NCBI GenBank assembly: GCA_022563685.1 | Contig: JADFMY010000003.1 | Span: 4,505 to 68,504, forward strand | Length of the DNA: 64,000 nt | Reading direction: 5' to 3' | DNA from: Pseudomonadota bacterium | GTDB lineage: Bacteria > Pseudomonadota > Gammaproteobacteria > GCA-001735895 | Shown: piece by piece, positions 1 to 64,000 of the stretch | Position numbering within the stretch: the first letter of the stretch is position 1 | Layout: the number at the start of each line of letters is the position of its first letter | Translations under genes and position numbers: made by a program | The notes under the pieces: model-generated | Databases searched by the model: none | What the model was told of the DNA's origin: nothing | Seen by the model: the letters and a program-made list of their open reading frames with translations, nothing else

Positions 1-384
1 CAGGGATTCTATTTGCTTCTTTAGCTGGTAGAAACGCATTATAATCTCATCCAGCGCCTGTTCGATATAGTCAGACAAAATAGTGGCGACTACCTTTCGG
101 AAATTTACCCCCAGGTCTTCATACTTTGATCCATCGGAGATAAATATATCGGCAGAGACACGGATGAGTAGCTCGTGAACAACCAGTCTTTCGGGACGAA
201 AGAAAACAAGCTGCTGAATGGGAAGTCCGGTGAAATCACTTAATTCAGCAACGGTTTCAATACTGGAAAACATATTTTCCGGGCGAAAAAGAGTTGAGAG
301 GGGCAAATACTTTGGTGGCAATATAGACTGTATGCCTGGATTCCAGGGGCCCTCATCCATTTCCACTTGTTGCGTGGTAGTCAT
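1..384 (-). CDS. Hypothetical protein, N-terminal part (runs off the window edge); last visible gene of the formyl-CoA cluster
   Basis: Manual translation: open frame from ATG at 384 to base 1 (MTTTQQVEMDEGPWNPGIQSILPPKYLPLSTLFRPEN...RPERLVVHELLIRVSAD...), starting 6 bp after the stop of the PanE-like gene. Absent from the ORF track because it has no stop in the window. Confidence 0.75.
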   Translation of the reverse strand, partial: MTTTQQVEMDEGPWNPGIQSILPPKYLPLSTLFRPENMFSSIETVAELSDFTGLPIQQLVFFRPERLVVHELLIRVSADIFISDGSKYEDLGVNFRKVVATILSDYIEQALDEIIMRFYQLKKQIESL

Positions 385-390
385 TCCAGC

Positions 391-1395
391 TTAGATAGAG
401 CGTTCTTTAATATAAACAGACTCTTGCTGAATTTTTCTATTCAGCAGGCTTGCACAGGCATACAACGCCTTTAACGTTGGTGTTTCAACCCCGGTCATTT
501 CGCCCAGTTCGATGACGACACCGAGCATCCCATCGATTTCAAGCGGCTTACCCGCTTCGACATCCTGCAACATCGAAGTCTTATGCCTGCCGACAACCTC
601 AGCACCTTCAATACGCCTTGCAATTGTCACCCGAAAAGAGGCACCCAGGCGTTCGGCGATCTGTTGCGCTTCGCTCATCATAGTCGTTACGAGATCACGA
701 GTCAGCGGATACTGGCAAATATCAACCAGGGTAGAATGACTCAAAGCACTAATTGGATTAAAGCTAAGATTACCCCAGAGTTTCAGCCAAATTTCAGAGC
801 GGATGTCGGTTAGCACGCGAGATTTGAAACCGGCTTCCGTGAATAGCTCGGACACCATTTTGAGGCGATCTGACTCACTACCATCAAGTTCGCCAACGGG
901 GAAGCGATCACCCTCGACGTGCTCAATCACTCCCGGTTGTGAAATCATCGCCGCCGGATAGGCGACACAGCCAATAATTCGCTTTGGGTCGATACCGTTT
1001 GCGAGCACACCGCCAGGATCGACGGTTTCCACAATACGATTTTCATACTCGCCACCATTTCCCTGAAAATACCACCATGGAATACCGTTCTGCAAGGCTA
1101 CCATTACCGTGTCCGGACCAAACAGGGTTTTTAAATCATCGATAACAGGTGCAATCTGGTGAGCTTTCAGGGCTAGCAATATTACATCCTGGAGCCCACA
1201 CTCGGTCATGTCGTTAGTCGCAAACACATTGCGAACACAGCTTTCTTCACTGTTTTGGCGTAAGCTTAAGCCGTTCTCCTTTATCGCAGCGAGGTGTGGG
1301 CCACGAGCTATCAATGACACTTCGTGTCCTTGTTCGGCGATTCGAACCCCCATGTAGCCACCAATTGCACCAGCACCAACAACACATACTTTCAT
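391..1395 (-). CDS. Ketopantoate reductase (PanE/ApbA) family protein, candidate oxalyl-CoA reductase
   Basis: Rossmann motif VVGAGAIG, LKAHQ, LQNGIPWW, WLKLWGN, TSMLQD..GKPLE. Probable start MKVCVV at 1395. Lies in an operon with frc. Confidence 0.85.
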   Translation of the reverse strand: MKVCVVGAGAIGGYMGVRIAEQGHEVSLIARGPHLAAIKENGLSLRQNSEESCVRNVFATNDMTECGLQDVILLALKAHQIAPVIDDLKTLFGPDTVMVALQNGIPWWYFQGNGGEYENRIVETVDPGGVLANGIDPKRIIGCVAYPAAMISQPGVIEHVEGDRFPVGELDGSESDRLKMVSELFTEAGFKSRVLTDIRSEIWLKLWGNLSFNPISALSHSTLVDICQYPLTRDLVTTMMSEAQQIAERLGASFRVTIARRIEGAEVVGRHKTSMLQDVEAGKPLEIDGMLGVVIELGEMTGVETPTLKALYACASLLNRKIQQESVYIKERSI

Positions 1396-1526
1396 GATAA
1401 AAAGTTCAAATATTACCGGCATTAGGGCCGGTATAATTAATAATAATTCGATTGATTAGGGGAAGAGAATTCGCCCCGCTAAATAATCCCGAAAACTGAG
1501 GAAACAACCCTCCCGGCCAGGCTCTC

Positions 1527-2447
1527 CTAGGTCCCTAACTTCACCCCGGTTTCAAGTCCATTCGATGCCGCGTATTCTGCGGCACTAATCTTGCCTTCCC
1601 CGGCCGGGCGTACCCGCGAAATTAATATACCACCATCATCACCCGCAGATACAAGAATTCCCGCATCGCTTACTTCAGCTACGGTACCGGCTTCTCCGTT
1701 AACCGATTCAGTTTTTCGAGCATCGTATATTTGCACGCTTACACCATCGACAGTGCTCCAGGCTCCTGGCTGAGGATTTGCTGCTCGAATTGTGTTGTAA
1801 ATATCCTGGGCGGATTTACTCCAGTCAATCTCTACCTGTGCTTTACCAAACCAGGATTCATAGCTGCCCTCGTCGAGGTTTTGCGCTTGTTTGGGGGCAG
1901 TGCCCGCTTTAACCAGATCGAGTGATTCAATCATCGCATCTACACCCATAGGGAATAATTTATTGAAGTAGACATCCCCCAGAGTATCGTCTGGCCCTAT
2001 ATCACACTCTTTCTGCATTAAAATTGGGCCTTCGTCCAGCCCTGCATTAGGCCAGAATATCGTTAACCCGGTGCGTGTGGCGCCCATCGCAATCGGCCAG
2101 TTTATCGATGAGGGTCCGCGGTGCATTGGTAATAACGAAGGGTGATATTGAAAGGAGCCAAGCCTGGGGGCATCCAGTACTGACTCGGGTACCAATAACA
2201 AAACGTAAGCCATGATGCAGATATCTGCTTCAAAGGATTGCATCAACTCAAGTGATTCAGGCGTTTTCCATGATGCGGGTTGGTGAACCGGCAAGCCTTT
2301 TTCCAGAGCCAGTTGTTTCAATGGATCTAGTGGTTTACCCTCTTTATCGGGTGCCGTGCAAATTGCAACAATATTTTCACCACGTTCGAGCAGACGTTCG
2401 AGAACCGCTTTCCCAAATGTTTGTTGCCCATGAACTACTATACGCAT
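1527..2447 (-). CDS. Formyltransferase-family protein resembling the N-terminal formyltransferase/hydrolase domain of ALDH1L1 (10-formyl-THF dehydrogenase)
   Basis: YHPSLLPMHRGPSSINW, TIFWPNAGLDEGPILMQKEC, PDDT..VYFNKLFPMG, IDW....IYN.IRA.NP.PGAW. GAGG RBS before the ATG at 2447. Confidence 0.85.
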   Translation of the reverse strand: MRIVVHGQQTFGKAVLERLLERGENIVAICTAPDKEGKPLDPLKQLALEKGLPVHQPASWKTPESLELMQSFEADICIMAYVLLLVPESVLDAPRLGSFQYHPSLLPMHRGPSSINWPIAMGATRTGLTIFWPNAGLDEGPILMQKECDIGPDDTLGDVYFNKLFPMGVDAMIESLDLVKAGTAPKQAQNLDEGSYESWFGKAQVEIDWSKSAQDIYNTIRAANPQPGAWSTVDGVSVQIYDARKTESVNGEAGTVAEVSDAGILVSAGDDGGILISRVRPAGEGKISAAEYAASNGLETGVKLGT

Positions 2448-2472
2448 ATCCACACCTCATTATATTTGTTAG

Positions 2473-3723
2473 CTATACCGCGCCCGATTCCTTTATCTCG
2501 GCAATTTCGTCCACACTATACTCCAGCACTTCAGCCAGGATTTCTTCAGTGTGTTCGCCAAGCAACGGTGAACGAGTGACTTCGACCTCGGTGTCTGAAA
2601 GCTTGATCGGGCACCCAACGGTCAAATAACTTCCGCGTTGCGGATGCTCAACTTCGACGATAGTGCCAGTTTCACGCAATGAGGGTTCCTCGGCAATCTC
2701 TTTCATTGAAAGAATCGGGCCAACCGGAATATCAAGCGGGTTACATATATCCATTACTTCGAATTTGGTTTTAGTCATGGTCCAGGCTTCGATTGCGCCA
2801 AATATCTCGTTTAGCCGAGTCAACCGTGCAGGAGGTGTTGCATAATCCGGATGCTCCTTCCATTCCGGTTTTCCAATAACGCCACAGATTTTCTGCCAGA
2901 CCGCAACCTGGGTAATAAAATAGGTATAAGCATTGGGATCGCTCTCCCAACCCTTGCACTTGAGAATTCGACCGGGTTGCCCGCCACCAGAGTCATTCGC
3001 GGCACGTGGCGTTGCATCGCCAAACTCGATGCCTTCACCGAATTGCGAATATTCCTTGAGTGGGCCGTGTTGAAGTCGTTGCTGATCACGTAGTTTAACC
3101 CGACACAAGTTGAGCACCCCGTCCTGCATTGCCGCGAGTACGCGTTGTCCACGCCCTGTTTTTTCGCGTTGCAGCAAGGCGGCCGTGATACCCAATGCCA
3201 GATTCAAACCAGTTCCGGAATCACCAATCTGGGCTCCAGTTACTATCGGGACATCATCGCGAAAGCCAGTCGTCGATGCTGCCCCACCAACGCACTGTGC
3301 GACGTTTTCATACACCTTACAGTTTTCATAGGGTCCGGGCCCAAATCCTTTGATTGAAGCCATGATCATTCGAGGGTTCAACTCCTGTATACGTTCCCAG
3401 CCAAAACCCATTCGATCGAGCGCTCCAGGCGCAAAATTTTCTACCAGCACATCACACTTTTTCACCAGGCGTTCCAGCACTCGCTTACCGGTTTCGCTTT
3501 TGGAATTGAGTGTCAACGAGCGTTTGTTGTGGTTGAGCATGGTGAAGTAGAGGCTATCGGCGCCTTCCACATCGACTAATTGCTTTCTCGTAGCATCACC
3601 CACCCCCGGGCGTTCTACCTTGATAACATCTGCGCCCAACCAGGCTAATAATTGCGTGCAGGTAGGCCCAGACTGGACGTGTGTGAAGTCCAGTATTCTG
3701 ATGCCATCGAGTGCTTTTGACAT
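2473..3723 (-). CDS. frc: Formyl-CoA transferase (class III CoA transferase)
   Basis: [26 protein letters not shown], catalytic Asp in [14 protein letters not shown] glycine loop, SPLLGEHT. Confidence 0.93.
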
Positions 3724-3810
3724 TGTTTACCTCTGTAAAATTGACTATGCCTGGGTGAAAAGATCGCCAGTTGTGCCTGCTCCTGGACCATTTCTCACCA
3801 ATAAAATAAG

Positions 3811-5565
3811 CTACTTATACATCGTCTGCGCCTTGGTTCCTGGCGCGTATTCGTTCGGATCTACCCAGACATTTACGACGGCGCATTTGCCGGTTTTTGC
3901 AATGGCTTCACGGGCTCGTTGCAACGCTGGCTGTATCTCCCTGGCTTCATGGACCTCTTCGCCATAACCGCCGATCATTTCGGCGAATTTGGAGAAAGGC
4001 ACGTCGCCGAGCTTGTTACCGACATTGCCGCGCTCCTGACCATACTTGGCAAGCTGACCATAGCGAATTTGATTCATTGACGAGTTATTGCCAACGACCG
4101 CAAGATAAGGTGCGCCAAAGCGCTGTGCGGTTTCCATATCGAACGAGGTCATTCCAAATGCCCCATCGCCATAGAGACAGATGACCTCCTTGTTCGGGTG
4201 TGCGAGTTTCGCAGCCATCGAAAAACCGGTTCCTACTCCAAGCGAACCGAGTGCGCCCGGGTCCATCCACTGACCTGGATTACGCGGACGAACCGCCTGC
4301 GCCGAAATCGTCACTATGTCGCCACCATCGCCGATATAAATGGTGTCTTCACCCAGGAATTCATTTATCTCCCAGGCCAGCCGGTAAGGGTGGATAGGAT
4401 TTTGATCGCTGGTAAACATCGGCATCAATTTTTCAAGCTTCGTTGCTTCAATATCACCTAGTTCAGCCATCCATTTTTTACGCTCCTGCCGCGCGCCCTG
4501 ATCAGTACGACCCGATGCCGCCTGCTCGACCGCGGCTAAAATTGCACCGGGATCGCCGACCAGACCAAGACTGATACTACGGTTCTTGCCGACCGTCGTA
4601 TAACTTTGATCGATTTGCACCAGGGTGGCGTCTTCGGAAATTCGCTTGCCATATCCCATCCTGAAGTCGAAAGGCGTTCCAACGATCAAAATTACATCGG
4701 CATTTTTGAAAGCATCGCTGCGAGTACGATCAAAGTGGTGCGGATCGCTCTGCGGCAACATACCTCTGCTCGCTCCATTCATATAAGCTGGAATATCGAG
4801 CGCCCGAATAAAGCTGATGGCCGCTTCATGACCCCGCGAAATCCATACCTGCTGACCCAACAGTACCGCTGGTCGTTTAGCTTTTACCAATATATCGGCC
4901 AGTTTTTCTATGTCCGCCGGATCACCGATGGATTTCACCGATGCCCGGTATGAACCCGGCTCGGGAATAACTGCGGTTTCAATTGGAATTTCGCGATCCA
5001 GAATATCCCGTGGAATTTCGAGGTACGAAGGGCCATAGGCGCCATTGAAACACTCACGCGCAGCCATCGACACCATATCGGCAATACGTTCGGTAGAAAA
5101 TACACCCGAGGCAAACTTGGTAATTGGTTTCATCATGTCTACATGCGGAAGATCCTGCAATGAACCCATCTTATGCTGGGCCAGAGAACTTTGCCCGCCG
5201 ATGTGCAGTATTGGGCTTTCAGATCGAAATGCGGTCGCTATGCCGGTCACCGCATTGGTACAGCCCGGGCCAGCTGTGGTGACGACACAACCCAGTTTTC
5301 CTGTTTGGCGCGAGTAGCCATCAGCCGCGTGGGCAGCGGTCTGTTCGTGGCGCACATCGACTATGCGAATGCCTTCGTCAAGACAACCATCGTAGATGTC
5401 GATTATGTGGCCACCGCACAAGGTAAATATTGTATCTACACCTTCTGTCTTAAGCGCCTTAGCCACAAGATGGCCACCAGAGATGACCGAACCATCCTTA
5501 TTTTTTTGTTTTAAGGTGTCACTTGCGGTATCCGATACCGATTTTATGTCTGCACTTGTTGTCAT
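3811..5565 (-). CDS. ThDP-dependent enzyme of the ILVBL/acetolactate-synthase-like type; candidate oxalyl-CoA decarboxylase or 2-hydroxyacyl-CoA lyase
   Basis: FTLCGGHI, catalytic Glu in RHEQ, TAGPG, ThDP motif GDG...NN (YGDGAFG...VGNNSS). Directly upstream of frc. Confidence 0.85.
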   Translation of the reverse strand: MTTSADIKSVSDTASDTLKQKNKDGSVISGGHLVAKALKTEGVDTIFTLCGGHIIDIYDGCLDEGIRIVDVRHEQTAAHAADGYSRQTGKLGCVVTTAGPGCTNAVTGIATAFRSESPILHIGGQSSLAQHKMGSLQDLPHVDMMKPITKFASGVFSTERIADMVSMAARECFNGAYGPSYLEIPRDILDREIPIETAVIPEPGSYRASVKSIGDPADIEKLADILVKAKRPAVLLGQQVWISRGHEAAISFIRALDIPAYMNGASRGMLPQSDPHHFDRTRSDAFKNADVILIVGTPFDFRMGYGKRISEDATLVQIDQSYTTVGKNRSISLGLVGDPGAILAAVEQAASGRTDQGARQERKKWMAELGDIEATKLEKLMPMFTSDQNPIHPYRLAWEINEFLGEDTIYIGDGGDIVTISAQAVRPRNPGQWMDPGALGSLGVGTGFSMAAKLAHPNKEVICLYGDGAFGMTSFDMETAQRFGAPYLAVVGNNSSMNQIRYGQLAKYGQERGNVGNKLGDVPFSKFAEMIGGYGEEVHEAREIQPALQRAREAIAKTGKCAVVNVWVDPNEYAPGTKAQTMYK

Positions 5566-5664
5566 CTTTCACCTCAAAAATTTCTCAGCCTGGATAATCA
5601 TCATTAATCGTTCTACGGTGGCTGACTGCCGTAGGCCTGGTTTAGCAAACTTTTATTGCCGACA

Positions 5665-6351
5665 TCAATCTAAATAATCGACATATTTATCGACATGTTT
5701 GGCCAATTCGAGCGCATGATCTCTGACCAACTGCTCGGCGTGCGATGAATCCCTTTTCTCGATCGCCTCGATAATTCGAATATGGTCGATAACGGAACGA
5801 GAGATCCGATCTCGTTCCTTTATCGTGCTTGCGCGAATCGCACGCATATGAAAAAACAATTGATCGGACATCTGGGTTATCAAGGTTGATGCCCCCAGTT
5901 TAATAATCGTCTGATGAAACCTGACATTAGTCTCGGAGTATTCATCGATGTGCGCTCTTGCTTCTTCGCTATCGTCAAAAGTCGTAAAATCCCGGCGTAG
6001 GCCTGCGATCTCAGCATCGCTGGCTCGACTCGTTGCCAGCCTCGCAGCCATACTCTCAAGTGCTGCCCAGACATCGATCATATCGAGTATTTCATCCTTC
6101 GTTTTTCGTACCACGAAAGCACCTCTGCGAGCGATGTTCCGCACCAGACCTTCCTGCTCAAGTCTCGATATCGCTTCACGAACCGGGGTTCTGCTTACGC
6201 CGAGGTGCTCGCCCAGAGCCCTTTCATCCAGACGAGGTAGTTCCTGACCCGAGTAAATATCCATTTGACCAATGATCTCCTTCAGCGCCTCGTAGACCCG
6301 TGTTTTGAGTACTTTGGCAGGTTCCAGTGGAACAATATTCAGGTTCTTCAC
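5665..6351 (-). CDS. GntR family (FCD domain) transcriptional regulator
   Basis: wHTH LGVSRTPVREAISRLEQEGLV; FCD metal residues N..FH and DH..I...H. Confidence 0.92.
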   Translation of the reverse strand: MKNLNIVPLEPAKVLKTRVYEALKEIIGQMDIYSGQELPRLDERALGEHLGVSRTPVREAISRLEQEGLVRNIARRGAFVVRKTKDEILDMIDVWAALESMAARLATSRASDAEIAGLRRDFTTFDDSEEARAHIDEYSETNVRFHQTIIKLGASTLITQMSDQLFFHMRAIRASTIKERDRISRSVIDHIRIIEAIEKRDSSHAEQLVRDHALELAKHVDKYVDYLD

Positions 6352-6414
6352 CTTGAGTCTCCGATAAATTCATTTAAGAGCCGCGACCCAATTGCCCAAC
6401 GCCCACAATGGTCA

Positions 6415-7935
6415 CTAGGCCTGTTGCTTACGAAGCTTGTCATAACCCAGCTTAAATAATGGTAAGAATAAAAAAATCAGAGCGGTAATCATGATCGGTC
6501 CCGCGTAGGTACGGGTAAAGAAAATCGCGAATGACCCATCACTGATTAGCAATGATTGCCGCATAGCCGGCTCAGCCAGCGGTCCCAGCACGATCGCCAG
6601 TACAGCAGGCGCCAGGGGGTAATCCAGTTTCCGCATCAGGTACCCGACAATACCAAAAACAACCATCAGCCGGACATCATGCAAATTCTGGGTTGGAGCA
6701 TATCCACCGATCAGGCATAAGATGAAAATGATTGGCGCCAAAATCGTAAACGGGGTCTTGAGTATTTTTATAAATACAGGAATAAAGGCCACATTAATCA
6801 TCACCGCAAACAGATTAGCCGCATACAGGGAAGCGATTAAACCCCACACAAAATCGCTGTGATCTACAAACAACATCGGGCCCGGTTCCAATCCCCAAAT
6901 TACCATTCCACCGAGCAATATCGCTGTGGTCGGGGAACCCGGAATACCCAGGGTCAACATTGGCAGCATCGAGCCAGTACTTGCCGCATTATTAGCCGCC
7001 TCTGGCGCGCACACACCGTCTAACGCACCCTTGCCAAATTTTTCCGGCTCTTTCGACATTTGCTTGGCCATGCCATAGGCCATTAATGAGGCAGGAGTAG
7101 CGCCAGCCGCCGGCAGTATGCCGACAAAATAGCCCAGAAATGACCCCATTAGCATTGATTTCCATTTCGTCATCAGTTCCCGCAAATTGCTCATGGTTCG
7201 TTTTACCGTGACAGTGGCCTCAGACAGCATACTTTTCCCGCCACCGAGAGTGTGTTCCTCAACTGTCCAGAGCATTTCACCGATGCCATAAATTCCAATC
7301 GCTAATACTAAAAAGTTTACTCCGTGTAAAAAACCTGTGATGTCCCATAGAACCAGGCGAGGTTCACCGGAGATAATATCGAAGCCGACTGCACTCAATA
7401 CCAGCCCGATAGAAATTGAGAAAAGAGTCTTAAAAATATCATCGCTACCCAGCCCGACGAAAGTAGCAAAAGCCAGCATCATCAACGCGAATTCCTCGGG
7501 CGCACCAAACACCAGAGCGACATGCGCAAGTGGTGGCGCGAAAAAAGTAAACAGCACAACAGAAATGGAGCCGCCGACAAACGAAGCCATTGCGGCGGCC
7601 GTCAGGGCTTTATCGGCCTGACCTTGCTTGGCCAAAGGCCGGCCATCAAAGGTCGTAGCAACTGCAGTCGATGCCCCGGGTATCCCAAGCATTATCGAAG
7701 AGATAGCGCCGCCATACATAGCGCCGTAATAGATAGCACAAAGAAATATGATGGCCCCGGTTGGTGGAACCAAAAATGTCAGCGGCAAAAGAATAGCCAC
7801 GCCGTTGACCGAGCCCAAACCGGGCATTGCGCCTATAAACAGGCCTAACGCGCAACCTGCGATGATTAACAGCAAATTCTGCGGTTCAAATACGACCGTG
7901 AACCCGCTAGCGAGGAGTCCTAGAGTTTCAAGCAT
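6415..7935 (-). CDS. tctA: Tripartite tricarboxylate transporter large subunit TctA
   Basis: GAMPGLG, YYGAMYGGAISSIMLGIPG, APEAANNA, TLGIPGSPTTA; many TM segments. Confidence 0.93.
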   Translation of the reverse strand: MLETLGLLASGFTVVFEPQNLLLIIAGCALGLFIGAMPGLGSVNGVAILLPLTFLVPPTGAIIFLCAIYYGAMYGGAISSIMLGIPGASTAVATTFDGRPLAKQGQADKALTAAAMASFVGGSISVVLFTFFAPPLAHVALVFGAPEEFALMMLAFATFVGLGSDDIFKTLFSISIGLVLSAVGFDIISGEPRLVLWDITGFLHGVNFLVLAIGIYGIGEMLWTVEEHTLGGGKSMLSEATVTVKRTMSNLRELMTKWKSMLMGSFLGYFVGILPAAGATPASLMAYGMAKQMSKEPEKFGKGALDGVCAPEAANNAASTGSMLPMLTLGIPGSPTTAILLGGMVIWGLEPGPMLFVDHSDFVWGLIASLYAANLFAVMINVAFIPVFIKILKTPFTILAPIIFILCLIGGYAPTQNLHDVRLMVVFGIVGYLMRKLDYPLAPAVLAIVLGPLAEPAMRQSLLISDGSFAIFFTRTYAGPIMITALIFLFLPLFKLGYDKLRKQQA

Positions 7936-7975
7936 ATTCCTGTCTCTTTTTCAGTACCGAGAGGTATTTAAACGT

Positions 7976-8479
7976 CTAAAAAAATATCTTGTAGAGCGGT
8001 ATAAACAGGGGTTCTGTAATCCCTTTCGGAAGAATAATTTTCAGTGTTACTTCGAAAAAATAAAATATAAACATCGGTATTGAAATTGCCAGGGTGGTGG
8101 TAAGCTTCCAGGAGTGTTTACCCATGAATCGAAGGTAAAAAAGCAGGAATAAAGGCAGTGCGCCATAGATTCCGATAAACGAAAATAAACCAACCGTTAC
8201 GATCAATGAGATTGCGACAGCGCCCACATCGACCAGCACATGGGGCTCGATGTAAAGCTTTTCAGAGCTAGCGATCGGGCCGTGTTTTCGAAACCAGTTA
8301 AACAGGATTCCCAGGCAGGAAATCAACATGATGCTTGCCAACCAGAACGGCCATGCGCCACCGCCCGGACCTTCACCGTCTATCCAGCCGATCGGCAGTT
8401 CAGTACTTTTATACATAAGGTAGATGGAGAAGGTCCCCATCATTACGGCCATCAACAATTCAGCAGTCCGAACCGTCAT
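7976..8479 (-). CDS. tctB: Tripartite tricarboxylate transporter small subunit TctB
   Basis: GPGGGAWPFW, about 4 TM segments, C-terminal LPKG; lies between tctC and tctA. Confidence 0.85.
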   Translation of the reverse strand: MTVRTAELLMAVMMGTFSIYLMYKSTELPIGWIDGEGPGGGAWPFWLASIMLISCLGILFNWFRKHGPIASSEKLYIEPHVLVDVGAVAISLIVTVGLFSFIGIYGALPLFLLFYLRFMGKHSWKLTTTLAISIPMFIFYFFEVTLKIILPKGITEPLFIPLYKIFF

Positions 8480-8529
8480 GATTGAGAGCCCTCCATCTAC
8501 ACTGATGTATTAATATTTATGAAATAGTT

Positions 8530-9516
8530 TTACTTAATGGCGCCCATGTCCCTGAGCATTACCTCGTGTATATCGCGCTCAATTTTCCAGTAACTCATCA
8601 AGGCATTGCCAGTTAACAGATCTCCCTGCAAGCTCTTTTTGGTGCGATATTCCTGCCACTTGGCAGAATTGAATACGCGCGTAAAGAGATCAGTGTAATA
8701 AGCCTGCGCTTCTTTGCTCATTCCAGGAGCACCTACGACAGTGCGCTGCATGAAGTATACGAAGTCCTTACCCAATTCTTTAAAAGTGGGTGCATTGGGG
8801 AAGAGTGGTAAACGTTCGGGAGTAAAGGCTGCCAGGGCTTTGGTTATACCCGCTTCATAGAATCCCAACTGTTCCGAGGGGTTATTGACTGTTGAATCAG
8901 CATTCTTACCCGCGAGCTCTTTAGCAACCTTGCCGCCACCCTTGTAAGGTACGTATTTCATCTCCAGCCCGTAGGCAGTGTTAAGAAAATCGGTTAACAG
9001 GTTATCTTCCGAGTTCTTACCGGTACCAGCCATGATCCAATTGCTACCTTTGGCTTTAGCCGCCTTGACAAAGTCAGCCACATTGTTGATGTCCTTACGG
9101 TCGGTATGCACCCACAGCAGGAAGGTGTCTTCGGCCATACGAGCAATTGGTGTAAAGGTAGCGATATCTATACCTAGCGCTGGTTGACGCAATGGTGTTG
9201 TGTAAAAGCTGTTCAGAGTAAACATGATGGTATGGTTATCGCCTGTTTTACCTTTCAGGTGAATCAGGGCTTCGGCGCCAGTTCCACCAGGCTTATTGAT
9301 CGGCGTGAATGGAACCGGTGCCATATTTTCTGATGCAATAATATTTTGCATCAATCTAACGGCCTTATCTGCACCGCCGCCTTTACCAGCCATAACAACA
9401 AATTCAACCGGTTTTATAGGTTCCCAGGCTTGCCCGATAGCTGGCAGACCTGCCAGGATCGCGCTTGCGCCGATAACACAAATCAATTTTTTGAACGTGC
9501 ATTGTGGTTTAAACAT
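8530..9516 (-). CDS. tctC: Tripartite tricarboxylate transporter substrate-binding protein TctC (Bug family)
   Basis: Signal peptide, KPVEFVV..GKGGGAD, NKPGGTGA, YVPYKGGG, PTFKELG. Probable start MFKPQ at 9516. Confidence 0.9.
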   Translation of the reverse strand: MFKPQCTFKKLICVIGASAILAGLPAIGQAWEPIKPVEFVVMAGKGGGADKAVRLMQNIIASENMAPVPFTPINKPGGTGAEALIHLKGKTGDNHTIMFTLNSFYTTPLRQPALGIDIATFTPIARMAEDTFLLWVHTDRKDINNVADFVKAAKAKGSNWIMAGTGKNSEDNLLTDFLNTAYGLEMKYVPYKGGGKVAKELAGKNADSTVNNPSEQLGFYEAGITKALAAFTPERLPLFPNAPTFKELGKDFVYFMQRTVVGAPGMSKEAQAYYTDLFTRVFNSAKWQEYRTKKSLQGDLLTGNALMSYWKIERDIHEVMLRDMGAIK

Positions 9517-9631
9517 TATACGTATCCTCCAATTGTGACAGGTCAGCTTCGACCTAAAAAAAATGCCTCCAACCAATTGCCGGAAACATTACTTCGTCAG
9601 CTCCCCCCTACGAGGTGCCTTTGTACCCTAA

Positions 9632-10107
9632 GGTAAGGTCTGATTTATTCAGGCCTTCCACAGTACATGGGCAAGTTTTTGCTCCTCGGCAATTGCTCCT
9701 GCATCGCCTAAAAGCGCCTACTGTTGGTGCTCTATTAAGTTACATCCCTGTAACGATCGGCAATTGCTCCTGCATTGCTCTATTAAGTTACATCCCTGTA
9801 ACGATCGGCAATTGCTCCTGCATCGCCTAAAAGCGCCTACTGTTGGTGCTCTAATAAGTCACATGACCGCCATGGATGGTGGAAATGCAATTGGGTTGTA
9901 GGAACAACCCTTGCCCATGTAACGATGCAAAACCTGCATTTCCCACAGGGCCTGCCCCGCGAGCTTCGCGAGTGCTTTGGGTATCCTTGTGGGTCATGTG
10001 CTGCCAAAATCGATGCCGCTAAGGCATTGATTTTGTGAGACAAATGAAAATCACATGTTTCGTTTGTCGTCCTCTGAGAATTCATGGATGAATTATTCAG
10101 AGGTTCC
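9632..10107. mobile_element. Putative non-autonomous IS5-like MITE (about 476 bp)
   Basis: Flanked by CTAA direct repeats (9628-9631 and 10108-10111). The right end read inward is GGAACCTCTGAATAATTCA and the left end is GGTAAGGTCTGATTTATTCA. The 98 bp at 10013-10110 recur inverted at 57393-57490. No transposase ORF. Confidence 0.65.
9686..9865. repeat. Tandem array of a 48-bp palindrome-containing unit; copies 1 and 3 carry a 23-bp insert
   Basis: TCGGCAATTGCTCCTGCAT at 9686, 9757 and 9805. TGCTCTATTAAGTTACATCCCTGTAACGA at 9728 and 9776, degenerate at 9847. Insert CGCCTAAAAGCGCCTACTGTTGG at 9705 and 9824. Confidence 0.9.
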
Positions 10108-10312
10108 CTAATACCACTCTCTGGATTGAGACAAACGGTATACCACTATCCATATACTTCAGGTCATTATTCTTAACTGGATAGTCTCTTGTACTTTCTG
10201 AATGGGCGAGGCTCGTGACTTCCCTCAAAACCCAGCCAAATAACCCGTAAAATTTTGGCAACCGTCTAATTTCTAATCGTTATAAGCGTTTGTCTAATAC
10301 CGAAATAAAATC

Positions 10313-10329
10313 TGGTATACAGTATGCCA
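10313..10329. promoter_or_regulatory. Palindromic operator candidate, probably for the cluster GntR
   Basis: TGGTATAC-A-GTATGCCA (7/8 inverted symmetry) upstream of the tctCBA-gntR-lyase-frc unit; related GGTATACC at 10137-10144. Confidence 0.45.
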
Positions 10330-10395
10330 AATCTGGATTCTACCTGCCATACACCAAATGTAAAGCATTTTTCCAGCCATTAAAGATGCCTGCCA

Positions 10396-12132
10396 TCAGT
10401 CCCGAATTCTCTCATCATCCGGGTAAACACTAATGCCTGGTACCGTTCCATTCAGGAGTTCATTTTGTATCTCAGTCCAGTATTGGGTACTGAGTAAATT
10501 TGCGTGGCGCCTGGCAAAGAGATCACGAAGTTTTCGTTGGGGGATGCACAACCCGGAGACAAGTTCTTCGGGCAGGAATATGACTCCCTCTTCAAAATAC
10601 CAATCTGGAATATCTTCCTCACCCTCCACGCGATCAAGGTTGGTGCGAATTTTTACCTCGGTTAAATCTTCAAGTGCATCGTAGTCAAACAGATAGACCT
10701 TGGAGAAAGATCCGATGCCGTAATTTCTGGCATCGAGATCCTTGTTGAAAATATTTGCAGACGCGTTGTTTTTAATGCAATAACCAAGATTAGTCATCGC
10801 CGTTTCAGCCTGTTTTTCACTCGCATTTTCAAGGTAAACCGGCAGTGGAGTTATTTTAATCTGGACAATCAGATATTTAAAAATAACATCATCGCCGTGT
10901 AAAGATACTGTCTCAGAGGCGTGTGAGAGCAAGTCCTCAAGCAATTTCGAAGAGAACCACCTTCGATCAAGGCGTACCTTGTAGTAAATGATGCTATCCA
11001 ACATACTTCCTGTACGGTTAATTTCATGGATACGGGTATATTTGCGGATTACCGACTCTAGACCTTTATACTCACCCCACTTATATTTTTCCGTTGGTTT
11101 GTCACGAATAACTTTCAGATTATAGGCAGAGTTTTTCGACGAAAATCCCATGGCAACAGTGCCTTTTGAACCGACGGCAGTTTCCAGGCCTCCATCGGAG
11201 TCAAGCAATTCTGACTCGAGTTCGCTCATTACGGCGACCTTTCCAAGATGGTTATAACCTATCGTGGTGTAGTGCAGTCCTAAGGGACGCCTCGGCATAA
11301 TGCTTTTCAATAACGCACTTACTTCGTGATAGTAAGTAGTAGTCACATGAAAATTCGCCAGCGTCGAGCTAAATATGTTGTGTGCATAGGTCTCACTGGT
11401 TAACACTGCGTCAACAAAAATCCCCGATTTGTCATTGAGTAATGCGATGATCAGTGGTGCGAAACTGTCGTTATCAAAAATCAGTCGTCCTACTAGATAG
11501 GCACCTCGATTTCGATAAAAACCGGCGTTAATTATTTCTACCCGAATCAATCGATTTGCCCGACGTGAGGTCCTTGCAATATTCTCGGCAACACGTTGTG
11601 CAATTCTATGCGCATCATCCTGAATATTTGCGAAACTCGGAGTGAAGTCAGGGATCTTCAATATTTCTAAAACTGTTTCTTCCGATAAATGCCCGTCTAC
11701 CTCGAAACAAACAATCAGCTTCGACAAAAATTCATCCGACGCAGAAATCAATTTAAAAAAAGAGTAATCAGCTGTACGCCATTCACCCTGATAGATTTTA
11801 CGCCGCAGTGAATGTAAATAGGCCCGCCCGATGTCTTCAGCATATTCGCCTTTAATTAATTGCCGGTAATGTAATTCGACTTCCTCCCACTGGTCGATAT
11901 CGATATGTATCTCTGGATAGGCCTGTTTTAAGCGTTCGCTGACATCAATAATGCTGGCGCTATAGAGTGACAACCTGCGTGCGCTGACACGCACCGAGCT
12001 CGCGAAGTCGCGTTTCTCGAAAGCTAATTTTGCCAGATTAAGAATCATTAAAAATTCCCGATAGAAGAGCCTGTATTCCTCATACAGCCAGGTGGACACC
12101 GCCTGAATACGCCGCGATTCTGAATTGCTCAT
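10396..12132 (-). CDS. Divergent isocitrate dehydrogenase kinase/phosphatase (AceK)-like protein
   Basis: 578 aa with GFYRNRGAYLVGR, FSSTLANFHV, YTTIGYNHLGK, LKVIRD (ATP-site Lys), NIFNKDLDARNYG, LFDYD, IFLPEE. Confidence 0.8.
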   Translation of the reverse strand: MSNSESRRIQAVSTWLYEEYRLFYREFLMILNLAKLAFEKRDFASSVRVSARRLSLYSASIIDVSERLKQAYPEIHIDIDQWEEVELHYRQLIKGEYAEDIGRAYLHSLRRKIYQGEWRTADYSFFKLISASDEFLSKLIVCFEVDGHLSEETVLEILKIPDFTPSFANIQDDAHRIAQRVAENIARTSRRANRLIRVEIINAGFYRNRGAYLVGRLIFDNDSFAPLIIALLNDKSGIFVDAVLTSETYAHNIFSSTLANFHVTTTYYHEVSALLKSIMPRRPLGLHYTTIGYNHLGKVAVMSELESELLDSDGGLETAVGSKGTVAMGFSSKNSAYNLKVIRDKPTEKYKWGEYKGLESVIRKYTRIHEINRTGSMLDSIIYYKVRLDRRWFSSKLLEDLLSHASETVSLHGDDVIFKYLIVQIKITPLPVYLENASEKQAETAMTNLGYCIKNNASANIFNKDLDARNYGIGSFSKVYLFDYDALEDLTEVKIRTNLDRVEGEEDIPDWYFEEGVIFLPEELVSGLCIPQRKLRDLFARRHANLLSTQYWTEIQNELLNGTVPGISVYPDDERIRD

Positions 12133-12286
12133 AATCCTCCCGTGCCAGGTGCTTCAGTTTTCCAAAAACATCGACAACAAATAGCGCAGTTTATATACAA
12201 TACTGTCTTACGAGTAGTACTTACCAGGTGAGCACAAGCCTATAATTTCTACCTTAATCTAGATGACAACTTGAGCAGGAATAACC

Positions 12287-13066
12287 ATGTCGAAAAAGTG
12301 GGTACGCTATGAACACGCCAGGCAACAGGGATTCGGTATACTCGAAAACGATACAATACTTTGCCATGAAGGCGATATGTACCAAAATCCGAGGGGCACT
12401 GGAGAAAAACTCATGGTAAAAGAGGTGCAGCTACTCGCACCCTGCCAACCCACTAAGATAGTTGCCATGTGGAACAATTTTCATCAGCTGGCGGAAGCTC
12501 AAAATCTTGAACTGCCAGAATTCCCGTTTTACTTCATCAAACCAGAGAGTTGTGTTTCTGGACCTGGCGCCGAGATCGTACATCCGAACGGTTATGAGGG
12601 TCGTCTCATATACGAAGGTGAGTTAGGCGTAGTAATCGGCAAAACCTGCAAAGCTGTCAGTCGGGAAAATATCGCTGGTTATATTTTTGGTTATACCTGC
12701 ATCAACGATGTAACAGCTATTCACCTGCTATTTAAATATGATGCATTTCCTCAGTGGACCCGTTCAAAGAGTTTCGATAGCTTTGGCATCATAGGCCCTT
12801 GTATCGCCGATCTCGATAGCCCGGACTCACTCAGGGTCAGAACCCTCGTTAACGGTGAAGAGCGGCAAAACTATCCCGTGGCTGACATGATATTTTCTCC
12901 GCTGGATTTGGTCAGCCTGATTTCGGGCGACATGACCCTTCATCCTGGCGATGTCATTGCTTGCGGTACGTCTCTGGGTGTTAAGACCATGAAACCAAAT
13001 ACAGTAGTTGACGTTGAAATCGAAGGCATCGGCACCTTAACCAACATTTATCGGCCAGAGGTTTAA
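12287..13066 (+). CDS. Fumarylacetoacetate hydrolase family protein
   Basis: YFIKP, YEGELGVVIG, GYTCINDVTA, WTRSKSFDSF, TLHPGDVIACGT. Confidence 0.92.
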   Translation: MSKKWVRYEHARQQGFGILENDTILCHEGDMYQNPRGTGEKLMVKEVQLLAPCQPTKIVAMWNNFHQLAEAQNLELPEFPFYFIKPESCVSGPGAEIVHPNGYEGRLIYEGELGVVIGKTCKAVSRENIAGYIFGYTCINDVTAIHLLFKYDAFPQWTRSKSFDSFGIIGPCIADLDSPDSLRVRTLVNGEERQNYPVADMIFSPLDLVSLISGDMTLHPGDVIACGTSLGVKTMKPNTVVDVEIEGIGTLTNIYRPEV

Positions 13067-13068
13067 CC

Positions 13069-14658
13069 ATGAGGAACCACCAATTTCCGGGACGCTCGGT
13101 GGTGATGTCAACCGATGCCATGGCGGCGACCAGCCAGCCCATGGCTACCCAGGCAGCTTTACAAATCTTGCGCGATGGCGGCAACGCGCTCGATGCTGCA
13201 ATCGCTGCAAGTGCAACACTTGCCGTAGTCGAAAGCTACTCGACGGGCATCGGTGGTGACTGCTTTATTCTTTACCACGAAGCGTCCAGTGGCAAACTGC
13301 ATGCGCTCAACGGCAGTGGGCGGTCGGCTGCAGCTGCAACAATCGAGGCGATGCAGTCGCGAGGACATGAGACTATGCCTGAACAGGGTATACTCGCGGT
13401 TACCGTACCAGGTGCCGTCGATGCCTGGCATTGTGCCCATAACAGGCTGGGTAGTCTGTCGTTTAAGGATCTCCTGCAGCCCGCCATTCACTATGCTGAA
13501 CAGGGTTATGCTGTCAGCCCGATCATTGCGCATAACTGGAAGTCTTGCGAAACACTTTTATCACAAACGCCTGAAGCAGCAGCAGCCTACCTGATCGACG
13601 GGAAAGCACCGCAAGCCGGAATGATTCACCGCCAGCCAGACCTCGCCAAAAGCCTGCGACTGATTGCCGATCAGGGACGTGATGCTTTTTATCAAGGTGC
13701 GATCGCCGAGGAAATTATCCGTTTTAGCGATTCACACAACGGATTACTCAGTCTCGATGATTTAGCCAGCCACCAGTCGGAATGGGTAGACCCGATCAGC
13801 TCGGATTATCGTGGATACCGGGTTTGCGAAATTCCGCCTAACAGCCAGGGAATCACCACTTTGATGGCTTTAAATATACTGGCACAGACCGAGGTATCGC
13901 AATTCGAGCATCTCAGTGCCGGCCATATTCACCTTTTAAGCCAGGCCTTTTCCCTGGCGATGGCCGAGCGCGATCGTTTTATTTCTGATCCCGAATTTAA
14001 TCAGCTGCCGGTAGATGAGCTACTCTCTACTGAATTTGCAAAAACGCAATTTGCGCGCATCAAAATGGATCAGGTGCTGGCGCAACCAGTTTCGTCAATA
14101 TTACCGAATCACAAAAACACCGTCTATCTGAGCGTAGTCGATAAGAGTCGAAATGCCTGTTCACTGATTAACAGCGTATTTTATTCATGGGGCAGCGGGT
14201 TGGTAGCCGGTTCGACCGGAATCAACCTGCAAAACCGGGGTAGTGGATTCACCCTGGAGCCGGGGCATTTTAACCAACTGGAACCTAGAAAACGCCCGAT
14301 GCACACCATCATTCCTGCGATGGTTTACCAGGGTGAGAAACCGGTTCTCTGCTTTGGAGTCATGGCCGGACAGTACCAGGCGATGGGCCAAACCTACGTG
14401 CTCTCCAACTGGATTGACTATGGCATGGATATCCAGCAATCACTAGACGCGGCTCGTTTCCTTCTCTACGACGGCGAATTATCTGTCGAGGCGGCTATTT
14501 CCGCTGAGACACGAAATACTCTTTCCGGTCTTGGCCATCAGGTCGCTGTTGCGGATTCTCCGCTCGGCGGTGGCCAGGCGATCTATATCGACTGGGAAAA
14601 TGGTGTATTGCACGGAGGCTCGGACCCAAGAAAAGACGGCATGGCCGCGGGTTTTTAA
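13069..14658 (+). CDS. Gamma-glutamyltransferase family Ntn-hydrolase (cytoplasmic YwrD/HpxW-like type)
   Basis: GGNALDAAIA, GIGGDCF, VTVPG, PPNSQG, nucleophile Thr in NTVYLSVVD, LQNRG, KRPMHTIIP, GSDPRKDG. No signal peptide. Confidence 0.9.
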   Translation: MRNHQFPGRSVVMSTDAMAATSQPMATQAALQILRDGGNALDAAIAASATLAVVESYSTGIGGDCFILYHEASSGKLHALNGSGRSAAAATIEAMQSRGHETMPEQGILAVTVPGAVDAWHCAHNRLGSLSFKDLLQPAIHYAEQGYAVSPIIAHNWKSCETLLSQTPEAAAAYLIDGKAPQAGMIHRQPDLAKSLRLIADQGRDAFYQGAIAEEIIRFSDSHNGLLSLDDLASHQSEWVDPISSDYRGYRVCEIPPNSQGITTLMALNILAQTEVSQFEHLSAGHIHLLSQAFSLAMAERDRFISDPEFNQLPVDELLSTEFAKTQFARIKMDQVLAQPVSSILPNHKNTVYLSVVDKSRNACSLINSVFYSWGSGLVAGSTGINLQNRGSGFTLEPGHFNQLEPRKRPMHTIIPAMVYQGEKPVLCFGVMAGQYQAMGQTYVLSNWIDYGMDIQQSLDAARFLLYDGELSVEAAISAETRNTLSGLGHQVAVADSPLGGGQAIYIDWENGVLHGGSDPRKDGMAAGF

Positions 14659-14766
14659 TGTTCCTTTGCAAAACTTTTTAATCCTAAGGTTAAGCAAGAC
14701 TCGATGTGTCAAACCTTCCAGCAGTATATGGATCGAGTAACGATGAACTAGAGCAATGTATATTAA

Positions 14767-14793
14767 GGAACCTCTGAATAATTCAGACCTTCC
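14767..14793. mobile_element. 27-bp minimal IS5-like element (two fused terminal inverted repeats) flanked by a TTAA duplication
   Basis: TTAA-GGAACCTCTGAAT-A-ATTCAGACCTTCC-TTAA. The first 18 nt are identical to the MITE end at 10107 and 57396. Confidence 0.7.
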
Positions 14794-15978
14794 TTAAGTT
14801 TCAGCCAGCCGAGATAGTCGGTGGGCAACCAGATATAAGACCAACCCTACAAAAGCCAGGACGACAAGCACAGGCAACACCAGGTCATAGCCGCCGACTC
14901 CCCAGATAAGCGATCCGACAAACGGGGCCGATGCGGAACCGACCAGGTAGCACAGCGCCAACGCGCCGAATTTTGCACCGAAATTGTTTCCTCCCAGGAT
15001 ATTTCTGGCAATCACCGGTCGCACAATGCTGATTATGCCATGACCCGCCCCAAACAGGATGACAAACCCGACCAAAAGCGTTGGTGTAGAAGCTGTGCCG
15101 AATAGTAGCAGGATCGCTATCCCTACCACGATAAAACAACTGGTGGTAATTTCGTGGATAGTGATGTAGCGCTCTGCTGCCATCATTGCCAGCCTGCCTG
15201 CCACCTGCATCGGACCGATGAACGATGCCGCGATAATTGCTGCGTCTGCATGAATGCCACGATCGTTAAGAATCGGCAGTAGATGATGTATCGTAACACC
15301 CTGTACCAGGGCTAAAAATGCAAAGCCCAGGGCCAAAAACCAGAACGTGGGCCGCTTAAGATAAGCGTGGCGGTGAACTACCTCCTCTGTTTGTTGTAAC
15401 TCCGCTGCTATTCCAGATCGCTCCACTGTCCGCGCGCCCAGCCACATCAATGGTGTCGCGATAAAAATCAATATAGTAGCAAAAACCTGAACCGCCACAT
15501 TCCAGCCGAAAGCTTCGGAAAGCGCATGTGCACCGGGAAAACTGATCGTACTGGCAAATCCTGCAACCAACGTAACCAGAATGATTGCTTGTTTGGCGTT
15601 CACTCCTCTGGCATGGGTAATCAGTGCAAAGCAGGGTACGTACAGGCAACCTGCCATCATCACCCCGATCAAACCCCAGACCAGATAGAACTCCCGCAAC
15701 TCGGTCACGAACGAAAGTGCGATCAGACAAAACCCGCCTAGCAAAGTACTGCCAGCCATCATCAACGCCCCTTTACCGGTATCGATCAAACGTCCGGCAA
15801 GCGGCGCTACGAAAGCAGAGACAAAAATAGCGAGTGTTATCGCGGCGGTAAGATCCGCTTTAGACCAGCCGAGCGATTGTTCCCATCGAAGCAGAAGGGC
15901 CGGAAACAGGTAAAAGAGTCCGGCCCAGACCAGGGTTTGGCCAACAGCGAGAAAGATGATAGCCCGATCTTTTATCAT
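14794..15978 (-). CDS. MFS transporter
   Basis: About 12 hydrophobic segments, motif A-like AGRLIDTGKG, IGPMQVAGRL. Probable start MIKDRA at 15978. Confidence 0.88.
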   Translation of the reverse strand: MIKDRAIIFLAVGQTLVWAGLFYLFPALLLRWEQSLGWSKADLTAAITLAIFVSAFVAPLAGRLIDTGKGALMMAGSTLLGGFCLIALSFVTELREFYLVWGLIGVMMAGCLYVPCFALITHARGVNAKQAIILVTLVAGFASTISFPGAHALSEAFGWNVAVQVFATILIFIATPLMWLGARTVERSGIAAELQQTEEVVHRHAYLKRPTFWFLALGFAFLALVQGVTIHHLLPILNDRGIHADAAIIAASFIGPMQVAGRLAMMAAERYITIHEITTSCFIVVGIAILLLFGTASTPTLLVGFVILFGAGHGIISIVRPVIARNILGGNNFGAKFGALALCYLVGSASAPFVGSLIWGVGGYDLVLPVLVVLAFVGLVLYLVAHRLSRLAET

Positions 15979-16033
15979 CAAATAGAGGTGGTTCCTTAAT
16001 ATTAGCCGGCAGGTTGGTTTGCTGGATTCTACT

Positions 16034-17086
16034 TTATTCGCTTTCGACTGGATATCCGGCATCGATCCAGTTGGGCATACCACTGTGGCTGATGCAGATT
16101 ATATGATCCAGTCCCTGCAGACCCAGGTTGGTGAAAGCAGTTTGAGCGCGTCGACCCGACCGGCAGTAGACATATACCTGTTCGAACTCCTTTAACTCAT
16201 CGACATGCTCATTTTCGGTACCGATCGGTATATTGCGGCTACCCGGTACGTGGCCCCTGGAAAATTCCTCGACAGTGCGATTATCCATGATCAGCTTATT
16301 CTCGGGTAAGGAGCGCCAGACTTTGTGCAAGTCGTCCATGGTGAAATCGTGCAACAGGTAGCGGCGCGGGTCGAAGTTGACTCCGATACTGGTATTGGCT
16401 GGCACGGCCTCATTTATTTTCTTGGGCAGGTCAAGGTTCAGGTTATTCATCAGATCGACAAACGACTGCTTTTCCCGGTTATTACCGAGCCTGGGGTTCC
16501 ATTTCTTTTCCTCGCCAATGGTCGACCAGGTTTTGCCATTGTAGTCGTGCGCTGGATAGACGAGGGTTTCATCACCCAGGGTAAACAGTTTTTGCGTGAT
16601 ACTATCGTATAGCCTGCCTGGATCTCCGTCCTGAAAATCAGTCCGGCCACAGCCTCTGATCAACAACGTATCACCGCTAAAAACCATACCATCGACGTAA
16701 TAACAGGTGCAGGCAGAAGTATGCCCTGGCGTGGCTATCGCCCGTATCTGGTAATTGCCTAGCGTTAACTCCTGTTGGTCCCCGATTAAAATATCAATTG
16801 CCTGAAGGCCCGAGTTCTCACCAAAAACAATCCTGGCACCGGTCATTTGCCGAATTTTCCCGGAAGACGTGACGTGGTCCGCATGAGGGTGAGTTTCGAT
16901 CGTATAGAGTAATTCGATACCCAACTCATTGATGATCTGCATATCGCGATCGAATTGCTCACGTACCGGGTCAATCAGTGCGCCTTCCCGGGTTTTGGAG
17001 TCGACCAGTAGATAACTATAGGTACAACTCTCGCGATCAAACAGCTGTTTGACCATTAATGTAGGATGGGTTACGGGTATAGTCAT
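16034..17086 (-). CDS. Persulfide dioxygenase (ETHE1-like MBL fold)-rhodanese fusion
   Basis: ETHPHADH, TPGHT, GDTLLIRGCGRTDFQ, YPAHDY, NPRL; C-terminal rhodanese with active loop CRSGRR. Confidence 0.9.
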   Translation of the reverse strand: MTIPVTHPTLMVKQLFDRESCTYSYLLVDSKTREGALIDPVREQFDRDMQIINELGIELLYTIETHPHADHVTSSGKIRQMTGARIVFGENSGLQAIDILIGDQQELTLGNYQIRAIATPGHTSACTCYYVDGMVFSGDTLLIRGCGRTDFQDGDPGRLYDSITQKLFTLGDETLVYPAHDYNGKTWSTIGEEKKWNPRLGNNREKQSFVDLMNNLNLDLPKKINEAVPANTSIGVNFDPRRYLLHDFTMDDLHKVWRSLPENKLIMDNRTVEEFSRGHVPGSRNIPIGTENEHVDELKEFEQVYVYCRSGRRAQTAFTNLGLQGLDHIICISHSGMPNWIDAGYPVESE

Positions 17087-17204
17087 AATTATTTAGGTAC
17101 TAAGTCTGGTCTTTTTCCGCTGCAATCAGTATATGTTTTTCGGGCACCGGCACAATGCTAAACAATCCTAGAATTCTCGACTCAATTCGATATTATGCGC
17201 TCCC

Positions 17205-17789
17205 ATGAAACTCGACAACTTCACCTATCAGGACTGGCTGAATAATGCCCTTTTGCCAATCGTCATAATCATAGTGGCAATCGTTATCGTTGTGCTTATC
17301 AACCGGCATAAACTTCGACAACACTGGCAGGAGCGGAGTACTCGCCGCTGCCTGAACCGGATAGGTATCGATCAAAGATCTAATCTGAGATGCCCCGATG
17401 GATTAGGTGGTAGCTTTAACATCGATCGCCTGGTTATGCTTCACGATTCAATCCTGTTGGTCTCTCTTAAACCTTTTTCCGGTAATATTTACTGTGCCGA
17501 CAATATCCCCGAGTGGACTCAGTTAGTTGGCCCAAAAAGCTTTAAATTCGAAAATCCACTATTCGATCTGGAGCATCAGGTTAACGCGATCCGTATTCAG
17601 GCACCCGATGTACCCATTCGAGGATTCCTGTTTTTTGACCACAGGGCCCGGTTCCCCAAAGGGCATCCTGAGCAGGTATTGTATCCTGCCAATATTCCCG
17701 AGAATTTTTTTGGTGTTAATTGCCCGGAGCCCGACGACACAGTACTAAAGACCTGGGACGTTTTGGTCGATCTTCCAAAACGACTTTAA
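17205..17789 (+). CDS. Membrane-anchored NERD (nuclease-related) domain protein
   Basis: N-terminal TM helix, then IDRLV....ILLVSLK.FSG.IY, WTQ, FENPL, FPKG. Confidence 0.65.
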   Translation: MKLDNFTYQDWLNNALLPIVIIIVAIVIVVLINRHKLRQHWQERSTRRCLNRIGIDQRSNLRCPDGLGGSFNIDRLVMLHDSILLVSLKPFSGNIYCADNIPEWTQLVGPKSFKFENPLFDLEHQVNAIRIQAPDVPIRGFLFFDHRARFPKGHPEQVLYPANIPENFFGVNCPEPDDTVLKTWDVLVDLPKRL

Positions 17790-18077
17790 TGAGTCGTAAT
17801 AAATTAGGCTCTTCCCCAAATCGAGTGGGTAGATTATGCCTGTAGGTCCGAATTCATTCGGCCCATATTTTGATTACTATCAATACTAGCGAAATCTCCC
17901 TCCCTACGAATCGAAATATAGGCTCAGGTACTGCTAAGACTTGAAATGTCCCTTTAGAAAGCACAAAATGCGGCTGCTGATCAATAAAGCGGTTGAGATA
18001 TTCCATAACCTCACACACCGATTTAATCTCTACCGTACAATAACTAAGCAATATTATAACCGAGGAGATATATAATA

Positions 18078-19169
18078 ATGAAACGTCGTGATTTACTTAA
18101 AGGTGGCGTAGCTGCTGCCCTCGCTACCGGTGCTACTGTAGTTTCCGCACCTGCCATCGCTAAAAGCAAAGTCGAAATTACCATGGTTGCCACCTGGCCA
18201 AGAGACTTTCCAGGTCTCGGAACAGGTGCACAGCGCTTTGCCGAGCGTCTCACTGCCATGACCGATGGCCGCATCAAGGTTAACTACTTTGCTGCCGGCG
18301 AAAGGGTTAAAGCTTTCGACTCATTCGATGAAGTCGCTTCTGGCAACGCACAGATGTACCACGCTGCGGACTACTACTGGAAAGGCAAGCATCCTGGATG
18401 GGCATATTTTACCTCAGTCCCTTTTGGCATGACTTACACTGAAATTAACGCCTGGATTCAATTTGGCGGTGGTCAGGAATTATGGGATGAACTTGCAGCA
18501 GACTATGGCCTGAAGTGTTTGCCCTGTGGAAACACGGGTGTGCAAATGGGCGGTTGGTTCCGCAAGGAAATGAATTCCGCGGATGACTTCAAAGGTCTCA
18601 AGATGCGTATTCCGGGCCTCGGAGGGGATGTGCTCGCCAAAATGGGCGCCTCACCGGTATCTATACCCGGCGGCCAAATTTATGAAAATCTGGTATCCGG
18701 CGCGATCGACGCTACCGAATGGGTAGGTCCCTGGAACGACAGTTTCATGAAATTTTACGAGGCTGCCAAGTACTATTATTACCCGGGCATGCATGAACCC
18801 GGATCGATGTTGTCGCTCGGCATAAACAAGAAATTCTGGGATGGCCTGAGCAAGATGGACCAGGCGATTATCACCGCAGCGGCCGAAGTTGAAAACTCGG
18901 TGATGATGTCGGAATACAACGCCAAGAACGGCGCCGCACTGGCGAGCCTGATATCCGAGCAGGGCGTCAAGCTACGCAGATTTAACGATGATATTTACGA
19001 CAGCTTTGGCGAAGCAGCGCAAGAAGTGTTTGCAGAAGTCCAGCTACACAGCCCGTTGGCCAAGAAAATTCATGCGAGTTTTGAGAAATCGCGTGACGAA
19101 GTGGGCGCCTGGGCAAAAATTTCAGATCAGGCATACCTGCAGCAACGTAACCGCGTTCTCGGTCTGTAG
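18078..19169 (+). CDS. dctP: TRAP transporter solute-binding protein DctP (TakP/SmoM-like, Tat-exported)
   Basis: Twin-arginine signal MKRRDLLK...APAIA, YYWKGK, GNTGVQMGGWF, GLKMRIPG, DATEWVGP, YYYPGMHEPG. Confidence 0.92.
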   Translation: MKRRDLLKGGVAAALATGATVVSAPAIAKSKVEITMVATWPRDFPGLGTGAQRFAERLTAMTDGRIKVNYFAAGERVKAFDSFDEVASGNAQMYHAADYYWKGKHPGWAYFTSVPFGMTYTEINAWIQFGGGQELWDELAADYGLKCLPCGNTGVQMGGWFRKEMNSADDFKGLKMRIPGLGGDVLAKMGASPVSIPGGQIYENLVSGAIDATEWVGPWNDSFMKFYEAAKYYYYPGMHEPGSMLSLGINKKFWDGLSKMDQAIITAAAEVENSVMMSEYNAKNGAALASLISEQGVKLRRFNDDIYDSFGEAAQEVFAEVQLHSPLAKKIHASFEKSRDEVGAWAKISDQAYLQQRNRVLGL

Positions 19170-19190
19170 TCCAACCATCGATAGTGCCAT

Positions 19191-19220
19191 TAAAACGGAG
19201 CCCTCGGGCTCCGTTTTATT
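19191..19220 (+). terminator. Stem-loop/intrinsic terminator after dctP
   Basis: TAAAACGGAGCCC-TC-GGGCTCCGTTTTA perfect inverted repeat. Confidence 0.8.
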
Positions 19221-19244
19221 TCGCCCTCATATAAATTAATCATT

Positions 19245-20282
19245 ATGCTGGCACCTCATCATATTGCTTTAATCAGTCGCGCTCTGGCTAATATGATGAT
19301 CTGCGGGGTATTTTTATACCTGTTCAACAATTATCTGGTCTACTGGCAGGATTTACCCGGTCCTTATAATCTGTTGTCTCATTACGAGTTTCTGGGCCTT
19401 GAATCTCTAAACCCCGTCCTCAACGATGGGCAGTTGACCCAGGGCTGGATACAGTTGTTCGTTTATCTCGGCATCTTAATCATGAGTGCAGGTTATGCAT
19501 TCAAAACAGGTACGAGAACACTACTACAGGATTCACAACGTTATGCACGGCTATCGGCATATGTCATCCGACTCTCTTTTTGGTCGGTGGTTCTGATCGG
19601 TGCCATCGATATGTTGATATCTTTATTGCGCGTCGAAGATATGCTCGAGTTCTGGGTAGGTGAATGGCTTAAGCAACAATTGGGGCGTCCTATTTTTCGC
19701 GGCACCTATATTCATTACCCATTAATCATCATTTCTGCGGTGATCGCTGCGCGTATTCGCCACATCAGTTTTTCCTGGCTGGCATTGATGGTGGTTCTCT
19801 CAGAGTTTTTAATCGTCATTACTCGTTTCGTATTTTCTTACGAACAGGTGTATATGGGGGACGTGGTACGTTTCTGGTATGCAGCTTTATTCCTGTTCGC
19901 CAGCGCCTATACCCTGGTAGCAGAAGGCCACGTTCGGGTGGACGTGCTTTATGCAGGATTTACCCGCCGCACGAAAGCCTGGGTGGATTCGATCGGAACT
20001 GTATTACTTGGAATGCCGATCTGTTGGGTAATACTGATGCACGGCATGGGCGGCAAAGGTAATAGCATTAACGCTCCATTACTCAGTTTTGAGGTATCGC
20101 AAAGCGGCTATGGCATGTATGTGAATTACCTCCTGGCCGGGTTCCTGGTGGTATTCGCAGTTTCCATGCTGATTCAATTCGTTAGTTACCTGCTATTCAA
20201 TATAGATGTGCTGAATAACCGGCCGGACGATCTAGAAAGACCAGGCTATCGACAATTAATCGATTCAGGAACCGTGAACTAG
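19245..20282 (+). CDS. dctQ: TRAP small permease DctQ with a long N-terminal membrane extension
   Basis: C-terminal DctQ signature RFVFS...ASAYTL.AEGHVRVDVLY; 345 aa, about twice the usual size. Confidence 0.85.
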   Translation: MLAPHHIALISRALANMMICGVFLYLFNNYLVYWQDLPGPYNLLSHYEFLGLESLNPVLNDGQLTQGWIQLFVYLGILIMSAGYAFKTGTRTLLQDSQRYARLSAYVIRLSFWSVVLIGAIDMLISLLRVEDMLEFWVGEWLKQQLGRPIFRGTYIHYPLIIISAVIAARIRHISFSWLALMVVLSEFLIVITRFVFSYEQVYMGDVVRFWYAALFLFASAYTLVAEGHVRVDVLYAGFTRRTKAWVDSIGTVLLGMPICWVILMHGMGGKGNSINAPLLSFEVSQSGYGMYVNYLLAGFLVVFAVSMLIQFVSYLLFNIDVLNNRPDDLERPGYRQLIDSGTVN

Positions 20283-20285
20283 CCA

Positions 20286-22949
20286 ATGGAGTTATATTTC
20301 CTCGCCCTGCTGGTGCTAATCATGGTCATCTCACTGACCTCGGGTTTTCCGGTGGCTTTTTCCCTGCCCGGCTCGGCAATTCTTACCGTAGCGCTGGCCG
20401 CCCTGGCTGGATACCTGTTCGAAGGCAACACCGATGCTTATTTCGTGCTCGGCGGGCCGAACCAGTGGCTAAGCGCGGGGGTCACTAATTTTCGAAGTTT
20501 ATACTGGAATGTCGAACGCGACACCCTGATCGCGATCCCGCTATTCGTATTTATGGGGATCATGCTCCAGCGTTCGAAAATAGCGGAAGATTTGCTCGTC
20601 GCGATGGCGCAGTTATTCGGGCCGGTACCCGGTGGACTTGGAATTTCGGGAGTTTTTGTCGGCGCCCTGCTCGCAGCGACTACCGGCATCGTGGGCGCTA
20701 CCGTAATCGCGATGGGCCTGATTTCACTACCGGCGATGCTGCGCAATAAATATTCCAACTCTCTTGCCTGCGGTACGATTTGCGCCTCGGGCACTCTCGG
20801 GCAGATCATCCCGCCATCGATCGTATTGATAATTCTCGCCGACCAGCTATCCAACGCCTCCGATCAGGCCGCCACCGTACGTAAAGCCGAATTCAAGGAG
20901 GCGACTGGCAGTTTCTCCATGCCTGGAGAATTCGATGTGGTGTCTGCGAGCGCTGGCGACATGTTTATGGGGGCCTTTATACCCGGGATGATTTTAGTCG
21001 GCCTGTATATGGCCTATATCCTGGTATCGGCTATAATAAAACCTGAAAATGCACCGCCGGTTCCCTTTGCAGGAAGCTACGATCGGAAGTTCATCGTAGG
21101 TGTCCTGCTCGCTTTGATACCGCCTCTGGCCCTGATTTTTATGGTACTGGGCTCGATTATTATGGGCGTCGCGACGGTGAATCAGGCGGGTTCTATCGGA
21201 GCGATCGGGGCGATGGTTATGGGCAGTTATCGGCTCATGGAGGGCAAACCGCGAGCTTATTATCCAGCTTTTATTGCGATTATATCAATCGTATCCATCA
21301 TAATACTTCTCAACCTGTTCAGTCTTAATATCAAGAACATCCAGTCCGGATACGATGCTTTTGGAATCGCGCTGGCCCTTATCGCTGTGAGCGCGCTGGT
21401 GTTTGCGATCGGATGGAGTATCTATCGAGCCTTTAAAATTGATAACACGCTGCAAGGCGTGATGATGGAAACGGCCAAGACGACATCGATGGTTTTTATT
21501 ATCCTCATCGGTGCAGCCATGTTGACCTCTGCATTTCGCGGTTTTGGCGGTGAAGAGCTGGTCAAGAGTTACCTGACCAGTTTGCCTGGCGGGTTTTGGA
21601 CCCAGTTTATCGTGGTCATGGCGGTTATATTCTTTCTCGGCTTTTTCCTTGATTTCATCGAAATAGCGGTCGTTGTGGTTCCAATCGTAGCGCCGATTTT
21701 ACTCGCCGACCCAGGCGCGAACATAACTGCAGTCTGGCTCGGCGTAATGATCGGATTGAACATACAAACATCCTTTTTAACCCCGCCTTTTGGCTTCGCC
21801 CTGTTTTATCTGCGAGGTGTCGCGCCGCCCGAAGTCAAGACAATACAAATATACAAGGGCGCAGTCGCGTTTATCGCACTCCAGTTAGTGGGGCTTACCA
21901 TTGCTGGCCTATACCCCAGCCTGGTCAACTATCTGCCTAACAAAATGCATCTGACTTCCGATACCGCACCACCACCAAGCAATCCGAAACTGCAGGAATG
22001 CCTGGAAACTTCAATTTTTGCAGACTACGATTCCAGTCAGGAGATTATTCTCGCCAGTATCGACCAGATTAAATCGGTCAATATTTCTTACCTGCCCGAC
22101 GACTATCAGACATCGCTGGCTGAAAGTTATCGCAATGCTGGGAAATCTTTCATGTTGATCGAACAGGTGCGTGAAGCTTCAGACCGGTTAAACGATTTTA
22201 TTCCAGACTACCGGCCAATTCATGTCGATGTACGAATTAAGCAACGAGAAATAAAACGCATCAACAAAGAAATCGAATTATTTGACGAGGAACGCCTGCG
22301 ATTAGGTTTGGAAGCTAGCCCTCCCGAATCTCGAATCAGGCATATCGCTCGGGAGATTCAGTCACTGGGATCTAAACGTCTGAATATCGAGAGTCAAATT
22401 CCACCAAGCTGGAAGGAATCCCGTAGTCGATTTGAAAATCTGGCATCGACCGAGAAAAAGGCAAGGCTAAAGTATCGCCGTAATGCCGATGAAAGTTATG
22501 AAATAATCGTCACCATGCTGAAAATGCTGGCCGAACACGAAGCACTCCTTTCACTACAGGATAAATTACCCCCCATGCAGGAAATTATTCTGAACCAACC
22601 GGCGGATCAGGCGATGGCATCGCTTAAAGCTCTGGGAAAAGAATTCAATGCGATCACCAATGCCCGGCCGGTCACCTCTAAGCTTTCCAGGGCAAGACGG
22701 GCATTACGCGGTAACAAACCCGACCCGGAAAAGGCCATCGGCGAATTGATGATAGCGATAGAAAGGCTTGAACTGGAAATATCCTGGCGTGGCCGCGCAG
22801 CCAGAGACCTGATGCCGGAACTCCAGGCCTACGAGCAATCGATCAGTCATACCATTGGCATGCGCCTGCAGGAAAGGCTCACCGATGATCAGGCGGAAAG
22901 CATTTCTTCCTGTCTGGCAGTGCATAAAGATATTTCACTATATTTTTAA
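20286..22949 (+). CDS. dctM: TRAP large permease DctM with a long soluble C-terminal extension
   Basis: GFPVAFSL, AIPLFVFMG, ASGTLGQIIPPS, LGFFLDFIEI, SFLTPPFGFALFYLRG, then about 330 hydrophilic residues. Confidence 0.9.
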   Translation: MELYFLALLVLIMVISLTSGFPVAFSLPGSAILTVALAALAGYLFEGNTDAYFVLGGPNQWLSAGVTNFRSLYWNVERDTLIAIPLFVFMGIMLQRSKIAEDLLVAMAQLFGPVPGGLGISGVFVGALLAATTGIVGATVIAMGLISLPAMLRNKYSNSLACGTICASGTLGQIIPPSIVLIILADQLSNASDQAATVRKAEFKEATGSFSMPGEFDVVSASAGDMFMGAFIPGMILVGLYMAYILVSAIIKPENAPPVPFAGSYDRKFIVGVLLALIPPLALIFMVLGSIIMGVATVNQAGSIGAIGAMVMGSYRLMEGKPRAYYPAFIAIISIVSIIILLNLFSLNIKNIQSGYDAFGIALALIAVSALVFAIGWSIYRAFKIDNTLQGVMMETAKTTSMVFIILIGAAMLTSAFRGFGGEELVKSYLTSLPGGFWTQFIVVMAVIFFLGFFLDFIEIAVVVVPIVAPILLADPGANITAVWLGVMIGLNIQTSFLTPPFGFALFYLRGVAPPEVKTIQIYKGAVAFIALQLVGLTIAGLYPSLVNYLPNKMHLTSDTAPPPSNPKLQECLETSIFADYDSSQEIILASIDQIKSVNISYLPDDYQTSLAESYRNAGKSFMLIEQVREASDRLNDFIPDYRPIHVDVRIKQREIKRINKEIELFDEERLRLGLEASPPESRIRHIAREIQSLGSKRLNIESQIPPSWKESRSRFENLASTEKKARLKYRRNADESYEIIVTMLKMLAEHEALLSLQDKLPPMQEIILNQPADQAMASLKALGKEFNAITNARPVTSKLSRARRALRGNKPDPEKAIGELMIAIERLELEISWRGRAARDLMPELQAYEQSISHTIGMRLQERLTDDQAESISSCLAVHKDISLYF

Positions 22950-23080
22950 GGCAGCGATGAATTGCTCTTGCCACAGAGAGAGGTATGATTTCCGGCAAGC
23001 ATAATTTTTGACTGTCCCGGGGACAGCACCGGCACACGGGGTGCGTGTCATATTCCAGCCATAACAACACCTGAGCCTGT

Positions 23081-23971
23081 ATGCAACAGATCGATTTACT
23101 CTATCGTATTATCACCATCATTTTTCCGGTTTTCAGTATTGTTGCCGTAGGCTATTTATATAGCCGAAACCGTAGACCCGACATGTCGGCGGGTAACCGC
23201 ATCAATATGGATGTCTTCGTTCCCGCGCTGATATTTGACATCATGTCGGGGAGCGATTTTTCATTATTGAGCTACGCTAGCCTGGCGGGTGCGGGATGCC
23301 TGGTGATATTGGGCTCTGGTCTACTGGCCTGGCCTATAGGCCGTGGACTTGGCTATCAGTGGAAAACCTTCGTTCCTCCGATGATGTTTACCAACTCGGG
23401 AAATATGGGGGTACCGGTCATTCTGTTGGCGTTTGGCGAACAGGCTCTACCGGCAGCAGTCGTATTATTTGCGCTGGAAAATTTTCTCCATTTTACGCTT
23501 GGCCAACGCATGGTTAATCCTCGTTCGTCCCTACTGACGATTGGCAAGAACCCAATGGTGATCGCTACCCTGGCGGGTATCGCTCTCAGTATTCTGGGCC
23601 TTAACCTGCCCGAAATGATCAGAGTGCCAATTCACATGATGGGCCAGGTAGCCATCCCGTTGATGTTATTTTCACTGGGTGTACGGCTGACCGGCATCGA
23701 TTTCAGGGACTGGAAAATTGGACTCGCCGGCGCGCTGATTTGCCCACTCAGCGGCCTCGTAATCGCCTTGTTGATTCTCCCTTTCCTGGCCCTGGCTAAG
23801 GAACAGATTCCTATTCTGATGCTGTTTAGCGTGCTACCGCCTGCAGTATTAAACTATATGGTCGCAGAACACTATGACCAGCAACCACGCCTGGTTGCTT
23901 CGATCGTACTAATCGGCAACCTGGGCAGTTTGATCACGATTCCACTCATTCTCTGGTTTGTACTGCAATGA
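23081..23971 (+). CDS. AEC (auxin efflux carrier) family transporter
   Basis: FVPALIF, FTNSGNMGVP, NPMV.A, IPLMLFSLG, PPAVLNY. Confidence 0.88.
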   Translation: MQQIDLLYRIITIIFPVFSIVAVGYLYSRNRRPDMSAGNRINMDVFVPALIFDIMSGSDFSLLSYASLAGAGCLVILGSGLLAWPIGRGLGYQWKTFVPPMMFTNSGNMGVPVILLAFGEQALPAAVVLFALENFLHFTLGQRMVNPRSSLLTIGKNPMVIATLAGIALSILGLNLPEMIRVPIHMMGQVAIPLMLFSLGVRLTGIDFRDWKIGLAGALICPLSGLVIALLILPFLALAKEQIPILMLFSVLPPAVLNYMVAEHYDQQPRLVASIVLIGNLGSLITIPLILWFVLQ

Positions 23972-24007
23972 ACCGGTACGAGCTATCATTAGATAAAAAT
24001 GCAGCAT

Positions 24008-24454
24008 TTACTCGAGTAATTTGAGGCCGGTGATTCTGTCCCCGGGTTTAATTCCATGTGACCCAGCCTTCAATTCGATGATATATTTTGAAAACCGGGA
24101 GACGCCATAGCCTGGGCAGAAATTAGCGTCACAGGGTTGTAGTTGTTTAACTGCGATCACCGATTCGTTTTCATCCAGCCATATAACCGTCAGGGGTATA
24201 AGTGTATTTCTCATCCATATGCGGTGGTCGCCCGGTCCGGGATAAATGAAAAGCATTCCTTCTTTCCCAGCCACATTCCGTCGATACATTAAACCCTGAC
24301 TTCGCTGCGCTTGAGTTTTAGCGATCTCCAGATTGTATTCTGCGCCGTTGATTACAATATTGACCTTGTCGAATGATTCCAGATCCGAAATTGCCGATAC
24401 TGGTAAGCCGGCAAGAAATGGCAGGCACAGGAACCCGATATTTCGGATGTGCAT
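24008..24454 (-). CDS. DUF192 family exported protein
   Basis: EIAKT...R.QGLMYR, GMLF, WMRNTLIPL, YIIELKAG. Probable start MHIRN at 24454. Confidence 0.85.
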   Translation of the reverse strand: MHIRNIGFLCLPFLAGLPVSAISDLESFDKVNIVINGAEYNLEIAKTQAQRSQGLMYRRNVAGKEGMLFIYPGPGDHRIWMRNTLIPLTVIWLDENESVIAVKQLQPCDANFCPGYGVSRFSKYIIELKAGSHGIKPGDRITGLKLLE

Positions 24455-24625
24455 TCTTATAGTTTGTTTACCAGCACGAATGTTTACCAGCACGAATAGA
24501 GTCGAAAATAGTCATAAAATCAAATTTTTACTCCATTTTAACTGCAACTTAGGGCTTGTTTTTAATGTTAATTCTGACTTATTATCTGCAATAAGCTGAT
24601 TCTATTGAATTTTTTATGCCAAATA

Positions 24626-24643
24626 CGTCACAATTTCGTGACG
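24626..24643. promoter_or_regulatory. Perfect palindrome upstream of rpfG (transcription-factor site candidate)
   Basis: CGTCAC-AATTTC-GTGACG in the AT-rich divergent region between DUF192 and rpfG. Confidence 0.4.
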
Positions 24644-24739
24644 AAGTCTGAAATTCAGTCGAATTTTACTAGATTAATAGCAAATACGGGCTAGACTTCA
24701 CTGTCCTGCTATTAGAATCAATTCCGAGGTAACAAAAAA

Positions 24740-25876
24740 TTGATTTCAAATACAGAAAAAACGAGCACCATAAAAAATAGATCCAACGTAGAGCCTTACG
24801 AAAATGCTCGCCGCCTGAGTGTTTTGCGTCGTCAGCGCAAAGTCCTGATCGTCGATGACGAATCTACCGGTCGTACCATCCTGGCCAAAATCATCCAGCA
24901 AGTCGAAGACGATATTAGCGTAGATGCCTTCGACAATCCACTGGAGGCGTTAAACTGGCTCGACAGTAATCATCCAGACCTGATTATCACTGACTACCGC
25001 ATGCCTGATATCAACGGTGTCGATTTAATTCGCAAGATCCGCGAAAGGCCGGCCTGCCAGGATATACCGATTATGATGATTACCGTAGTCAGCGAAAAGT
25101 CGGTTCGATATGATGCGCTTGAAGCGGGTGCGACTGCTTTTCTAATCCGCCCTATCGATCAAATAGAGTGCCGAACCAGTTGCCGCAACCTGTTAAAACT
25201 GCACGAACAACAAACGATCATACAGGATCGAGCCGACTGGCTCGCGCGCCAGGTCGAAGTGGCAACACAGCAAATAGCCTCACGCGAAAGAGAAACCCTG
25301 TTAAGGCTCGCAAAGGCTGGCGAATATCGCGATGAGGAAACCGGTTACCACGTGGTGAGGATGGCCAAATATTCCAGGGAAATTGCTGAAGCGCTTGGAC
25401 TGAGCGAAAGTGAATGCGAAGAAATCGAATACGCCGCACCGATGCACGACCTCGGTAAGATAGGCATTGAGGACAGGGTTTTACTAAAGCCGGGAAAGTT
25501 TAACCAGGAGGAATGGTTGGCCATGCAAACCCATACGACCATCGGTCACGCCATCCTGTCCAATAGCCAGTCTCGGTATATTCAAACCGGATCGGTGATT
25601 GCGCTCAACCATCATGAAAGATTCGACGGTACAGGGTATCCTAGCGGGCTCGCGGGCAAGGACATTCCGCTAGTCGCTCGCATCGTCGCCGTAGCCGATG
25701 TCTATGACGCACTGGTTTCACCACGCCCCTATAAAAAGGCCTGGTCCGTCAAAGATTCGCAGGACTATCTGGAAAAGCACTCTGGTACCCAGTTTGACCC
25801 ACTATGCGTAGAAGCCTTTTTCGAACGCATCGACAATATCCACAGTATTCAAGCCAGCTTCAGCGATTCGCAATAG
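24740..25876 (+). CDS. rpfG: HD-GYP response regulator, c-di-GMP phosphodiesterase RpfG
   Basis: REC domain (LIVDD, ITDYRMP) plus MHDLGKIG, HHERFDGTGYP and RPYK; adjacent to rpfC and rpfF. Confidence 0.9.
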   Translation: MISNTEKTSTIKNRSNVEPYENARRLSVLRRQRKVLIVDDESTGRTILAKIIQQVEDDISVDAFDNPLEALNWLDSNHPDLIITDYRMPDINGVDLIRKIRERPACQDIPIMMITVVSEKSVRYDALEAGATAFLIRPIDQIECRTSCRNLLKLHEQQTIIQDRADWLARQVEVATQQIASRERETLLRLAKAGEYRDEETGYHVVRMAKYSREIAEALGLSESECEEIEYAAPMHDLGKIGIEDRVLLKPGKFNQEEWLAMQTHTTIGHAILSNSQSRYIQTGSVIALNHHERFDGTGYPSGLAGKDIPLVARIVAVADVYDALVSPRPYKKAWSVKDSQDYLEKHSGTQFDPLCVEAFFERIDNIHSIQASFSDSQ

Positions 25877-25895
25877 TAGTCGCTGACTTAATGCA

Positions 25896-28457
25896 ATGGA
25901 ATCGGTAGAACAGAAAGCAAACTGGTTTACTCAATTAAAACATCGGTTAAAAAGAACTGGTGATTCCGAACCCGAGCAGGCATTGCTGCGGCTGGCAATT
26001 GCCTTCAGTCTGGTGCTCTATTTCGTCGTTCCCTGGTCTAGCGACGACCAATTTGCCGAAATATTTAACTCGGTGCCAAATATAATAATAATTACCGCAA
26101 CCAGCTTTGCATTATTACTATTTGCTGCCATTGTAAGAAATCCCCAACCCTCGCCGACGAGACGAATCGCAGGCATCGTGCTGGATATGGTTTCTTTGTC
26201 TATCATCCTGTACTGGACCGGCGGCGATCACGTACCATTATTCGTATTCTATCTATGGGTCACCCTGGGAAATGGTTTTAGATACGGTACACTTTATCTC
26301 TATATATCTTTTGGTGTTAGCCTGATCGGATTTTCTTCAGTATTACTCTGGAGTTCTTACTGGCAACAAAACCAGTCGATTGCGATTAGTCTTTTGATCA
26401 TACTAATGATACTTCCGATTTATGCGGGCATACTGTTAAAAAAATTACACGCAGCCATCGCCTCGGCAAAACAGGCCAATCAGGCCAAGAGTCAATTTCT
26501 CGCCAACATGTCGCATGAACTACGAACACCACTCAACGGCGTGATCGGCATGGGTGACTTGTTAAGAGAAACAAATTTAAGTTATGAGCAGCATGAACTT
26601 TTAGACACCATGCACAGTTCCGCAAATGCACTTTTGGAGCTGATAGAAAATGTGCTCGATATCGCAAAAATCGAATCTGGAAAAGTACTGATCGAGTCAA
26701 AGGACTTAGATTTGCATGCGGTAGTTAATAGCGTGATTTATATGTTAGCCCCTATGGGTGAGAAAAAAGAATTAACAGTTTCCTGCACCTTTGAGCCGGA
26801 GACTCCTTTTTCACTCAAGGGCGATCAACAACACCTGCGTCAGGTACTGATCAATCTGGTTAACAATGCAATAAAATTTACCGAGAAGGGATCGGTTATC
26901 TTGCAGGTTAGAATGGTGGGTGGTACAGAAACAGAGCCAAGAATCCGATTCGAAATTATCGATACTGGAATTGGCATTAAAGAGAGCGACATTGACAAAA
27001 TTTTTGATAATTTCACCCAGGCTGACGTGGGTACTAGCCGTTCCTTTGGCGGCACCGGCCTCGGTACGACGATATCCAAGGAACTCGTCGAACTTATGGG
27101 TGGACAGATAGGTGTTAAAAGCCAGATAAACCAGGGCTCAACGTTTTGGTTTGAAATAACTTTTAGCGCTACTAAAAATCCTCCAAACAGTATATCGGAG
27201 AACAATATTTTACTGTTGGCGAGTGAAGATACAGCTTCGATCATCAGGCCATCCCTTAAAAGCTGGGAAGTTAACTTCGATTGGGTTAGATCTTCTACAC
27301 GAGCTCTCTCCCAACTTGTCAAGGCCAAAGATGATGACACACCTTATGAAACAGTCATTGTCGATCAGGCTAGCCTGATCGATATCAATGCTGTCCAATT
27401 TGCTCAATTGGTCAAGTCGGAAGGCCTGCTTGAAGATACTTCGCTGGTATTAATCAATTCATCAGATACCATGATCGATGCGAATCGTGCTAATCACTAT
27501 TACATCTCGACCCTGGAAGCACCAGAAGAGAAACGATTTCTATTTAACGCTTTACATGCGGCACAAAGTGTCAATATCACTGATAGTAATATCGTCACGA
27601 TGGCCGAGCACTACGCCAAGCAGGCAGGTGCAAAATCGTTAAATATTCTGGTAGCAGAGGATAATACAGTCAATCAGCAAGTCATTGAAGGTATTCTTCG
27701 AAATGCAGGCCACAATGTTCGAATCACTAATGCAGGCCATAAAACACTGGATATCCTGAGCGACGAACTCGACAGTATCGATATGCTGATACTCGACATG
27801 AACATGCCGGAAATATCAGGAATTGAGGTAGTAAAATCGCTTCGCTTTATGGATACAAGCGCGAAACTTCCAGTTATTATGCTCACCGCGGACGCAACAC
27901 CGGAGGCCAGGGAAACATCGTTAAGTGCCGGCGCCAATCGATTTTTAACAAAACCAATCGATTCTCGCATCCTGCTCGAATGCATAGCATCCCTATCCAG
28001 AAAAATTCGGACCAATAAAAGTGAAAAGAAAACCAGTGAAGGGAAAAAACCCAGGATTAAAAGTGATTTCCCTGATTCGGAATGGTACGACTATACGGTA
28101 TTACACGAGCTGGATATCCTCGGTATAGAACCGGAATTTGTTGAATCCCTGGTAGCAAACTTTACTAAGGACGGGAAACAACATGTGTCGAACATTAAAA
28201 ATTCAATGCAGGAGGATTACCTGGAATTTCGTGAAAGCCTGCATGCATTGAAAGGATCGGCCACTGAAATTGGCGCAAATAAGTTAGTTGAAATATGCGT
28301 GGCGGGAGAATCTATTAAACCCTACGAAATGGGTAGCGATAAAATATCCTATACCTGTAAACGGTTAGAAGAAATTTTCAACGATACTATAACCGCATTA
28401 AAAAATGCGGTTACGGTTCGCCGAGGGGTTTTATCTGGTAAATCCGCCGGTCATTAA
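25896..28457 (+). CDS. rpfC: DSF sensor hybrid histidine kinase RpfC
   Basis: N-terminal DSEPEQALLRL, about 5 TMs, WVTLGNGFRYG, H-box MSHELRTP, HATPase, REC (LVAED...LDMNMP), Hpt (LHALKGSA). Confidence 0.9.
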   Translation: MESVEQKANWFTQLKHRLKRTGDSEPEQALLRLAIAFSLVLYFVVPWSSDDQFAEIFNSVPNIIIITATSFALLLFAAIVRNPQPSPTRRIAGIVLDMVSLSIILYWTGGDHVPLFVFYLWVTLGNGFRYGTLYLYISFGVSLIGFSSVLLWSSYWQQNQSIAISLLIILMILPIYAGILLKKLHAAIASAKQANQAKSQFLANMSHELRTPLNGVIGMGDLLRETNLSYEQHELLDTMHSSANALLELIENVLDIAKIESGKVLIESKDLDLHAVVNSVIYMLAPMGEKKELTVSCTFEPETPFSLKGDQQHLRQVLINLVNNAIKFTEKGSVILQVRMVGGTETEPRIRFEIIDTGIGIKESDIDKIFDNFTQADVGTSRSFGGTGLGTTISKELVELMGGQIGVKSQINQGSTFWFEITFSATKNPPNSISENNILLLASEDTASIIRPSLKSWEVNFDWVRSSTRALSQLVKAKDDDTPYETVIVDQASLIDINAVQFAQLVKSEGLLEDTSLVLINSSDTMIDANRANHYYISTLEAPEEKRFLFNALHAAQSVNITDSNIVTMAEHYAKQAGAKSLNILVAEDNTVNQQVIEGILRNAGHNVRITNAGHKTLDILSDELDSIDMLILDMNMPEISGIEVVKSLRFMDTSAKLPVIMLTADATPEARETSLSAGANRFLTKPIDSRILLECIASLSRKIRTNKSEKKTSEGKKPRIKSDFPDSEWYDYTVLHELDILGIEPEFVESLVANFTKDGKQHVSNIKNSMQEDYLEFRESLHALKGSATEIGANKLVEICVAGESIKPYEMGSDKISYTCKRLEEIFNDTITALKNAVTVRRGVLSGKSAGH

Positions 28458-28465
28458 TAAGCGCA

Positions 28466-29338
28466 TCAAGCGTCAATTCTTACGTTTTGTCTGCGTACTA
28501 ACCGTTGCATCATCCGCAAATCTTTACTGGTCAATTGAAATGCAGCATCGACCCAGATTTTCGCAACTTCAATTAATTCGTCATAACTAATCTTGTTACA
28601 AATATCGCGCACCTTTCTAATCGCACTATAGGAATTTGAATAACGATTCGCGGCCTTGATGTATTTATAGACTTCCATTTCTCCTTTACCTTTTTCAGCG
28701 AGGATATCGACTATGCCCATTTCAAATAATTCTTCTGCAGTGTACAGCTTACCGCTGAGAATAATTTTTTCAGCCAGGGAAGTGCCCACCTTTCTAGATA
28801 GCAATGAATAGGCCCCCATACCTGGGAACAGATTAAACAAAACTTCGGGCAATCCCATTTTTACGCCTTTTTCTGCAATCACCACATTACTGGCCAAGGC
28901 TGCTTCAAATCCTCCACCAAGTGCATCACCCTGAACCAGAGCGATGGTAGTCAGCTCACAATCCAGGTGGTTCATATTTTCATGCAATATATCGATGCAC
29001 TTGATTGCATAATTGAACAAACCCTCCCGATCATTTTGATCGATACAGCGTTTGAACAGGTTCAGATCTCCACCCAGATTAAATACACCATCGACATCTG
29101 AGCCAATAATAACGTAATCATATTTTTCACCCTTACTCTCGTGCATTTCTTCCTTGATAGTGCGAATATAATTGTGAAACTCAGATAGCAGCCTGGGAGT
29201 AAAACAAGGTCTTGGTTCGCTTTTCATCAAACACCAGGAAATTTTGTATTTGCTATCGTAATGGATCCTTAGGTGCTTTTCCGGTGCTTCGCTAGGTAGG
29301 AAATGAGTTGATTGATTTAATAGTGCTACGTTGCTCAT
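28466..29338 (-). CDS. rpfF: DSF synthase RpfF (crotonase family)
   Basis: RPCFTP.LL, FNLGGDL, GDALGGGFE and LPEVLFNLFPGMGAYS (both catalytic Glu present); convergent with rpfC. Confidence 0.92.
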   Translation of the reverse strand: MSNVALLNQSTHFLPSEAPEKHLRIHYDSKYKISWCLMKSEPRPCFTPRLLSEFHNYIRTIKEEMHESKGEKYDYVIIGSDVDGVFNLGGDLNLFKRCIDQNDREGLFNYAIKCIDILHENMNHLDCELTTIALVQGDALGGGFEAALASNVVIAEKGVKMGLPEVLFNLFPGMGAYSLLSRKVGTSLAEKIILSGKLYTAEELFEMGIVDILAEKGKGEMEVYKYIKAANRYSNSYSAIRKVRDICNKISYDELIEVAKIWVDAAFQLTSKDLRMMQRLVRRQNVRIDA

Positions 29339-29524
29339 CTTTCTCTCCGGTTATCTTCTTTATTTTGATCTCAAATTTTGCATCGAGATTTTCTTTGAAA
29401 TCATTCGATTATGTGGCGCCTGAGTAGGAGTCGTGAACTGCCGTTTTTGGCACCTTCCCGAAATTGCCTCCGGGTCCTTTGTAGGGATCTAATTTAACGG
29501 ATAGAATTTTGAATGCAAGCGAAC

Positions 29525-29540
29525 TGTGAACAGGGTCACA
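29525..29540. promoter_or_regulatory. CRP/Clp consensus binding site upstream of rpfF
   Basis: TGTGA-ACAGGG-TCACA, an exact TGTGA-N6-TCACA match, about 190 bp upstream of the rpfF start. Confidence 0.65.
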
Positions 29541-29805
29541 TTTTTAGTATGAGAAGTCACTCGAAGTTAATCGAGTATATTATTGAAATTACTTGATTAA
29601 TTTATAAATAAAAATTTAAAAAAAAATTCAAAAAAAGTACTAAAAATGCCCTAAAAGCGGCTAAATTGCCTTAATAAGATGCCTGAAGTCATTGATTTGA
29701 TGGCAATAATTTTTAGATATCAGGCATTTTTTCGTTTTTATCCGCCACTGATGGGCTAAGGTAATTGACGGTTATTTTTACTACAGTGAGGGGCCAAAAA
29801 GAGGT

Positions 29806-30006
29806 TTAATCCTGCTCTTCAATCCATGCCATTTGAATCGCTTCCAGTATTTTTTCACTCGACCTTTCTGGTTCATCGTCGAAGTCATCCAGTGCACACA
29901 CCCACGCGTGCAAATCGGTAAATCGGATATATTGTGGGTCGACATCGTCATGAATTTCCGATAATTCGATGGCTAATTCCAGCGTATCTGTCCATTTTAA
30001 ACTCAT
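29806..30006 (-). CDS. iscX: Fe-S assembly protein IscX
   Basis: LKWTD..E.AI.L, DP..IRFTDL..WV, EKILEAIQMAWIEE. Confidence 0.93.
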   Translation of the reverse strand: MSLKWTDTLELAIELSEIHDDVDPQYIRFTDLHAWVCALDDFDDEPERSSEKILEAIQMAWIEEQD

Positions 30007-30033
30007 ACCAAAAACCTCTATTTCAATTCACGA

Positions 30034-30372
30034 TCAATGAATTTCCGACACCATGTTAATCGTGTATTTAGGTATCTCAATGACTAGTGGCTCGTCACCC
30101 ACAATCGCCTGACAACTCAGTCTCGAATCCATATCGAGCCCCCAGGCCTTGTCAAGGTAATCGTCCTCATCTTCACTCGATTCTTCCAGAGAATCGATAC
30201 CTTCACGAACATAAACATGACAGGTCGTGCAGGCGCATGATTTTTCACAGGCATGTTCAATTTCGATACCGTTACTGAGCAGGGCATCACACAGGCTAAT
30301 ACCGGGTTCTACTTTGACGACAGCGCCCTCGGGACAGATTTCCTCGTGTGGCAGAATGATTATTTCGGGCAT
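30034..30372 (-). CDS. fdx: ISC [2Fe-2S] ferredoxin
   Basis: IEHACEKSCACTTCH, LDKAWG, SRLSCQ, IPKYTIN. Confidence 0.95.
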   Translation of the reverse strand: MPEIIILPHEEICPEGAVVKVEPGISLCDALLSNGIEIEHACEKSCACTTCHVYVREGIDSLEESSEDEDDYLDKAWGLDMDSRLSCQAIVGDEPLVIEIPKYTINMVSEIH

Positions 30373-30396
30373 ATTAGTTCTCTATCCATGTCATAA

Positions 30397-32268
30397 TTAC
30401 AGATCCACCTCGTCTACCTGCTTGCCCGCGAGCATCTGCTGAACACTGGCATTCATGCGTTTAGCCACGTAGGTTTCGCTCTCATTTTCCAACGCCTTAA
30501 TTGATTTTTTCAGTCTCTTCGCGCAGGCTGTATCGATCAGGACTTCCAGTTGATCCCGTGTCTGAACGATATTGCTCATCTCTGAATCACTGAGTAACAA
30601 TGCGCCATCGATGGCTAAAGCGGCGTCGATAGCCTGTATGACTCGCCTGGCCGCCACCTGCTGCTCCTTGAGCAATCTTGCGGAGATATCTTCATGGGCA
30701 TGATCCATCGAATCTCTTAACATGGACTCGATCTCACTGTCGGTTAAGCCGTAAGAGGGCTTAACGACGATATCTGCAGTGATACCACTGCTTGTTTCCT
30801 CGGCCGCGACCGACATGAGCCCATCGGCGTCTACCTGGTAACTGACCCTGATGCGTGCAGCACCGGCAACCATGGGCGGAAACCCGCGTAGCTCGAATCT
30901 GGCTAATGACCGACAATCGGAAACCAGCTCTCTTTCTCCCTGTAGAACATGAATTGACATCGAAGTCTGGCCGTCCTTGAAGGTCGTAAACTCCTGGGCT
31001 CTCGATACGGGAATAGGCGTGTTACGGTTTATTATTTTTTCACTCAATCCGCCCATCGTTTCAATGCAAAGCGAAAGCGGCAGCACATCGAGTAGCAGCA
31101 TCTCTTCATCGGGCCGATTACCCGCCAGCACATTAGCCTGAATCGCAGCACCTATGGCTACCACCCGGTCCGGGTCCAGGTCAGCCATGGGCTTGCGTTC
31201 GAAAAACTCGCCAACCATTTGATATACCTTTGGAATCCGCGTCGAGCCACCAACCATCAGAACATCGTCGATTTGTTGTTTGCTGAGATCGGCGTCACGC
31301 AATACGCGCCGGCATGACTTCAGGGTTTTATCGATCAACGGCCGGATCAATTCAGTCATTTGTTCGCGGCTAATTTCACCCTGCCATTGGCAGCCATCGT
31401 GCCCAACATCGATTTCAGCAATATCATGATAAGTTAAATACTCCTTGGCATTCCTGGCGGCTATCAGTATTTTTCTTGCCAGTATCGCGCCAATATCTTT
31501 AAAACCGGCACGCGATATAATCCATTCGCCTAGCGCATGATCCATATCGTCACCGCCCAGAGCGCTATCGCCACCCGTGGCTAACACTTCAAACACACCC
31601 TTGTTCAAGCGCAATATAGAAATATCGAATGTGCCGCCTCCCAGGTCGTACACCGCGATGATTCCATCATTTTTCTGGTCCAGACCGTAGGCTACCGCCG
31701 CCGCGGTAGGCTCATTGAGCAAGCGGAACACATTCAATTGAGCAAGCCTGGCGGCATCCCGGGTTGCCTGGCGTTGGGCATCGTCGAAATAGGCGGGTAC
31801 GGTAATTACGACGCCATACAGTTCGTCGTCCAGCGATTGTTGCGCACGCGTTGCCAGGGCCTTTAAAATTTCTGCAGAAACTTCTACCGCACTGACCAGC
31901 CCTCTGGAAGTTTGAATTCTGGGTACATTCGAATTGGTATCGGTTTCAAACCGATAGAGCATACTATCGCCCAACTGCCTGATATCTTCGATACCCCTGC
32001 CCATCAGTCTTTTTATCGAGGAAATCGTATTGAGCGGATCGCCTGTTTGCATTTGTTGCGCCGCCTGACCCACTAAAATTTTATCTTCGCCCAGGTGAAC
32101 AATCGACGGGAGTAAATGCTGACCGGTACCGTCAGGCAAGGTCTTTGTCTCGCCGTTTCGTACCATGGCTACCAGTGAGTTGGTTGTACCCAGATCGATC
32201 CCGGCCGAGTAGCGGTGTTGGAGAGGGGCTGTAGAATGCCCAGGTTCAGTGATCTGTAAAAGCGCCAT
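30397..32268 (-). CDS. hscA: Fe-S chaperone HscA
   Basis: [45 protein letters not shown]. Confidence 0.95.
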
Positions 32269-32282
32269 GTTAAGATATGTTG

Positions 32283-32837
32283 CTAACCCAACTCTTCTTC
32301 GAGTTCGAATTGGAATTCCATCAGTTGATCCAGCACTCGTTGGATAAACTGCATTTTACGGCAGCTCTGTCTAGCTGCATTTAACTTTCCCTGGCCGAAG
32401 CAGGATTCAAACTCATTACTGTACTCCTGATTTTTTAAACGCAGTTTTGCAGCAATTCGCTCGCAGCAATCAAGCGGACTTGGGTCAGTACGGCACTCAT
32501 CCATTTCTTCCCTTATGCTGATTTGTTCCATCAGGAATTCGGTATCCGAGGTAGTTTGCGATTCATCGGACATGTCTTCACCGTTGATCTGGAGCATATA
32601 ACGCGCCCTTTTGACTGGATTCAACAGAGTTTCATAAGCCTGGTTGATCCAGGCAGCCTGCTGCACCGAAAGTCGCCTTTCCCGCTCGTTGGCATTAACG
32701 AATCGGTCAGGGTGAAATATGGACTGTAAGCGTTGCTGTTCTGAGTGTAATTTCCGGGTGTCGATATCGAAGCCTAAATTCAGACCAAAAAGCGCGAAAT
32801 AGTCCTGTTTCAGGTCCAGTGTCGGCATTTTGAACAT
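32283..32837 (-). CDS. hscB: Co-chaperone HscB
   Basis: DYFALFGL, J-domain [21 protein letters not shown]. Confidence 0.93.
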
Positions 32838-32852
32838 CTATACTGAATTACC

Positions 32853-33176
32853 TTAAATAGTAAAACTTTCGCCACAACCACACTCGTCTTTGGCATTAGG
32901 ATTTTTAAATTGAAAACCCTCGTTCAATCCCACGCGGGCATAATCGACTTCGGTACCATCCAGGAACACCAGGCTCTTTCGATCTACCACGATCTTGACG
33001 CCCCTGGATTCGAATACTTCGTCGTCGCTTTGTAGTTCGTCGACGAACTCGATCACATAGGCCAGGCCCGAGCAGCCCGTGGTCTTGACCCCGAGACGCA
33101 AGCCAATGCCCTTGCCTCGATTAGCAAGAAATTGCTGAACCCTTGTCGCGGCAACATCTGTCAACTCAATCGCCAT
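32853..33176 (-). CDS. iscA: Fe-S carrier IscA
   Basis: [15 protein letters not shown]...ECGCGESF. Confidence 0.95.
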
Positions 33177-33189
33177 TTTCTAACCTCTA

Positions 33190-34338
33190 TCAAACCGCCA
33201 CCTGGCGGATAACGGCTGGCAGCCTGTTAATCAATTCCTTCAACTTACTCACCAGTGCTTCAACTTCCTGCAAAGTGTTATTCGATCCAAAACTCACACG
33301 TACAGCATTCAATGCCAGGTTATCGTCTATACCCATCGCTTTCAATACGTGACTCGGACTGGTGACTTCGCTATGACAGGCCGAGCCACTGGACAATGCA
33401 AACCCTGCTCTGTCCAGTTCCATTAACAATGTCTCTCCGTGATAGTATGGCAATGAAAAGTAAGTAGTATTGGGCAGGCGCTCTAGCTCACGCCCAAAAA
33501 TCACCACGCCAGGAATTGCTGCCAACCTGGTTTCAAGTACTTCTCTCAATTGTGTTAGATGATGACGTTTTTGTTGCATTTCAAGCGCCGCAAGTTGTGC
33601 CGCCTTACCCAGGCCAGCAATCATCGCTACATTTTCGGTGCCGGCACGACGATTTTTTTCCTGCTCGCCTCCACTAATCAGAATGTTTCCGGGGTTTTTA
33701 TTTACGATCAGTGCACCTATACCCTGCGGACCCTGCATTTTATGCCCCGACAGAGTCAGGGCTCCAACCCCCAATTGCACCATATCGACTGGTATCTTGC
33801 CCACCGCCTGCGTGGCATCGGTATGCACCAGGCAAGTCTTCGGATCGACCAGCTCTCCAAGTTCTTTCACTGGTTGAATGACGCCGGTTTCGTTATTCGC
33901 GAGTATGACCGACAGCATTTGAGGATTATTTTCCTTCAATACCGACTGCGCCAGGTCCAGATCGACCTGTCCCTCCGTATTAACTTTGAGGTGGGTGACT
34001 CGGATTCCTGATTTTTCGAGCTGTACTAAGGGCTGTAATATACTGGGATGCTCGATCTCAGTGCTTACTACCGGACGCGAGTCATCAGGGTCGGCAAAAC
34101 CCTTAAGCATTAAATTGTTGGCTTCAGAACCGCCGGAAGTAAAAATAACCGATTCGACCGAGCCGTTAACCAGTTCGGCTAACTGCCCTCTCGCCGTTTC
34201 TATCGCCGATCGTGCCATACGGCCTGTGCTGTGCAAACTCGATGCATTGCCAATCGGTTGACGCAGGCAGGATGAGATCGTCTCAAGCACTTCGGGATGC
34301 ATCGGCGAGCTTGCATTATGATCAAAATAGGTTTGCAT
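33190..34338 (-). CDS. iscS: Class I cysteine desulfurase (short IscS/NifS-like)
   Basis: FDHNASSP, FTSGGSEANN, ANNETG, PLP Lys in SGHK, catalytic Cys in SSGSAC. 382 aa, lacking the SPLW-type C-terminal tail. Confidence 0.85.
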   Translation of the reverse strand: MQTYFDHNASSPMHPEVLETISSCLRQPIGNASSLHSTGRMARSAIETARGQLAELVNGSVESVIFTSGGSEANNLMLKGFADPDDSRPVVSTEIEHPSILQPLVQLEKSGIRVTHLKVNTEGQVDLDLAQSVLKENNPQMLSVILANNETGVIQPVKELGELVDPKTCLVHTDATQAVGKIPVDMVQLGVGALTLSGHKMQGPQGIGALIVNKNPGNILISGGEQEKNRRAGTENVAMIAGLGKAAQLAALEMQQKRHHLTQLREVLETRLAAIPGVVIFGRELERLPNTTYFSLPYYHGETLLMELDRAGFALSSGSACHSEVTSPSHVLKAMGIDDNLALNAVRVSFGSNNTLQEVEALVSKLKELINRLPAVIRQVAV

Positions 34339-34343
34339 AGATT

Positions 34344-34802
34344 CTACAGCTGGTTATGCGAGTTTTGCCGCAAGTCATGGTTGCGTGACAATGCTTTGAC
34401 CTCCTCGCTTTCTATCATATCCGCAAGCGAAATGGTGGTCAGATATTCCTGGATCTGATCGCTCAATTCCTCCCAGAGCTGTTCGGTCAGGCAGGGTTCA
34501 TAATAAGCTGAATTCTGCCCGGCATCCTTGTTGGTCACCTTCATTTTATCGTCTACCGCATTGATTACATCCGCTATACAGACATCCTGCGGCGAATTAC
34601 CGAGACTATAACCACCACCGGGCCCCCTGGTACTCACCACGAGGTTATTACGCCGCATTTTGGCAAACAATTGTTCCAGATATGACAAAGAGATGCCCTG
34701 ACGTACCGAAATATCAGCCAGTGAAACTGGCCCCTGGTCGGAGTGCATAACCATGTCCAGCAGCGAAGTCACTGCATAACGACTCTTGGTGGATAAGCGC
34801 AT
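34344..34802 (-). CDS. iscR: Rrf2 family regulator IscR with degenerate Fe-S ligands
   Basis: MRLSTKSRYAV...RQGISLSYLEQLF...RGPGGGY; ligand region reads KVTNKDAGQNSAYYEPCLTEQLW. Start at 34802. Confidence 0.9.
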   Translation of the reverse strand: MRLSTKSRYAVTSLLDMVMHSDQGPVSLADISVRQGISLSYLEQLFAKMRRNNLVVSTRGPGGGYSLGNSPQDVCIADVINAVDDKMKVTNKDAGQNSAYYEPCLTEQLWEELSDQIQEYLTTISLADMIESEEVKALSRNHDLRQNSHNQL

Positions 34803-34839
34803 AAGAATTACTGCCTGGTGATAATTAGTACAAGTATAC

Positions 34840-34864
34840 AATCCTGACTAAATTGGTCAACTAT
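34840..34864 (-). promoter_or_regulatory. Type-1 IscR binding site
   Basis: Minus strand ATAGTTGACCAATTTAGTCAGGATT closely matches the type-1 motif ATASYYGACTRWWWYAGTCRRSTAT, 37 bp upstream of iscR. Confidence 0.8.
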
Positions 34865-34913
34865 TAAGATTAAAAGCTGCTTGCCTTTTGCCTGTACAGA
34901 TAGCAGTCATTGT

Positions 34914-35636
34914 TCAGGATTTATATTTTTCGACCGAACTGAGGATTCCCCTGAGAATGTTGACTTCAGTTAGGCTCAGGTCGATTCTTTGATACAGGCG
35001 TCTCAAGCGTTGCATCAACAGCCCGGGGTTGTCCGGATCGAGAAACCGGGTCGTTACCAGCACCTGTTCAAGATGCGCGAAGTAACCTTGCAGATCACCG
35101 CTCGTAGCGATGGGTTCACTCGATTCCAGCGTCCGTGCTTCTGATCCATTATCAACCATCCGAAAGATTTCGTAACAAAGCACCTGGATCGCAGACGCGA
35201 CATTGAGCGAGTTGAATTCCGGGTTGGTCGGGATACTCACGCTAAAGTGACAGAGTTGTAGCTCCTCGTTGCTCAGGCCGGAGTGTTCGGGTCCAAATAC
35301 CAGGGCTACCTTCGACTGGTCACTTAAACGCCATATTTTCTGCGCCATTTGTTCTGGACTCAATTCGGGCCAGGGCATTGAACGACTACGCGCGCTGGTC
35401 GCAATCACCAGTGCGCAGTCTTTGATTGCCTGTTGCAGGCTATCCGTAGTTTTTCTCTGATCCAGGATCGCATGAGCGCCCGAGGCCCTGGCGTAAGCTA
35501 TTTCACCTACCGGACACTGAGGGTTTACCATTACCAGGTTGGGAACACACATGTTGTGCATCGCTCTCGCAGCGGCTCCGATATTACCGGGGTGAGTGGT
35601 TCCTGCCATTACGATACTTATATTATCTATTTTCAT
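34914..35636 (-). CDS. trmJ: tRNA (C32/U32) 2'-O-methyltransferase TrmJ
   Basis: THPGNIGAAARAM, ATSARSR, VFGPE.SGLSNEEL, SLNVA.A, EVNILRGIL. Confidence 0.92.
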   Translation of the reverse strand: MKIDNISIVMAGTTHPGNIGAAARAMHNMCVPNLVMVNPQCPVGEIAYARASGAHAILDQRKTTDSLQQAIKDCALVIATSARSRSMPWPELSPEQMAQKIWRLSDQSKVALVFGPEHSGLSNEELQLCHFSVSIPTNPEFNSLNVASAIQVLCYEIFRMVDNGSEARTLESSEPIATSGDLQGYFAHLEQVLVTTRFLDPDNPGLLMQRLRRLYQRIDLSLTEVNILRGILSSVEKYKS

Positions 35637-35772
35637 GTCTTCGTTGGTTTTTTCTGTTTTCCCGATCCTGACCGAACCGAGGCTTCGAACTTTGTATGCC
35701 AGTATGGTTTAGTGATAGGGGCTCTGCTAGACTGCGCGCCACTATAATACACCCCTGGCGAGACCTGGCACC

Positions 35773-36567
35773 ATGCAACCCATGTTGAATATTGCAGTTC
35801 GAGCGGCCCGAATCGCAGGTGATTATATCATCCGAAAATTAAATCGCTTACCGGATTTAAAGGTTGAGACCAAGGCGCGAAATGATTACGTCACCGAGGT
35901 CGACCGCCAGGCAGAAGAGCGTATTATCGACACGCTACTCAAGGCTTACCCAAACCACGGCATACTGGCAGAAGAGACTGGCGAGACCCTGGGTAGCGAG
36001 GCCTATCGTTGGATTATCGACCCGCTCGATGGCACCACCAATTTCATACATGGCTTCCCTCACTTTGCGGTATCGATCGCCTGTCAGCACGAGAGTCGGT
36101 TGGAACACGCGGTTATCTACGATCCGTTTAAACAGGAATTATTTACCGCCAGCCGTGGCGATGGCGCCACATTAAATAACCGGCGCATTCGTGTCAGTAG
36201 TATAAAATCCACCACCGGCGCTTTACTGGGAACCGGCTTTCCGTTTAGACACCATGAGCAATTGAATGCATTTCTAAAACTATTCAGCGAATTTTTTACC
36301 ACAGCAACCGATATACGCCGCGCCGGTTCGGCCGCACTAGACCTTGCTTATGTTGCCGCAGGCAGGCTCGATGGTTTTTGGGAAGATGGCCTGAAAGCCT
36401 GGGACATCGCGGCCGGCGCCCTGATCATCCGCGAAGCCGGTGGCATCGTCACCGATTACAATGGCGATGAGCATTACCTTGAACTCGGACAGGTTATTGC
36501 AGGCAACCCCAAAATACTGAGTGAAATGCTAAGGAAAATACGCCAGCACACCCACCAGGGCAGTTAA
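35773..36567 (+). CDS. suhB: Inositol monophosphatase / Nus factor SuhB
   Basis: MQPMLNIAVRAAR, WIIDPLDGTTNF, RRAGSAALDLAYVA, WDIAAG. Confidence 0.95.
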   Translation: MQPMLNIAVRAARIAGDYIIRKLNRLPDLKVETKARNDYVTEVDRQAEERIIDTLLKAYPNHGILAEETGETLGSEAYRWIIDPLDGTTNFIHGFPHFAVSIACQHESRLEHAVIYDPFKQELFTASRGDGATLNNRRIRVSSIKSTTGALLGTGFPFRHHEQLNAFLKLFSEFFTTATDIRRAGSAALDLAYVAAGRLDGFWEDGLKAWDIAAGALIIREAGGIVTDYNGDEHYLELGQVIAGNPKILSEMLRKIRQHTHQGS

Positions 36568-36590
36568 AACTGGTCGATCCCACCTTTATG

Positions 36591-36605
36591 ATAAGCCTGG
36601 CTTAT
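36591..36605. promoter_or_regulatory. LysR-type (T-N11-A, CbbR-like TNA-N7-TNA) recognition box upstream of aprBA
   Basis: ATAAGC-CTG-GCTTAT perfect palindrome about 165 bp upstream of aprB. Confidence 0.5.
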
Positions 36606-36770
36606 ACCCGCACAAGTGAAATCAAATTGAATTCCCCCCAGATTAATCTATTCTGGCTCAATCGGCGATATCTGCTTACCGTCACGCCCACATTATCGGC
36701 ACTTCGCTCGCCAGGTAATCGGATAAATCAGTCAAAACATTAATAACACGACAAAACCTGAGGAAAAATC

Positions 36771-37238
36771 ATGCCCACATTCGTACGTACAGAAAAGTGT
36801 GACGGTTGCAAGGGTCAGGATAAAACCGCCTGCGAGTATATTTGCCCCCATGACCTGATGAAACTCGATAAGGATGGGTCGGCGACCGGCCACGTCATGA
36901 AGGCGTATAACCAGGAGCCCGAGCAATGCTGGGAATGTTACTCCTGCGTCAAAATATGCCCGCAAAATGCGATCGAATGCCGACATTATGCGGATATCGT
37001 ACCCTTGGGCGGCTCGGTACAACCGCTACGTGGCAGCGACTCGATCATGTGGACCATCAAATTTCGCAATGGCAACATGAAACGCTTTAAATTCCCGATC
37101 AGAACCACCCCGGAAGGTTCGATCGACCCTTATGCAGGCAAACCAGATGCGGACATGTCCAAAATCGAAGAGCCTGGTTTCTTTTGCCAGGACAAGGGTT
37201 TTCGCGCGGGTGATCCCAGCGAACTGATTTGTCTATAA
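36771..37238 (+). CDS. aprB: Adenylylsulfate reductase beta subunit
   Basis: MPTFV..EKCDGCKGQDKTAC..ICPHDLM, NQEPEQCWECYSCVKICP, KRFKFPIRTTPEGS. Confidence 0.96.
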   Translation: MPTFVRTEKCDGCKGQDKTACEYICPHDLMKLDKDGSATGHVMKAYNQEPEQCWECYSCVKICPQNAIECRHYADIVPLGGSVQPLRGSDSIMWTIKFRNGNMKRFKFPIRTTPEGSIDPYAGKPDADMSKIEEPGFFCQDKGFRAGDPSELICL

Positions 37239-37260
37239 CCCCGGCAACTGGAGAATAATT

Positions 37261-39240
37261 ATGGCAGGCGAATTTGGTAATCCGGAAATTGTAGAAGAAT
37301 CGGTTGATATTTTGATGATTGGCGGCGGCATGGCCTGTTGCGGTGCTGCGTTTGAAATCATGCAATGGGCTAAAGATACCGATCTTAAAATTAAGCTGGT
37401 TGATAAGGCGGCGATGGACCGATCTGGTGCCGTAGCACAGGGTTTATCGGCGATTAATACTTACATAGGCCCGGACCAGGATCCAGCGGACTATACTCGC
37501 ATGGTATCCAATGATTTGATGGGCATAACGCGCGATGACCTCGCTTACGACCTCGGTCGGCATGTCGATGAGTCGGTACATCTGTTCGAGGAATGGGGTT
37601 TGCCGATCTGGAAGACCGACGAAAACGGTGAACGCTTCGATGGATCGAAGGGTTTGACACCGCTTAAAGATGGTGGCAAGCCCGTACGTTCGGGCAAGTG
37701 GCAGATTATGATTAACGGCGAATCCTACAAATGGATTGTCGCCGAGGCGGCCAAGAAATCACTCGGCAGCGAAAATATCGAAGAACGAATTTTCATCGTC
37801 AAACTGATCAATGACAAAAACGATCCTGGCCGTATTGCCGGTGCCGCTGGATTTTCTGTACGCGAAAACAAGATCGTAGTGATCACTGCCAAGGTTATAT
37901 TGCTGGCGGCCGGTGGCTGCGTGAATATTTTCCGTCCCCGCTCTATCGGTGAGGGCATGGGTCGTGCCTGGTACCCGGTATGGAATGCCGGTTCGACCTA
38001 CGCGATGGCTGCCGAGGCTGGCGCCGAACTCACCCTGATGGAAAATCGCTTCGTCCCTACCCGCTTTAAAGACGGCTACGGCCCGGTAGGCGCCTGGTTC
38101 CTGTTATTCAAGGCAAAAGCCATCAATTCACTCGGCGAAGATTACATGGTGCGTAATGCAGAGATGCTGAACGACTACCCGCCTTACGGCCAGGCTATTG
38201 TCCCCCCGGCCTGCCTTCGCAACCATCTGATGCTGAAGGAAATGCGCGAAGGCCGCGGTCCTATCTATATGGATACCGTAACCGCGCTGGCAAATTTGCG
38301 TGAAAAGCTAAGCCCGCGTGAAGTCAAGCACCTCGAGGCCGAAGCCTGGGAAGATTTTCTCGATATGTGCATCGGGCAATGTGGAATCTGGGTCGGTGAA
38401 AATATCGAACCCGAAAAACAAATGTCTGAACTAATGCCGACCGAACCCTATCTGCTCGGTTCGCATTCGGGTTGTTGTGGTATCTGGACTTCAGGACCAA
38501 CCGACCTCGGTGCGCCAACCGAAGAAACCATGGAAGGCGTACCCGATCATCTACCGTCGGGCTGGAACTGGGGCTACCGGGGGATGACAACCATAAACGG
38601 ACTGTTTACCGCAGGAGACGGCGTTGGCGCGTCCGGACACAAGTTTTCGTCGGGCTCGCATGCGGAGGGTCGTATCGCCGCCAAGTCAATGGTTAAATAC
38701 TGCCTGGATCACGACTATACGCCTGAACTGGACACTCCGGTGGACGACATTGTAGCCTCGATTTATCAGCCGGTAAAAACCTACCTCGAGTTTAAGGATT
38801 ACTCTACCGCAATCGATGTTAATCCAAACTATATTACACCTAAGATGCTGCAGTTCAGACTGCAAAAACTCATGGATGAATATGTCGCGGGAATCTCTAC
38901 TTACTACACGACCAACGCAGAAATGCTCAGGATAGCTGGTGAAAAAATGAACATGCTCAAAGAAGACGCGCTAAAGATGCGCGCAAAGGATTTGCACGAG
39001 TTGCTTCGCGCCTGGGAAAACCACCATCGCATACTGACCGCCGAAGCACATATCAAACATATCGAGTTTCGTCAAGAGTCACGTTACCCTGGTTTTTATT
39101 ATCGCTCAGACAAGAATTTCATCGATGAAGAGAACTGGCATTGTTTTGTCAATTCGATTTACGACAAGGAAACCGGTGAGTGGACCTGTTTCAAGCGTGC
39201 ACACAAAGACCTGGTCGACAAGTCTGTATTGTTCAAATAA
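37261..39240 (+). CDS. aprA: Adenylylsulfate reductase alpha subunit
   Basis: GGGMACCG, RSGAVAQGLSAINTY, WQIMINGESYK, EAWEDFLDM, SGHKFSSGS, ESRYPG. Confidence 0.97.
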   Translation: MAGEFGNPEIVEESVDILMIGGGMACCGAAFEIMQWAKDTDLKIKLVDKAAMDRSGAVAQGLSAINTYIGPDQDPADYTRMVSNDLMGITRDDLAYDLGRHVDESVHLFEEWGLPIWKTDENGERFDGSKGLTPLKDGGKPVRSGKWQIMINGESYKWIVAEAAKKSLGSENIEERIFIVKLINDKNDPGRIAGAAGFSVRENKIVVITAKVILLAAGGCVNIFRPRSIGEGMGRAWYPVWNAGSTYAMAAEAGAELTLMENRFVPTRFKDGYGPVGAWFLLFKAKAINSLGEDYMVRNAEMLNDYPPYGQAIVPPACLRNHLMLKEMREGRGPIYMDTVTALANLREKLSPREVKHLEAEAWEDFLDMCIGQCGIWVGENIEPEKQMSELMPTEPYLLGSHSGCCGIWTSGPTDLGAPTEETMEGVPDHLPSGWNWGYRGMTTINGLFTAGDGVGASGHKFSSGSHAEGRIAAKSMVKYCLDHDYTPELDTPVDDIVASIYQPVKTYLEFKDYSTAIDVNPNYITPKMLQFRLQKLMDEYVAGISTYYTTNAEMLRIAGEKMNMLKEDALKMRAKDLHELLRAWENHHRILTAEAHIKHIEFRQESRYPGFYYRSDKNFIDEENWHCFVNSIYDKETGEWTCFKRAHKDLVDKSVLFK

Positions 39241-39262
39241 GACCCGGGCGCAATATTGATAG

Positions 39263-39297
39263 AAGGGTCCGGGCGACTCGTTTGCCCGGCCTTTTGT
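39263..39297 (+). terminator. Probable intrinsic terminator after aprA
   Basis: GC-rich stem CCGGGCGA...TTGCCCGG followed by CCTTTTGT. Confidence 0.55.
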
Positions 39298-39317
39298 TGA
39301 AAAAGCATTAGATATCA

Positions 39318-40232
39318 ATGAGTGACGAGAAATTCGAGTTACCTTTTAATAGCCCGGTCTCACCGCTACGGCTGGAGGCCGGGGACAAACTACAATTTCG
39401 CTGCCATCGTGGGGTTTCCTGCTGGAACGAATGCTGCTCGCACGCGGATGTAACACTCGCTCCCTACGATATCATCCGCCTCAAACAAGCCATCGGATTA
39501 TCCACCCGTGATTTCCTGAAAAAACACACGGTACCGTTCGAACTCGACGCTTCGGGTATGCCAGGCATTAAACTACGTACCGAAAATTCGGGCGCCTGCC
39601 TGTTCATGACCGATGATGGCTGTTCGGTTTACGAAAACCGCCCGACTGCCTGCCGTTATTACCCTTCCGGCCTGCTATCAATGCGTACCATTGGAAAAAA
39701 CACCGATGAACGCCATTTTCTGTTAATCAGGGAAGACCATTGTAAAGGGCATCTCGAAGATCAAGTGCAAACAGTACAGGCGTTTCGAGAGGATCAGGGA
39801 GTCGTTGAATACGACGACTATAATCGCGAATGGTATGTGATTCTCCTGAAAAAACGCTCCTCGGGTCCGGCCATCGGCAAACCCTCAAATTTGTCATTGC
39901 AGTTATTTTTTATGGCGAGCTACGATATGGACCGCTTCCGCCGTTTTGTCACCAGTGACAGTTTCAGGAAAACCTACGAATTGAGCGATGAATTTTATGA
40001 AACTGTCGAAACCGACGATGTCGCATTGATGCAGTTTGGCTTTAAATTAATGCGTCAGGTTCTATACGGTGAAATCGAAATTCCAGAAGTCGAAGGCGCC
40101 TGGCAAAAACGCGCCGAAGAGCGCAAGGAAATACTGAAAATGCGCCGCGAGATAGAGGCCATTGAACACGAAAAAAGTCGTGAAGCAGAAATTAGTGCGG
40201 CACTGGGCGGAGACCCGGATGAACCAACCTGA
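39318..40232 (+). CDS. YkgJ family cysteine-cluster (CxxCxxCC-type) protein
   Basis: FRCHRGVSCWNECC, CLF....CSVYENRPTACRYYP, EDHCKGH. Confidence 0.85.
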   Translation: MSDEKFELPFNSPVSPLRLEAGDKLQFRCHRGVSCWNECCSHADVTLAPYDIIRLKQAIGLSTRDFLKKHTVPFELDASGMPGIKLRTENSGACLFMTDDGCSVYENRPTACRYYPSGLLSMRTIGKNTDERHFLLIREDHCKGHLEDQVQTVQAFREDQGVVEYDDYNREWYVILLKKRSSGPAIGKPSNLSLQLFFMASYDMDRFRRFVTSDSFRKTYELSDEFYETVETDDVALMQFGFKLMRQVLYGEIEIPEVEGAWQKRAEERKEILKMRREIEAIEHEKSREAEISAALGGDPDEPT

Positions 40233-40258
40233 TATCGCCGACAGGGAGAACTGGACTA

Positions 40259-41050
40259 TTACTGGTAGGTAAACATCAAATTGGCCAATAGCGCCGGATC
40301 CAGGCTTCCAGCCCGACGAACCACATACTGATTGGCACCCTGTTTTCGCGCCACGAGTTCCAGCGCATTCCTGATTCTGGGTTCGAGTCCAGATTTGGTA
40401 CGGATGGTAATATCGAGTGTATATTTTCCATCGGCTTGCAAAGAAGCTTTTCCTGCCATATCCAATACGGCGTCCTTATCGTCGATGACAAATTCATACC
40501 TTCCCCCGGCTTTGCCAACCGATACCTCGTAATCGCCCAGATTGATATCTTCACCCGCCAGCCCCGCATCTTTCCACACCAGGGTTCCGTTCAGATCGGC
40601 CAGTTTATCCTGAACTATCAATACGCTGTCGAGGTTAAGCTGCAGCCTGCCGGCCGGTTGCATTAATACCCCCGGCATCCTGGTCAGGTCCTGTAGAGGG
40701 TATTCAATCTTGACTTGAGTCAGCTCTGTGCTGCCGGCAAGTGGTTCGTGCCTGACCTGTAGCGAACCATAAGGATTCAAAACCTGGTAACACACCCCCA
40801 GGGTAAGTAAACAGGAAAGATCGGCTTCGTATTCCAGGTCTCGTAACAAAAACTGATTTATTTCGATGCCGCCAATACGCCCGGATATCAGGCTACCCTG
40901 TGGCTGGAATATTCTGATATTGTCAGGCATTCTGACGACGCCGAGCAAATGGGCCAGGGGCATATTGATCAATAGCGCCGCCAACAGGACGAGCACGAAA
41001 AATAGCGCCGGTTTCCATAGCTTTCTCATGCGCTTAGGTTCCTGTGACAA
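40259..41050 (-). CDS. gspN: Type II secretion protein N
   Basis: N-terminal TM helix with ..NMP, beta-rich periplasmic body, last gene of the gsp run. Confidence 0.75.
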   Translation of the reverse strand: MSQEPKRMRKLWKPALFFVLVLLAALLINMPLAHLLGVVRMPDNIRIFQPQGSLISGRIGGIEINQFLLRDLEYEADLSCLLTLGVCYQVLNPYGSLQVRHEPLAGSTELTQVKIEYPLQDLTRMPGVLMQPAGRLQLNLDSVLIVQDKLADLNGTLVWKDAGLAGEDINLGDYEVSVGKAGGRYEFVIDDKDAVLDMAGKASLQADGKYTLDITIRTKSGLEPRIRNALELVARKQGANQYVVRRAGSLDPALLANLMFTYQ

Positions 41051-41510
41051 GTACCAGGCTGCAATCGACTTCAGCCGGATTAGTGGCGACGCTGATCCTG
41101 AGATCCTTAACCGTGAGTCCTTTGTCGTTCACCCTGGCGATGAATTCGATTAAGCGGTTAAAACTAATCGCCGAATAGCGAATCCGTATTTCATCGTTGC
41201 TGATAGGGGTTATTTGCGCCAGATAGGGTTTTAACTCCAGTTCCCGTACTTCACTATCTATCAAATTAGCCAGCGAACCACTAAAAACAGGTTTTGCCGC
41301 CGATAGTCTCTTGGCAGGTAATTGACTAACGACGCTTTCCATCCAGCTGAGGTCGGCTCTACCCTGTTCCAGATCATTCTGCAAAGTTGACAACCGTTGC
41401 GTGTAAGGCTCCACCAATAATGCATGCACGGCTACGCCGAGCAAGGCAATCAGCGCAAACCCGAATACCATTTTCTCTCGCGCACTGTAACTGGAAAGTC
41501 GCTCCATCAT
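41034..41510 (-). CDS. gspM: Type II secretion protein M
   Basis: LS.REK + TM + coiled coil (L.WM) + ferredoxin-like domain; synteny. Confidence 0.85.
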   Translation of the reverse strand: MMERLSSYSAREKMVFGFALIALLGVAVHALLVEPYTQRLSTLQNDLEQGRADLSWMESVVSQLPAKRLSAAKPVFSGSLANLIDSEVRELELKPYLAQITPISNDEIRIRYSAISFNRLIEFIARVNDKGLTVKDLRISVATNPAEVDCSLVLVTGT

Positions 41511-42709
41511 ACTGATTTCCCCGTTAGTACAAACCGGCCTGAGGTAGCCTCCGGTTTGATATCCAGATTTTCCAGCTCCACTGCCTGCCCCGCAGTTTCT
41601 ATAGCCTGATATAACGCTTCTATTTCACTCAACCGGCCAGTCTTGACATCGATACTCAAACGATCTTTTTGATAGCCGATTTTATTGACTGCAATAGTGG
41701 GGTATTCGACCTTTGCCTGGGTGAATGCACTCAGTAGCCCTAGAAAATCGATATCCTGCCGGCTCGATTGATTTTGCCTTAATACCGTAATCAGCACCTT
41801 TTTCAGGTTCGCTGACGCGTTTACATTGGAAGGCAGATAGCGCTTGATCAACTCGTACTGAGTCGCCTTGATGCGCGCCAGCTCGGTTTCCATTTCATGC
41901 AGCGCCAGAGCCTTATTGTAGCCTGCCACCACGAGCATAAGAGCCAGCAGTGCGATGATCCAGCGCCAGATTTTGAAGAGCCCGAGCCAGACCGATGAAA
42001 CCTGAAACCGGCGTTGTTGTAAATCGATCGATACCGCTCTATCGATCTTCAACTGATTTAAATCCAGCACCCTGTGTTCCGACGGATACCTGGTAACCTG
42101 TACATTTTCGTACCGATCCCTGTTTCGCAGGTAATAAACAATACGCCTGATTTCCTGCTCTTGTGTAATCTGGTTCAACATTGATTCGAGCATCTCCACA
42201 CGGCATTTGAGTCCCTTATAATCGCCATATCGAATGATGAGACCATCGTGGCTCTCGATCACGCTCACTTCACCCGCCTGACCCGACCAGGGGCATAGAA
42301 ACAGCTCCGGTACGATTCTGGAAAGGCTTAAGCCGTGGGTTTTCTGTAATTCCAGAGCGCGTTCCATAATGGTTGCTTCGACCACTGCAACAGCGACCGG
42401 ATTGCTGGACTGATCGCCAAGCGCGACGTGCTGTCGCTCAACATCCTGGGCTAACTGATCTTCAATTTGATACTCGATAGACGAGAGCACCTGGCGTGAA
42501 GCCTTGGCTGGAATCTCGAACTGAGTTAAATACACGCATTGCTGGGGAATAATAAATACCACCGAACCCTGATTCTGGCTCAGGGCGCCCAACTCCTGTG
42601 CAGAACCAACACGCCAGCTGGCTGTTTTATCGCTAGCCTGAGCACCCTCGATAATCCAGCTAAAGTGATCTAGCGAGGCGTCGTGAAAGCGAACCAGTAG
42701 GGTCGGCAT
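41507..42709 (-). CDS. gspL: Type II secretion protein L
   Basis: Actin-like cytoplasmic domain (YQIEDQLAQDVE..H), DLQQ..F, single TM; synteny. Confidence 0.88.
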   Translation of the reverse strand: MPTLLVRFHDASLDHFSWIIEGAQASDKTASWRVGSAQELGALSQNQGSVVFIIPQQCVYLTQFEIPAKASRQVLSSIEYQIEDQLAQDVERQHVALGDQSSNPVAVAVVEATIMERALELQKTHGLSLSRIVPELFLCPWSGQAGEVSVIESHDGLIIRYGDYKGLKCRVEMLESMLNQITQEQEIRRIVYYLRNRDRYENVQVTRYPSEHRVLDLNQLKIDRAVSIDLQQRRFQVSSVWLGLFKIWRWIIALLALMLVVAGYNKALALHEMETELARIKATQYELIKRYLPSNVNASANLKKVLITVLRQNQSSRQDIDFLGLLSAFTQAKVEYPTIAVNKIGYQKDRLSIDVKTGRLSEIEALYQAIETAGQAVELENLDIKPEATSGRFVLTGKSV

Positions 42710-43599
42710 CAGCTTTGCCCCAGCGTTCGACTGAGAATCACCGTTTTGCCTGCGGAATCACGGTGTATCAAGGTATTGAAAAGAAGCGACTGATCCCCCA
42801 AGGTTACCTGACCATGGGCTGAAAAATAATCGGTACTGACCGACAACCCTGCCTCTTCCAGCGGTATCTGCAGCCGCTCGGTCATTTGTTGCAGGTCGGA
42901 AAATTCTTCTTCTTCCCTTGCCTCGATAAAAGCATCGGCATCGAGATTATCACCCAGTGATAGAAATATGGTTTCGGACATCGTATTCACATTCATACTG
43001 GTCGCGCCGGGCAGGACTGTAATATGGGGTTTCAGCAGTTGATAGATTTCCGGCGTCACATTTTTCACCAGCAATAGCTCACTAATATCGACCATTTCTC
43101 GATTTGCCACCCGATAGGTTTGGTAATTTTCCTCCGCACCATCGGGATACCGCACTTCAAAATCTTCATCCAGCCAGTCTAACAGAGCCGGCACAAAGGT
43201 AGTATCGACATTAAGATTATTGCATAAACGATTGAATCTGTTTAAAGATTCTTCCGAACCCAGTAAATTATTGAGATTAAATTTACCCTGTTCATCTTCC
43301 AGATAGCCGGATAAAAACCCACCCTCGATCGGTAGCCCGGGTATTCCTGTCGCCCAGTCTTCACCCAGATGATCGATACTGGACTCCTTACGATCTTTCG
43401 CCAGGAATAATCGCGCCCAGTCTTCGAGGCCCAGCGCGTAGAGCCGCGCTTTATCCATGAGCTGAATTCGTGATGTTTTCCGGATCGAAAAAGCTTCCTG
43501 GTGAGTGATCGAAACGATGATCGCACTGGCAACTAATACCACCAGTATTGCCGATAGCAAGGCTATACCCGACTGTCCTGTCGATTTATAGCACGCCAT
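42709..43599 (-). CDS. gspK: Minor pseudopilin GspK
   Basis: QSGIALLSAI, DHLGEDWA, DEQGKFNLNNL, DWLD.D, NVNT; exact start uncertain. Confidence 0.9.
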   Translation of the reverse strand: MACYKSTGQSGIALLSAILVVLVASAIIVSITHQEAFSIRKTSRIQLMDKARLYALGLEDWARLFLAKDRKESSIDHLGEDWATGIPGLPIEGGFLSGYLEDEQGKFNLNNLLGSEESLNRFNRLCNNLNVDTTFVPALLDWLDEDFEVRYPDGAEENYQTYRVANREMVDISELLLVKNVTPEIYQLLKPHITVLPGATSMNVNTMSETIFLSLGDNLDADAFIEAREEEEFSDLQQMTERLQIPLEEAGLSVSTDYFSAHGQVTLGDQSLLFNTLIHRDSAGKTVILSRTLGQS

Positions 43600-44188
43600 C
43601 GGGAAACTCCAGAATGCGCCTGATTTCACCGAAATCATCCAGATTGAGTATCATTATCAGCGCAATGGGTTCGCCCAGACCCCGTGTTACTTCATCCGGC
43701 CAAGTGCTAATTGGCCGTTCCTCTGCATCGATAAACTGAATTTCGAACGACTCGACAGCGGATAATATCACCGTGCTCAAAGGTTCTTCGCCTATACCCT
43801 GATCCAGCGAGCGCCAATGCCGCCTGAGCAGTTTCTTACCGACCAGTTGATACTGGACGCGTTGTAACTCACTGCGTTTATGTTGTAGTAAGTTACCCCA
43901 TCCACTGCGGGTGAAACTGATGCTATTGTCGGCCAGCACAACCTGGTTTTCAGTATCGCCATACTGGTTACGGATTTTGCGCGGCGACACCTGCATCCAG
44001 TCCCGGTTAAAATAGGTCAGCGCAAATTGCAGTTCTGACAGGCGACGACCGGCTTCGCTCACCTGGTTGCCAATTTTTACCGTCTGGTTCAGACTGCTAT
44101 AGGCGATACCGGCCATCACCGCGAAAATTGCAACCGCTACGAGCATTTCAAGCAGCGTGAAACCCTGATTACGATAGTGACGCATCAT
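43586..44188 (-). CDS. gspJ: Minor pseudopilin GspJ
   Basis: QGFTLLEMLVA, FTRSGW.N, RSELQRVQY. Confidence 0.92.
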   Translation of the reverse strand: MMRHYRNQGFTLLEMLVAVAIFAVMAGIAYSSLNQTVKIGNQVSEAGRRLSELQFALTYFNRDWMQVSPRKIRNQYGDTENQVVLADNSISFTRSGWGNLLQHKRSELQRVQYQLVGKKLLRRHWRSLDQGIGEEPLSTVILSAVESFEIQFIDAEERPISTWPDEVTRGLGEPIALIMILNLDDFGEIRRILEFPDGVL

Positions 44189-44556
44189 AACTTTGCGATA
44201 AACCCCGTCTCGCTTGCCGATATTTCATCACTATCCCCGAGGTATACGTCTACATCGATGCGGCGCATTAGAGGTTCATCAGTTTTACTGATTTTCATTT
44301 TCCATCGCCACTGCACGCCCGCCATATCGACCACGCCACTTTTATTCGACACGTTCGACCAGGTTTTTTTCGCGCGATAAAGCGCCAGCCGATTTTGCGC
44401 CACCCAGCTTGCGATCGTCTTTTCTTTTAAATGGCTGGAGCGCAGGGCTGAGTTTGCACCGCTTTCAATAACGGCGCCCATGGTGATCGCGATGAATATT
44501 AGTGCGAACATCACTTCTAACAGGGTAAACCCCTTAGGAAGATTTCGGTCCATCAT
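44185..44556 (-). CDS. gspI: Minor pseudopilin GspI
   Basis: GFTLLEVM.AL, L.EKT.ASWVA.N. Confidence 0.9.
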   Translation of the reverse strand: MMDRNLPKGFTLLEVMFALIFIAITMGAVIESGANSALRSSHLKEKTIASWVAQNRLALYRAKKTWSNVSNKSGVVDMAGVQWRWKMKISKTDEPLMRRIDVDVYLGDSDEISASETGFIAKL

Positions 44557-45116
44557 CAGGATTGGGGTACGGGCCCAGTCATTAATATATTACCGAGTAA
44601 ATCACCCTGGATAGTGATGCTCGCCCTGGCATCACTATCGTCGATACGCCATTCGAATGCTGACATTTCACCGCTCGAGAGGATTAATATATGCGGAGTC
44701 AAGTCGGCCTGATCAACCGCCTTGACGACATAATTTTCGACTATTAGATTTGAATTCTGGGATTCACTCAGTTTTACTTTTCGAAAAAACGACTGGTCCG
44801 CTATCACCCAGTCTTCGCCATCGTATTCGAGCACCTTAAAACCCTGGTGATGCAGGGAAATCGCGTAATTCCGGTTTTCAAATATGGCTTCCTGGTAAAG
44901 CAGGCGAATTAATTTACTGAGGTCTTTTCCGAGTACCTTGAGGTTATTTGAGTCGCTGCCCAGGTTGGTCGAAAGCAGAACAGCGCTGACGGTTATGCTT
45001 ACAATGATGACGACGACGAGTATTTCAAATAGCGTAAATCCGCGTGCGCCAGAGCTCTTACTGGGTCTACGAATCAAGATTCCAGTTACCGATATCGGCA
45101 GCTTTGTCGGAACCAC
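44556..45116 (-). CDS. gspH: Minor pseudopilin GspH
   Basis: RGFTLFEILVV prepilin motif, PHILILSSGE; true start may be downstream. Confidence 0.85.
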   Translation of the reverse strand: MVPTKLPISVTGILIRRPSKSSGARGFTLFEILVVVIIVSITVSAVLLSTNLGSDSNNLKVLGKDLSKLIRLLYQEAIFENRNYAISLHHQGFKVLEYDGEDWVIADQSFFRKVKLSESQNSNLIVENYVVKAVDQADLTPHILILSSGEMSAFEWRIDDSDARASITIQGDLLGNILMTGPVPQS

Positions 45117-45498
45117 CTACCGTCGCGTCAGAACCCAGCGAATACACGTCATACTCACCGTTCACTCCGGGGTACTGGTATAGATACTCATTGCCCCAGG
45201 GGTCCTTGTTCAGCTTCCTGATATAACCACCCTTGCGCCAGTGCTTTAAATCACCAGAGGGCTTATTAACCAGAGAATCCAGGCCCTGTTCGGTGCTCGG
45301 GTAAACGAAGTTATCGAGCTTGTAAAGCTCAAGCGAAGATTCGAGTACGCGAATATCGCTTTTGGCCTTGCTGATGCGTGCATCGTCAACCCGACCGGTT
45401 ACCTTGGGTGCGATATAGGCTGCCAGGATCGCGATAATGGTCAGGACGACAATGATTTCAATTAGGGTAAATCCTTTTTGTGGTATGTGTAGTTTCAT
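45067..45498 (-). CDS. gspG: Major pseudopilin GspG
   Basis: KGFTLIEIIVV, YKLDN..YPSTEQGL, DPWGNEY.Y..PG, DIGNW. Confidence 0.96.
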   Translation of the reverse strand: MKLHIPQKGFTLIEIIVVLTIIAILAAYIAPKVTGRVDDARISKAKSDIRVLESSLELYKLDNFVYPSTEQGLDSLVNKPSGDLKHWRKGGYIRKLNKDPWGNEYLYQYPGVNGEYDVYSLGSDATVGGSDKAADIGNWNLDS

Positions 45499-45551
45499 AA
45501 ATTTCTAAGCGTCCCTATGCGGGAACAACTCCAACGCCGTTGATGTTGAAT

Positions 45552-46142
45552 TTATATCTTGTCTTTATAGAGTATTGTATAAACTCGCTCACCGAGTGCA
45601 ATCGATAATGCCAGCAACGCACCGTAAAGATGGGCATCGATCACCACCAATGTGCCGATAAATTTGCTACTAGTCACATTAAAACCGCCGACCTGCTCCA
45701 ATACAATTTTAGTGCTTATAGCTATTCCAAGTAACACTGCAATCAATTTGTCTCGTTGATACAGGTCGATCGCGGCGAGCATAAATATTCCATACAAAAC
45801 ACCTGAATAGCCAGCATACCACTGTAGTTCGGGACTGAGCAGGGTAAATAAAATGGAAATACCCAATACCAGTAGAAAATGATAAATAATCCAGCGCCTG
45901 ATCGACCAGCCCGGTGAAGTAATCCCCATGCACAGTAACAGACCTAAAGCATTGAGCAGCAGGTGTGGCGTGTTGACGTGAACCCAGTGCGCCGAGAAGA
46001 TCCGCCAGTACTCACCCTGCGATACCCAGTCTTGCTGATAGCGCAGGGTCTGAAAATCAGCCAGTTGCAGCAATCCCATTACCATCAGCACGACCGCGAT
46101 AAATATCCACCCCGGGCCTGTCTTATTACTGGAGCAAATCAT
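45552..46142 (-). CDS. Rhombosortase (GlyGly-CTERM-processing rhomboid protease)
   Basis: GEYWRIFSAHWVH, HLLLN, catalytic GYSG, IDAHLYG; about 200 aa, embedded in the gsp operon. Confidence 0.85.
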   Translation of the reverse strand: MICSSNKTGPGWIFIAVVLMVMGLLQLADFQTLRYQQDWVSQGEYWRIFSAHWVHVNTPHLLLNALGLLLCMGITSPGWSIRRWIIYHFLLVLGISILFTLLSPELQWYAGYSGVLYGIFMLAAIDLYQRDKLIAVLLGIAISTKIVLEQVGGFNVTSSKFIGTLVVIDAHLYGALLALSIALGERVYTILYKDKI

Positions 46143-47337
46143 TCATGTCAAAAATAGGCAAAAGAATGGCGAGTACAATGAGCATGACGACTCCACCCAT
46201 GACCAGTATCATAGCGGGTTCAAACAGGCCTACAAATAGCGCTGTGACGCCGGCAATTTCGCTTTCCTCGGCTTTGGCAGAGCGTTCCAGCATATCACCC
46301 AGCTTTCCACTCGATTCGCCATTTTCGATCAATTGCAGCACCAACGGACTGAAATAGCCCGATTGATCGAGTGCAGCTGAAATATGTTCCCCTTCCCTGA
46401 CCCGGTCGGTGGCCTTAACCACCGCGTTTTTTATCGGCTGGCTCAGTATCACTTCGGTCGATATACGCATCGAGTCTACCGCCGTGACGCCGCTGGATAC
46501 CAGAATACTCATGGTCCGTGTAAAACGTGCGGTATTGGTTAATCGCACCAGATACCTGACCAACGGAAGCCTCAATAGTACCCGGTCGCGTAAAAGACTG
46601 AACCAGCCAAGCTTCAATAGCCGCTGGTAGAGCACAATCAGCGCAATGATTCCAGCCAGCATATGCAAGCCGTATGCCTTGATAAAATCCGATAAGGCGA
46701 TCATCCACTGGGTCAGCACGGGTAATTCCTGGTCAAAACCTTCAAACACCTGGACTATTTGAGGGACTACGAAGGTGAGCAACCCTGCGACCAGGAAGAG
46801 TGCGACAACACTGAGAAGAATCGGGTAAATCAGTGCAAGACTGGTTTTCCGCTGTAAGTCCTGGCGCGCTTCCAGGTAGTCGGCCAGTCTTTCCATCACC
46901 AGATCGAGCAATCCCGATTGCTCACCTGCATGTACCGACGCGCAATACATTTTATCGAAGATGCGCGGGTATTCTTTTAAGGCTTCGGATAAGGGATAGC
47001 CTTCCAGGACTTTGGCTCTTACCGCGAGCAATATTTTTTTCGCCTGGTTTTTCTGAGTCTGGCGCGACACCGCGTGATAGGCCGATTCCACCGGCTGCCC
47101 GGCACCGATCAGGGTGGCAATTTGACGGGTAATCAAGGCTACCGTGGCAACATTGATTCTGTCTCGCCGGGACTTTATCTGGCCGTTGAGAACACCGGTC
47201 GACACTTCATCGATCTGCAATGGCATCAGGCTCATTCCGCGTAATTGCTGCCTGGCCTGTTTCGCGGTATCAGCCTCGATTAAACCTTTCTTATTGTTGC
47301 CGTCGGCGTCGATGGCCTGGTATTCGAATGCACCCAT
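46126..47337 (-). CDS. gspF: Type II secretion inner-membrane protein F
   Basis: MGAFEYQA, TRQ.ATL, AGEQSG.L, YP, ARF.RT, GE.SGKL, EP.MIL.MG. Confidence 0.95.
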   Translation of the reverse strand: MGAFEYQAIDADGNNKKGLIEADTAKQARQQLRGMSLMPLQIDEVSTGVLNGQIKSRRDRINVATVALITRQIATLIGAGQPVESAYHAVSRQTQKNQAKKILLAVRAKVLEGYPLSEALKEYPRIFDKMYCASVHAGEQSGLLDLVMERLADYLEARQDLQRKTSLALIYPILLSVVALFLVAGLLTFVVPQIVQVFEGFDQELPVLTQWMIALSDFIKAYGLHMLAGIIALIVLYQRLLKLGWFSLLRDRVLLRLPLVRYLVRLTNTARFTRTMSILVSSGVTAVDSMRISTEVILSQPIKNAVVKATDRVREGEHISAALDQSGYFSPLVLQLIENGESSGKLGDMLERSAKAEESEIAGVTALFVGLFEPAMILVMGGVVMLIVLAILLPIFDMNDLLQ

Positions 47338-47341
47338 AGCG

Positions 47342-48826
47342 CTACTCTGACGCGGGATTATCCCGCGTCACCCGGAGCACTTCGTTCAGTGTTGTCTCGC
47401 CCTGTATGATCTTGCGAATGCCGTCTTCTCTCAATCCAGGACTCCGGGTGCGACAATAGCGCTCTATTTTCAACTGGCTTTTAGTATCGTGGATCATCGC
47501 CGCAAGCGCTTCATCGATCTCGATCATTTCATAGATTCCAGACCGGCCTTTGTACCCGGACTGCAAACAGCGTGAACACCCCATCGCCTGGTATATCGTA
47601 TCCTGTTCCCCGATACCATAATTGGCCAGTTCTTCCCTGTTTAATCTGATTTCGGTTTTACAGTGCACACAAACACGGCGTACCAGGCGCTGCGAAATCA
47701 CACCCACCAAGGTCGACGACAGAAGAAACGGTTCGACCCCCATATCCTGGAGGCGCGTGATCGCACCCACCGCCGAATTGGTATGCAGGGTCGATAATAC
47801 CAAGTGGCCGGTAAGACTCGCCTGTACGGCGATCTGCGCCGTTTCGCTATCGCGTATTTCACCCACCATCACCACGTCAGGGTCCTGTCGCAGTATCGCG
47901 CGCAGTCCCTTCGCGAAAGTCATATCCACTTTGGCGTTGACGGGCGTCTGGCCGATACCATCGAGGTCGTATTCAATCGGATCTTCGACCGTGAGGATAT
48001 TACGTTTGGTGTCGTTCAAAGCCGTGAGCATCGCGTAAAGCGTAGTCGTCTTTCCCGAACCGGTCGGCCCGGTAACCAGGATAATACCGTGCGGTTTCTG
48101 GATCATCTGATCAACCCGATGTCGATCCGTGTCGGACATCCCGAGCTGCAATAAATCCAGTCGTCCCGCCTGCTTGTCGAGAATCCTCATCACAACGCGT
48201 TCCCCGTGACCCGAAGGCAGGGTCGAAACTCGAATATCGACCGGCCGATTGGCCACCTTGAGCGCAATTCGTCCATCCTGCGGCAAGCGTTTTTCGGCAA
48301 TATCGAGTTGAGCCATAACCTTGATTCGAGAACACAGCAGGCTGGCAATCTGGCGCGGGGGTTCGAGTACCTCGCGCAATTCGCCGTCTACCCTGAAGCG
48401 AATCGACAACCGGGTTTCAAACGGCTCGATGTGAATATCGGAGGCATTTTCCTTGATTGCTTCGGTAATCAAGGCGTTGATCAGGCGAATAATCGGCGCA
48501 TCGTCGTCGCTTTCGAGTAAATCCTCCGGTTCGGCCAGCTCTCGTGCAACCTCGTCGAGATTGAGTTCACCACCAATTTTCTGCGCTTCGTTAAACGAAG
48601 TTTCGCGATTCTTTTCAAAATGATGGCTCAATAATCGATTGAATTCCTGATCGTTCTCCACCGAGATACTGTCAACCAGCCCTAATAGACGTTGAGCCTC
48701 GGCAATCGCATGGACCGGTGTCTCCTTACGCGTAATCAAACTGAGCTTCCCATCCGATGAAGCCGTCCAGGCGACGACTCCGAATCGTTTGCAAAAAGAA
48801 TAAGGTAGTTCGGTTGCTGCTGACAT
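47342..48826 (-). CDS. gspE: Type II secretion ATPase GspE
   Basis: Walker A GPTGSGKTT, LRQDPD, TGHLVLSTLHTN, CxxC...CxxC zinc motif. Confidence 0.96.
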   Translation of the reverse strand: MSAATELPYSFCKRFGVVAWTASSDGKLSLITRKETPVHAIAEAQRLLGLVDSISVENDQEFNRLLSHHFEKNRETSFNEAQKIGGELNLDEVARELAEPEDLLESDDDAPIIRLINALITEAIKENASDIHIEPFETRLSIRFRVDGELREVLEPPRQIASLLCSRIKVMAQLDIAEKRLPQDGRIALKVANRPVDIRVSTLPSGHGERVVMRILDKQAGRLDLLQLGMSDTDRHRVDQMIQKPHGIILVTGPTGSGKTTTLYAMLTALNDTKRNILTVEDPIEYDLDGIGQTPVNAKVDMTFAKGLRAILRQDPDVVMVGEIRDSETAQIAVQASLTGHLVLSTLHTNSAVGAITRLQDMGVEPFLLSSTLVGVISQRLVRRVCVHCKTEIRLNREELANYGIGEQDTIYQAMGCSRCLQSGYKGRSGIYEMIEIDEALAAMIHDTKSQLKIERYCRTRSPGLREDGIRKIIQGETTLNEVLRVTRDNPASE

Positions 48827-48853
48827 AAGATTAGAACTCTAGAAAAAAACGCA

Positions 48854-48904
48854 TCACAAGCAGAATCGCCATTCGCCGTCGATATACATCTGGTAGTGCT
48901 TCAT
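48854..48904 (-). pseudogene. 16-codon remnant resembling an aldehyde dehydrogenase N-terminus
   Basis: ATG at 48904 gives MKHYQMYIDGEWRFCL*; the YIDGEW start is typical of ALDHs. Purine-rich RBS-like sequence upstream. Confidence 0.4.
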
Positions 48905-49099
48905 GGGGGTCTTCCCGTCTACTGTCTTTGTAGTATTTGATCATTGCAAGTTTCTACGCCCCTTATTCTATAGCTAGATCGGAGGGGTGTCCTCGATTTT
49001 TTCCACCTCAGGCTTGAATTTACCGGGGTTTCGAACCGACCTCGAATCCTGCTTGCGCGCCATCTGCAGAGATTCAATAAAACAGTTATCCCTATACTA

Positions 49100-49729
49100 T
49101 CAGGCGGGTTTGCTCGATCGCTCAGAGGATCTGGATTCGAACCATTTATTAATATTGACCCGCTGGAGTAATAAGATTCCGGCTATCACCGCATAGATTC
49201 CGGGCTCAAGGTAATCAGCCTTGACTAGCCACAGAAAATGCAACACACCGAGCAGGACAATCAGGTAAGTCAGTCGATGCAATTTCTTCCAGCCCTTGCC
49301 CAGCCGTCTGACCATCGCCTGATTGGAAGTAGCTGCTAACGGGATTAGCAGCACGAAAGCACTAAACCCCAGGGTGATATAAGGGCGTTTGATAATGTCT
49401 TCCAGCATCTCGGAAAAATCGAACGAGTGATCGGCGACGAACCATATCAGGAAGTGACAAAAAGCATAAAAGAATACATAGAGCCCCAACATGCGCCTGA
49501 AACGCAGCAATAGGGTCCATCCAAACCACTGTCTCAAGGGCGAAATGGCAAGCGTGATTAACAATAAACGCAGGGTCCAGTCGCCGATATCTCGGGTAAT
49601 CGTTTCAATCGGATTGGCGCCCAGATCTCCATAGAAAATTCGCCATACCAGGCTCGAAATCGGAACCAGACACAGAATAAACAGTACTGGCCTGGCAAAT
49701 CTCGACCTAAGCACTTGTGACGATTCCAT
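49100..49729 (-). CDS. msrQ: Protein-methionine-sulfoxide reductase heme subunit
   Basis: LGANP, RRMLGL..FFY...H, KRPYIT.G, LAATS, WKKLHRL.Y, LHF.W. Confidence 0.94.
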   Translation of the reverse strand: MESSQVLRSRFARPVLFILCLVPISSLVWRIFYGDLGANPIETITRDIGDWTLRLLLITLAISPLRQWFGWTLLLRFRRMLGLYVFFYAFCHFLIWFVADHSFDFSEMLEDIIKRPYITLGFSAFVLLIPLAATSNQAMVRRLGKGWKKLHRLTYLIVLLGVLHFLWLVKADYLEPGIYAVIAGILLLQRVNINKWFESRSSERSSKPA

Positions 49730-49741
49730 ATTTAGGTGCCC

Positions 49742-50683
49742 TTAATAATTCGCTCTCAAATCCATGTCATTGTACAGGTGCGCCACTTCCTCTCCATAGC
49801 CATTGAACATCAGGGTTTTACGCTTGAATATATCACCTATGCGGCGTTCCTTTTTTTGCGACCAGCGCGGGTGATCGACGGCCGGGTTAACATTGGAGTA
49901 AAACCCATACTCGCGCGGATTCGATATATTCCAGGTCGTTTCCGGTTGTTGCTCGACAAAGTCGATGCTGACAATCGACTTGATACTCTTGAATCCATAT
50001 TTCCAGGGTATCACGAGCCGAACAGGCGCACCGTTCTGATTTGGCATGGTTTTGCCATACATACCAACTGCGAGCAGGGTGAGTGGATTCGTGGCTTCGT
50101 CTAGGCGCAGCCCTTCCCGGTATGGCCAGCGTAACACACTGCGATTTTGCCCAGGCATGCGCAGTGGATCGTGCAGGGTTTTGAAGGCCACATATTTTGC
50201 CTTCGATGTCGGTTGCAACGATTTGATAATAGACTCCAGCGGCACACCCAGCCAGGGAATAACCATCGACCAGGCCTCGACACAGCGCAGACGGTAAACT
50301 CTTTCTTCGATCTCAAAGGGCCTGACCAGGTCTTCCAGCGAATATTCACCCGGTTTTTCGCATTCACCACCCACGGTAATCTTCCAGTCGTCGGTGTTAA
50401 AATCCTTTGCGTATCTGGCTGGATCGGTTTTGCCGGTACCAAACTCGTAAAAATTATTGTAACGGGTGACATCGTCTTCCGGCGTCATCTCTTCATCGAG
50501 GGTTATCACGTTTTTCCGATAGTCGCCGATACGCAGTGAAGCGCCAGCCGTCAACCACGGATTGAGCAGCAAAGTGGTACCGATCATACTTGACGCCTTC
50601 ATGAATTCACGGCGCTTATGATAAATCGACTCAGGCGTAATATCCGATGCTGGAATATCCGACGCTTTTCTTATTTTAATCAC
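49742..50683 (-). CDS. msrP: Protein-methionine-sulfoxide reductase catalytic (Mo) subunit
   Basis: Tat signal KRREFMK, YNNFYEFG, RCVEAWSM, QNGAP.RL..PWKYGFKS, EYGFYSNVNP. Confidence 0.96.
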   Translation of the reverse strand: MIKIRKASDIPASDITPESIYHKRREFMKASSMIGTTLLLNPWLTAGASLRIGDYRKNVITLDEEMTPEDDVTRYNNFYEFGTGKTDPARYAKDFNTDDWKITVGGECEKPGEYSLEDLVRPFEIEERVYRLRCVEAWSMVIPWLGVPLESIIKSLQPTSKAKYVAFKTLHDPLRMPGQNRSVLRWPYREGLRLDEATNPLTLLAVGMYGKTMPNQNGAPVRLVIPWKYGFKSIKSIVSIDFVEQQPETTWNISNPREYGFYSNVNPAVDHPRWSQKKERRIGDIFKRKTLMFNGYGEEVAHLYNDMDLRANY

Positions 50684-50709
50684 AATACCTACCCTATTGA
50701 GTGGCTTAC

Positions 50710-50735
50710 TAGACCGTTATCGGGGCAATTAGTTC
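50710..50735 (-). promoter_or_regulatory. Candidate sigmaE/ECF-type promoter for msrPQ
   Basis: Minus strand GAACT-N16-GTCTA, 26 bp upstream of the msrP start. Confidence 0.45.
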
Positions 50736-51040
50736 TCTCTATAGAAATCGGGTTCTAACAAACGAGATCCCTAAAAGAACATCATTGCTATTCTCCTGCA
50801 CCGGTTTGACCATAACTTGTTGGTCTCAAACAACTATCTATAATCGTACCAACTGTTGAAGTGATCCCTAAAATGATCAATTTCGATCGTTCGGTTCGGC
50901 AAACTGTTCACAGAATGCTCGCGCCTCGTTGGTTAGACTGAGGTCGGTGGGATAGCGCAACCTAGACACAGGTTTTTTATGGTAATGAGCCGCTTCCTGG
51001 TGTACCATTAAACCCTATTTACAGTGATTTAACCTTTAAT

Positions 51041-51053
51041 AATCAATAAGTTA
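51041..51053 (+). promoter_or_regulatory. IHF consensus site
   Basis: AATCAATAAGTTA matches WATCAANNNNTTR in the AT-rich intergenic region. Confidence 0.4.
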
Positions 51054-51308
51054 CACTTATTTAGGAGACTTTAACACCTTAGAATTTGATAATCACTTGT
51101 GACCGATATACCCCTTTTTTTCAATCATTGAACCGTGGGTTGCCGGCTATGTGCCGACCACCGCTGGAGTATGACCGACCAGGGATGAAATTGCGGTGCC
51201 GATAGCAGGTCTCTCCAATTCAACGGATTCATCGCTTATCGGCATAATTTCGCCTGGCGGCTCTCGAAAAGTACAATTCATGGCAGAAAACATCAGGAGG
51301 GCTGGCAA

Positions 51309-52658
51309 ATGTACCATCAAGATTACCCCGCCGAATCCGTCGCAGGATCGCCAGCGAGTCTGACTGCTCATGTACCCGGATTTCTATGCTGGTTTTCGAT
51401 AACTATTGCATCGATATTTAATACGCAGGCTATCGCCGGTCCAGACGCCGATTTACGCCTGCTCTCTACTCAGTTAAGTCCTCCGCACGAGGCTCGCGCC
51501 ATGCGCGATGAAATTCTATCGGATTTTTCCCAGCAGGTTGTGTTTCAGGCCTATTCCATGGAAAAAATTTTCCAGTTGCTGGTTCTCGCCAGGGAAAGTC
51601 AGGGAGCTCGAACCGATGTAGTAGGTGCGCTGCATGGTGATTTTGCATCGCTCTCTCAGTTCGATATTTTCAGTCCTGTGGGCCATTTGCTGGAATCGCT
51701 TGGCCCTCAGCGCTTTGTTGGAAGCCACCTTGCGCTGGGGCGGATGAAATCACCACAGCAGAAATTTATTCCATGGATGCAGGCGACTTACCTGATGGTA
51801 GCTAATCGTCGGGCACTGAAGCATCTACCGGATAATGTCGATCTCAATCATTTGAGCTACGCGCAATTGCGCGAATGGGCGGAAAACATGAGGCGGGAAG
51901 CAGGCAGGCCTAAGCTCGGTTTTCCTGCCGGTTCTGGTGGTTTAATGCATCGATTTTTCCAGGGCTATCTGTATCCGTCGTATACGGCGAGTACGGTAAC
52001 CGGATTTAAAAGTGCTGAAGCCCGCCTGATGTGGCGCGAATTTCGCGAATTGTGGCTTCAGGTCAATAAACGCTCGCTCACCTATGCACGCATGGACAAA
52101 GCGCTATTGGCGGAAGAGGTTTGGGTCGCCTGGGATCATACAGCACGGCTTTCCCGTGCTCTTCAGGAGCGCCCCGAGGATTTTATTGCTTTTCCGTCAC
52201 CGGTTGGACCGCGTGGCCGGGGTTTCATGCTCGTTTTGGCGGGGCTCGCCATACCGCGTGATACGGCGTCTCCCGAAACCGCGGAGTCATTAATCGAGTA
52301 TTTAACCCGGACAGACACCCAGATTAAAACATTAGAGAATGTCGGCTTTTTCCCCACTGTAACTATTCCCGCCGAAACCAAGACAACCCCAGGTATTACC
52401 TCATTACAAGAAGCGGTCGCAATGCAAAGTGGCGCGCAAAATTCGGTCATGACATTATTTCCGGTCGGCTTGAAAAATGATGCCCGCGCTTTCAATCTGG
52501 CCTATATGGGTGCATTTTCCGGAATCGTATTACGAGGGCGAGACATAGCCACAGTGCTGGAAGAGCAGGCGGGAAAAATCAATCGATTACTTCGGAAAAA
52601 TAATATTTCCTGCTGGCTTCCAGACCCTGAGGGGCCTCCGCCCTGCCAGGCTGATTAG
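51309..52658 (+). CDS. Orphan ABC-type (sugar-like) solute-binding protein, coupled to a sensor kinase
   Basis: LLSTQLSP..EA..MR, FIPWMQATY, GFPAG.GGL.HRFFQG, VWVAWDH.AR, GFFP. No permease or ATPase adjacent; start uncertain. Confidence 0.75.
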   Translation: MYHQDYPAESVAGSPASLTAHVPGFLCWFSITIASIFNTQAIAGPDADLRLLSTQLSPPHEARAMRDEILSDFSQQVVFQAYSMEKIFQLLVLARESQGARTDVVGALHGDFASLSQFDIFSPVGHLLESLGPQRFVGSHLALGRMKSPQQKFIPWMQATYLMVANRRALKHLPDNVDLNHLSYAQLREWAENMRREAGRPKLGFPAGSGGLMHRFFQGYLYPSYTASTVTGFKSAEARLMWREFRELWLQVNKRSLTYARMDKALLAEEVWVAWDHTARLSRALQERPEDFIAFPSPVGPRGRGFMLVLAGLAIPRDTASPETAESLIEYLTRTDTQIKTLENVGFFPTVTIPAETKTTPGITSLQEAVAMQSGAQNSVMTLFPVGLKNDARAFNLAYMGAFSGIVLRGRDIATVLEEQAGKINRLLRKNNISCWLPDPEGPPPCQAD

Positions 52659-52660
52659 CC

Positions 52661-54784
52661 GTGAGAAAAGCATTCATCCAGTCGTTTCTCACCATTATGA
52701 TTATCATAATGGTCGTGCTCAGCGTGCAGCTAGGACAGGAAATTTACAAATGGTCGTCGTTGAAGCGACTGGAGGCTTCGATACCGCTAGCCGAGTTAGA
52801 GCAAAGTATGGCATTGTCCGATGTTATATTCAGCTTAAACCAACTGAATCGTGCGCTGGACCAGGTCTATATCGATGCGAGCGATTCTAACAATCAGGCG
52901 CTGCAAATAGCACTCGACGTCGCATTTTCGACGATGACCGAACACGATCTTGTGTCGGGACCAGGATTCGATACGGACTTATATGCCGCGCGCGAGGAAC
53001 TGCGGCAAATTATCGATAAGTTGTCTGCTCAGCTGATTTCCGAAGAGGGTTTAGATGCGCATGAGTTATCGTTGCTGATTGCAAGGTATAACGAGGCGAT
53101 GGCGCCATACACTCAAAGCTATTTTGAAAAAAACGAGGGCGTTCGGACTCGTTTGGCGCAACTAACCAACAAAATCTCTCAAATGAGCGATGTGGCGTTA
53201 TTAACGTCCGTGTTACTGGTGGTATTGATGTTGTTCATCACATTGATCTGGTGGTTACGTCAACGCACCTCGATACAGTTAAAGCAAGTCAAGCAGGAGA
53301 AGCTCAAATCAGAGACTATCCTTCGCGCTGCACTCGATCATGCACCGGCGGGAATTTATATTAAAGATTTGGAGGGGCGCTACCTTCTGTGCAATCGTAC
53401 GTTTTGCGAATGGCACAAAATTCAGTTGGAACAGCTACTTGGCAAAACCGCCCACGATCTCTTTTCACCAGAGAAAGCGAGGCTGTTTTCTGAAAAGGAC
53501 GAAGAATGTCGTGAAACCAGGACGGTAATTGAGCACGAATCTGAAATTGATTTCCCGGGCGATACCTTAAAATCGGAGTATACGATCAGGTTTCCCATCT
53601 TGGGCGACGATGGAGAACTGCTGGGGACTGGCGGTATCGATGTTGACATAACGCAAAGAAAACAGGCTGAAATCGAACTGGAGGAAAGCCACAACCGGTT
53701 CATGGCGCTCGCCGATAACCTGCCCGAGTTCATTACCCTGAAAGATAAGAGCGGCGTATTCCTGTTTGTTAATAAGCGATTCGAAGAGTGGACAAATATG
53801 AAGCGTGAAGACACGGTGGGAAAATTAGTTCACGATATTTATCCCGAGGAGCAGGCCACCGAATTTCAAATACTCGATCGTAAAGTGATACGCAGTGGAA
53901 AGATTCTTAGCCGTGAAGTAGATCTCAGTTACCCGGACGGGAACACCCGTAGCGTAATCAGCACCCGTTTTCCAGTGCTCTCGACCACAGGCGAAGTACT
54001 TGGCCTGGGTACGATTAATCACGACATCACCGAGCGTAAACAACATGAAGAAGAATTAAGAATCGCCAAGGAGAAAGCGGAGGTGGCAGATCGACTAAAA
54101 TCGACTTTTCTCGCAACCATGTCACACGAATTGCGAACCCCGTTAAATTCTATCATCGGCTTTACCGGCGTCCTTTTGCAAGGTTTGACCGGGGAATTAA
54201 ATGACGAACAATTGAAGCAGTTGGGTATGGTAAAGATGAGTGCAAGGCATTTACTGGCACTGATCAACGATATACTGGACCTGTCTAAAATCGAGGCTGG
54301 ATCGCTGGAGGCTGAGTCATTGCCATTTGATCTACAGGCTGCGGTGGACAACTCTATAGCAGTGGTTACACCGGCCGCCGAAAGTAAATCTTTAGCTGTG
54401 GTTTCGAGAATGACTGGCGAGATTGGCGTTATTTACAGTGACCGTCGCCGGGTTGAACAAATAATACTCAACCTTTTGAGTAATGCGATAAAATTTTCCG
54501 AGCAGGGTGAAGTAATAGTCGAGTGCCGCAAGGGTGATGGGAATATACTGATCGAAGTCTCGGACCAGGGGATAGGAATAAAGGAAGCTGATCTACAGCA
54601 CCTGTTTAAACCATTTAGCCAACTGGATCAAAGAATTGCCGCGAGACAATACCAGGGAACCGGACTTGGGCTGGCGCTCAGTCGAAAACTGGCGCGTATT
54701 CTGGGTGGCGATTTAGAGGTTAAAAGTGACTGGGGTAAAGGAAGTGTGTTTACATTGAGCCTGCCAGCTATATTATCAGGATGA
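52661..54784 (+). CDS. Membrane histidine kinase (periplasmic domain, two PAS, HisKA, HATPase)
   Basis: Two TMs, two PAS/PAC ending in DIT, FLATMSHELRTPLN, NLLSNAIKF, DQGIGI, GTGLGL. Confidence 0.93.
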   Translation: MRKAFIQSFLTIMIIIMVVLSVQLGQEIYKWSSLKRLEASIPLAELEQSMALSDVIFSLNQLNRALDQVYIDASDSNNQALQIALDVAFSTMTEHDLVSGPGFDTDLYAAREELRQIIDKLSAQLISEEGLDAHELSLLIARYNEAMAPYTQSYFEKNEGVRTRLAQLTNKISQMSDVALLTSVLLVVLMLFITLIWWLRQRTSIQLKQVKQEKLKSETILRAALDHAPAGIYIKDLEGRYLLCNRTFCEWHKIQLEQLLGKTAHDLFSPEKARLFSEKDEECRETRTVIEHESEIDFPGDTLKSEYTIRFPILGDDGELLGTGGIDVDITQRKQAEIELEESHNRFMALADNLPEFITLKDKSGVFLFVNKRFEEWTNMKREDTVGKLVHDIYPEEQATEFQILDRKVIRSGKILSREVDLSYPDGNTRSVISTRFPVLSTTGEVLGLGTINHDITERKQHEEELRIAKEKAEVADRLKSTFLATMSHELRTPLNSIIGFTGVLLQGLTGELNDEQLKQLGMVKMSARHLLALINDILDLSKIEAGSLEAESLPFDLQAAVDNSIAVVTPAAESKSLAVVSRMTGEIGVIYSDRRRVEQIILNLLSNAIKFSEQGEVIVECRKGDGNILIEVSDQGIGIKEADLQHLFKPFSQLDQRIAARQYQGTGLGLALSRKLARILGGDLEVKSDWGKGSVFTLSLPAILSG

Positions 54785-55176
54785 AATCGGTGGTAAGCAA
54801 TAAAATTCTGATTATTGAGGATAACGAACAAAACCTCTACCTGGAGACTTATTTACTCGAAAATAGTGGTTACCAGGTGATAGCGGCGAGAGACGGGCCG
54901 GAAGCGATACAGCTGGCTGAGAGGGTTAATGCGGATATTATTTTGCTGGACATTCAGTTACCCGGGATGGATGGATTCGCAGTATTAAAAGCGATAAAAA
55001 AAATACCTCGCATTGCCGATGTACCTGTAATTGCTGTTACCTCCCACGCGATGACTGGCGACAGGGAACGAATCCTTGCAGCCGGATGTGTCGACTACAT
55101 CGAAAAACCCATCGACCCGGAAATCTTTGTTGCGCAAATCGAAAAGTATTTGCCCACACGGACAGACCATGAATAG
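54781..55176 (+). CDS. Single-domain response regulator (DivK/CheY-like)
   Basis: ILIIEDN, LLDIQLPGMDG, AVTS, YIEKP. Confidence 0.92.
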   Translation: MKSVVSNKILIIEDNEQNLYLETYLLENSGYQVIAARDGPEAIQLAERVNADIILLDIQLPGMDGFAVLKAIKKIPRIADVPVIAVTSHAMTGDRERILAAGCVDYIEKPIDPEIFVAQIEKYLPTRTDHE

Positions 55177-57406
55177 CCGAAGAAAGATTCGTGTACTCGT
55201 AGTGGACGATGACGAGCAAAATCGATATCTGCTACAGTTGTTGTTAAAGAACCGTAGTTACGCGGTAGAGGTCGCGCGCGATGGCAGCGAAGCCTTGAAG
55301 CTGGCCCGCGCCAGGGTGCCGGATTTAGTCATCAGCGATATCCTCATGCCAGTGATGGACGGGTTTAAACTATGCCAGGAATGGCGTGCAGATCCTGATC
55401 TAAAAAAGCAACCATTTATTTTCTATACAGCTACCTATACTGATCCAAAAGACGAAAAATTTGCCCTAAACCTGGGCGCTAACCGATTTATTGTCAAACC
55501 CAAGGATCCCGAAGAACTCATAGCTCTTATTGTTGAAGTGCTGGAACAGCAAGAGCGTGGGGAGTTAAGCAGCGGTTCAACGACGACCACTCAGAAACGC
55601 GTCTTATTGAAGGAGTATAACGCGGCCCTGGTGCGCAAGCTCGAAGACAAAATGCTGCAACTAAAGAAGACCCGTAGCCAACTCGAAAACAAGATTGGGG
55701 AGCTGGAATCTAGCGGACTTATTCTCGAGGAAAACAAACGCCGGTTTCGTGATTTTGCCGAGATAGCAGCCGACTGGTTTTTCGAAACCAGTAGCGATTT
55801 AAAAATACGCACTGTGTCGCAAAGATATGAGACCGTTACCGGTTTTACCGACAAGGATATAGTCGGCAAACCACTCATTGAATACCTCAGTGCGAGTAGT
55901 GCAAGTTCTCTACCGCAACCAGTCATTAGTCAACTCGAGCAAAATTTGCCGACAGACGAGTTCGAATGTGCACAAAAAACAAAAAATGGTAAGGAATTGA
56001 TATTGAGATATCGTGGCAAACCTTTCTTTGACGGCGAGGATCGCTTAATTGGCTACCGATTTGTCGCTCGGGACATTACCGCCTCTTATTTATTATCTAA
56101 AAAAATATCTCACCAGGCTGCCCACGATGCACTCACGGGATTGGTAAACCGTTGGGAATTTGATCGTCGATTGCATAGATTACTCACTGGATTAGATTCT
56201 AACTCCGAGCATGTGCTTTGCTATCTCGATGTCGATCAATTCAAGATTGTCAATGATATTAGTGGCCATATCGTTGGAGACGGGGTTCTCAAACAACTGG
56301 CAAACGTGCTAGCAAAATGCGTTCGCGAAAGGGATACCCTGGCGCGACTCGGGGGAGACGAGTTTGCAATTTTAATGGAGCATTGCACGCTAGAACAGGC
56401 AACTCGGGTAGCTGAAAAAGCACGTGACGCCATTAGAAATTATCTTTTCCAATTCGATAAAAGAAAATTTGACATAACCGTGAGCATAGGTGTAGTTGAT
56501 ATATCTCAATTAGGCAGCAACTATTCCGATGTGCTCAGTGCCGCCGATGCCGCCTGTTATGCAGCCAAGGAACGCGGTGGTGATAGTGTTTACATTTATC
56601 AGCACGACGATGCAGATATCGAACGCCGCCATGGTGACATGAAATGGACTAATAGAATAAACCACGCGCTGAACAACGATCGATTTATACTTTATGCGCA
56701 AACTATCGTCCCCGTCATAGAGTCCGAGAGGGAGGACAAACGATACGAAATATTGATTCGCATGATCGACCAGGAAGGTGAACTGGTGCTACCCGGACAT
56801 TTTTTACCCGCAGCCGAAAAGTATAATTTGATGCAGAAAATAGACCGCTGGGTCATTGAAACGCTGTTTAGCTGGTTAGCGCACGATTCAGAGCAGCCTG
56901 GACGGAAACCGATATTTTCAATTAATTTATCCGGAAATTCACTCGGTAATAACGAATTATTATCGTATTTGCTCGATCAATTTTCTCACCGTATCGATCC
57001 TCGACAAATTTGTTTTGAGATAACAGAAACGTTAGCCGTAGAAAATTATTTTCAGGCGAATGATTTTATTGCCAGGTTAAGAAAACTGGGTTGCCAGTTT
57101 GCCATTGACGATTTCGGTAGTGGTGTCTGTTCGTTTGCCTATTTGATCGAGCTCGAATTTGACTACGTCAAGATTGATGGAATATTTATACGGGATATCT
57201 GTGAGAATCCGATTAAAAAGGCGGTGGTAAAGTCAATCAATGAAATAGGTCACGTAATGGGTAAAAAAACCGTTGCCGAGTATGTCGAAAGTGACCCAAT
57301 TCGGCAAGTCATCGAGGAAATTGGCGTTGATTATGCGCAAGGTTACGCTATTGGATGCCCGCAGCCTTTAAGCGAAATTTCCAGCTCCAATCTAGGGAAC
57401 CTCTGA
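55169..57406 (+). CDS. REC-PAS-GGDEF-EAL c-di-GMP enzyme
   Basis: REC (VVDDD, ISDILMP), PAS, HDALTGL, intact ARLGGDEF, EIL.R, IDDFGSG, KIDG, AEYVE, QGY. Probable start MNSRRK at 55169. Confidence 0.92.
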   Translation: MNSRRKIRVLVVDDDEQNRYLLQLLLKNRSYAVEVARDGSEALKLARARVPDLVISDILMPVMDGFKLCQEWRADPDLKKQPFIFYTATYTDPKDEKFALNLGANRFIVKPKDPEELIALIVEVLEQQERGELSSGSTTTTQKRVLLKEYNAALVRKLEDKMLQLKKTRSQLENKIGELESSGLILEENKRRFRDFAEIAADWFFETSSDLKIRTVSQRYETVTGFTDKDIVGKPLIEYLSASSASSLPQPVISQLEQNLPTDEFECAQKTKNGKELILRYRGKPFFDGEDRLIGYRFVARDITASYLLSKKISHQAAHDALTGLVNRWEFDRRLHRLLTGLDSNSEHVLCYLDVDQFKIVNDISGHIVGDGVLKQLANVLAKCVRERDTLARLGGDEFAILMEHCTLEQATRVAEKARDAIRNYLFQFDKRKFDITVSIGVVDISQLGSNYSDVLSAADAACYAAKERGGDSVYIYQHDDADIERRHGDMKWTNRINHALNNDRFILYAQTIVPVIESEREDKRYEILIRMIDQEGELVLPGHFLPAAEKYNLMQKIDRWVIETLFSWLAHDSEQPGRKPIFSINLSGNSLGNNELLSYLLDQFSHRIDPRQICFEITETLAVENYFQANDFIARLRKLGCQFAIDDFGSGVCSFAYLIELEFDYVKIDGIFIRDICENPIKKAVVKSINEIGHVMGKKTVAEYVESDPIRQVIEEIGVDYAQGYAIGCPQPLSEISSSNLGNL

Positions 57407-57490
57407 ATAATTCATCCATGAATTCTCAGAGGACGACAAACGAAAAATGTGATTTTCATTTGTCTCACAAAATCAATGCCTTAGCGGCAT
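57396..57490. mobile_element. Truncated copy (one end) of the IS5-like MITE
   Basis: 57393-57490 is the reverse complement of 10013-10110 with one mismatch. Preceded by CTAG; contains IHF consensus AATCAATGCCTTA at 57471-57483. Confidence 0.8.
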
Positions 57491-57495
57491 TAGAA

Positions 57496-60400
57496 TTACT
57501 GTAGCCATTTCCTTGCGTTCCTGAACATGCGCATCCAGGGTCCATACTCTCCCCAATCGGGTGACTGCCAGGAATTCTGTACGCTACGAAAGATGCGCTC
57601 CGGGTGCGGCATCAGAATCGTAAATCGACCGTCTTCATTGGTGAACCCGTTTAATCCAAGTGCCGATCCATTGGGATTAATCGGGTAGATTTCGCTCGCC
57701 TCGCCGTCCGCGTCGACATAACGAAGACAGGCATGGTGATGATCCAGTAACGTCTGGTTACTGCACTGCCGCTCCTCCACCCGGCCCTCGCCGTGAGCGA
57801 CGACCACCGGCATCCTCGAGCCGTGCATTTCATTGAGGAATAGCGATGGCGATTCGAGTACTTCGGCCATGACCACCCTGGCTTCAAACTGTTCAGACTT
57901 GTTTCGTACAAATCGTGGCCAGTTCGACGCGCCCGGTATCAACTGATGAAGATTCGACATCATTTGGCAACCATTGCATATACCGAGACCAAAACTGTTA
58001 TCTCGATCGAAAAATGCGGCAAATTCATCATAGGTGCGTGGGTTGTACAATATCGATTTGGCCCAGCCTTCCCCGGCGCCGAGCACATCGCCGTAGGAAA
58101 ATCCGCCGCAAGCTGCTATGCCCTGAAACTCGGCCAGGCTGGTGCGTCCTTCCAGGATATCGCTCATGTGCACATCGAAGGGAATGAACCCGGCCCGCTC
58201 GAAAGCAGCCGCCATTTCTACCTGACCGTTAACGCCCTGTTCGCGCAAAATAGCGATGCGCGGCCTGTTATCACCAATAAATGGGGCAGCAACATCGTCG
58301 CGCGGGTCGAAGCTTAAATTCGAAAACAGCGTTGGTTTTTGATTGTTCAGGAGCAAATCGTACTCCTGCTGCACACAGTCGGGGTTGTCGCGCAGCATCT
58401 GCATCTGATACGAGGTTTCTGACCAGGCGCGCCTGAGAGAAATAATGGACTCGCTCAAAACCGTATTATCGCGATGCCTGATCACCAGGGCCTCGGACCC
58501 GGCAGGCTGACCAATCGAATGACTGATATCGGCGAGGCCAAAACGACCCAGCACTTCGTACACACGCCCGAGCTGAGATTGCGACACCTGGATCACGGCG
58601 CCGAGCTCTTCGGCGAACAGTATCGACATCGGTATTTCGCCGAGACCCGATATATCGCAATCGAGGCCGCTGCGTCCTGCGAAAGCCATCTCGCAAAGTG
58701 TCGTTACCAGGCCACCGTCGGAACGGTCGTGGTAAGCCAGAATCGCATCCTGCTCGATCAATTTCTGTATCGCGCCAAAGAATGACTTGAATAAGGCGAT
58801 GTCGTCCATATCGGGGCCGATATCGCCGGTTTGCCGGTATACCTGCGCCAGGGCCGACGCACCGAGGCGATTTTGACCGTAACCCAGATCGATCAATATG
58901 AGCGTCGAACCCTCATCGCAGGGTTTGATGTCGGGCGTAATCACTTTGCGCACATCGGGCACCGGCGCGAAGGCCGATATAATCACCGACAGCGGCGCGG
59001 TCACCGTCTTGGTTTTTTTTCCATCCTGCCAGGTCGTCTTCATCGACAAGGAATCCTTACCCACTGGAATGGTGATACCCAGCTGTGGGCAGACCTCCAT
59101 ACCCAGCGTGTGAACCGTATCGAACAGGCGCGCGTCTTCGCCATCGTGGCCTGCCGCGGCCATCCAGTTGGCCGACAAAACCGTGCGTGACAGGTCGCCG
59201 ACCCAGGCCGAAGCCATATTAGTCAGGGCTTCGCCTAGCGCCATGCGGCCAGAGGCTGGTGCATCGAGAATCGCGAGCGGCGTCCTTTCGCCCATGCTCA
59301 TAACCTCACCGCTATATCCCTGGTAATCGGTGAGCGTAACCGAAGCATCGGCTACCGGTACCTGCCAGGGGCCGACCATTTGATCGCGCGCAATCAGACC
59401 ACCGACCGAGCGATCCCCAATACTGATGAGGAAAGTCTTGTCGGCTACCGCAGGCAATTTCAATACGCGGTAGAGCGCTTCCCTGATTTCGATGCCACTG
59501 GTATCGAAGGGTTTCTGTGAAACCGCTACACGTTTCGCATCTCGATGCATCTTCGGTGCTTTGCCGAGCAGGATTTCCAGCGGCAGATCGACCGGTAAAT
59601 TATCGAAATGAGGGTCTCTTAGGCGCAAAACTTTTTCCTCGGTTGCCTTGCCGAGTACTGCATAGATGCACCGTTCGCGCTGACACAGGCGGAGAAAGTC
59701 ATCCAGACGCTCATCTGCAATCGCCAGTACATAGCGTTCCTGGCTTTCGTTGCACCAGATTTCCATCGGCGACATGCCCGCTTCATCGTTAGGCACCGCA
59801 CGCAAATCCAGCTCGGCTCCGCGCCCGGCATCGTTCACCAGTTCCGGCAAGGCGTTCGACAGTCCGCCTGCGCCGACATCATGAATCGACAGGATCGGAT
59901 TGTTTGCACCCTGCGCAAAACAACGGTCGATCACTTCCTGCACGCGTCGCTCCATTTCTGGATTTCCGCGTTGTACCGAGGCGAAATCAAGATTCTCACT
60001 ACTGCTGCCACTGGCCATAGACGAGGCTGCCCCACCACCGAGTCCAATCAACATAGCGGGGCCACCGAGCACCAGGATATTTGCGCCGGGAGGAATATCT
60101 TTCTTGTCTATGTGTTCGCGTCGAATCGAACCGACGCCACCGGCGACCATGATCGGCTTGTGGTAGCCGCGAATTTCTGTCCCGTTTGCGGTTTTTACCA
60201 CCTGCTCGTAGGTACGGAAAATGCCGCAGGTATTCGGGCGGCCAAATTCATTGTTAAACGACGCGGCGCCAATCGGCCCCTCGATCATGATATCGAGAGC
60301 CGACACGATTCGTCCGGGTTTACCTCTATCCTGCTCCCAGGGTTGTTCAAATCCTGGAATTTTCAAATTAGAAACCAGAAACCCGCACAGCCCTGCTTTG

Positions 60401-61374
60401 GGTTTAGATCCGATTCCCGTCGCACCTTCGTCGCGTATTTCACCCCCCGAACCGGTCGCAGCGCCGGGAAACGGCGATATCGCGGTTGGATGATTGTGGG
60501 TTTCGACTTTCATCAAGATGTCGAGTTGTGCATCTTCGTAACGGTAATCGCCCTGTTCGCTCGATGGCGCCAGTTTGCGGCCGGCAAACCCCTCGATCAC
60601 CGCTGAATTGTCATGGTATGCGGACAGGATACCCGCGCTACGCATCGCATAGGTGTTCTTGATCATCTGGAACAGAGAGACATCCTGATCCTCACCGTCG
60701 ATAGTCCAGCTGGCGTTAAATATCTTGTGGCGGCAATGCTCGGAATTCGCCTGCGCGAACATCATCAATTCGACATCGGTCGGGTTGCGCCGCAAACCCG
60801 TGTAGGCATCGGCCAGATATTCAATTTCATCTTCAGACAAAGCAAGCCCAAGTTCCAGGTTAGCCTGGGTCAACGCGCCGTGCCCCTGATTTATCACATC
60901 GATCATCGCCAGGGGGCGGGGATCGTGATTCTGAAATAACATTGCACAATCCTCGAGATCCATGAAAACCGCCTCGATCATGCGGTCGTGCAATAGCGCT
61001 GCAACGGATTCCCGGGAACTACTCGAAAGACAATCCACCGTATACTGGATGCCCCTCTCCATGCGATGGATTTGAGTTAATCCGCATTGATGGGCAATAT
61101 CGGTAGCCTTGCTCGCCCAGGGTGAAATAGTGCCAGGGCGTGGAAAGACGTAATAATCAGCACCAGCAGTATCACTTTGACTGGTGGCCGGGCCATAGGT
61201 CAAAAGATTATCGAGAATACTATTTTCTGCTTCACTCAATGCTGACGAGGTATCAACCAGGTGGATAAAGCGGCTACTGAGTCCTCGAATTTCGAAGCCC
61301 TGTTTGCTGAACTGTTGTCTTAATTTCTGGAGCCTGAAATCGGATAACGCCGGACTACCGGGAAGACATAGCAT
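57496..61374 (-). CDS. purL: Phosphoribosylformylglycinamidine synthase (large PurL)
   Basis: [36 protein letters not shown], glutaminase GICNGCQ and MPHPER. Confidence 0.98.
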
Positions 61375-61613
61375 ATTGATTTGTTTCGCAAACAGGGGCG
61401 GATAAAAGAGCGCAAATAATAACGGAAAAGCTGGGGCGCTCCAACACTATCGCCAATTGCTCGTGTGACTGATACTCGACCTGAGATCTCAAAAAGATTA
61501 TGCTGGTTCGTCGAGTCGGGGTGGATTTCCATTTGATTGGTAATATTTTGATATCAAGTCAACCGGTCCCCCTTGTCCTCAGTACGTTTATTCAACAGCT
61601 GGCATTACTTATA

Positions 61614-62153
61614 GTGCACCATCGACTGGAAGCCCAATTAAATAGTTTAGCCAACTATGCGCAGTGCCTGAGCCGCGACCGTGAAAATGCTCGCGACCTG
61701 GTCCAAAGTTGCGTAGTAAAAGCACTGGCAGCTAAAAGAGTTCCGTCTGATCAGGGTGCTTATAGATCCTGGTTGCACAAAATCCTCAGGAATATTTTCC
61801 TCGACAATCTGCGCAAAAAGGCAACCGATGACAATATCCTACACGATTTGATGGAAAGATCTGAATTCGATGGGAATAACCAGCAAGAATCGTGCGTTTA
61901 TACCCTTGAGCAAAGAAAAATCAATATCTTGGCGGTTCATGAAGGTTTGGAGAAGTTGAATGTTAGTCAGCGGGAAATTCTGGTATTGGTCGATATGGCC
62001 GGTTTCAGCTATAGTGAAGCTGCTGATATCCTGCAGTTGCCAATAGGTACGATTATGAGCAGGCTTAGTCGATCCCGGAATGCGCTATTACGGGAAATGG
62101 ATGGATTAAATACAGGGCCGGTTGCTGTAGCCGCCACGGGAAAGAGTAAATGA
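61614..62153 (+). CDS. ECF sigma factor (ECF26-like)
   Basis: YAQCL......ARDLVQ, RSWL.KILRN.FLD, REILVL....GFSYSEAA.IL..PIGTIMSRLSR.R. Start uncertain (GTG 61614 chosen; the ORF extends to 61500). Confidence 0.88.
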   Translation: MHHRLEAQLNSLANYAQCLSRDRENARDLVQSCVVKALAAKRVPSDQGAYRSWLHKILRNIFLDNLRKKATDDNILHDLMERSEFDGNNQQESCVYTLEQRKINILAVHEGLEKLNVSQREILVLVDMAGFSYSEAADILQLPIGTIMSRLSRSRNALLREMDGLNTGPVAVAATGKSK

Positions 62154-62944
62154 ATGCTCGTTATAAGCTGGAAACGCTGAACGCCTACGTAGACGGTGAA
62201 CTTTCCGCGCGAGAGGTTGCGGAAGTTGCCAATGCTATTGCGACGAATCCCGAATTAGCCCGACAGGCGGCAACCCTGAGCTCTCTCAAGGCGACCCTGG
62301 CTTCCACCAGTTGTGACAGGCTGGAACCACTCGATATGGATTTTACGCTCAAGCAAAAGTCACGACTCCGCTGGGTAGCCGCTTTTGCCGGCCTTATCAT
62401 AACGGGTGCCGTATTAGCAGTATTGTTTCTGAATAACGCCTCATTGCTACCCAACCAGGGGTTGGAACTGGCAGAGCAGGCGCACAGGAGTTGGCTGGAG
62501 GAAGAATTGGCACCTATGGAACCAGGTCTACATCAGGCTTCGGCCCTGGATCTCGATCGTCTTCAAATTGACGCCTATGTGCCGGACTTGTCTGAGGTCA
62601 ATCTGACGTTTAGCGGCGTACGTAAAATTTCCTCTGGAAAATCAAGGGGCATGCATATTGGCTACCGGGGCCCGAGTGGATGTATGGTCAGTCTGGTAGT
62701 TTTAAATAACACGGTCGGATTATCTTACGAGTTGACATATTTCGAGAGGCGGGGGCATTTGCTATATGGCTGGCAGGTAAAACGAACGGGGTTTTACTTA
62801 CTGGCCTACAAAATGGATCCGGCGAGGCTCTCTGAAGTGGCACGAGTAGTCAACAAGCTGACCCGGGAGAGATTGCCTCTCGATCCCGATTCAATCATCG
62901 CTCTCAATGAGGCTCGATCCGGGAGTAAACCCTGCCTTGCCTGA
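62150..62944 (+). CDS. Membrane-anchored anti-sigma factor
   Basis: LNAYVDGELS N-terminus, one TM, periplasmic domain with PDLS and Y.GP.GC..SL; overlaps the sigma stop codon (ATGA). Confidence 0.85.
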   Translation: MNARYKLETLNAYVDGELSAREVAEVANAIATNPELARQAATLSSLKATLASTSCDRLEPLDMDFTLKQKSRLRWVAAFAGLIITGAVLAVLFLNNASLLPNQGLELAEQAHRSWLEEELAPMEPGLHQASALDLDRLQIDAYVPDLSEVNLTFSGVRKISSGKSRGMHIGYRGPSGCMVSLVVLNNTVGLSYELTYFERRGHLLYGWQVKRTGFYLLAYKMDPARLSEVARVVNKLTRERLPLDPDSIIALNEARSGSKPCLA

Positions 62945-63005
62945 TGCTGCTGGCACCTCAAGCCCCCTCTAAAAACTAATATCTCTTAAATTCCAACCGA
63001 CAAAG

Positions 63006-63031
63006 GGAATAAAACCACCTGCTCCATCGTT
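63006..63031 (+). promoter_or_regulatory. ECF26-type promoter upstream of the YeiH exporter
   Basis: GGAATAAAA...CGTT (GGAAT-N17-CGTT) directly downstream of the sigma/anti-sigma pair. Confidence 0.6.
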
Positions 63032-63153
63032 CTATTAATGTACCTGCTAAAGAGGGTAAAAGCCGGGTACGGGTGCCTGTGGGTAGAGAATCTCTAGATA
63101 AATAGCCTCCAGGCGTAAATTTGATGGGCTAAATAATAATTGTGGGGGTCAGA

Positions 63154-64000
63154 ATGGTCTATACAAAAAAACATCCCGCCTTGCTAATCATGGGCATTCT
63201 TTTCGTAGCAATTGCCTACATGGCCGATTCCGGGGCTATGGCTGGCTTAATCGATTATCTCAGTGCTAAAAAATATGTCGGTGAAATGGTTGCCATGGGC
63301 TATGCCTTCGGTGCAGTAGGAGCCCTCGTGGGTCTCTGGCATCTGGCAGGCAGTCATAAAGAAGGTAATCTTGACTACTTTTTGTCGGCGATCGCCGGTG
63401 GATTTTTCATCCTGCTGGTCGCGATGTTGATACGTTGGTATCTGGCGCCACTAGTCGCGGTAATCAGCAAGGGTATTGGACCCGTCATGGGTGCGAAGTA
63501 CCTGCATCAGGTGCTGGGGCTCAACTACATTGTACTGGGTATTCTCGCCGGTATCATTATCGTTAACGTGTTCAGGATTCCCGCATGGGCTGAAAACGGA
63601 ATTCGTCTGTCTCGCCTCGGCCTGAAAACCGGTGTTATTCTGCTCGGCACTCTGTACAGCCTGGCTGAGCTCCAATCACTTGGAAAGCTATCAGCGATAA
63701 TGGTCGGTATCTTCGTGCTCGGTTCCGTTGGTCTGGTATTGATACTGGGACGGATGCGCAATATTCCAAACTCGATGGCTGGCGTACTTTCAGCCGGCAT
63801 GGGTGTCTGCGGTGTGTCCGCCGCGGTGGCTACGGCGCCGGTAGTGCAGGCCAAGGCTGTTGAGATTGCCTACACCATTGGTACCATCCTCATCTGGGGT
63901 GTCGGCTGTATGTTCCTGTTCCCGATTGTCGGGCATTTGCTGGATCTGGGTCACATTCAATTCGGTGCCTGGGCAGGAACCGGGATTCTGAATTCAGCAC
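63154..64000 (+). CDS. YeiH / putative sulfate exporter family membrane protein (truncated by the window end)
   Basis: Manual translation from ATG 63154 is open to the end: MVYTKKHPALL...LKTGVILLG...GMGVCGVSAAVATAP...FGAWAGTGILNSA. Confidence 0.88.
   Translation, partial: MVYTKKHPALLIMGILFVAIAYMADSGAMAGLIDYLSAKKYVGEMVAMGYAFGAVGALVGLWHLAGSHKEGNLDYFLSAIAGGFFILLVAMLIRWYLAPLVAVISKGIGPVMGAKYLHQVLGLNYIVLGILAGIIIVNVFRIPAWAENGIRLSRLGLKTGVILLGTLYSLAELQSLGKLSAIMVGIFVLGSVGLVLILGRMRNIPNSMAGVLSAGMGVCGVSAAVATAPVVQAKAVEIAYTIGTILIWGVGCMFLFPIVGHLLDLGHIQFGAWAGTGILNSA

Follow-up and report, generated by a model that had tools for sequence, protein, structure and literature searches.

A candidate oxalate-utilisation operon with a HACL-like ThDP enzyme in the place of oxc and a formyltransferase that probably ties formyl-CoA to folate

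The window analysed here is a 64,000-nucleotide stretch of a contig from a marine-sediment gammaproteobacterium. The initial annotation described nine co-oriented genes with short gaps, accompanied by an AceK-like gene and a divergent FAH–GGT-like pair. Open reading frame listing together with Pfam and NCBIfam scans upheld the row, with all nine genes on the minus strand, and the AceK-like gene and divergent pair are present beside it. The features are as follows.

8530-9576, minus strand: tctC (PF03401, 78.5 bits)
7976-8479, minus strand: tctB, small membrane subunit of the TTT transporter (PF07331, 50.6 bits)
6415-7935, minus strand: tctA, large membrane subunit of the TTT transporter (PF01970, 486.9 bits)
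5665-6351, minus strand: GntR/FCD-family transcription regulator (PF00392 and PF07729)
3811-5565, minus strand: HACL-like ThDP enzyme (three TPP_enzyme domains)
2473-3723, minus strand: frc, formyl-CoA:oxalate CoA-transferase (TIGR03253, 696.8 against a cut-off of 504.2; NF003809, 715 against 442)
1527-2453, minus strand: fmtL, formyltransferase paralogue (PF00551 and PF02911)
391-1422, minus strand: PanE/ApbA-family reductase (NF005089, 447 against a cut-off of 223)
1-384, minus strand: first 128 codons of a 601-aa P-loop protein, the rest lying outside the window at G000:C23:3083-4504
9577-10395, minus strand: leader and promoter region of the operon, with boxes, a promoter-like site and repeats
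10396-12132, minus strand: AceK-like paralogue (NF002804, 428-429, below 488)
12287-13066, plus strand: FAH-family protein (PF01557 and PF10370)
13069-14658, plus strand: GGT-like Ntn hydrolase (TIGR00066, 422 against a cut-off of 358)

The intergenic gaps from tctC to the 601-aa open reading frame are, in order, 50, 40, 63, 99, 87, 19, 104 and 6 bp, and the contig carries a flavin-reductase gene 42 bp further on, outside the window. The start of fmtL is likely the ATG at 2447, because its relatives are 305–306 aa long. The ninth gene, first described as hypothetical, is present but is cut by the window edge; the contig gives a 601-aa product with a Walker A motif (GASASGKST). This protein has no sequence match in Pfam, NCBIfam or the PDB. 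The top Foldseek matches of its AF2 model (pLDDT 74) are PezT/zeta and nucleotide kinases (E ~2e-3), and the predicted structure has a zeta-toxin-like P-loop kinase domain at its centre, flanked by a helical region (N-terminal) and an alpha/beta domain (C-terminal). The gene is conserved behind panE or fmtL in variant-A operons; the zeta-like kinase and flavin reductase would be accessory genes.

Two GntR-type palindrome-like boxes are present in the leader, at 10322-10313 (CTGTATACCA) and 10145-10136 (TGGTATACCG), and 14 of 15 loci have, upstream of tctC, a box with no more than two mismatches from TGGTATACCA. The leader also contains a repeat-rich insert (9686-9864) and a promoter-like site at 10364-10337 with a 10/12 match, although such sites are no commoner than in shuffled sequences.

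An identical gene row was found at 13 loci of the genus, and the gntR–ThDP–frc–fmtL core occurs in four further families and on metagenome contigs, giving at least five families of Pseudomonadota in all; because of this recurrence the gene order exceeds chance. The regulator gene immediately precedes the ThDP or oxc gene in loci of families f1, f65, f100, f133, f314, f278 and f282, and linkage of tctC to the module is retained across several gene orders. Conservation of the gene set, which the initial annotation had put forward for checking, extends to the row and its core but not to the AceK-like, FAH and GGT-like genes, which vary between loci.

The frc product exceeds the oxalate-type equivalog cut-off. 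In three congeneric genomes (L015, L023 and L024) a canonical oxc (975 bits; cut-off 739) fills the ThDP slot in the order gntR-[oxc]-frc-fmtL-panE-601aa. The frc genes of oxc-bearing loci are 85–87% identical to those of the HACL-like operons, and the three oxc-bearing operons are nested among HACL-like-bearing ones in the frc and fmtL trees. Among 61 genomes of the genus, 43 have the HACL-like type, 5 have oxc, none has both and 13 have neither. Because related genomes are not independent, these and the other genome counts given here overstate the support. Canonical oxc is absent from the host's own genome. From the frc equivalog score, the presence of oxc in the same slot and the mutual exclusion of the two ThDP types, oxalate is the best-supported substrate of the operon. 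The view of the locus as a module for oxalate and formyl-CoA, in which frc is canonical and a non-canonical ThDP enzyme and a TTT transporter replace oxc and OxlT, respectively, is thus retained, whereas a 2-hydroxy acid, suggested as an alternative substrate, is disfavoured by the canonical oxc in the ThDP slot of related operons. TctC, the periplasmic solute-binding protein of the TTT transporter, is the proposed oxalate receptor; a nearby MFS gene, at 34 bits, is far below the oxalate/formate antiporter family cut-off of 375.

The ThDP enzyme falls below the curated cut-offs for oxc (218 against 739), actinobacterial 2-hydroxyacyl-CoA lyase (HACL; 360 against 600) and PRK05858 (451 against 587). 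Its best solved relative is AcHACL (273 bits); benzaldehyde lyase, an enzyme without CoA use, scores 238 bits, and canonical OXC chains are lower (157–186 bits). L127/Q128 of AcHACL are kept as L136/Q137 and the CoA contacts R273/S274 are retained, but the catalytic E493 is replaced by I500, the residue before it (I492) by Gln, and two CoA contacts are lost (Q255 to G264 and R417 to A422). Oxc residues Y120, E121 and S553 correspond to L136, Q137 and G576; the Oxc Tyr and Ser absent here are carboxylate-binding residues. None of the 20 orthologues above 60% identity departs from L136/Q137, I500 or G576. Decarboxylation by OXC requires no such acid/base residue (PMC8760513). Because it displaces Oxc, we infer that the HACL-like enzyme is a non-canonical oxalyl-CoA decarboxylase; its substrate could differ from oxalyl-CoA, given the failed curated cut-offs, the missing Oxc Tyr and Ser, and the two lost AcHACL CoA contacts.

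The panE-like gene had been counted as an extra part, wrongly so, since PMC7486775 describes PanE2/ApbA2 as an oxalyl-CoA reductase encoded near frc–oxc. Of five further genomes with canonical oxc, four have a homologue of 49–54% identity at a distance of 3.8–16 kb from it. On context and precedent, the PanE-like protein is proposed to be an oxalyl-CoA reductase (CoA-acylating glyoxylate dehydrogenase).

The fmtL product scores 171 on the fmt equivalog, under the cut-off of 201.5, and the genome's own fmt is found on contig C151 with 33–35% identity to fmtL. The best solved relative of fmtL is the N-terminal domain of ALDH1L1 (199.5 bits), whose His/Ser/Asp triad H106/S108/D142 aligns with H104/S106/D140; an Fmt-type C-terminal domain is retained, and HypX is only weakly similar (41 bits). 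The ALDH1L1 domain passes the formyl group of 10-formyl-THF to a 4'-phosphopantetheine thiol (PMC8748788). [quoted passage not shown]

Among 400 genomes sampled across the class, orthologues of fmtL and of the HACL-like enzyme share the same 7. A sample of 401 genomes across the phylum gave 8 with fmtL homologues: 6 have canonical oxc as well, and 2 (the host's own and G834) have the HACL-like enzyme beside frc. Since canonical oxc is present in 18 genomes of that sample, 12 of them without fmtL, fmtL is dispensable for oxalate catabolism. Among 28 genome loci (the host's own contig and 27 fetched loci), fmtL immediately follows frc in 25, with 17 of these behind the HACL-like enzyme and 8 behind oxc; at the exceptions oxc–frc is about 6 kb away (L029), the locus is cut (L022), or no frc is in reach (L025). 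The order frc then fmtL recurs at 9 of 11 metagenome loci with fmtL, the other two ending at a contig edge. In other lineages fmtL is directly after frc behind canonical oxc and is often followed by a formate–THF ligase (FTHFS) gene, and 41 of 47 longer fmtL relatives in a protein database are fmtL–FTHFS fusions, with complete domains in all three that were checked; no fusion was seen in 11 fetched fmtL–FTHFS loci. One eukaryotic transcript joins fmtL to an Oxc/HACL-type enzyme. The FTHFS gene is not beside fmtL in the operon of the window but on another contig. We propose from these similarities and contexts that fmtL is a reversible formyl-CoA:tetrahydrofolate formyltransferase, and this little-noticed enzyme probably ties formyl-CoA to the folate pool.

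Taken as a whole, we regard it as moderately probable that the genes form an oxalate-utilisation operon under a GntR/FCD repressor, with the following pathway and role for fmtL. Oxalate would be imported by TctCBA and activated with formyl-CoA by Frc, assigned to its family by the scores above, yielding oxalyl-CoA and formate. Oxalyl-CoA would be either decarboxylated by the HACL-like enzyme to formyl-CoA and CO2 or reduced by the PanE-like enzyme to glyoxylate, and glyoxylate and formate would pass to malate synthase G and an NAD-linked formate dehydrogenase, respectively; malate synthase G, FdsB/FdhA and FTHFS are all encoded in the genome outside the operon. The fmtL enzyme would move the formyl group between the CoA thiol and N10 of tetrahydrofolate. 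Because each oxalyl-CoA reduced to glyoxylate drains one thioester from the cycle, the most useful direction may be from formate, ATP and THF through 10-formyl-THF (FTHFS) to formyl-CoA (fmtL), which would prime and refill the Frc/decarboxylase cycle, a concept with precedent in YfdE (PMC3720670). The opposite direction, formyl-CoA to 10-formyl-THF, would be chemically just as feasible. The earlier suggestion that formyl-CoA is routed into folate thus stands as to the folate link, on ALDH1L1 homology, neighbouring FTHFS and the fusions, but not as to direction, where the thioester bookkeeping favours the reverse at least equally.

The ThDP enzyme could instead serve alpha-oxidation of a 2-hydroxy or 2-oxo acid, with the PanE-like enzyme reducing a 2-oxo acid, the Frc-like enzyme making the 2-hydroxyacyl-CoA and the HACL-like enzyme cleaving it to formyl-CoA and an aldehyde or ketone. 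Its best solved relatives are 2-hydroxyacyl-CoA lyases/synthases, the AcHACL Leu/Gln pair is kept while the Oxc-specific Y120/E121/S553 are missing, and the PanE-like protein belongs with the ketopantoate reductases, which produce 2-hydroxy acids. We nevertheless consider this route unlikely: the ThDP slot is filled by canonical oxc in operons that otherwise have the same frc, gntR, panE and fmtL, the two ThDP types exclude each other in the 61 genomes, frc exceeds its oxalate cut-off, the AcHACL catalytic Glu is Ile in all 20 orthologues, and no conserved gene for an aldehyde or ketone product was seen in the compared loci. A module driven mainly from glyoxylate would accord with the fmtL–FTHFS adjacency and fusions, with the eukaryotic fusion to an Oxc-like enzyme, which suggests flux from formyl-CoA to folate, and with ApbA2 of C. 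necator, a reversible CoA-acylating glyoxylate dehydrogenase described as feeding oxalyl-CoA decarboxylation (PMC7486775). It is very unlikely, as frc, needless for such a route, is found in every locus reaching that far, many fmtL loci are without panE, and the operon showed neither a glycolate oxidase gene nor one for making glyoxylate.

For fmtL itself, hydrolysis of 10-formyl-THF or of formyl-CoA, or N-formylation of some amine or tRNA, is a rather doubtful reading. The isolated ALDH1L1 domain does hydrolyse 10-formyl-THF in vitro (PMC8748788), and fmtL keeps its Fmt-type C-terminal domain; but a hydrolase with an adjoining or fused FTHFS would make an ATP-wasting cycle, the genome already has its own fmt, and both the restriction of fmtL to genomes with oxc or the HACL-like enzyme plus frc (8/8 in the phylum sample) and the transcript fusion to an Oxc/HACL-type enzyme argue against it. 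It is quite unlikely that the system is wider still, with the AceK-like kinase regulating the pathway and the FAH and GGT-like proteins freeing oxalate from precursors such as oxamate. The AceK-like gene, a divergent second copy (canonical aceK is on C139/C93), adjoins tctC only in the window and L004, L013, L014 and L016; FAH adjoins the operon in the window and L013, L023 and L024, and in two of these four heads a FAH–FTHFS unit divergent from tctC. GGT-like homologues lie less than 10 kb from the module in the window, L009, L016 and L032 (the last of another class), and the oxamate amidohydrolase HpxW is a GGT family member. Against this, all AceK and FAH adjacencies are variable and confined to one genus, with sucCD or other genes at those positions in other loci. 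The GGT-like protein, which aligns from residue 4, scores 394 bits with its best solved relative, 2nlz (a chain deposited as 'cephalosporin acylase'), and far less, 142 bits, with 5hft. For FAH the nearest solved structures are isomerase/decarboxylases of the HpcE/HpaG type, and all three genes are outside the co-oriented operon. Their assignment as kinase and feeder hydrolases was not borne out; they are variable neighbours of the operon.

The proposed oxalate operon shares with the canonical oxc–frc(–oxlT) systems of Oxalobacter formigenes and E. coli (yfdXWUVE) an equivalog-level frc, the same formyl-CoA/oxalyl-CoA cycle and, in relatives with the same operon, a true oxc; it differs in the HACL-like enzyme standing in for an oxc that the genome lacks, in TTT uptake genes rather than the OxlT antiporter, and in the extra formyltransferase. 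As in the PanE2 (Methylobacterium extorquens) and ApbA2 (Cupriavidus necator) route, a PanE/ApbA reductase is encoded with frc and a decarboxylase, and malate synthase G is also in the genome, a likeness by family and context. The ThDP enzyme resembles AcHACL in its fold, the L127/Q128 pair and the R273/S274 contacts but differs at E493, I492, Q255 and R417, in its sub-threshold HACL family score and in a context of oxalate, not 2-hydroxyisobutyrate. With the ALDH1L1 N-terminal domain fmtL shares its fold and His/Ser/Asp triad, and the published acceptors of that domain, the HypX N-terminal domain and LctF are 4'-phosphopantetheine or CoA thiols; unlike these, fmtL is a free-standing protein of primary catabolism, encoded in oxalate operons and found next to FTHFS or fused with it, and it belongs to no dehydrogenase, hydrogenase maturase or PKS/NRPS cluster. 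In its proposed role fmtL would provide the Frc/Oxc cycle with its first thioester or make good a lost one, like the acetyl-CoA:oxalate CoA-transferase YfdE/UctC (PMC3720670), although family and chemistry are unrelated and 10-formyl-THF from formate and ATP, rather than acetyl-CoA, would be the donor.

The gene-level study covers the window from position 1 to approximately 18 kb, in a draft genome of 2.99 Mb that is 92% complete. The genes of this region are listed below; unless noted otherwise, each was called from an open reading frame (ORF) listing together with Pfam and NCBIfam scans.

Genes of the minus-strand row and its upstream neighbors
8530-9576, minus strand: tctC
7976-8479, minus strand: tctB
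6415-7935, minus strand: tctA
5665-6351, minus strand: GntR/FCD regulator
3811-5565, minus strand: ThDP enzyme
2473-3723, minus strand: frc
1527-2453, minus strand: formyltransferase, fmtL
391-1422, minus strand: PanE/ApbA reductase
1-384, minus strand: ORF truncated by the window edge, 601 aa on the contig (ORF listing)
10396-12132, minus strand: AceK-like gene, upstream of the row (ORF listing and profile scans)
12287-14658, plus strand: FAH / GGT-like pair, divergent, upstream of the row (ORF listing and profile scans)

The gene row is as described in the initial annotation, which had read it as a formyl-CoA/oxalate system extended by an AceK-like kinase and by FAH and GGT-like feeder hydrolases. 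Intergenic gaps within the minus-strand row range from 6 to 104 bp, and on the contig a flavin-reductase gene lies 42 bp past the 601-aa gene (window 1-384 plus G000:C23:3083-4504 on the same contig). Comparative genomics of the gene set finds tctCBA-gntR-ThDP-frc-fmtL in identical order in 13 further loci of the same GTDB genus; this and the other counts over related genomes are not counts of independent samples. In variant A, which includes the window, fmtL is followed by panE, the 601-aa gene and the flavin reductase gene. In variant B, fmtL (~59% identity) is followed by genes for a formate-THF ligase (FTHFS; 918 bits vs. 652), a tandem universal stress protein (Usp) and an NAD-type formate dehydrogenase comprising FdsB-like and Fdh-alpha proteins (741 vs. 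666), with malate synthase G nearby. A third form, gntR-ThDP(76%)-frc-fmtL-FTHFS-Usp-panE, occurs in two loci of another family (L020 and L021). Other families have the row up to fmtL and then the 601-aa gene (L019), or gntR-ThDP-frc-fmtL (L033), and a locus from another class (L032) has gntR-ThDP(76%)-frc-panE(52%), with fmtL-FTHFS on a separate contig (L025). In the genome of the window itself, genes for FTHFS (a partial one, reaching a contig end), FdsB/FdhA and malate synthase G lie away from this row. A tandem-type usp gene recurs beside the module (L002 1433-2299; L011 12145-13005; L016 3581-4474); in variant B it comes after FTHFS, and in variant A it converges with the flavin reductase gene. 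No Rfam family reaches its gathering score over window positions 1-15000, and no RNA dataset is listed for positions 1-9900.

Several parts of the row belong to established families. The frc product scores 696.8 against TIGR03253 (cut-off 504.2) over residues 3-416 of 416, and is by profile an equivalog-level formyl-CoA:oxalate CoA-transferase. TctA (PF01970), TctB (PF07331) and TctC (PF03401) all score over cut-off and are encoded together as a TctCBA (TTT) transporter; these genes stay with the module despite reordering, being found after FTHFS in L046, L069 and L089, and this linkage supports a putative role in transport of the pathway substrate. The PanE-like protein scores 447 against the NCBIfam subfamily model NF005089 (cut-off 223), and its best homologue (49-54% identity) is encoded 3.8-16 kb from canonical oxc in four of five further genomes. 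Its PanE/ApbA fold and its coding position near frc and oxc make it a candidate oxalyl-CoA reductase: PMC7486775 identifies PanE2 of M. extorquens and ApbA2 of C. necator, whose genes lie close to frc-oxc, as oxalyl-CoA reductases (CoA-acylating glyoxylate dehydrogenases).

[quoted passage not shown] Its solved relatives are, best first, the actinobacterial lyase AcHACL (273 bits), HACL/HACS (~257), benzaldehyde lyase (238) and canonical OXC chains (157-186). A control with NF004516 matched in 13 named genomes with none above cut-off, and is therefore uninformative on the ThDP clade. The enzyme is referred to below as HACL-like. The following positions were compared using O. formigenes Oxc numbering checked on the 2c31 alignment and AcHACL numbering checked on the 7pt3 alignment, in which the chain index is the native number + 11.

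Active-site positions in characterized enzymes and their counterparts in the window enzyme
AcHACL L127/Q128: window L136/Q137, kept
AcHACL I492/E493: window Q499/I500
AcHACL R273/S274, CoA contacts: window R282/S283, kept
AcHACL Q255, R417: window G264, A422, not kept
Oxc Y120/E121: window L136/Q137
Oxc S553: window G576
Oxc R555: window K578

In PMC8760513, E493 of AcHACL is the acid/base residue required for 2-hydroxyacyl-CoA cleavage, and OXC is said to require no such residue, its Y483 and S553 binding the oxalyl carboxylate. The window enzyme resembles HACL in retaining the counterparts of Q128, which binds the acyl carbonyl, and of the CoA contacts R273/S274; E493 is I500, and neither score nor catalytic residue places it among the HACLs. 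The carboxylate-holding residues of Oxc (Y120/E121, Y483 and S553) are replaced by L136/Q137, I500 and G576, and the I500 region carries a 2-residue insertion. With both E493 and Y483/S553 replaced, the hallmark residues of both characterized kinds of enzyme are missing. All 20 of the orthologues compared (tblastn rows of <500 residues or <=60% identity left out) share L136, Q137, R282, Q499, I500 and G576, and S283 is retained in 13 of the 20. This pattern is compatible with a third catalytic solution, and does not by itself prove the substrate. The active-site serine of Oxc was reportedly changed to Gly when that enzyme was engineered into a glycolyl-CoA synthase; the window enzyme has a natural glycine, G576, at this position, which makes it a candidate catalyst in its own right.

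What points to oxalyl-CoA as the substrate is mainly displacement inside the operon. In three congeneric loci (L015, L023 and L024) the ThDP slot is filled by canonical oxc (TIGR03254, 975 vs. 739; the L015 protein scores 974.5 against TIGR03254 and 996.8 against NF006721), and the rest of the operon is unchanged, with identities of 85-87% for frc and 73-77% for fmtL. The HACL-like gene adjoins frc in every locus that holds it. Among 61 genomes of the genus, many of them incomplete, 43 have the HACL-like gene, five have oxc, none has both and 13 have neither; the genome of the window has no canonical oxc. In frc and fmtL trees, with midpoint rooting only, the three operons with oxc group as one supported clade nested within the HACL-like-bearing variant A. 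The exchange is a non-orthologous displacement within one operon, and the two genes are mutually exclusive. Linkage to frc and interchangeability with oxc lead us to infer that the HACL-like enzyme decarboxylates oxalyl-CoA to formyl-CoA, and that the substrate of the system is oxalate.

The fmtL product is a formyltransferase paralogue. It scores 171.1 against the Fmt model TIGR00460 (cut-off 201.5) and is not the sole copy, the genome's own fmt being separate on contig C151 and 33-35% identical; it is thus not classed as Fmt. The N-terminal domain of 10-formyl-THF dehydrogenase matches it at 199.5 bits, and E. coli Fmt less well, at 174 bits. Its H104/S106/D140 align with the catalytic H106/S108/D142 of the zebrafish ALDH1L1 N-terminal domain; both the Formyl_trans_N and Formyl_trans_C fold and the catalytic His/Ser/Asp are present. 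Published work describes transfer of the formyl group from 10-formyl-THF to a 4'-phosphopantetheine arm by the ALDH1L1 N-terminal domain (PMC8748788), CoA as the proposed formyl acceptor of the HypX N-terminal domain (PMC6802093), and formation of formyl-CoA from 10-formyl-THF and CoA by LctF in vitro (PMC11730586).

A sample of 400 genomes from the class has fmtL and HACL-like orthologues in the same seven genomes (thresholds E<=1e-60 and E<=1e-110, respectively). In a phylum sample of 401 genomes, fmtL homologues (44-53% identity outside the lineage) are found in eight and canonical oxc in 18, with both in six; the remaining two fmtL genomes, that of the window and G834, have the HACL-like gene beside frc. 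In L026, L027, L028, L030 and L031 fmtL lies immediately past frc, behind canonical oxc, and in L029 it is 6 kb from oxc-frc. The operon of L030 and L031, small complete genomes of the same class, reads Crp-like regulator-oxc-frc-frc-fmtL, its two paralogues of frc sharing 62-63% and 72-73% identity with the window frc, and in L030 a bestrophin-like channel gene comes next after fmtL.

A fused query sequence retrieved 80 metagenome loci, and fmtL is beside FTHFS in 11 of them; frc is immediately upstream of fmtL in nine of the 11, the other two being end-cut, and ahead of frc the nine have oxc in four cases and the HACL-like gene in three. Of 47 longer relatives of fmtL (E<=1e-40), 41 are fmtL-FTHFS combinations, and the three fusions scanned each have complete domains. 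All 11 fetched loci have two separate genes and none a fused one, so the fusions are evidenced from the protein database alone. Two apparent frc-fmtL fusions (P0281 and P0284) match the CoA-transferase profile over its final third only and were rejected as probable gene-call read-throughs. A eukaryotic transcriptome protein, P0285, is a 920-aa ORF in which an fmtL-like domain is joined to a ThDP enzyme of Oxc/HACL type; the enzyme part has 43% identity to oxc and retains the Oxc Tyr and Ser. The protein comes from a single assembled transcript and, if real, would represent a eukaryotic route from formyl-CoA to folate. Homology, distribution, context and fusions together tie fmtL to 10-formyl-THF on one side and formyl-CoA on the other, and its product may equilibrate formyl groups between CoA and THF.

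The other genes that the initial annotation had drawn into the system are treated here as neighbors with at most putative links to it. The AceK-like protein scores 428-429 against NF002804, under the equivalog cut-off of 488, and so falls outside the AceK equivalog; this divergent paralogue is ~27-29% identical to the canonical aceK product, whose gene is split over two contig ends (C139, 649 bits, and C93). The AceK-like gene abuts tctC only in the window, L004, L013, L014 and L016, and FAH borders the operon in L013, L023 and L024 as well as in the window; in other loci these positions are taken by sucCD, a bona fide succinate-CoA ligase, or by other genes. The SucCD-like genes upstream of tctC in variant B were considered as an oxalyl-CoA synthetase, a reading dropped because both exceed succinate-CoA ligase equivalog cut-offs. 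The closest solved relative of the GGT-like protein is a chain deposited as cephalosporin acylase (394 bits), and the nearest solved relatives give no support to an oxamate amidohydrolase; a homologue is encoded 6 kb from the module in L032. Farther along, window 14794-17086 holds an ORF for an MFS transporter, whose best family match (ArsK-like) is below cut-off, overlapping by 50 bp an ORF whose product, with metallo-beta-lactamase-fold and rhodanese domains, is similar to persulfide dioxygenase/sulfurtransferase fusions. The plus strand at 17205-17789 encodes a small protein of the NERD (nuclease-related domain) type.

Pfam, NCBIfam and PDB sequence searches give no match for the 601-aa protein, whose family is abundant in metagenomes (5385 matches at E<=1e-3 among 8000 scored candidates). 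Its AF2 model (pLDDT 74) shows a central P-loop kinase domain, most similar to zeta/PezT and nucleotide kinases but with weak Foldseek matches only (E of 2e-3 or worse). In the ESM Atlas it falls in its own clusters, labelled 'zeta toxin family'; a plant cluster at 0.87, of the calmodulin-dependent NAD-kinase-like type, is a weak lead only. One family member lies between recG and moeA-moaE, away from oxalate genes (L007 10001-11755).

A conserved palindrome-like box, T(T/G)GTATACCA, is a candidate GntR/FCD operator; it precedes tctC in the window and across L004-L024. A 10-base box within two mismatches of TGGTATACCA lies ahead of tctC in 14 of 15 loci, the oxc-bearing ones among them, and within one mismatch in 12 of 15; by our own arithmetic chance would give ~0.4 and ~0.03 per locus, respectively. 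Because the loci are related, the counts support a candidate GntR operator and go no further. In the window the TGTATACCA boxes occupy 10322-10313 and 10145-10136, and a promoter-like site, a consensus match only, lies just upstream of the first; promoter and terminator scans gave no excess over shuffled sequence (21 vs. 19.6 and 18 vs. 15.5). The tctC leader of the window is ~460 bp longer than those of close relatives, with the operator-like boxes at -746 and -569 vs. -279 and -109. It contains, at 9686-9864, a 60-nt direct repeat whose two copies are spaced by 119 nt, and a 48-nt stretch duplicated exactly in tandem; the lengthening could be an insertion or an assembly artefact.

All functional assignments in this system are predictions from sequence, and they may be assembled as follows. 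Oxalate would enter via TctCBA and be converted by Frc into oxalyl-CoA, which the HACL-like enzyme would decarboxylate to formyl-CoA, working without the Oxc Tyr/Ser and without the HACL Glu; the PanE-like enzyme would divert part of the oxalyl-CoA to glyoxylate, and fmtL would balance formyl groups between CoA and THF. By bookkeeping from the known reactions, the decarboxylase branch would conserve the thioester count and the reductase branch would lose one per turn, so that an input such as FTHFS plus fmtL (formate + ATP + CoA to formyl-CoA) would sustain the cycle. Transfer from formyl-CoA to THF, yielding 10-formyl-THF and CoA, is by rough estimate only slightly downhill, and either direction is therefore plausible for fmtL. 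We put forward tentatively, as possible rather than probable when taken jointly, that FTHFS and fmtL form a formate to formyl-CoA route priming the Frc cycle and that the HACL-like enzyme arose independently of Oxc as an oxalyl-CoA decarboxylase. The route would be THF-dependent and ADP-forming, a single fused protein in some organisms, and by priming the cycle and balancing CoA thioesters it would let oxalate be assimilated via oxalyl-CoA reductase.

If this is true, fmtL-FTHFS would be a widespread and overlooked part of bacterial oxalotrophy, in about one third of the sampled oxc genomes, and formyl exchange between 10-formyl-THF and CoA would explain both the priming and the refilling of an Frc cycle drained by oxalyl-CoA reductase. 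Oxalotrophy is surveyed with oxc and frc as markers, and an oxc marker would miss this lineage, which is common in marine-sediment metagenomes and has a different decarboxylase. Synthetic formate-assimilation pathways that use HACL/Oxc-type carboligases are limited by the step from formate to formyl-CoA; fmtL with FTHFS would be a natural route for this conversion, costing one ATP-to-ADP step.

In the openly accessible article texts searched, among them the review PMC13409138, we found no description of a formyltransferase as a regular oxalate-operon member, of a formyltransferase-FTHFS fusion, of a HACL-like enzyme replacing oxc, or of a TTT transporter with a role in oxalate. Already known are oxc/frc catabolism, PanE2-type reduction, and formyl transfer from 10-formyl-THF to CoA (LctF, HypX). 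A priming role has been published for YfdE, and the role proposed here for FTHFS plus fmtL parallels it (PMC3720670).

Follow-up and report, generated by a model that had tools for sequence, protein, structure and literature searches.

A stand-alone formyltransferase of frc operons, related to the ALDH1L1 N-domain, as a candidate link between folate and formyl-CoA

Introduction

What does a lone formyltransferase do directly behind the gene for formyl-CoA transferase? The question is raised by a gene on the reverse strand at positions 1527..2447 of the window, i.e. the whole stretch of 64,000 nucleotides of pseudomonadotal DNA that was analysed. The gene encodes 306 amino acids plus a stop codon, and we call its product FTL, a stand-alone formyltransferase that resembles the N-domain of ALDH1L1 and lacks the Asn of Fmt. 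In ALDH1L1, the formyl group is carried on the 4'-phosphopantetheine arm of a carrier domain (PMC8748788). A first-pass annotation, made from the sequence alone, had proposed that FTL exchanges formyl between formyl-CoA and THF, a reaction then thought to be undescribed, and that this would provide an ATP-free entry into folate metabolism bypassing Fhs and would matter for the origin of ALDH1L1. Holders of near-identical DNA are labelled as marine and sediment metagenomes, and no RNA dataset was among the holders listed.

Residues and family placement

FTL starts with the ATG at 2447, where its relatives begin with MRI or MRV, and a GAGG lies 7 nt 5' of this codon; the program-called ORF begins upstream, with a GTG at 2453. 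The protein comprises the Pfam domains Formyl_trans_N (99.5 bits) and Formyl_trans_C (73.8 bits), and its structure model has a mean pLDDT of 95.6. The motif SFQYHPSLLP covers residues 98-107, and the catalytic triad is placed by alignment at His102-Ser104-Asp138. Gln100, two positions ahead of the catalytic His, occupies the place of the Fmt Asn, in line with the initial reading that the Asn of the N-x-H motif is missing. This position is held by Gln in 95% of the rows of the FTL clade (n=38), by Asn in 36/36 Fmt-type rows and by Ile in 57% of the ALDH1L-type rows (n=7). The tRNA-binding loop of Fmt, which had also been reported as missing, is indeed absent. Fmt binds tRNA by the basic insertion loop PDRPxGRGxK, and FTL, when aligned with the Fmt of its own genome and with another Fmt, shows a 5-residue gap opposite GRGRK and no R-G-R. 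The same gap is common to the ALDH1L-type N-domains in the alignment; residues 32-43 of FTL read APDKEGKPLDPL.

The genome encodes a canonical Fmt elsewhere, which scores 318.7 bits against the Fmt model TIGR00460 and is paired with def, while FTL reaches 171.1 bits and stays below the equivalog cut-off of 201.5. As had been assumed, FTL is thus not an Fmt, a separate def-fmt pair exists, and no def lies near FTL, since the only two def matches of the genome are located on other contigs (C151 and C123).

Among solved structures, the closest relative of FTL by sequence is the ALDH1L1 N-domain 4qpd (199.5 bits), and 1s3i (189.6) and 2bw0 (180.6) also score above the E. coli Fmt 1fmt (173.6), so that the lead of the ALDH1L1 N-domain is moderate and not large. 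A Foldseek search with the FTL model gave the best E-value for the ALDH1L1 N-domain (3e-36, TM 0.89), and Fmt (1fmt, 2fmt) matched at a TM of 0.89-0.94. The fold search therefore fails to separate the ALDH1L1 N-domain (0.89) from Fmt (0.94), and FTL is told apart as ALDH1L1-N-like by features of its sequence only. In a quick tree of formyltransferases, whose deeper nodes are weakly supported, the frc-linked FTL proteins formed a clade with support 97 (38 rows), and the Fmt proteins, as a clade of 33 rows with support 99, stood apart from the assemblage of FTL and ALDH1L. FTL thus appears to group with the ALDH1L N-domains rather than with Fmt, and the early view that it tracks the ALDH1L1 N-domain agrees with the PDB ranking, the tree and the absent Asn. 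Its bearing on the origin of ALDH1L1 is weaker than claimed, because in this quick tree the frc-linked clade does not include the ALDH1L N-domains (7 rows, support 100) and other bacterial proteins are closer to the latter than this clade is.

FTL and the ALDH1L1 N-domain have two subdomains, the His-Ser-Asp triad, the missing Asn before the His and a short loop in common, and the identity of FTL to ALDH1L-type proteins is 35-39%. Unlike ALDH1L1, FTL has neither a carrier (PP-binding) nor an aldehyde dehydrogenase domain on its chain; ALDH1L-type proteins in the database possess an Aldedh domain with or without PP-binding. The two-domain fold and the SLLP folate motif are shared with Fmt, from which FTL differs by the Gln that replaces the invariant Asn, by the missing tRNA loop, by its separate clade and by the lack of a def neighbour.

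The frc operon and its relatives

The gene preceding FTL is frc (2473..3723, reverse strand, 416 amino acids), encoding a formyl-CoA transferase that exceeds the curated cut-offs of NF003809 (715.1 vs. 442 bits) and TIGR03253 (696.8 vs. 504.2 bits). The gap between both genes, read from the sequence, spans 25 bp (2448..2472, reverse strand), exactly the distance first given between the frc stop and FTL. Next in the row is a ThDP enzyme of the HACL/Oxc superfamily with three TPP domains (3811..5565, reverse strand, 584 amino acids), here termed type A. It stays below the cut-offs for Oxc (217.8 vs. 739.4 and 238.6 vs. 557 bits), for the HACL model (360.3 vs. 600) and for PRK05858 (451.5 vs. 587), and its best PDB match is the 2-hydroxyacyl-CoA lyase 7pt3 (273.5 bits, compared to 157.5 for Oxc 2c31). 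Judged by these scores, the enzyme is HACL/Oxc-like and not a canonical Oxc, and it presumably makes formyl-CoA. At a completeness of 92%, the genome yielded no further Oxc. A regulator of the GntR/FCD family (5665..6351, reverse strand; Pfam GntR and FCD) heads the gene row, and its position is conserved in related loci. Directly after FTL follows a PanE/ApbA-family reductase (391..1422, reverse strand, 343 amino acids; 447 bits with NF005089, cut-off 223; 221.6 bits with PDB 3ghy), a candidate oxalyl-CoA or 2-oxoacid reductase. According to tblastn, most related loci share three further ORFs of the same strand (6415..9576) in synteny; from the look of their sequences we take them to be TctA (6415-7935), TctB (7976-8479) and TctC (8530-9576) of a tripartite tricarboxylate-type transporter. 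Gaps within the core operon are 25 bp and 104 bp here, and the median distance between frc and FTL in related loci is about 57 bp. A promoter scan found fewer promoter-like sites than shuffled sequences contain, and a terminator scan gave a count within about 2 SD of shuffles, with none in the two gaps flanking FTL, which is weak evidence.

In related loci, frc directly precedes FTL, in the same orientation, in 71 of the 77 cases with at least 1300 bp of upstream DNA (tblastn), and the strong linkage to formyl-CoA genes, which the first-pass annotation had predicted for FTL homologues, persists down to 44% identity. These loci are kin, picked by their likeness to the FTL query, so that the counts overstate independence. 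Among the carriers are the cultured strains Paracoccus albicereus TK19116 and Filomicrobium insigne CGMCC 1.6497. The ThDP partner in the same operon slot is of type A in 42 loci and a canonical Oxc in 25, and it is formyl-CoA that these partners from two different families share, which argues for a linkage to formyl-CoA. The PanE-like reductase is present in 21/31 type-A loci but in 0/17 Oxc loci (counted where the downstream DNA reaches 5 kb or more). Type-A loci also have genes for isocitrate lyase, AceK and malic enzyme in their vicinity, and sucC/sucD-like genes occur in some related loci.

Co-occurrence was analysed in 400 other, evenly drawn Pseudomonadota genomes, with FTL carriers defined at E <= 1e-55. 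Frc exceeded its cut-off in 21/400 genomes overall and in 7/7 of the FTL carriers (7/400), and it adjoins FTL in five of these seven. FTL was absent from 14 of the 21 Frc-positive genomes and can therefore be regarded as an accessory. Four proteins in which Frc and FTL are joined (P0309, P0313, P0328, P0334) were left uncounted; their CoA-transferase domain is incomplete (Pfam, applied to all but P0334, recovers no more than its C-terminal third to half), and they may be gene-calling artefacts. A eukaryotic transcript from a single assembly (P0314) joins FTL to an Oxc-type enzyme with 44% identity to canonical Oxc and is only a lead.

Connection to folate

A link to folate is independently shown by the adjacency of fhs and by in-frame Fhs fusions. 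Fhs is encoded directly downstream of FTL in 46 of the 65 loci with at least 1900 bp of downstream DNA (tblastn). Among the 64 longer FTL relatives in the database, 48 have FTHFS on the same polypeptide, and at least 44 database relatives (44/64 of the longer ones) contain the motifs of FTL and Fhs in order and in frame. The linkers are variable and rich in Pro, Ala, Lys and Ser, and neither half was truncated in the three fusions that were examined. These fusions are known from database proteins, since no fused locus occurred in the scanned DNA, where FTL and Fhs are separate frames in 14/14 metagenome and 87/87 genome loci. FTL directly precedes fhs in 14 of 80 metagenome loci, which were picked by likeness to one FTL-Fhs fusion protein and mostly to its Fhs half; Frc was seen in all ten of those 14 that have any upstream DNA.

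The gene after FTL in the window is the PanE-like reductase and not fhs, and fhs lies on another contig of this genome; the possible absence of fhs, which had been considered at first, can thus be discarded. Three of the seven sampled carriers (G238, G298, G256) show no fhs match, so FTL needs no Fhs. Another genome (G200) has frc adjoining fhs and no FTL, and Fhs is therefore linked to Frc on its own account. Since enzymes that are fused commonly catalyse successive steps, a continuous path connecting formate with formyl-CoA seems favoured over a pair of enzymes with a shared product.

Reaction, precedents and direction

From family placement, residues, synteny, fusions and co-occurrence we infer substrates, reaction and direction. 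FTL probably catalyses the reversible reaction 10-formyl-THF + CoA-SH <-> THF + formyl-CoA, in either direction. It would then stand with the ALDH1L1 N-domain, though as a lone protein, among those Fmt-fold formyltransferases whose acceptor is a thiol, and His102-Ser104-Asp138 would act on the thiol of pantetheine, in the way suggested for ALDH1L1 and HypX; a His-Ser-Asp mechanism with a thiolate is given in PMC6802093. The acceptor is a pantetheine thiol in ALDH1L1 (PMC8748788) and would be free CoA in FTL. The formyl exchange between formyl-CoA and THF that had been put forward for this locus is therefore strengthened by family, linkage and the folate link, while its undescribed status does not stand and the bypass of Fhs is weakened.

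The reaction is already in print. LctF was reported in 2025 to transfer formyl from 10-formyl-THF to CoA in vitro, giving formyl-CoA (PMC11730586), and the same transfer was proposed in 2019 for the N-domain of HypX, which has the same fold (PMC6802093). LctF of Streptomyces lactacystinicus is described as a stand-alone Fmt-like enzyme, with the reaction that we propose for FTL. It belongs to a PKS/NRPS natural-product cluster, whereas FTL is encoded in a catabolic operon, and the two are likened by reaction and not by sequence. The HypX N-domain (6j0p and related entries) is a remote relative of FTL (41.9 bits, TM 0.70, 18% identity) with an altered triad, Asp replacing the Ser that FTL keeps. 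Unlike FTL, it shares its chain with a crotonase-like decarbonylase, and it serves CO synthesis for hydrogenase. Both LctF and HypX run opposite to the direction of the first-pass annotation. A counterpart by role is YfdE, the acetyl-CoA:oxalate CoA-transferase of E. coli, which primes the cycle within the frc/oxc operon (PMC3720670). Like FTL, YfdE is an accessory in such an operon, and priming when formyl-CoA is lacking is also the favoured reading for FTL; however, YfdE has a class III CoA-transferase fold and uses acetyl-CoA, not folate. Matches to YfdE (NF008511) above the cut-off were found in 0/401 sampled genomes. In literature searches we found no paper on the FTL family in oxalate operons, and a term search of a 2024 oxalotrophy review (PMC13409138) gave no mention of it either.

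Regarding direction, stoichiometric reasoning leads us to favour formate -> 10-formyl-THF -> formyl-CoA as the main net flow, a tentative choice at slightly less than an even chance. The module would consist of the regulator, a ThDP enzyme (Oxc or HACL-like), Frc, FTL and usually Fhs. FTL and Fhs, separate proteins here and a single polypeptide of about 880 amino acids in many bacteria, would together convert formate and formyl-CoA into each other in two steps via folate, at the cost or gain of one ATP. In the favoured direction the net reaction would be formate + ATP + CoA -> formyl-CoA + ADP + Pi, with THF as catalytic carrier. It is conceivable, with somewhat more reserve, that FTL and Fhs constitute a natural folate-mediated, ADP-forming formyl-CoA synthetase that starts and refills the formyl-CoA/oxalyl-CoA cycle by which marine and soil Proteobacteria break down oxalate or 2-hydroxyacids. 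Such a route would start the Frc/ThDP cycle, which is unable to run without a first acyl-CoA, and would refill it after hydrolysis of formyl-CoA or withdrawal of oxalyl-CoA, e.g. by the PanE-like reductase.

The same reaction might have the opposite net flow, formyl-CoA + THF -> 10-formyl-THF + CoA, which would be an ATP-free folate entry from the breakdown of oxalate or 2-hydroxyacids. Everything that supports the reaction as such counts here too, and this flow is downhill, since making formyl-CoA out of 10-formyl-THF requires energy under standard conditions. Without it, the three of seven sampled carriers with no fhs match would have no way from oxalate or 2-hydroxyacids to 10-formyl-THF, and the sucC/sucD-like genes of some loci could give another CoA donor. 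Nevertheless, we consider it unlikely, as it would drain the CoA donor needed by Frc and bring no real saving unless another thioester is spent. Moreover, relatives usually have Fhs encoded next, often as a fusion, a fusion of enzymes sharing only a product would be unusual, and fhs is present in this genome, all of which weakens the ATP-free bypass of Fhs as originally envisaged.

It is improbable that the two enzymes conserve surplus thioester energy by running formyl-CoA -> 10-formyl-THF -> formate + ATP, with Fhs reversed. The FTL-Fhs fusions would join consecutive steps in this case as well, and a surplus could arise if oxalyl-CoA or 2-hydroxyacyl-CoA were made without Frc; the PanE-like dehydrogenase of type-A loci and the nearby isocitrate lyase, AceK and malic enzyme also count in favour of this reading. 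With about +5 kJ/mol at 1 mM, reverse Fhs operates close to equilibrium, and an association with ATP gain is described for one purine fermenter (PMC8085960). On the other hand, Frc is the most constant partner of FTL (71/77) and as the activator would leave no spare formyl-CoA, and we identified no Frc-independent source of oxalyl-CoA.

Slightly less probable still is a formyl transfer to the 4'-phosphopantetheine of a carrier protein, to another thiol or to an amine. The natural acceptor of ALDH1L1 is the arm of its carrier domain (PMC8748788), and we infer that of FTL. However, the short gaps in the core operon speak against it, no PP-binding domain occurs in the annotated conserved neighbour families (ORFs of at least 90 amino acids), and the Asn of amine-type enzymes is absent from FTL. 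That FTL hydrolyses 10-formyl-THF, similar to PurU, or formyl-CoA is very improbable. The isolated ALDH1L1 N-domain does hydrolyse 10-formyl-THF in vitro, but only with added thiols at high, non-physiological levels (PMC8748788); next to Fhs, or fused with it, a hydrolase would only waste ATP in a futile cycle, and its linkage to Frc would be left unexplained. A second Met-tRNA formyltransferase, as relatives are named in public annotation and as the fold match to Fmt at TM 0.94 would allow, is hardly credible for a protein under the Fmt cut-off, with neither Asn nor tRNA loop, outside the Fmt clade, conserved in frc operons and accompanied by a canonical def-fmt pair in the genome.

Implications

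If FTL indeed connects formate via 10-formyl-THF to formyl-CoA, the labels of its family, 'methionyl-tRNA formyltransferase' and, for the fused forms, 'formate-tetrahydrofolate ligase', would be wrong. This would concern a large and widespread family, with at least 8000 candidates in a database word-index search, and the Fmt-fold branch with a thiol acceptor, familiar from ALDH1L1, would be broad in bacteria. One-carbon pathways based on formyl-CoA could profit from an ADP-forming route that starts from formate and spends one ATP. For oxalate breakdown, FTL would be a missing piece, the source of the first formyl-CoA for the Frc/Oxc cycle, and would explain how the cycle is replenished after loss of oxalyl-CoA to assimilation, a task of the unrelated YfdE in E. 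coli. FTL would thereby link oxalate breakdown with one-carbon metabolism.

Sequence and fold of the formyltransferase

The stand-alone formyltransferase, here called FTL, is a 306-aa ORF at 1527..2447 on the minus strand. It starts at the ATG at 2447, the start common to its relatives, with a GAGG 7 nt 5' of it and 25 bp after the stop codon of the upstream gene frc, which encodes formyl-CoA transferase (Frc). Pfam assigns Formyl_trans_N (99.5 bits, residues 1-160) and Formyl_trans_C (73.8 bits, residues 202-295), and the curated model for Met-tRNA formyltransferase (Fmt) gives 171.1 bits, under its cut-off of 201.5. Compared by sequence with solved structures, FTL matches ALDH1L1 N-domains best (4qpd 199.5, 1s3i 189.6, 2bw0 180.6 bits), followed by E. 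coli Fmt (173.6 bits), ArnA (about 100 bits) and HypX (41.9 bits). A structure model derived from 34 relatives (mean pLDDT 95.6) also ranked 4qpd first in Foldseek (E 3e-36, TM 0.89), with a poorer fit to HypX (TM 0.70). Since Fmt structures fit the model equally well (up to TM 0.94), the fold does not separate ALDH1L1-N from Fmt; sequence features, unlike the fold, do.

In an alignment of FTL with relatives, ALDH1L-type database proteins and the source genome's own Fmt, FTL retains His102, Ser104 and Asp138. The ALDH1L1 domain has the same His-Ser-Asp triad, in which Asp activates the pantetheine thiol (PMC6802093). Two residues N-terminal of the catalytic His sits Gln100, a position held by Gln in 95% of the FTL clade (38 rows), by Asn in 36/36 Fmt-type sequences and by Ile in 57% of ALDH1L-type ones (7 rows), and both FTL and ALDH1L have a 5-residue gap where Fmt has PDRPAGRGRK. 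Because of this split and this gap, the motifs by which the first-pass annotation set FTL apart are real and discriminating.

The 99 rows of a quickly built maximum-likelihood tree were 19 sequences from loci, six N-domains of ALDH1L, the Fmt of the source genome and database representatives of 290-335 aa, shorter or longer ones being left out. The tree contains an Fmt clade (33 rows, support 99) and, separate from it, an assemblage of forms without the Asn, inside which lies the frc-linked clade (38 rows, support 97). The ALDH1L N-domains form a group of their own (7 rows, support 100) that joins other bacterial proteins (P0137, P0186, P0220) more closely (support 90). All these groupings are provisional because the tree is unrooted and its deep nodes are weak.

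Genomic context

FTL is part of a row of minus-strand genes with a GntR/FCD regulator (5665-6351), a ThDP enzyme (3811-5565), frc (2473-3723, over the cut-offs of both curated Frc models) and a PanE-family reductase (391-1422); Tct-type transporter genes lie upstream (6415-9576, minus strand). The ThDP enzyme scores below the Oxc model cut-offs, and its top solved relatives are 2-hydroxyacyl-CoA lyases (7pt3, 273.5 bits), above Oxc (2q27 178.8, 2c31 157.5 bits); we refer to it as type A. A gene for AceK (isocitrate dehydrogenase kinase/phosphatase; 10396-12132, minus strand) adjoins the transporter genes, and AceK, isocitrate lyase and malic enzyme are close by in related type-A loci (L023-L043). 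An unusually long DctM-type TRAP component (20286-22949, plus strand; 887 aa, three matched stretches) is accompanied by DctP- and DctQ-like genes. Next to the PanE gene on its 3' side is a conserved, roughly 600-aa ORF (1-384, minus strand, extending into G000:C23 upstream; locus L113 3083-4600) with no Pfam match. Over 128 aa it shares 63% identity with L006:10078-11874; the ORF turns up again in 12 loci, and its look-alikes in the protein atlas carry the automatic name 'zeta toxin family' P-loop proteins.

The source assembly (201 contigs, 92% complete) contains four Formyl_trans_N genes. As the first-pass annotation anticipated, FTL is not the sole fmt-like gene, a canonical def-fmt pair being located on contig C151 (def 178.6, fmt 318.7 bits). 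The same annotation had raised a possible absence of fhs, the gene for formate-THF ligase (Fhs); it is present (604.9 bits), but contig C143 ends within it. In this 92%-complete genome no canonical Oxc turned up, the best match being the ThDP enzyme of the window itself. Elsewhere (G000:C123:9906-11092; loci L004, L088, L091), a second def gene (166.4 bits) precedes a short frame with Formyl_trans_N alone (81.8-84.1 bits), and the longer match has one TAG inside it.

A scan for FTL relatives, with one genome per species, gave 266 encoding stretches, of which the best 80 (54-86% identity) were used; these are from Alpha- and Gammaproteobacteria, mainly uncultured, and include Paracoccus albicereus and Filomicrobium insigne. 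By tblastn, of the 77 loci with at least 1300 bp upstream, 71 have Frc immediately upstream in the same orientation, and two more carry it elsewhere in the locus. Because these loci share ancestry and were selected for similarity to the query, none of the counts drawn from them represent independent events. Of the ThDP genes, 42 are type A and 25 are canonical Oxc, another ThDP family in the same operon slot (three examples: 845-995 bits on the Oxc model, far above cut-off); none was seen in 13 loci, some of them short. Fhs (892.6 bits on Pfam FTHFS) directly follows FTL in 46 of 65 loci with at least 1900 bp downstream (25/35 type-A, 17/20 Oxc), and some Oxc loci have NAD-type formate dehydrogenase subunits 3' of fhs. 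Among those of loci L005-L084 with at least 5 kb downstream, a PanE-like gene occurs in 21/31 type-A versus 0/17 Oxc loci; the type-A enzyme and PanE reductase may serve a substrate other than oxalate or an added oxalyl-CoA reductase branch. Two Hyphomicrobiaceae loci carry a Uma2-family endonuclease gene between frc and FTL (L042 7369-7929; L051 7326-7925).

In a less biased sample of 400 other, evenly drawn Pseudomonadota genomes, FTL (E <= 1e-55) was present in seven, at 44-53% identity. Frc exceeded its cut-off in all seven carriers versus 21/400 overall and adjoins FTL in five; in G256, FTL shares its contig with oxc and frc, some 8 kb away, and in G395 FTL is directly 3' of fhs, with frc on a different contig. 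Together with the upstream Frc of the related loci, this bears out the proposed linkage to formyl-CoA genes. Fhs was found in 80/400 genomes and in four of the seven carriers, and not in carriers G238, G298 and G256. Genome G200, with no FTL match at E <= 1e-55, has frc directly followed by fhs after a 261-bp gap (G200:C1:1747457-1750617), showing that the Fhs-Frc linkage does not depend on FTL. On these counts, about one in three Frc-bearing genomes of the sample has FTL, which makes it an accessory, and it does not strictly require Fhs.

Fusions with formate-THF ligase

A search for longer proteins returned 64 FTL relatives, of which 48 also contain FTHFS in one polypeptide; identity to the window's FTL is 61-71% for the top 38. 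In the three fusions checked, Pfam finds both halves whole (P0285: formyltransferase 1-291, FTHFS 324-878 across the entire profile, 927 bits), and the catalytic His motif precedes the FTHFS P-loop in 44/64. The linkers are rich in Pro, Ala, Lys and Ser, vary in sequence and length, and are in frame every time. Some clusters represent many contigs (21 for P0285, the longest 623 kb). The fusions are known here as database proteins only, with no fused gene in 87 genome loci or 14 metagenome loci bearing FTL. Those 14 come from 80 metagenome loci picked by likeness to P0285, matching chiefly its Fhs half, and have FTL directly before fhs (gaps 21-163 bp), with Frc in all ten that include any upstream DNA.

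Other domain combinations also occur. The 920-aa protein P0314, from a eukaryote transcriptome, combines an FTL-type formyltransferase (residues 12-291) with a complete ThDP enzyme that has 44% identity to canonical Oxc; this single assembly could be a chimera. In P0315 and P0323 (664-684 aa), a cation-efflux (CDF) transporter domain is linked to an FTL-type formyltransferase (45-48% identity to FTL), a composition confirmed by Pfam for P0315 and possibly a gene-calling fusion.

Proposed reaction and direction

The simplest fitting reaction, which FTL probably catalyses, would be 10-formyl-THF + CoA <-> THF + formyl-CoA, because two independent lines of context and the family branch converge on it. 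FTL accompanies Frc and one or other of two ThDP families, enzymes whose sole common metabolite is formyl-CoA; Fhs, the maker of 10-formyl-THF, is likewise a companion of FTL and often its fusion partner. The known member of its fold branch hands formyl to a pantetheine thiol (PMC8748788).

The Frc/ThDP cycle remakes its own formyl-CoA, but needs a first molecule to start and loses one with each formyl-CoA hydrolysis or oxalyl-CoA withdrawal. In E. coli, this need is met by YfdE, whose gene belongs to the frc/oxc operon (PMC3720670). Fhs and FTL would convert formate, the cycle's own product, to formyl-CoA for one ATP, and with Frc the sum would be oxalate + ATP + CoA -> oxalyl-CoA + ADP + Pi. 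This net flow from formate to formyl-CoA draws on all genes of the row and suits a fusion of consecutive steps, and we tentatively favour it. Formyl transfer from formyl-CoA to folate is energetically downhill, and such capture, proposed in the first-pass annotation as an ATP-free entry bypassing Fhs, would suit carriers without fhs; it would, however, drain the CoA donor of Frc and fits the FTL-Fhs fusions oddly, and we regard it as unlikely. An ATP harvest by Fhs in reverse, a reaction near equilibrium (PMC8085960), is more doubtful still, being possible only with formyl-CoA in surplus.

The first-pass annotation presented this reaction as not known to be described, which does not hold: the chemistry is not new, as formation of formyl-CoA from 10-formyl-THF and CoA has been demonstrated for LctF (PMC11730586) and proposed for HypX (PMC6802093). 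The reaction of LctF is the one proposed here for FTL. Literature searches and a term search of a 2024 oxalotrophy review, as far as these sources extend, returned no account of the FTL family. The family itself, its occurrence within a catabolic operon and the way it pairs and fuses with Fhs seem to be new.
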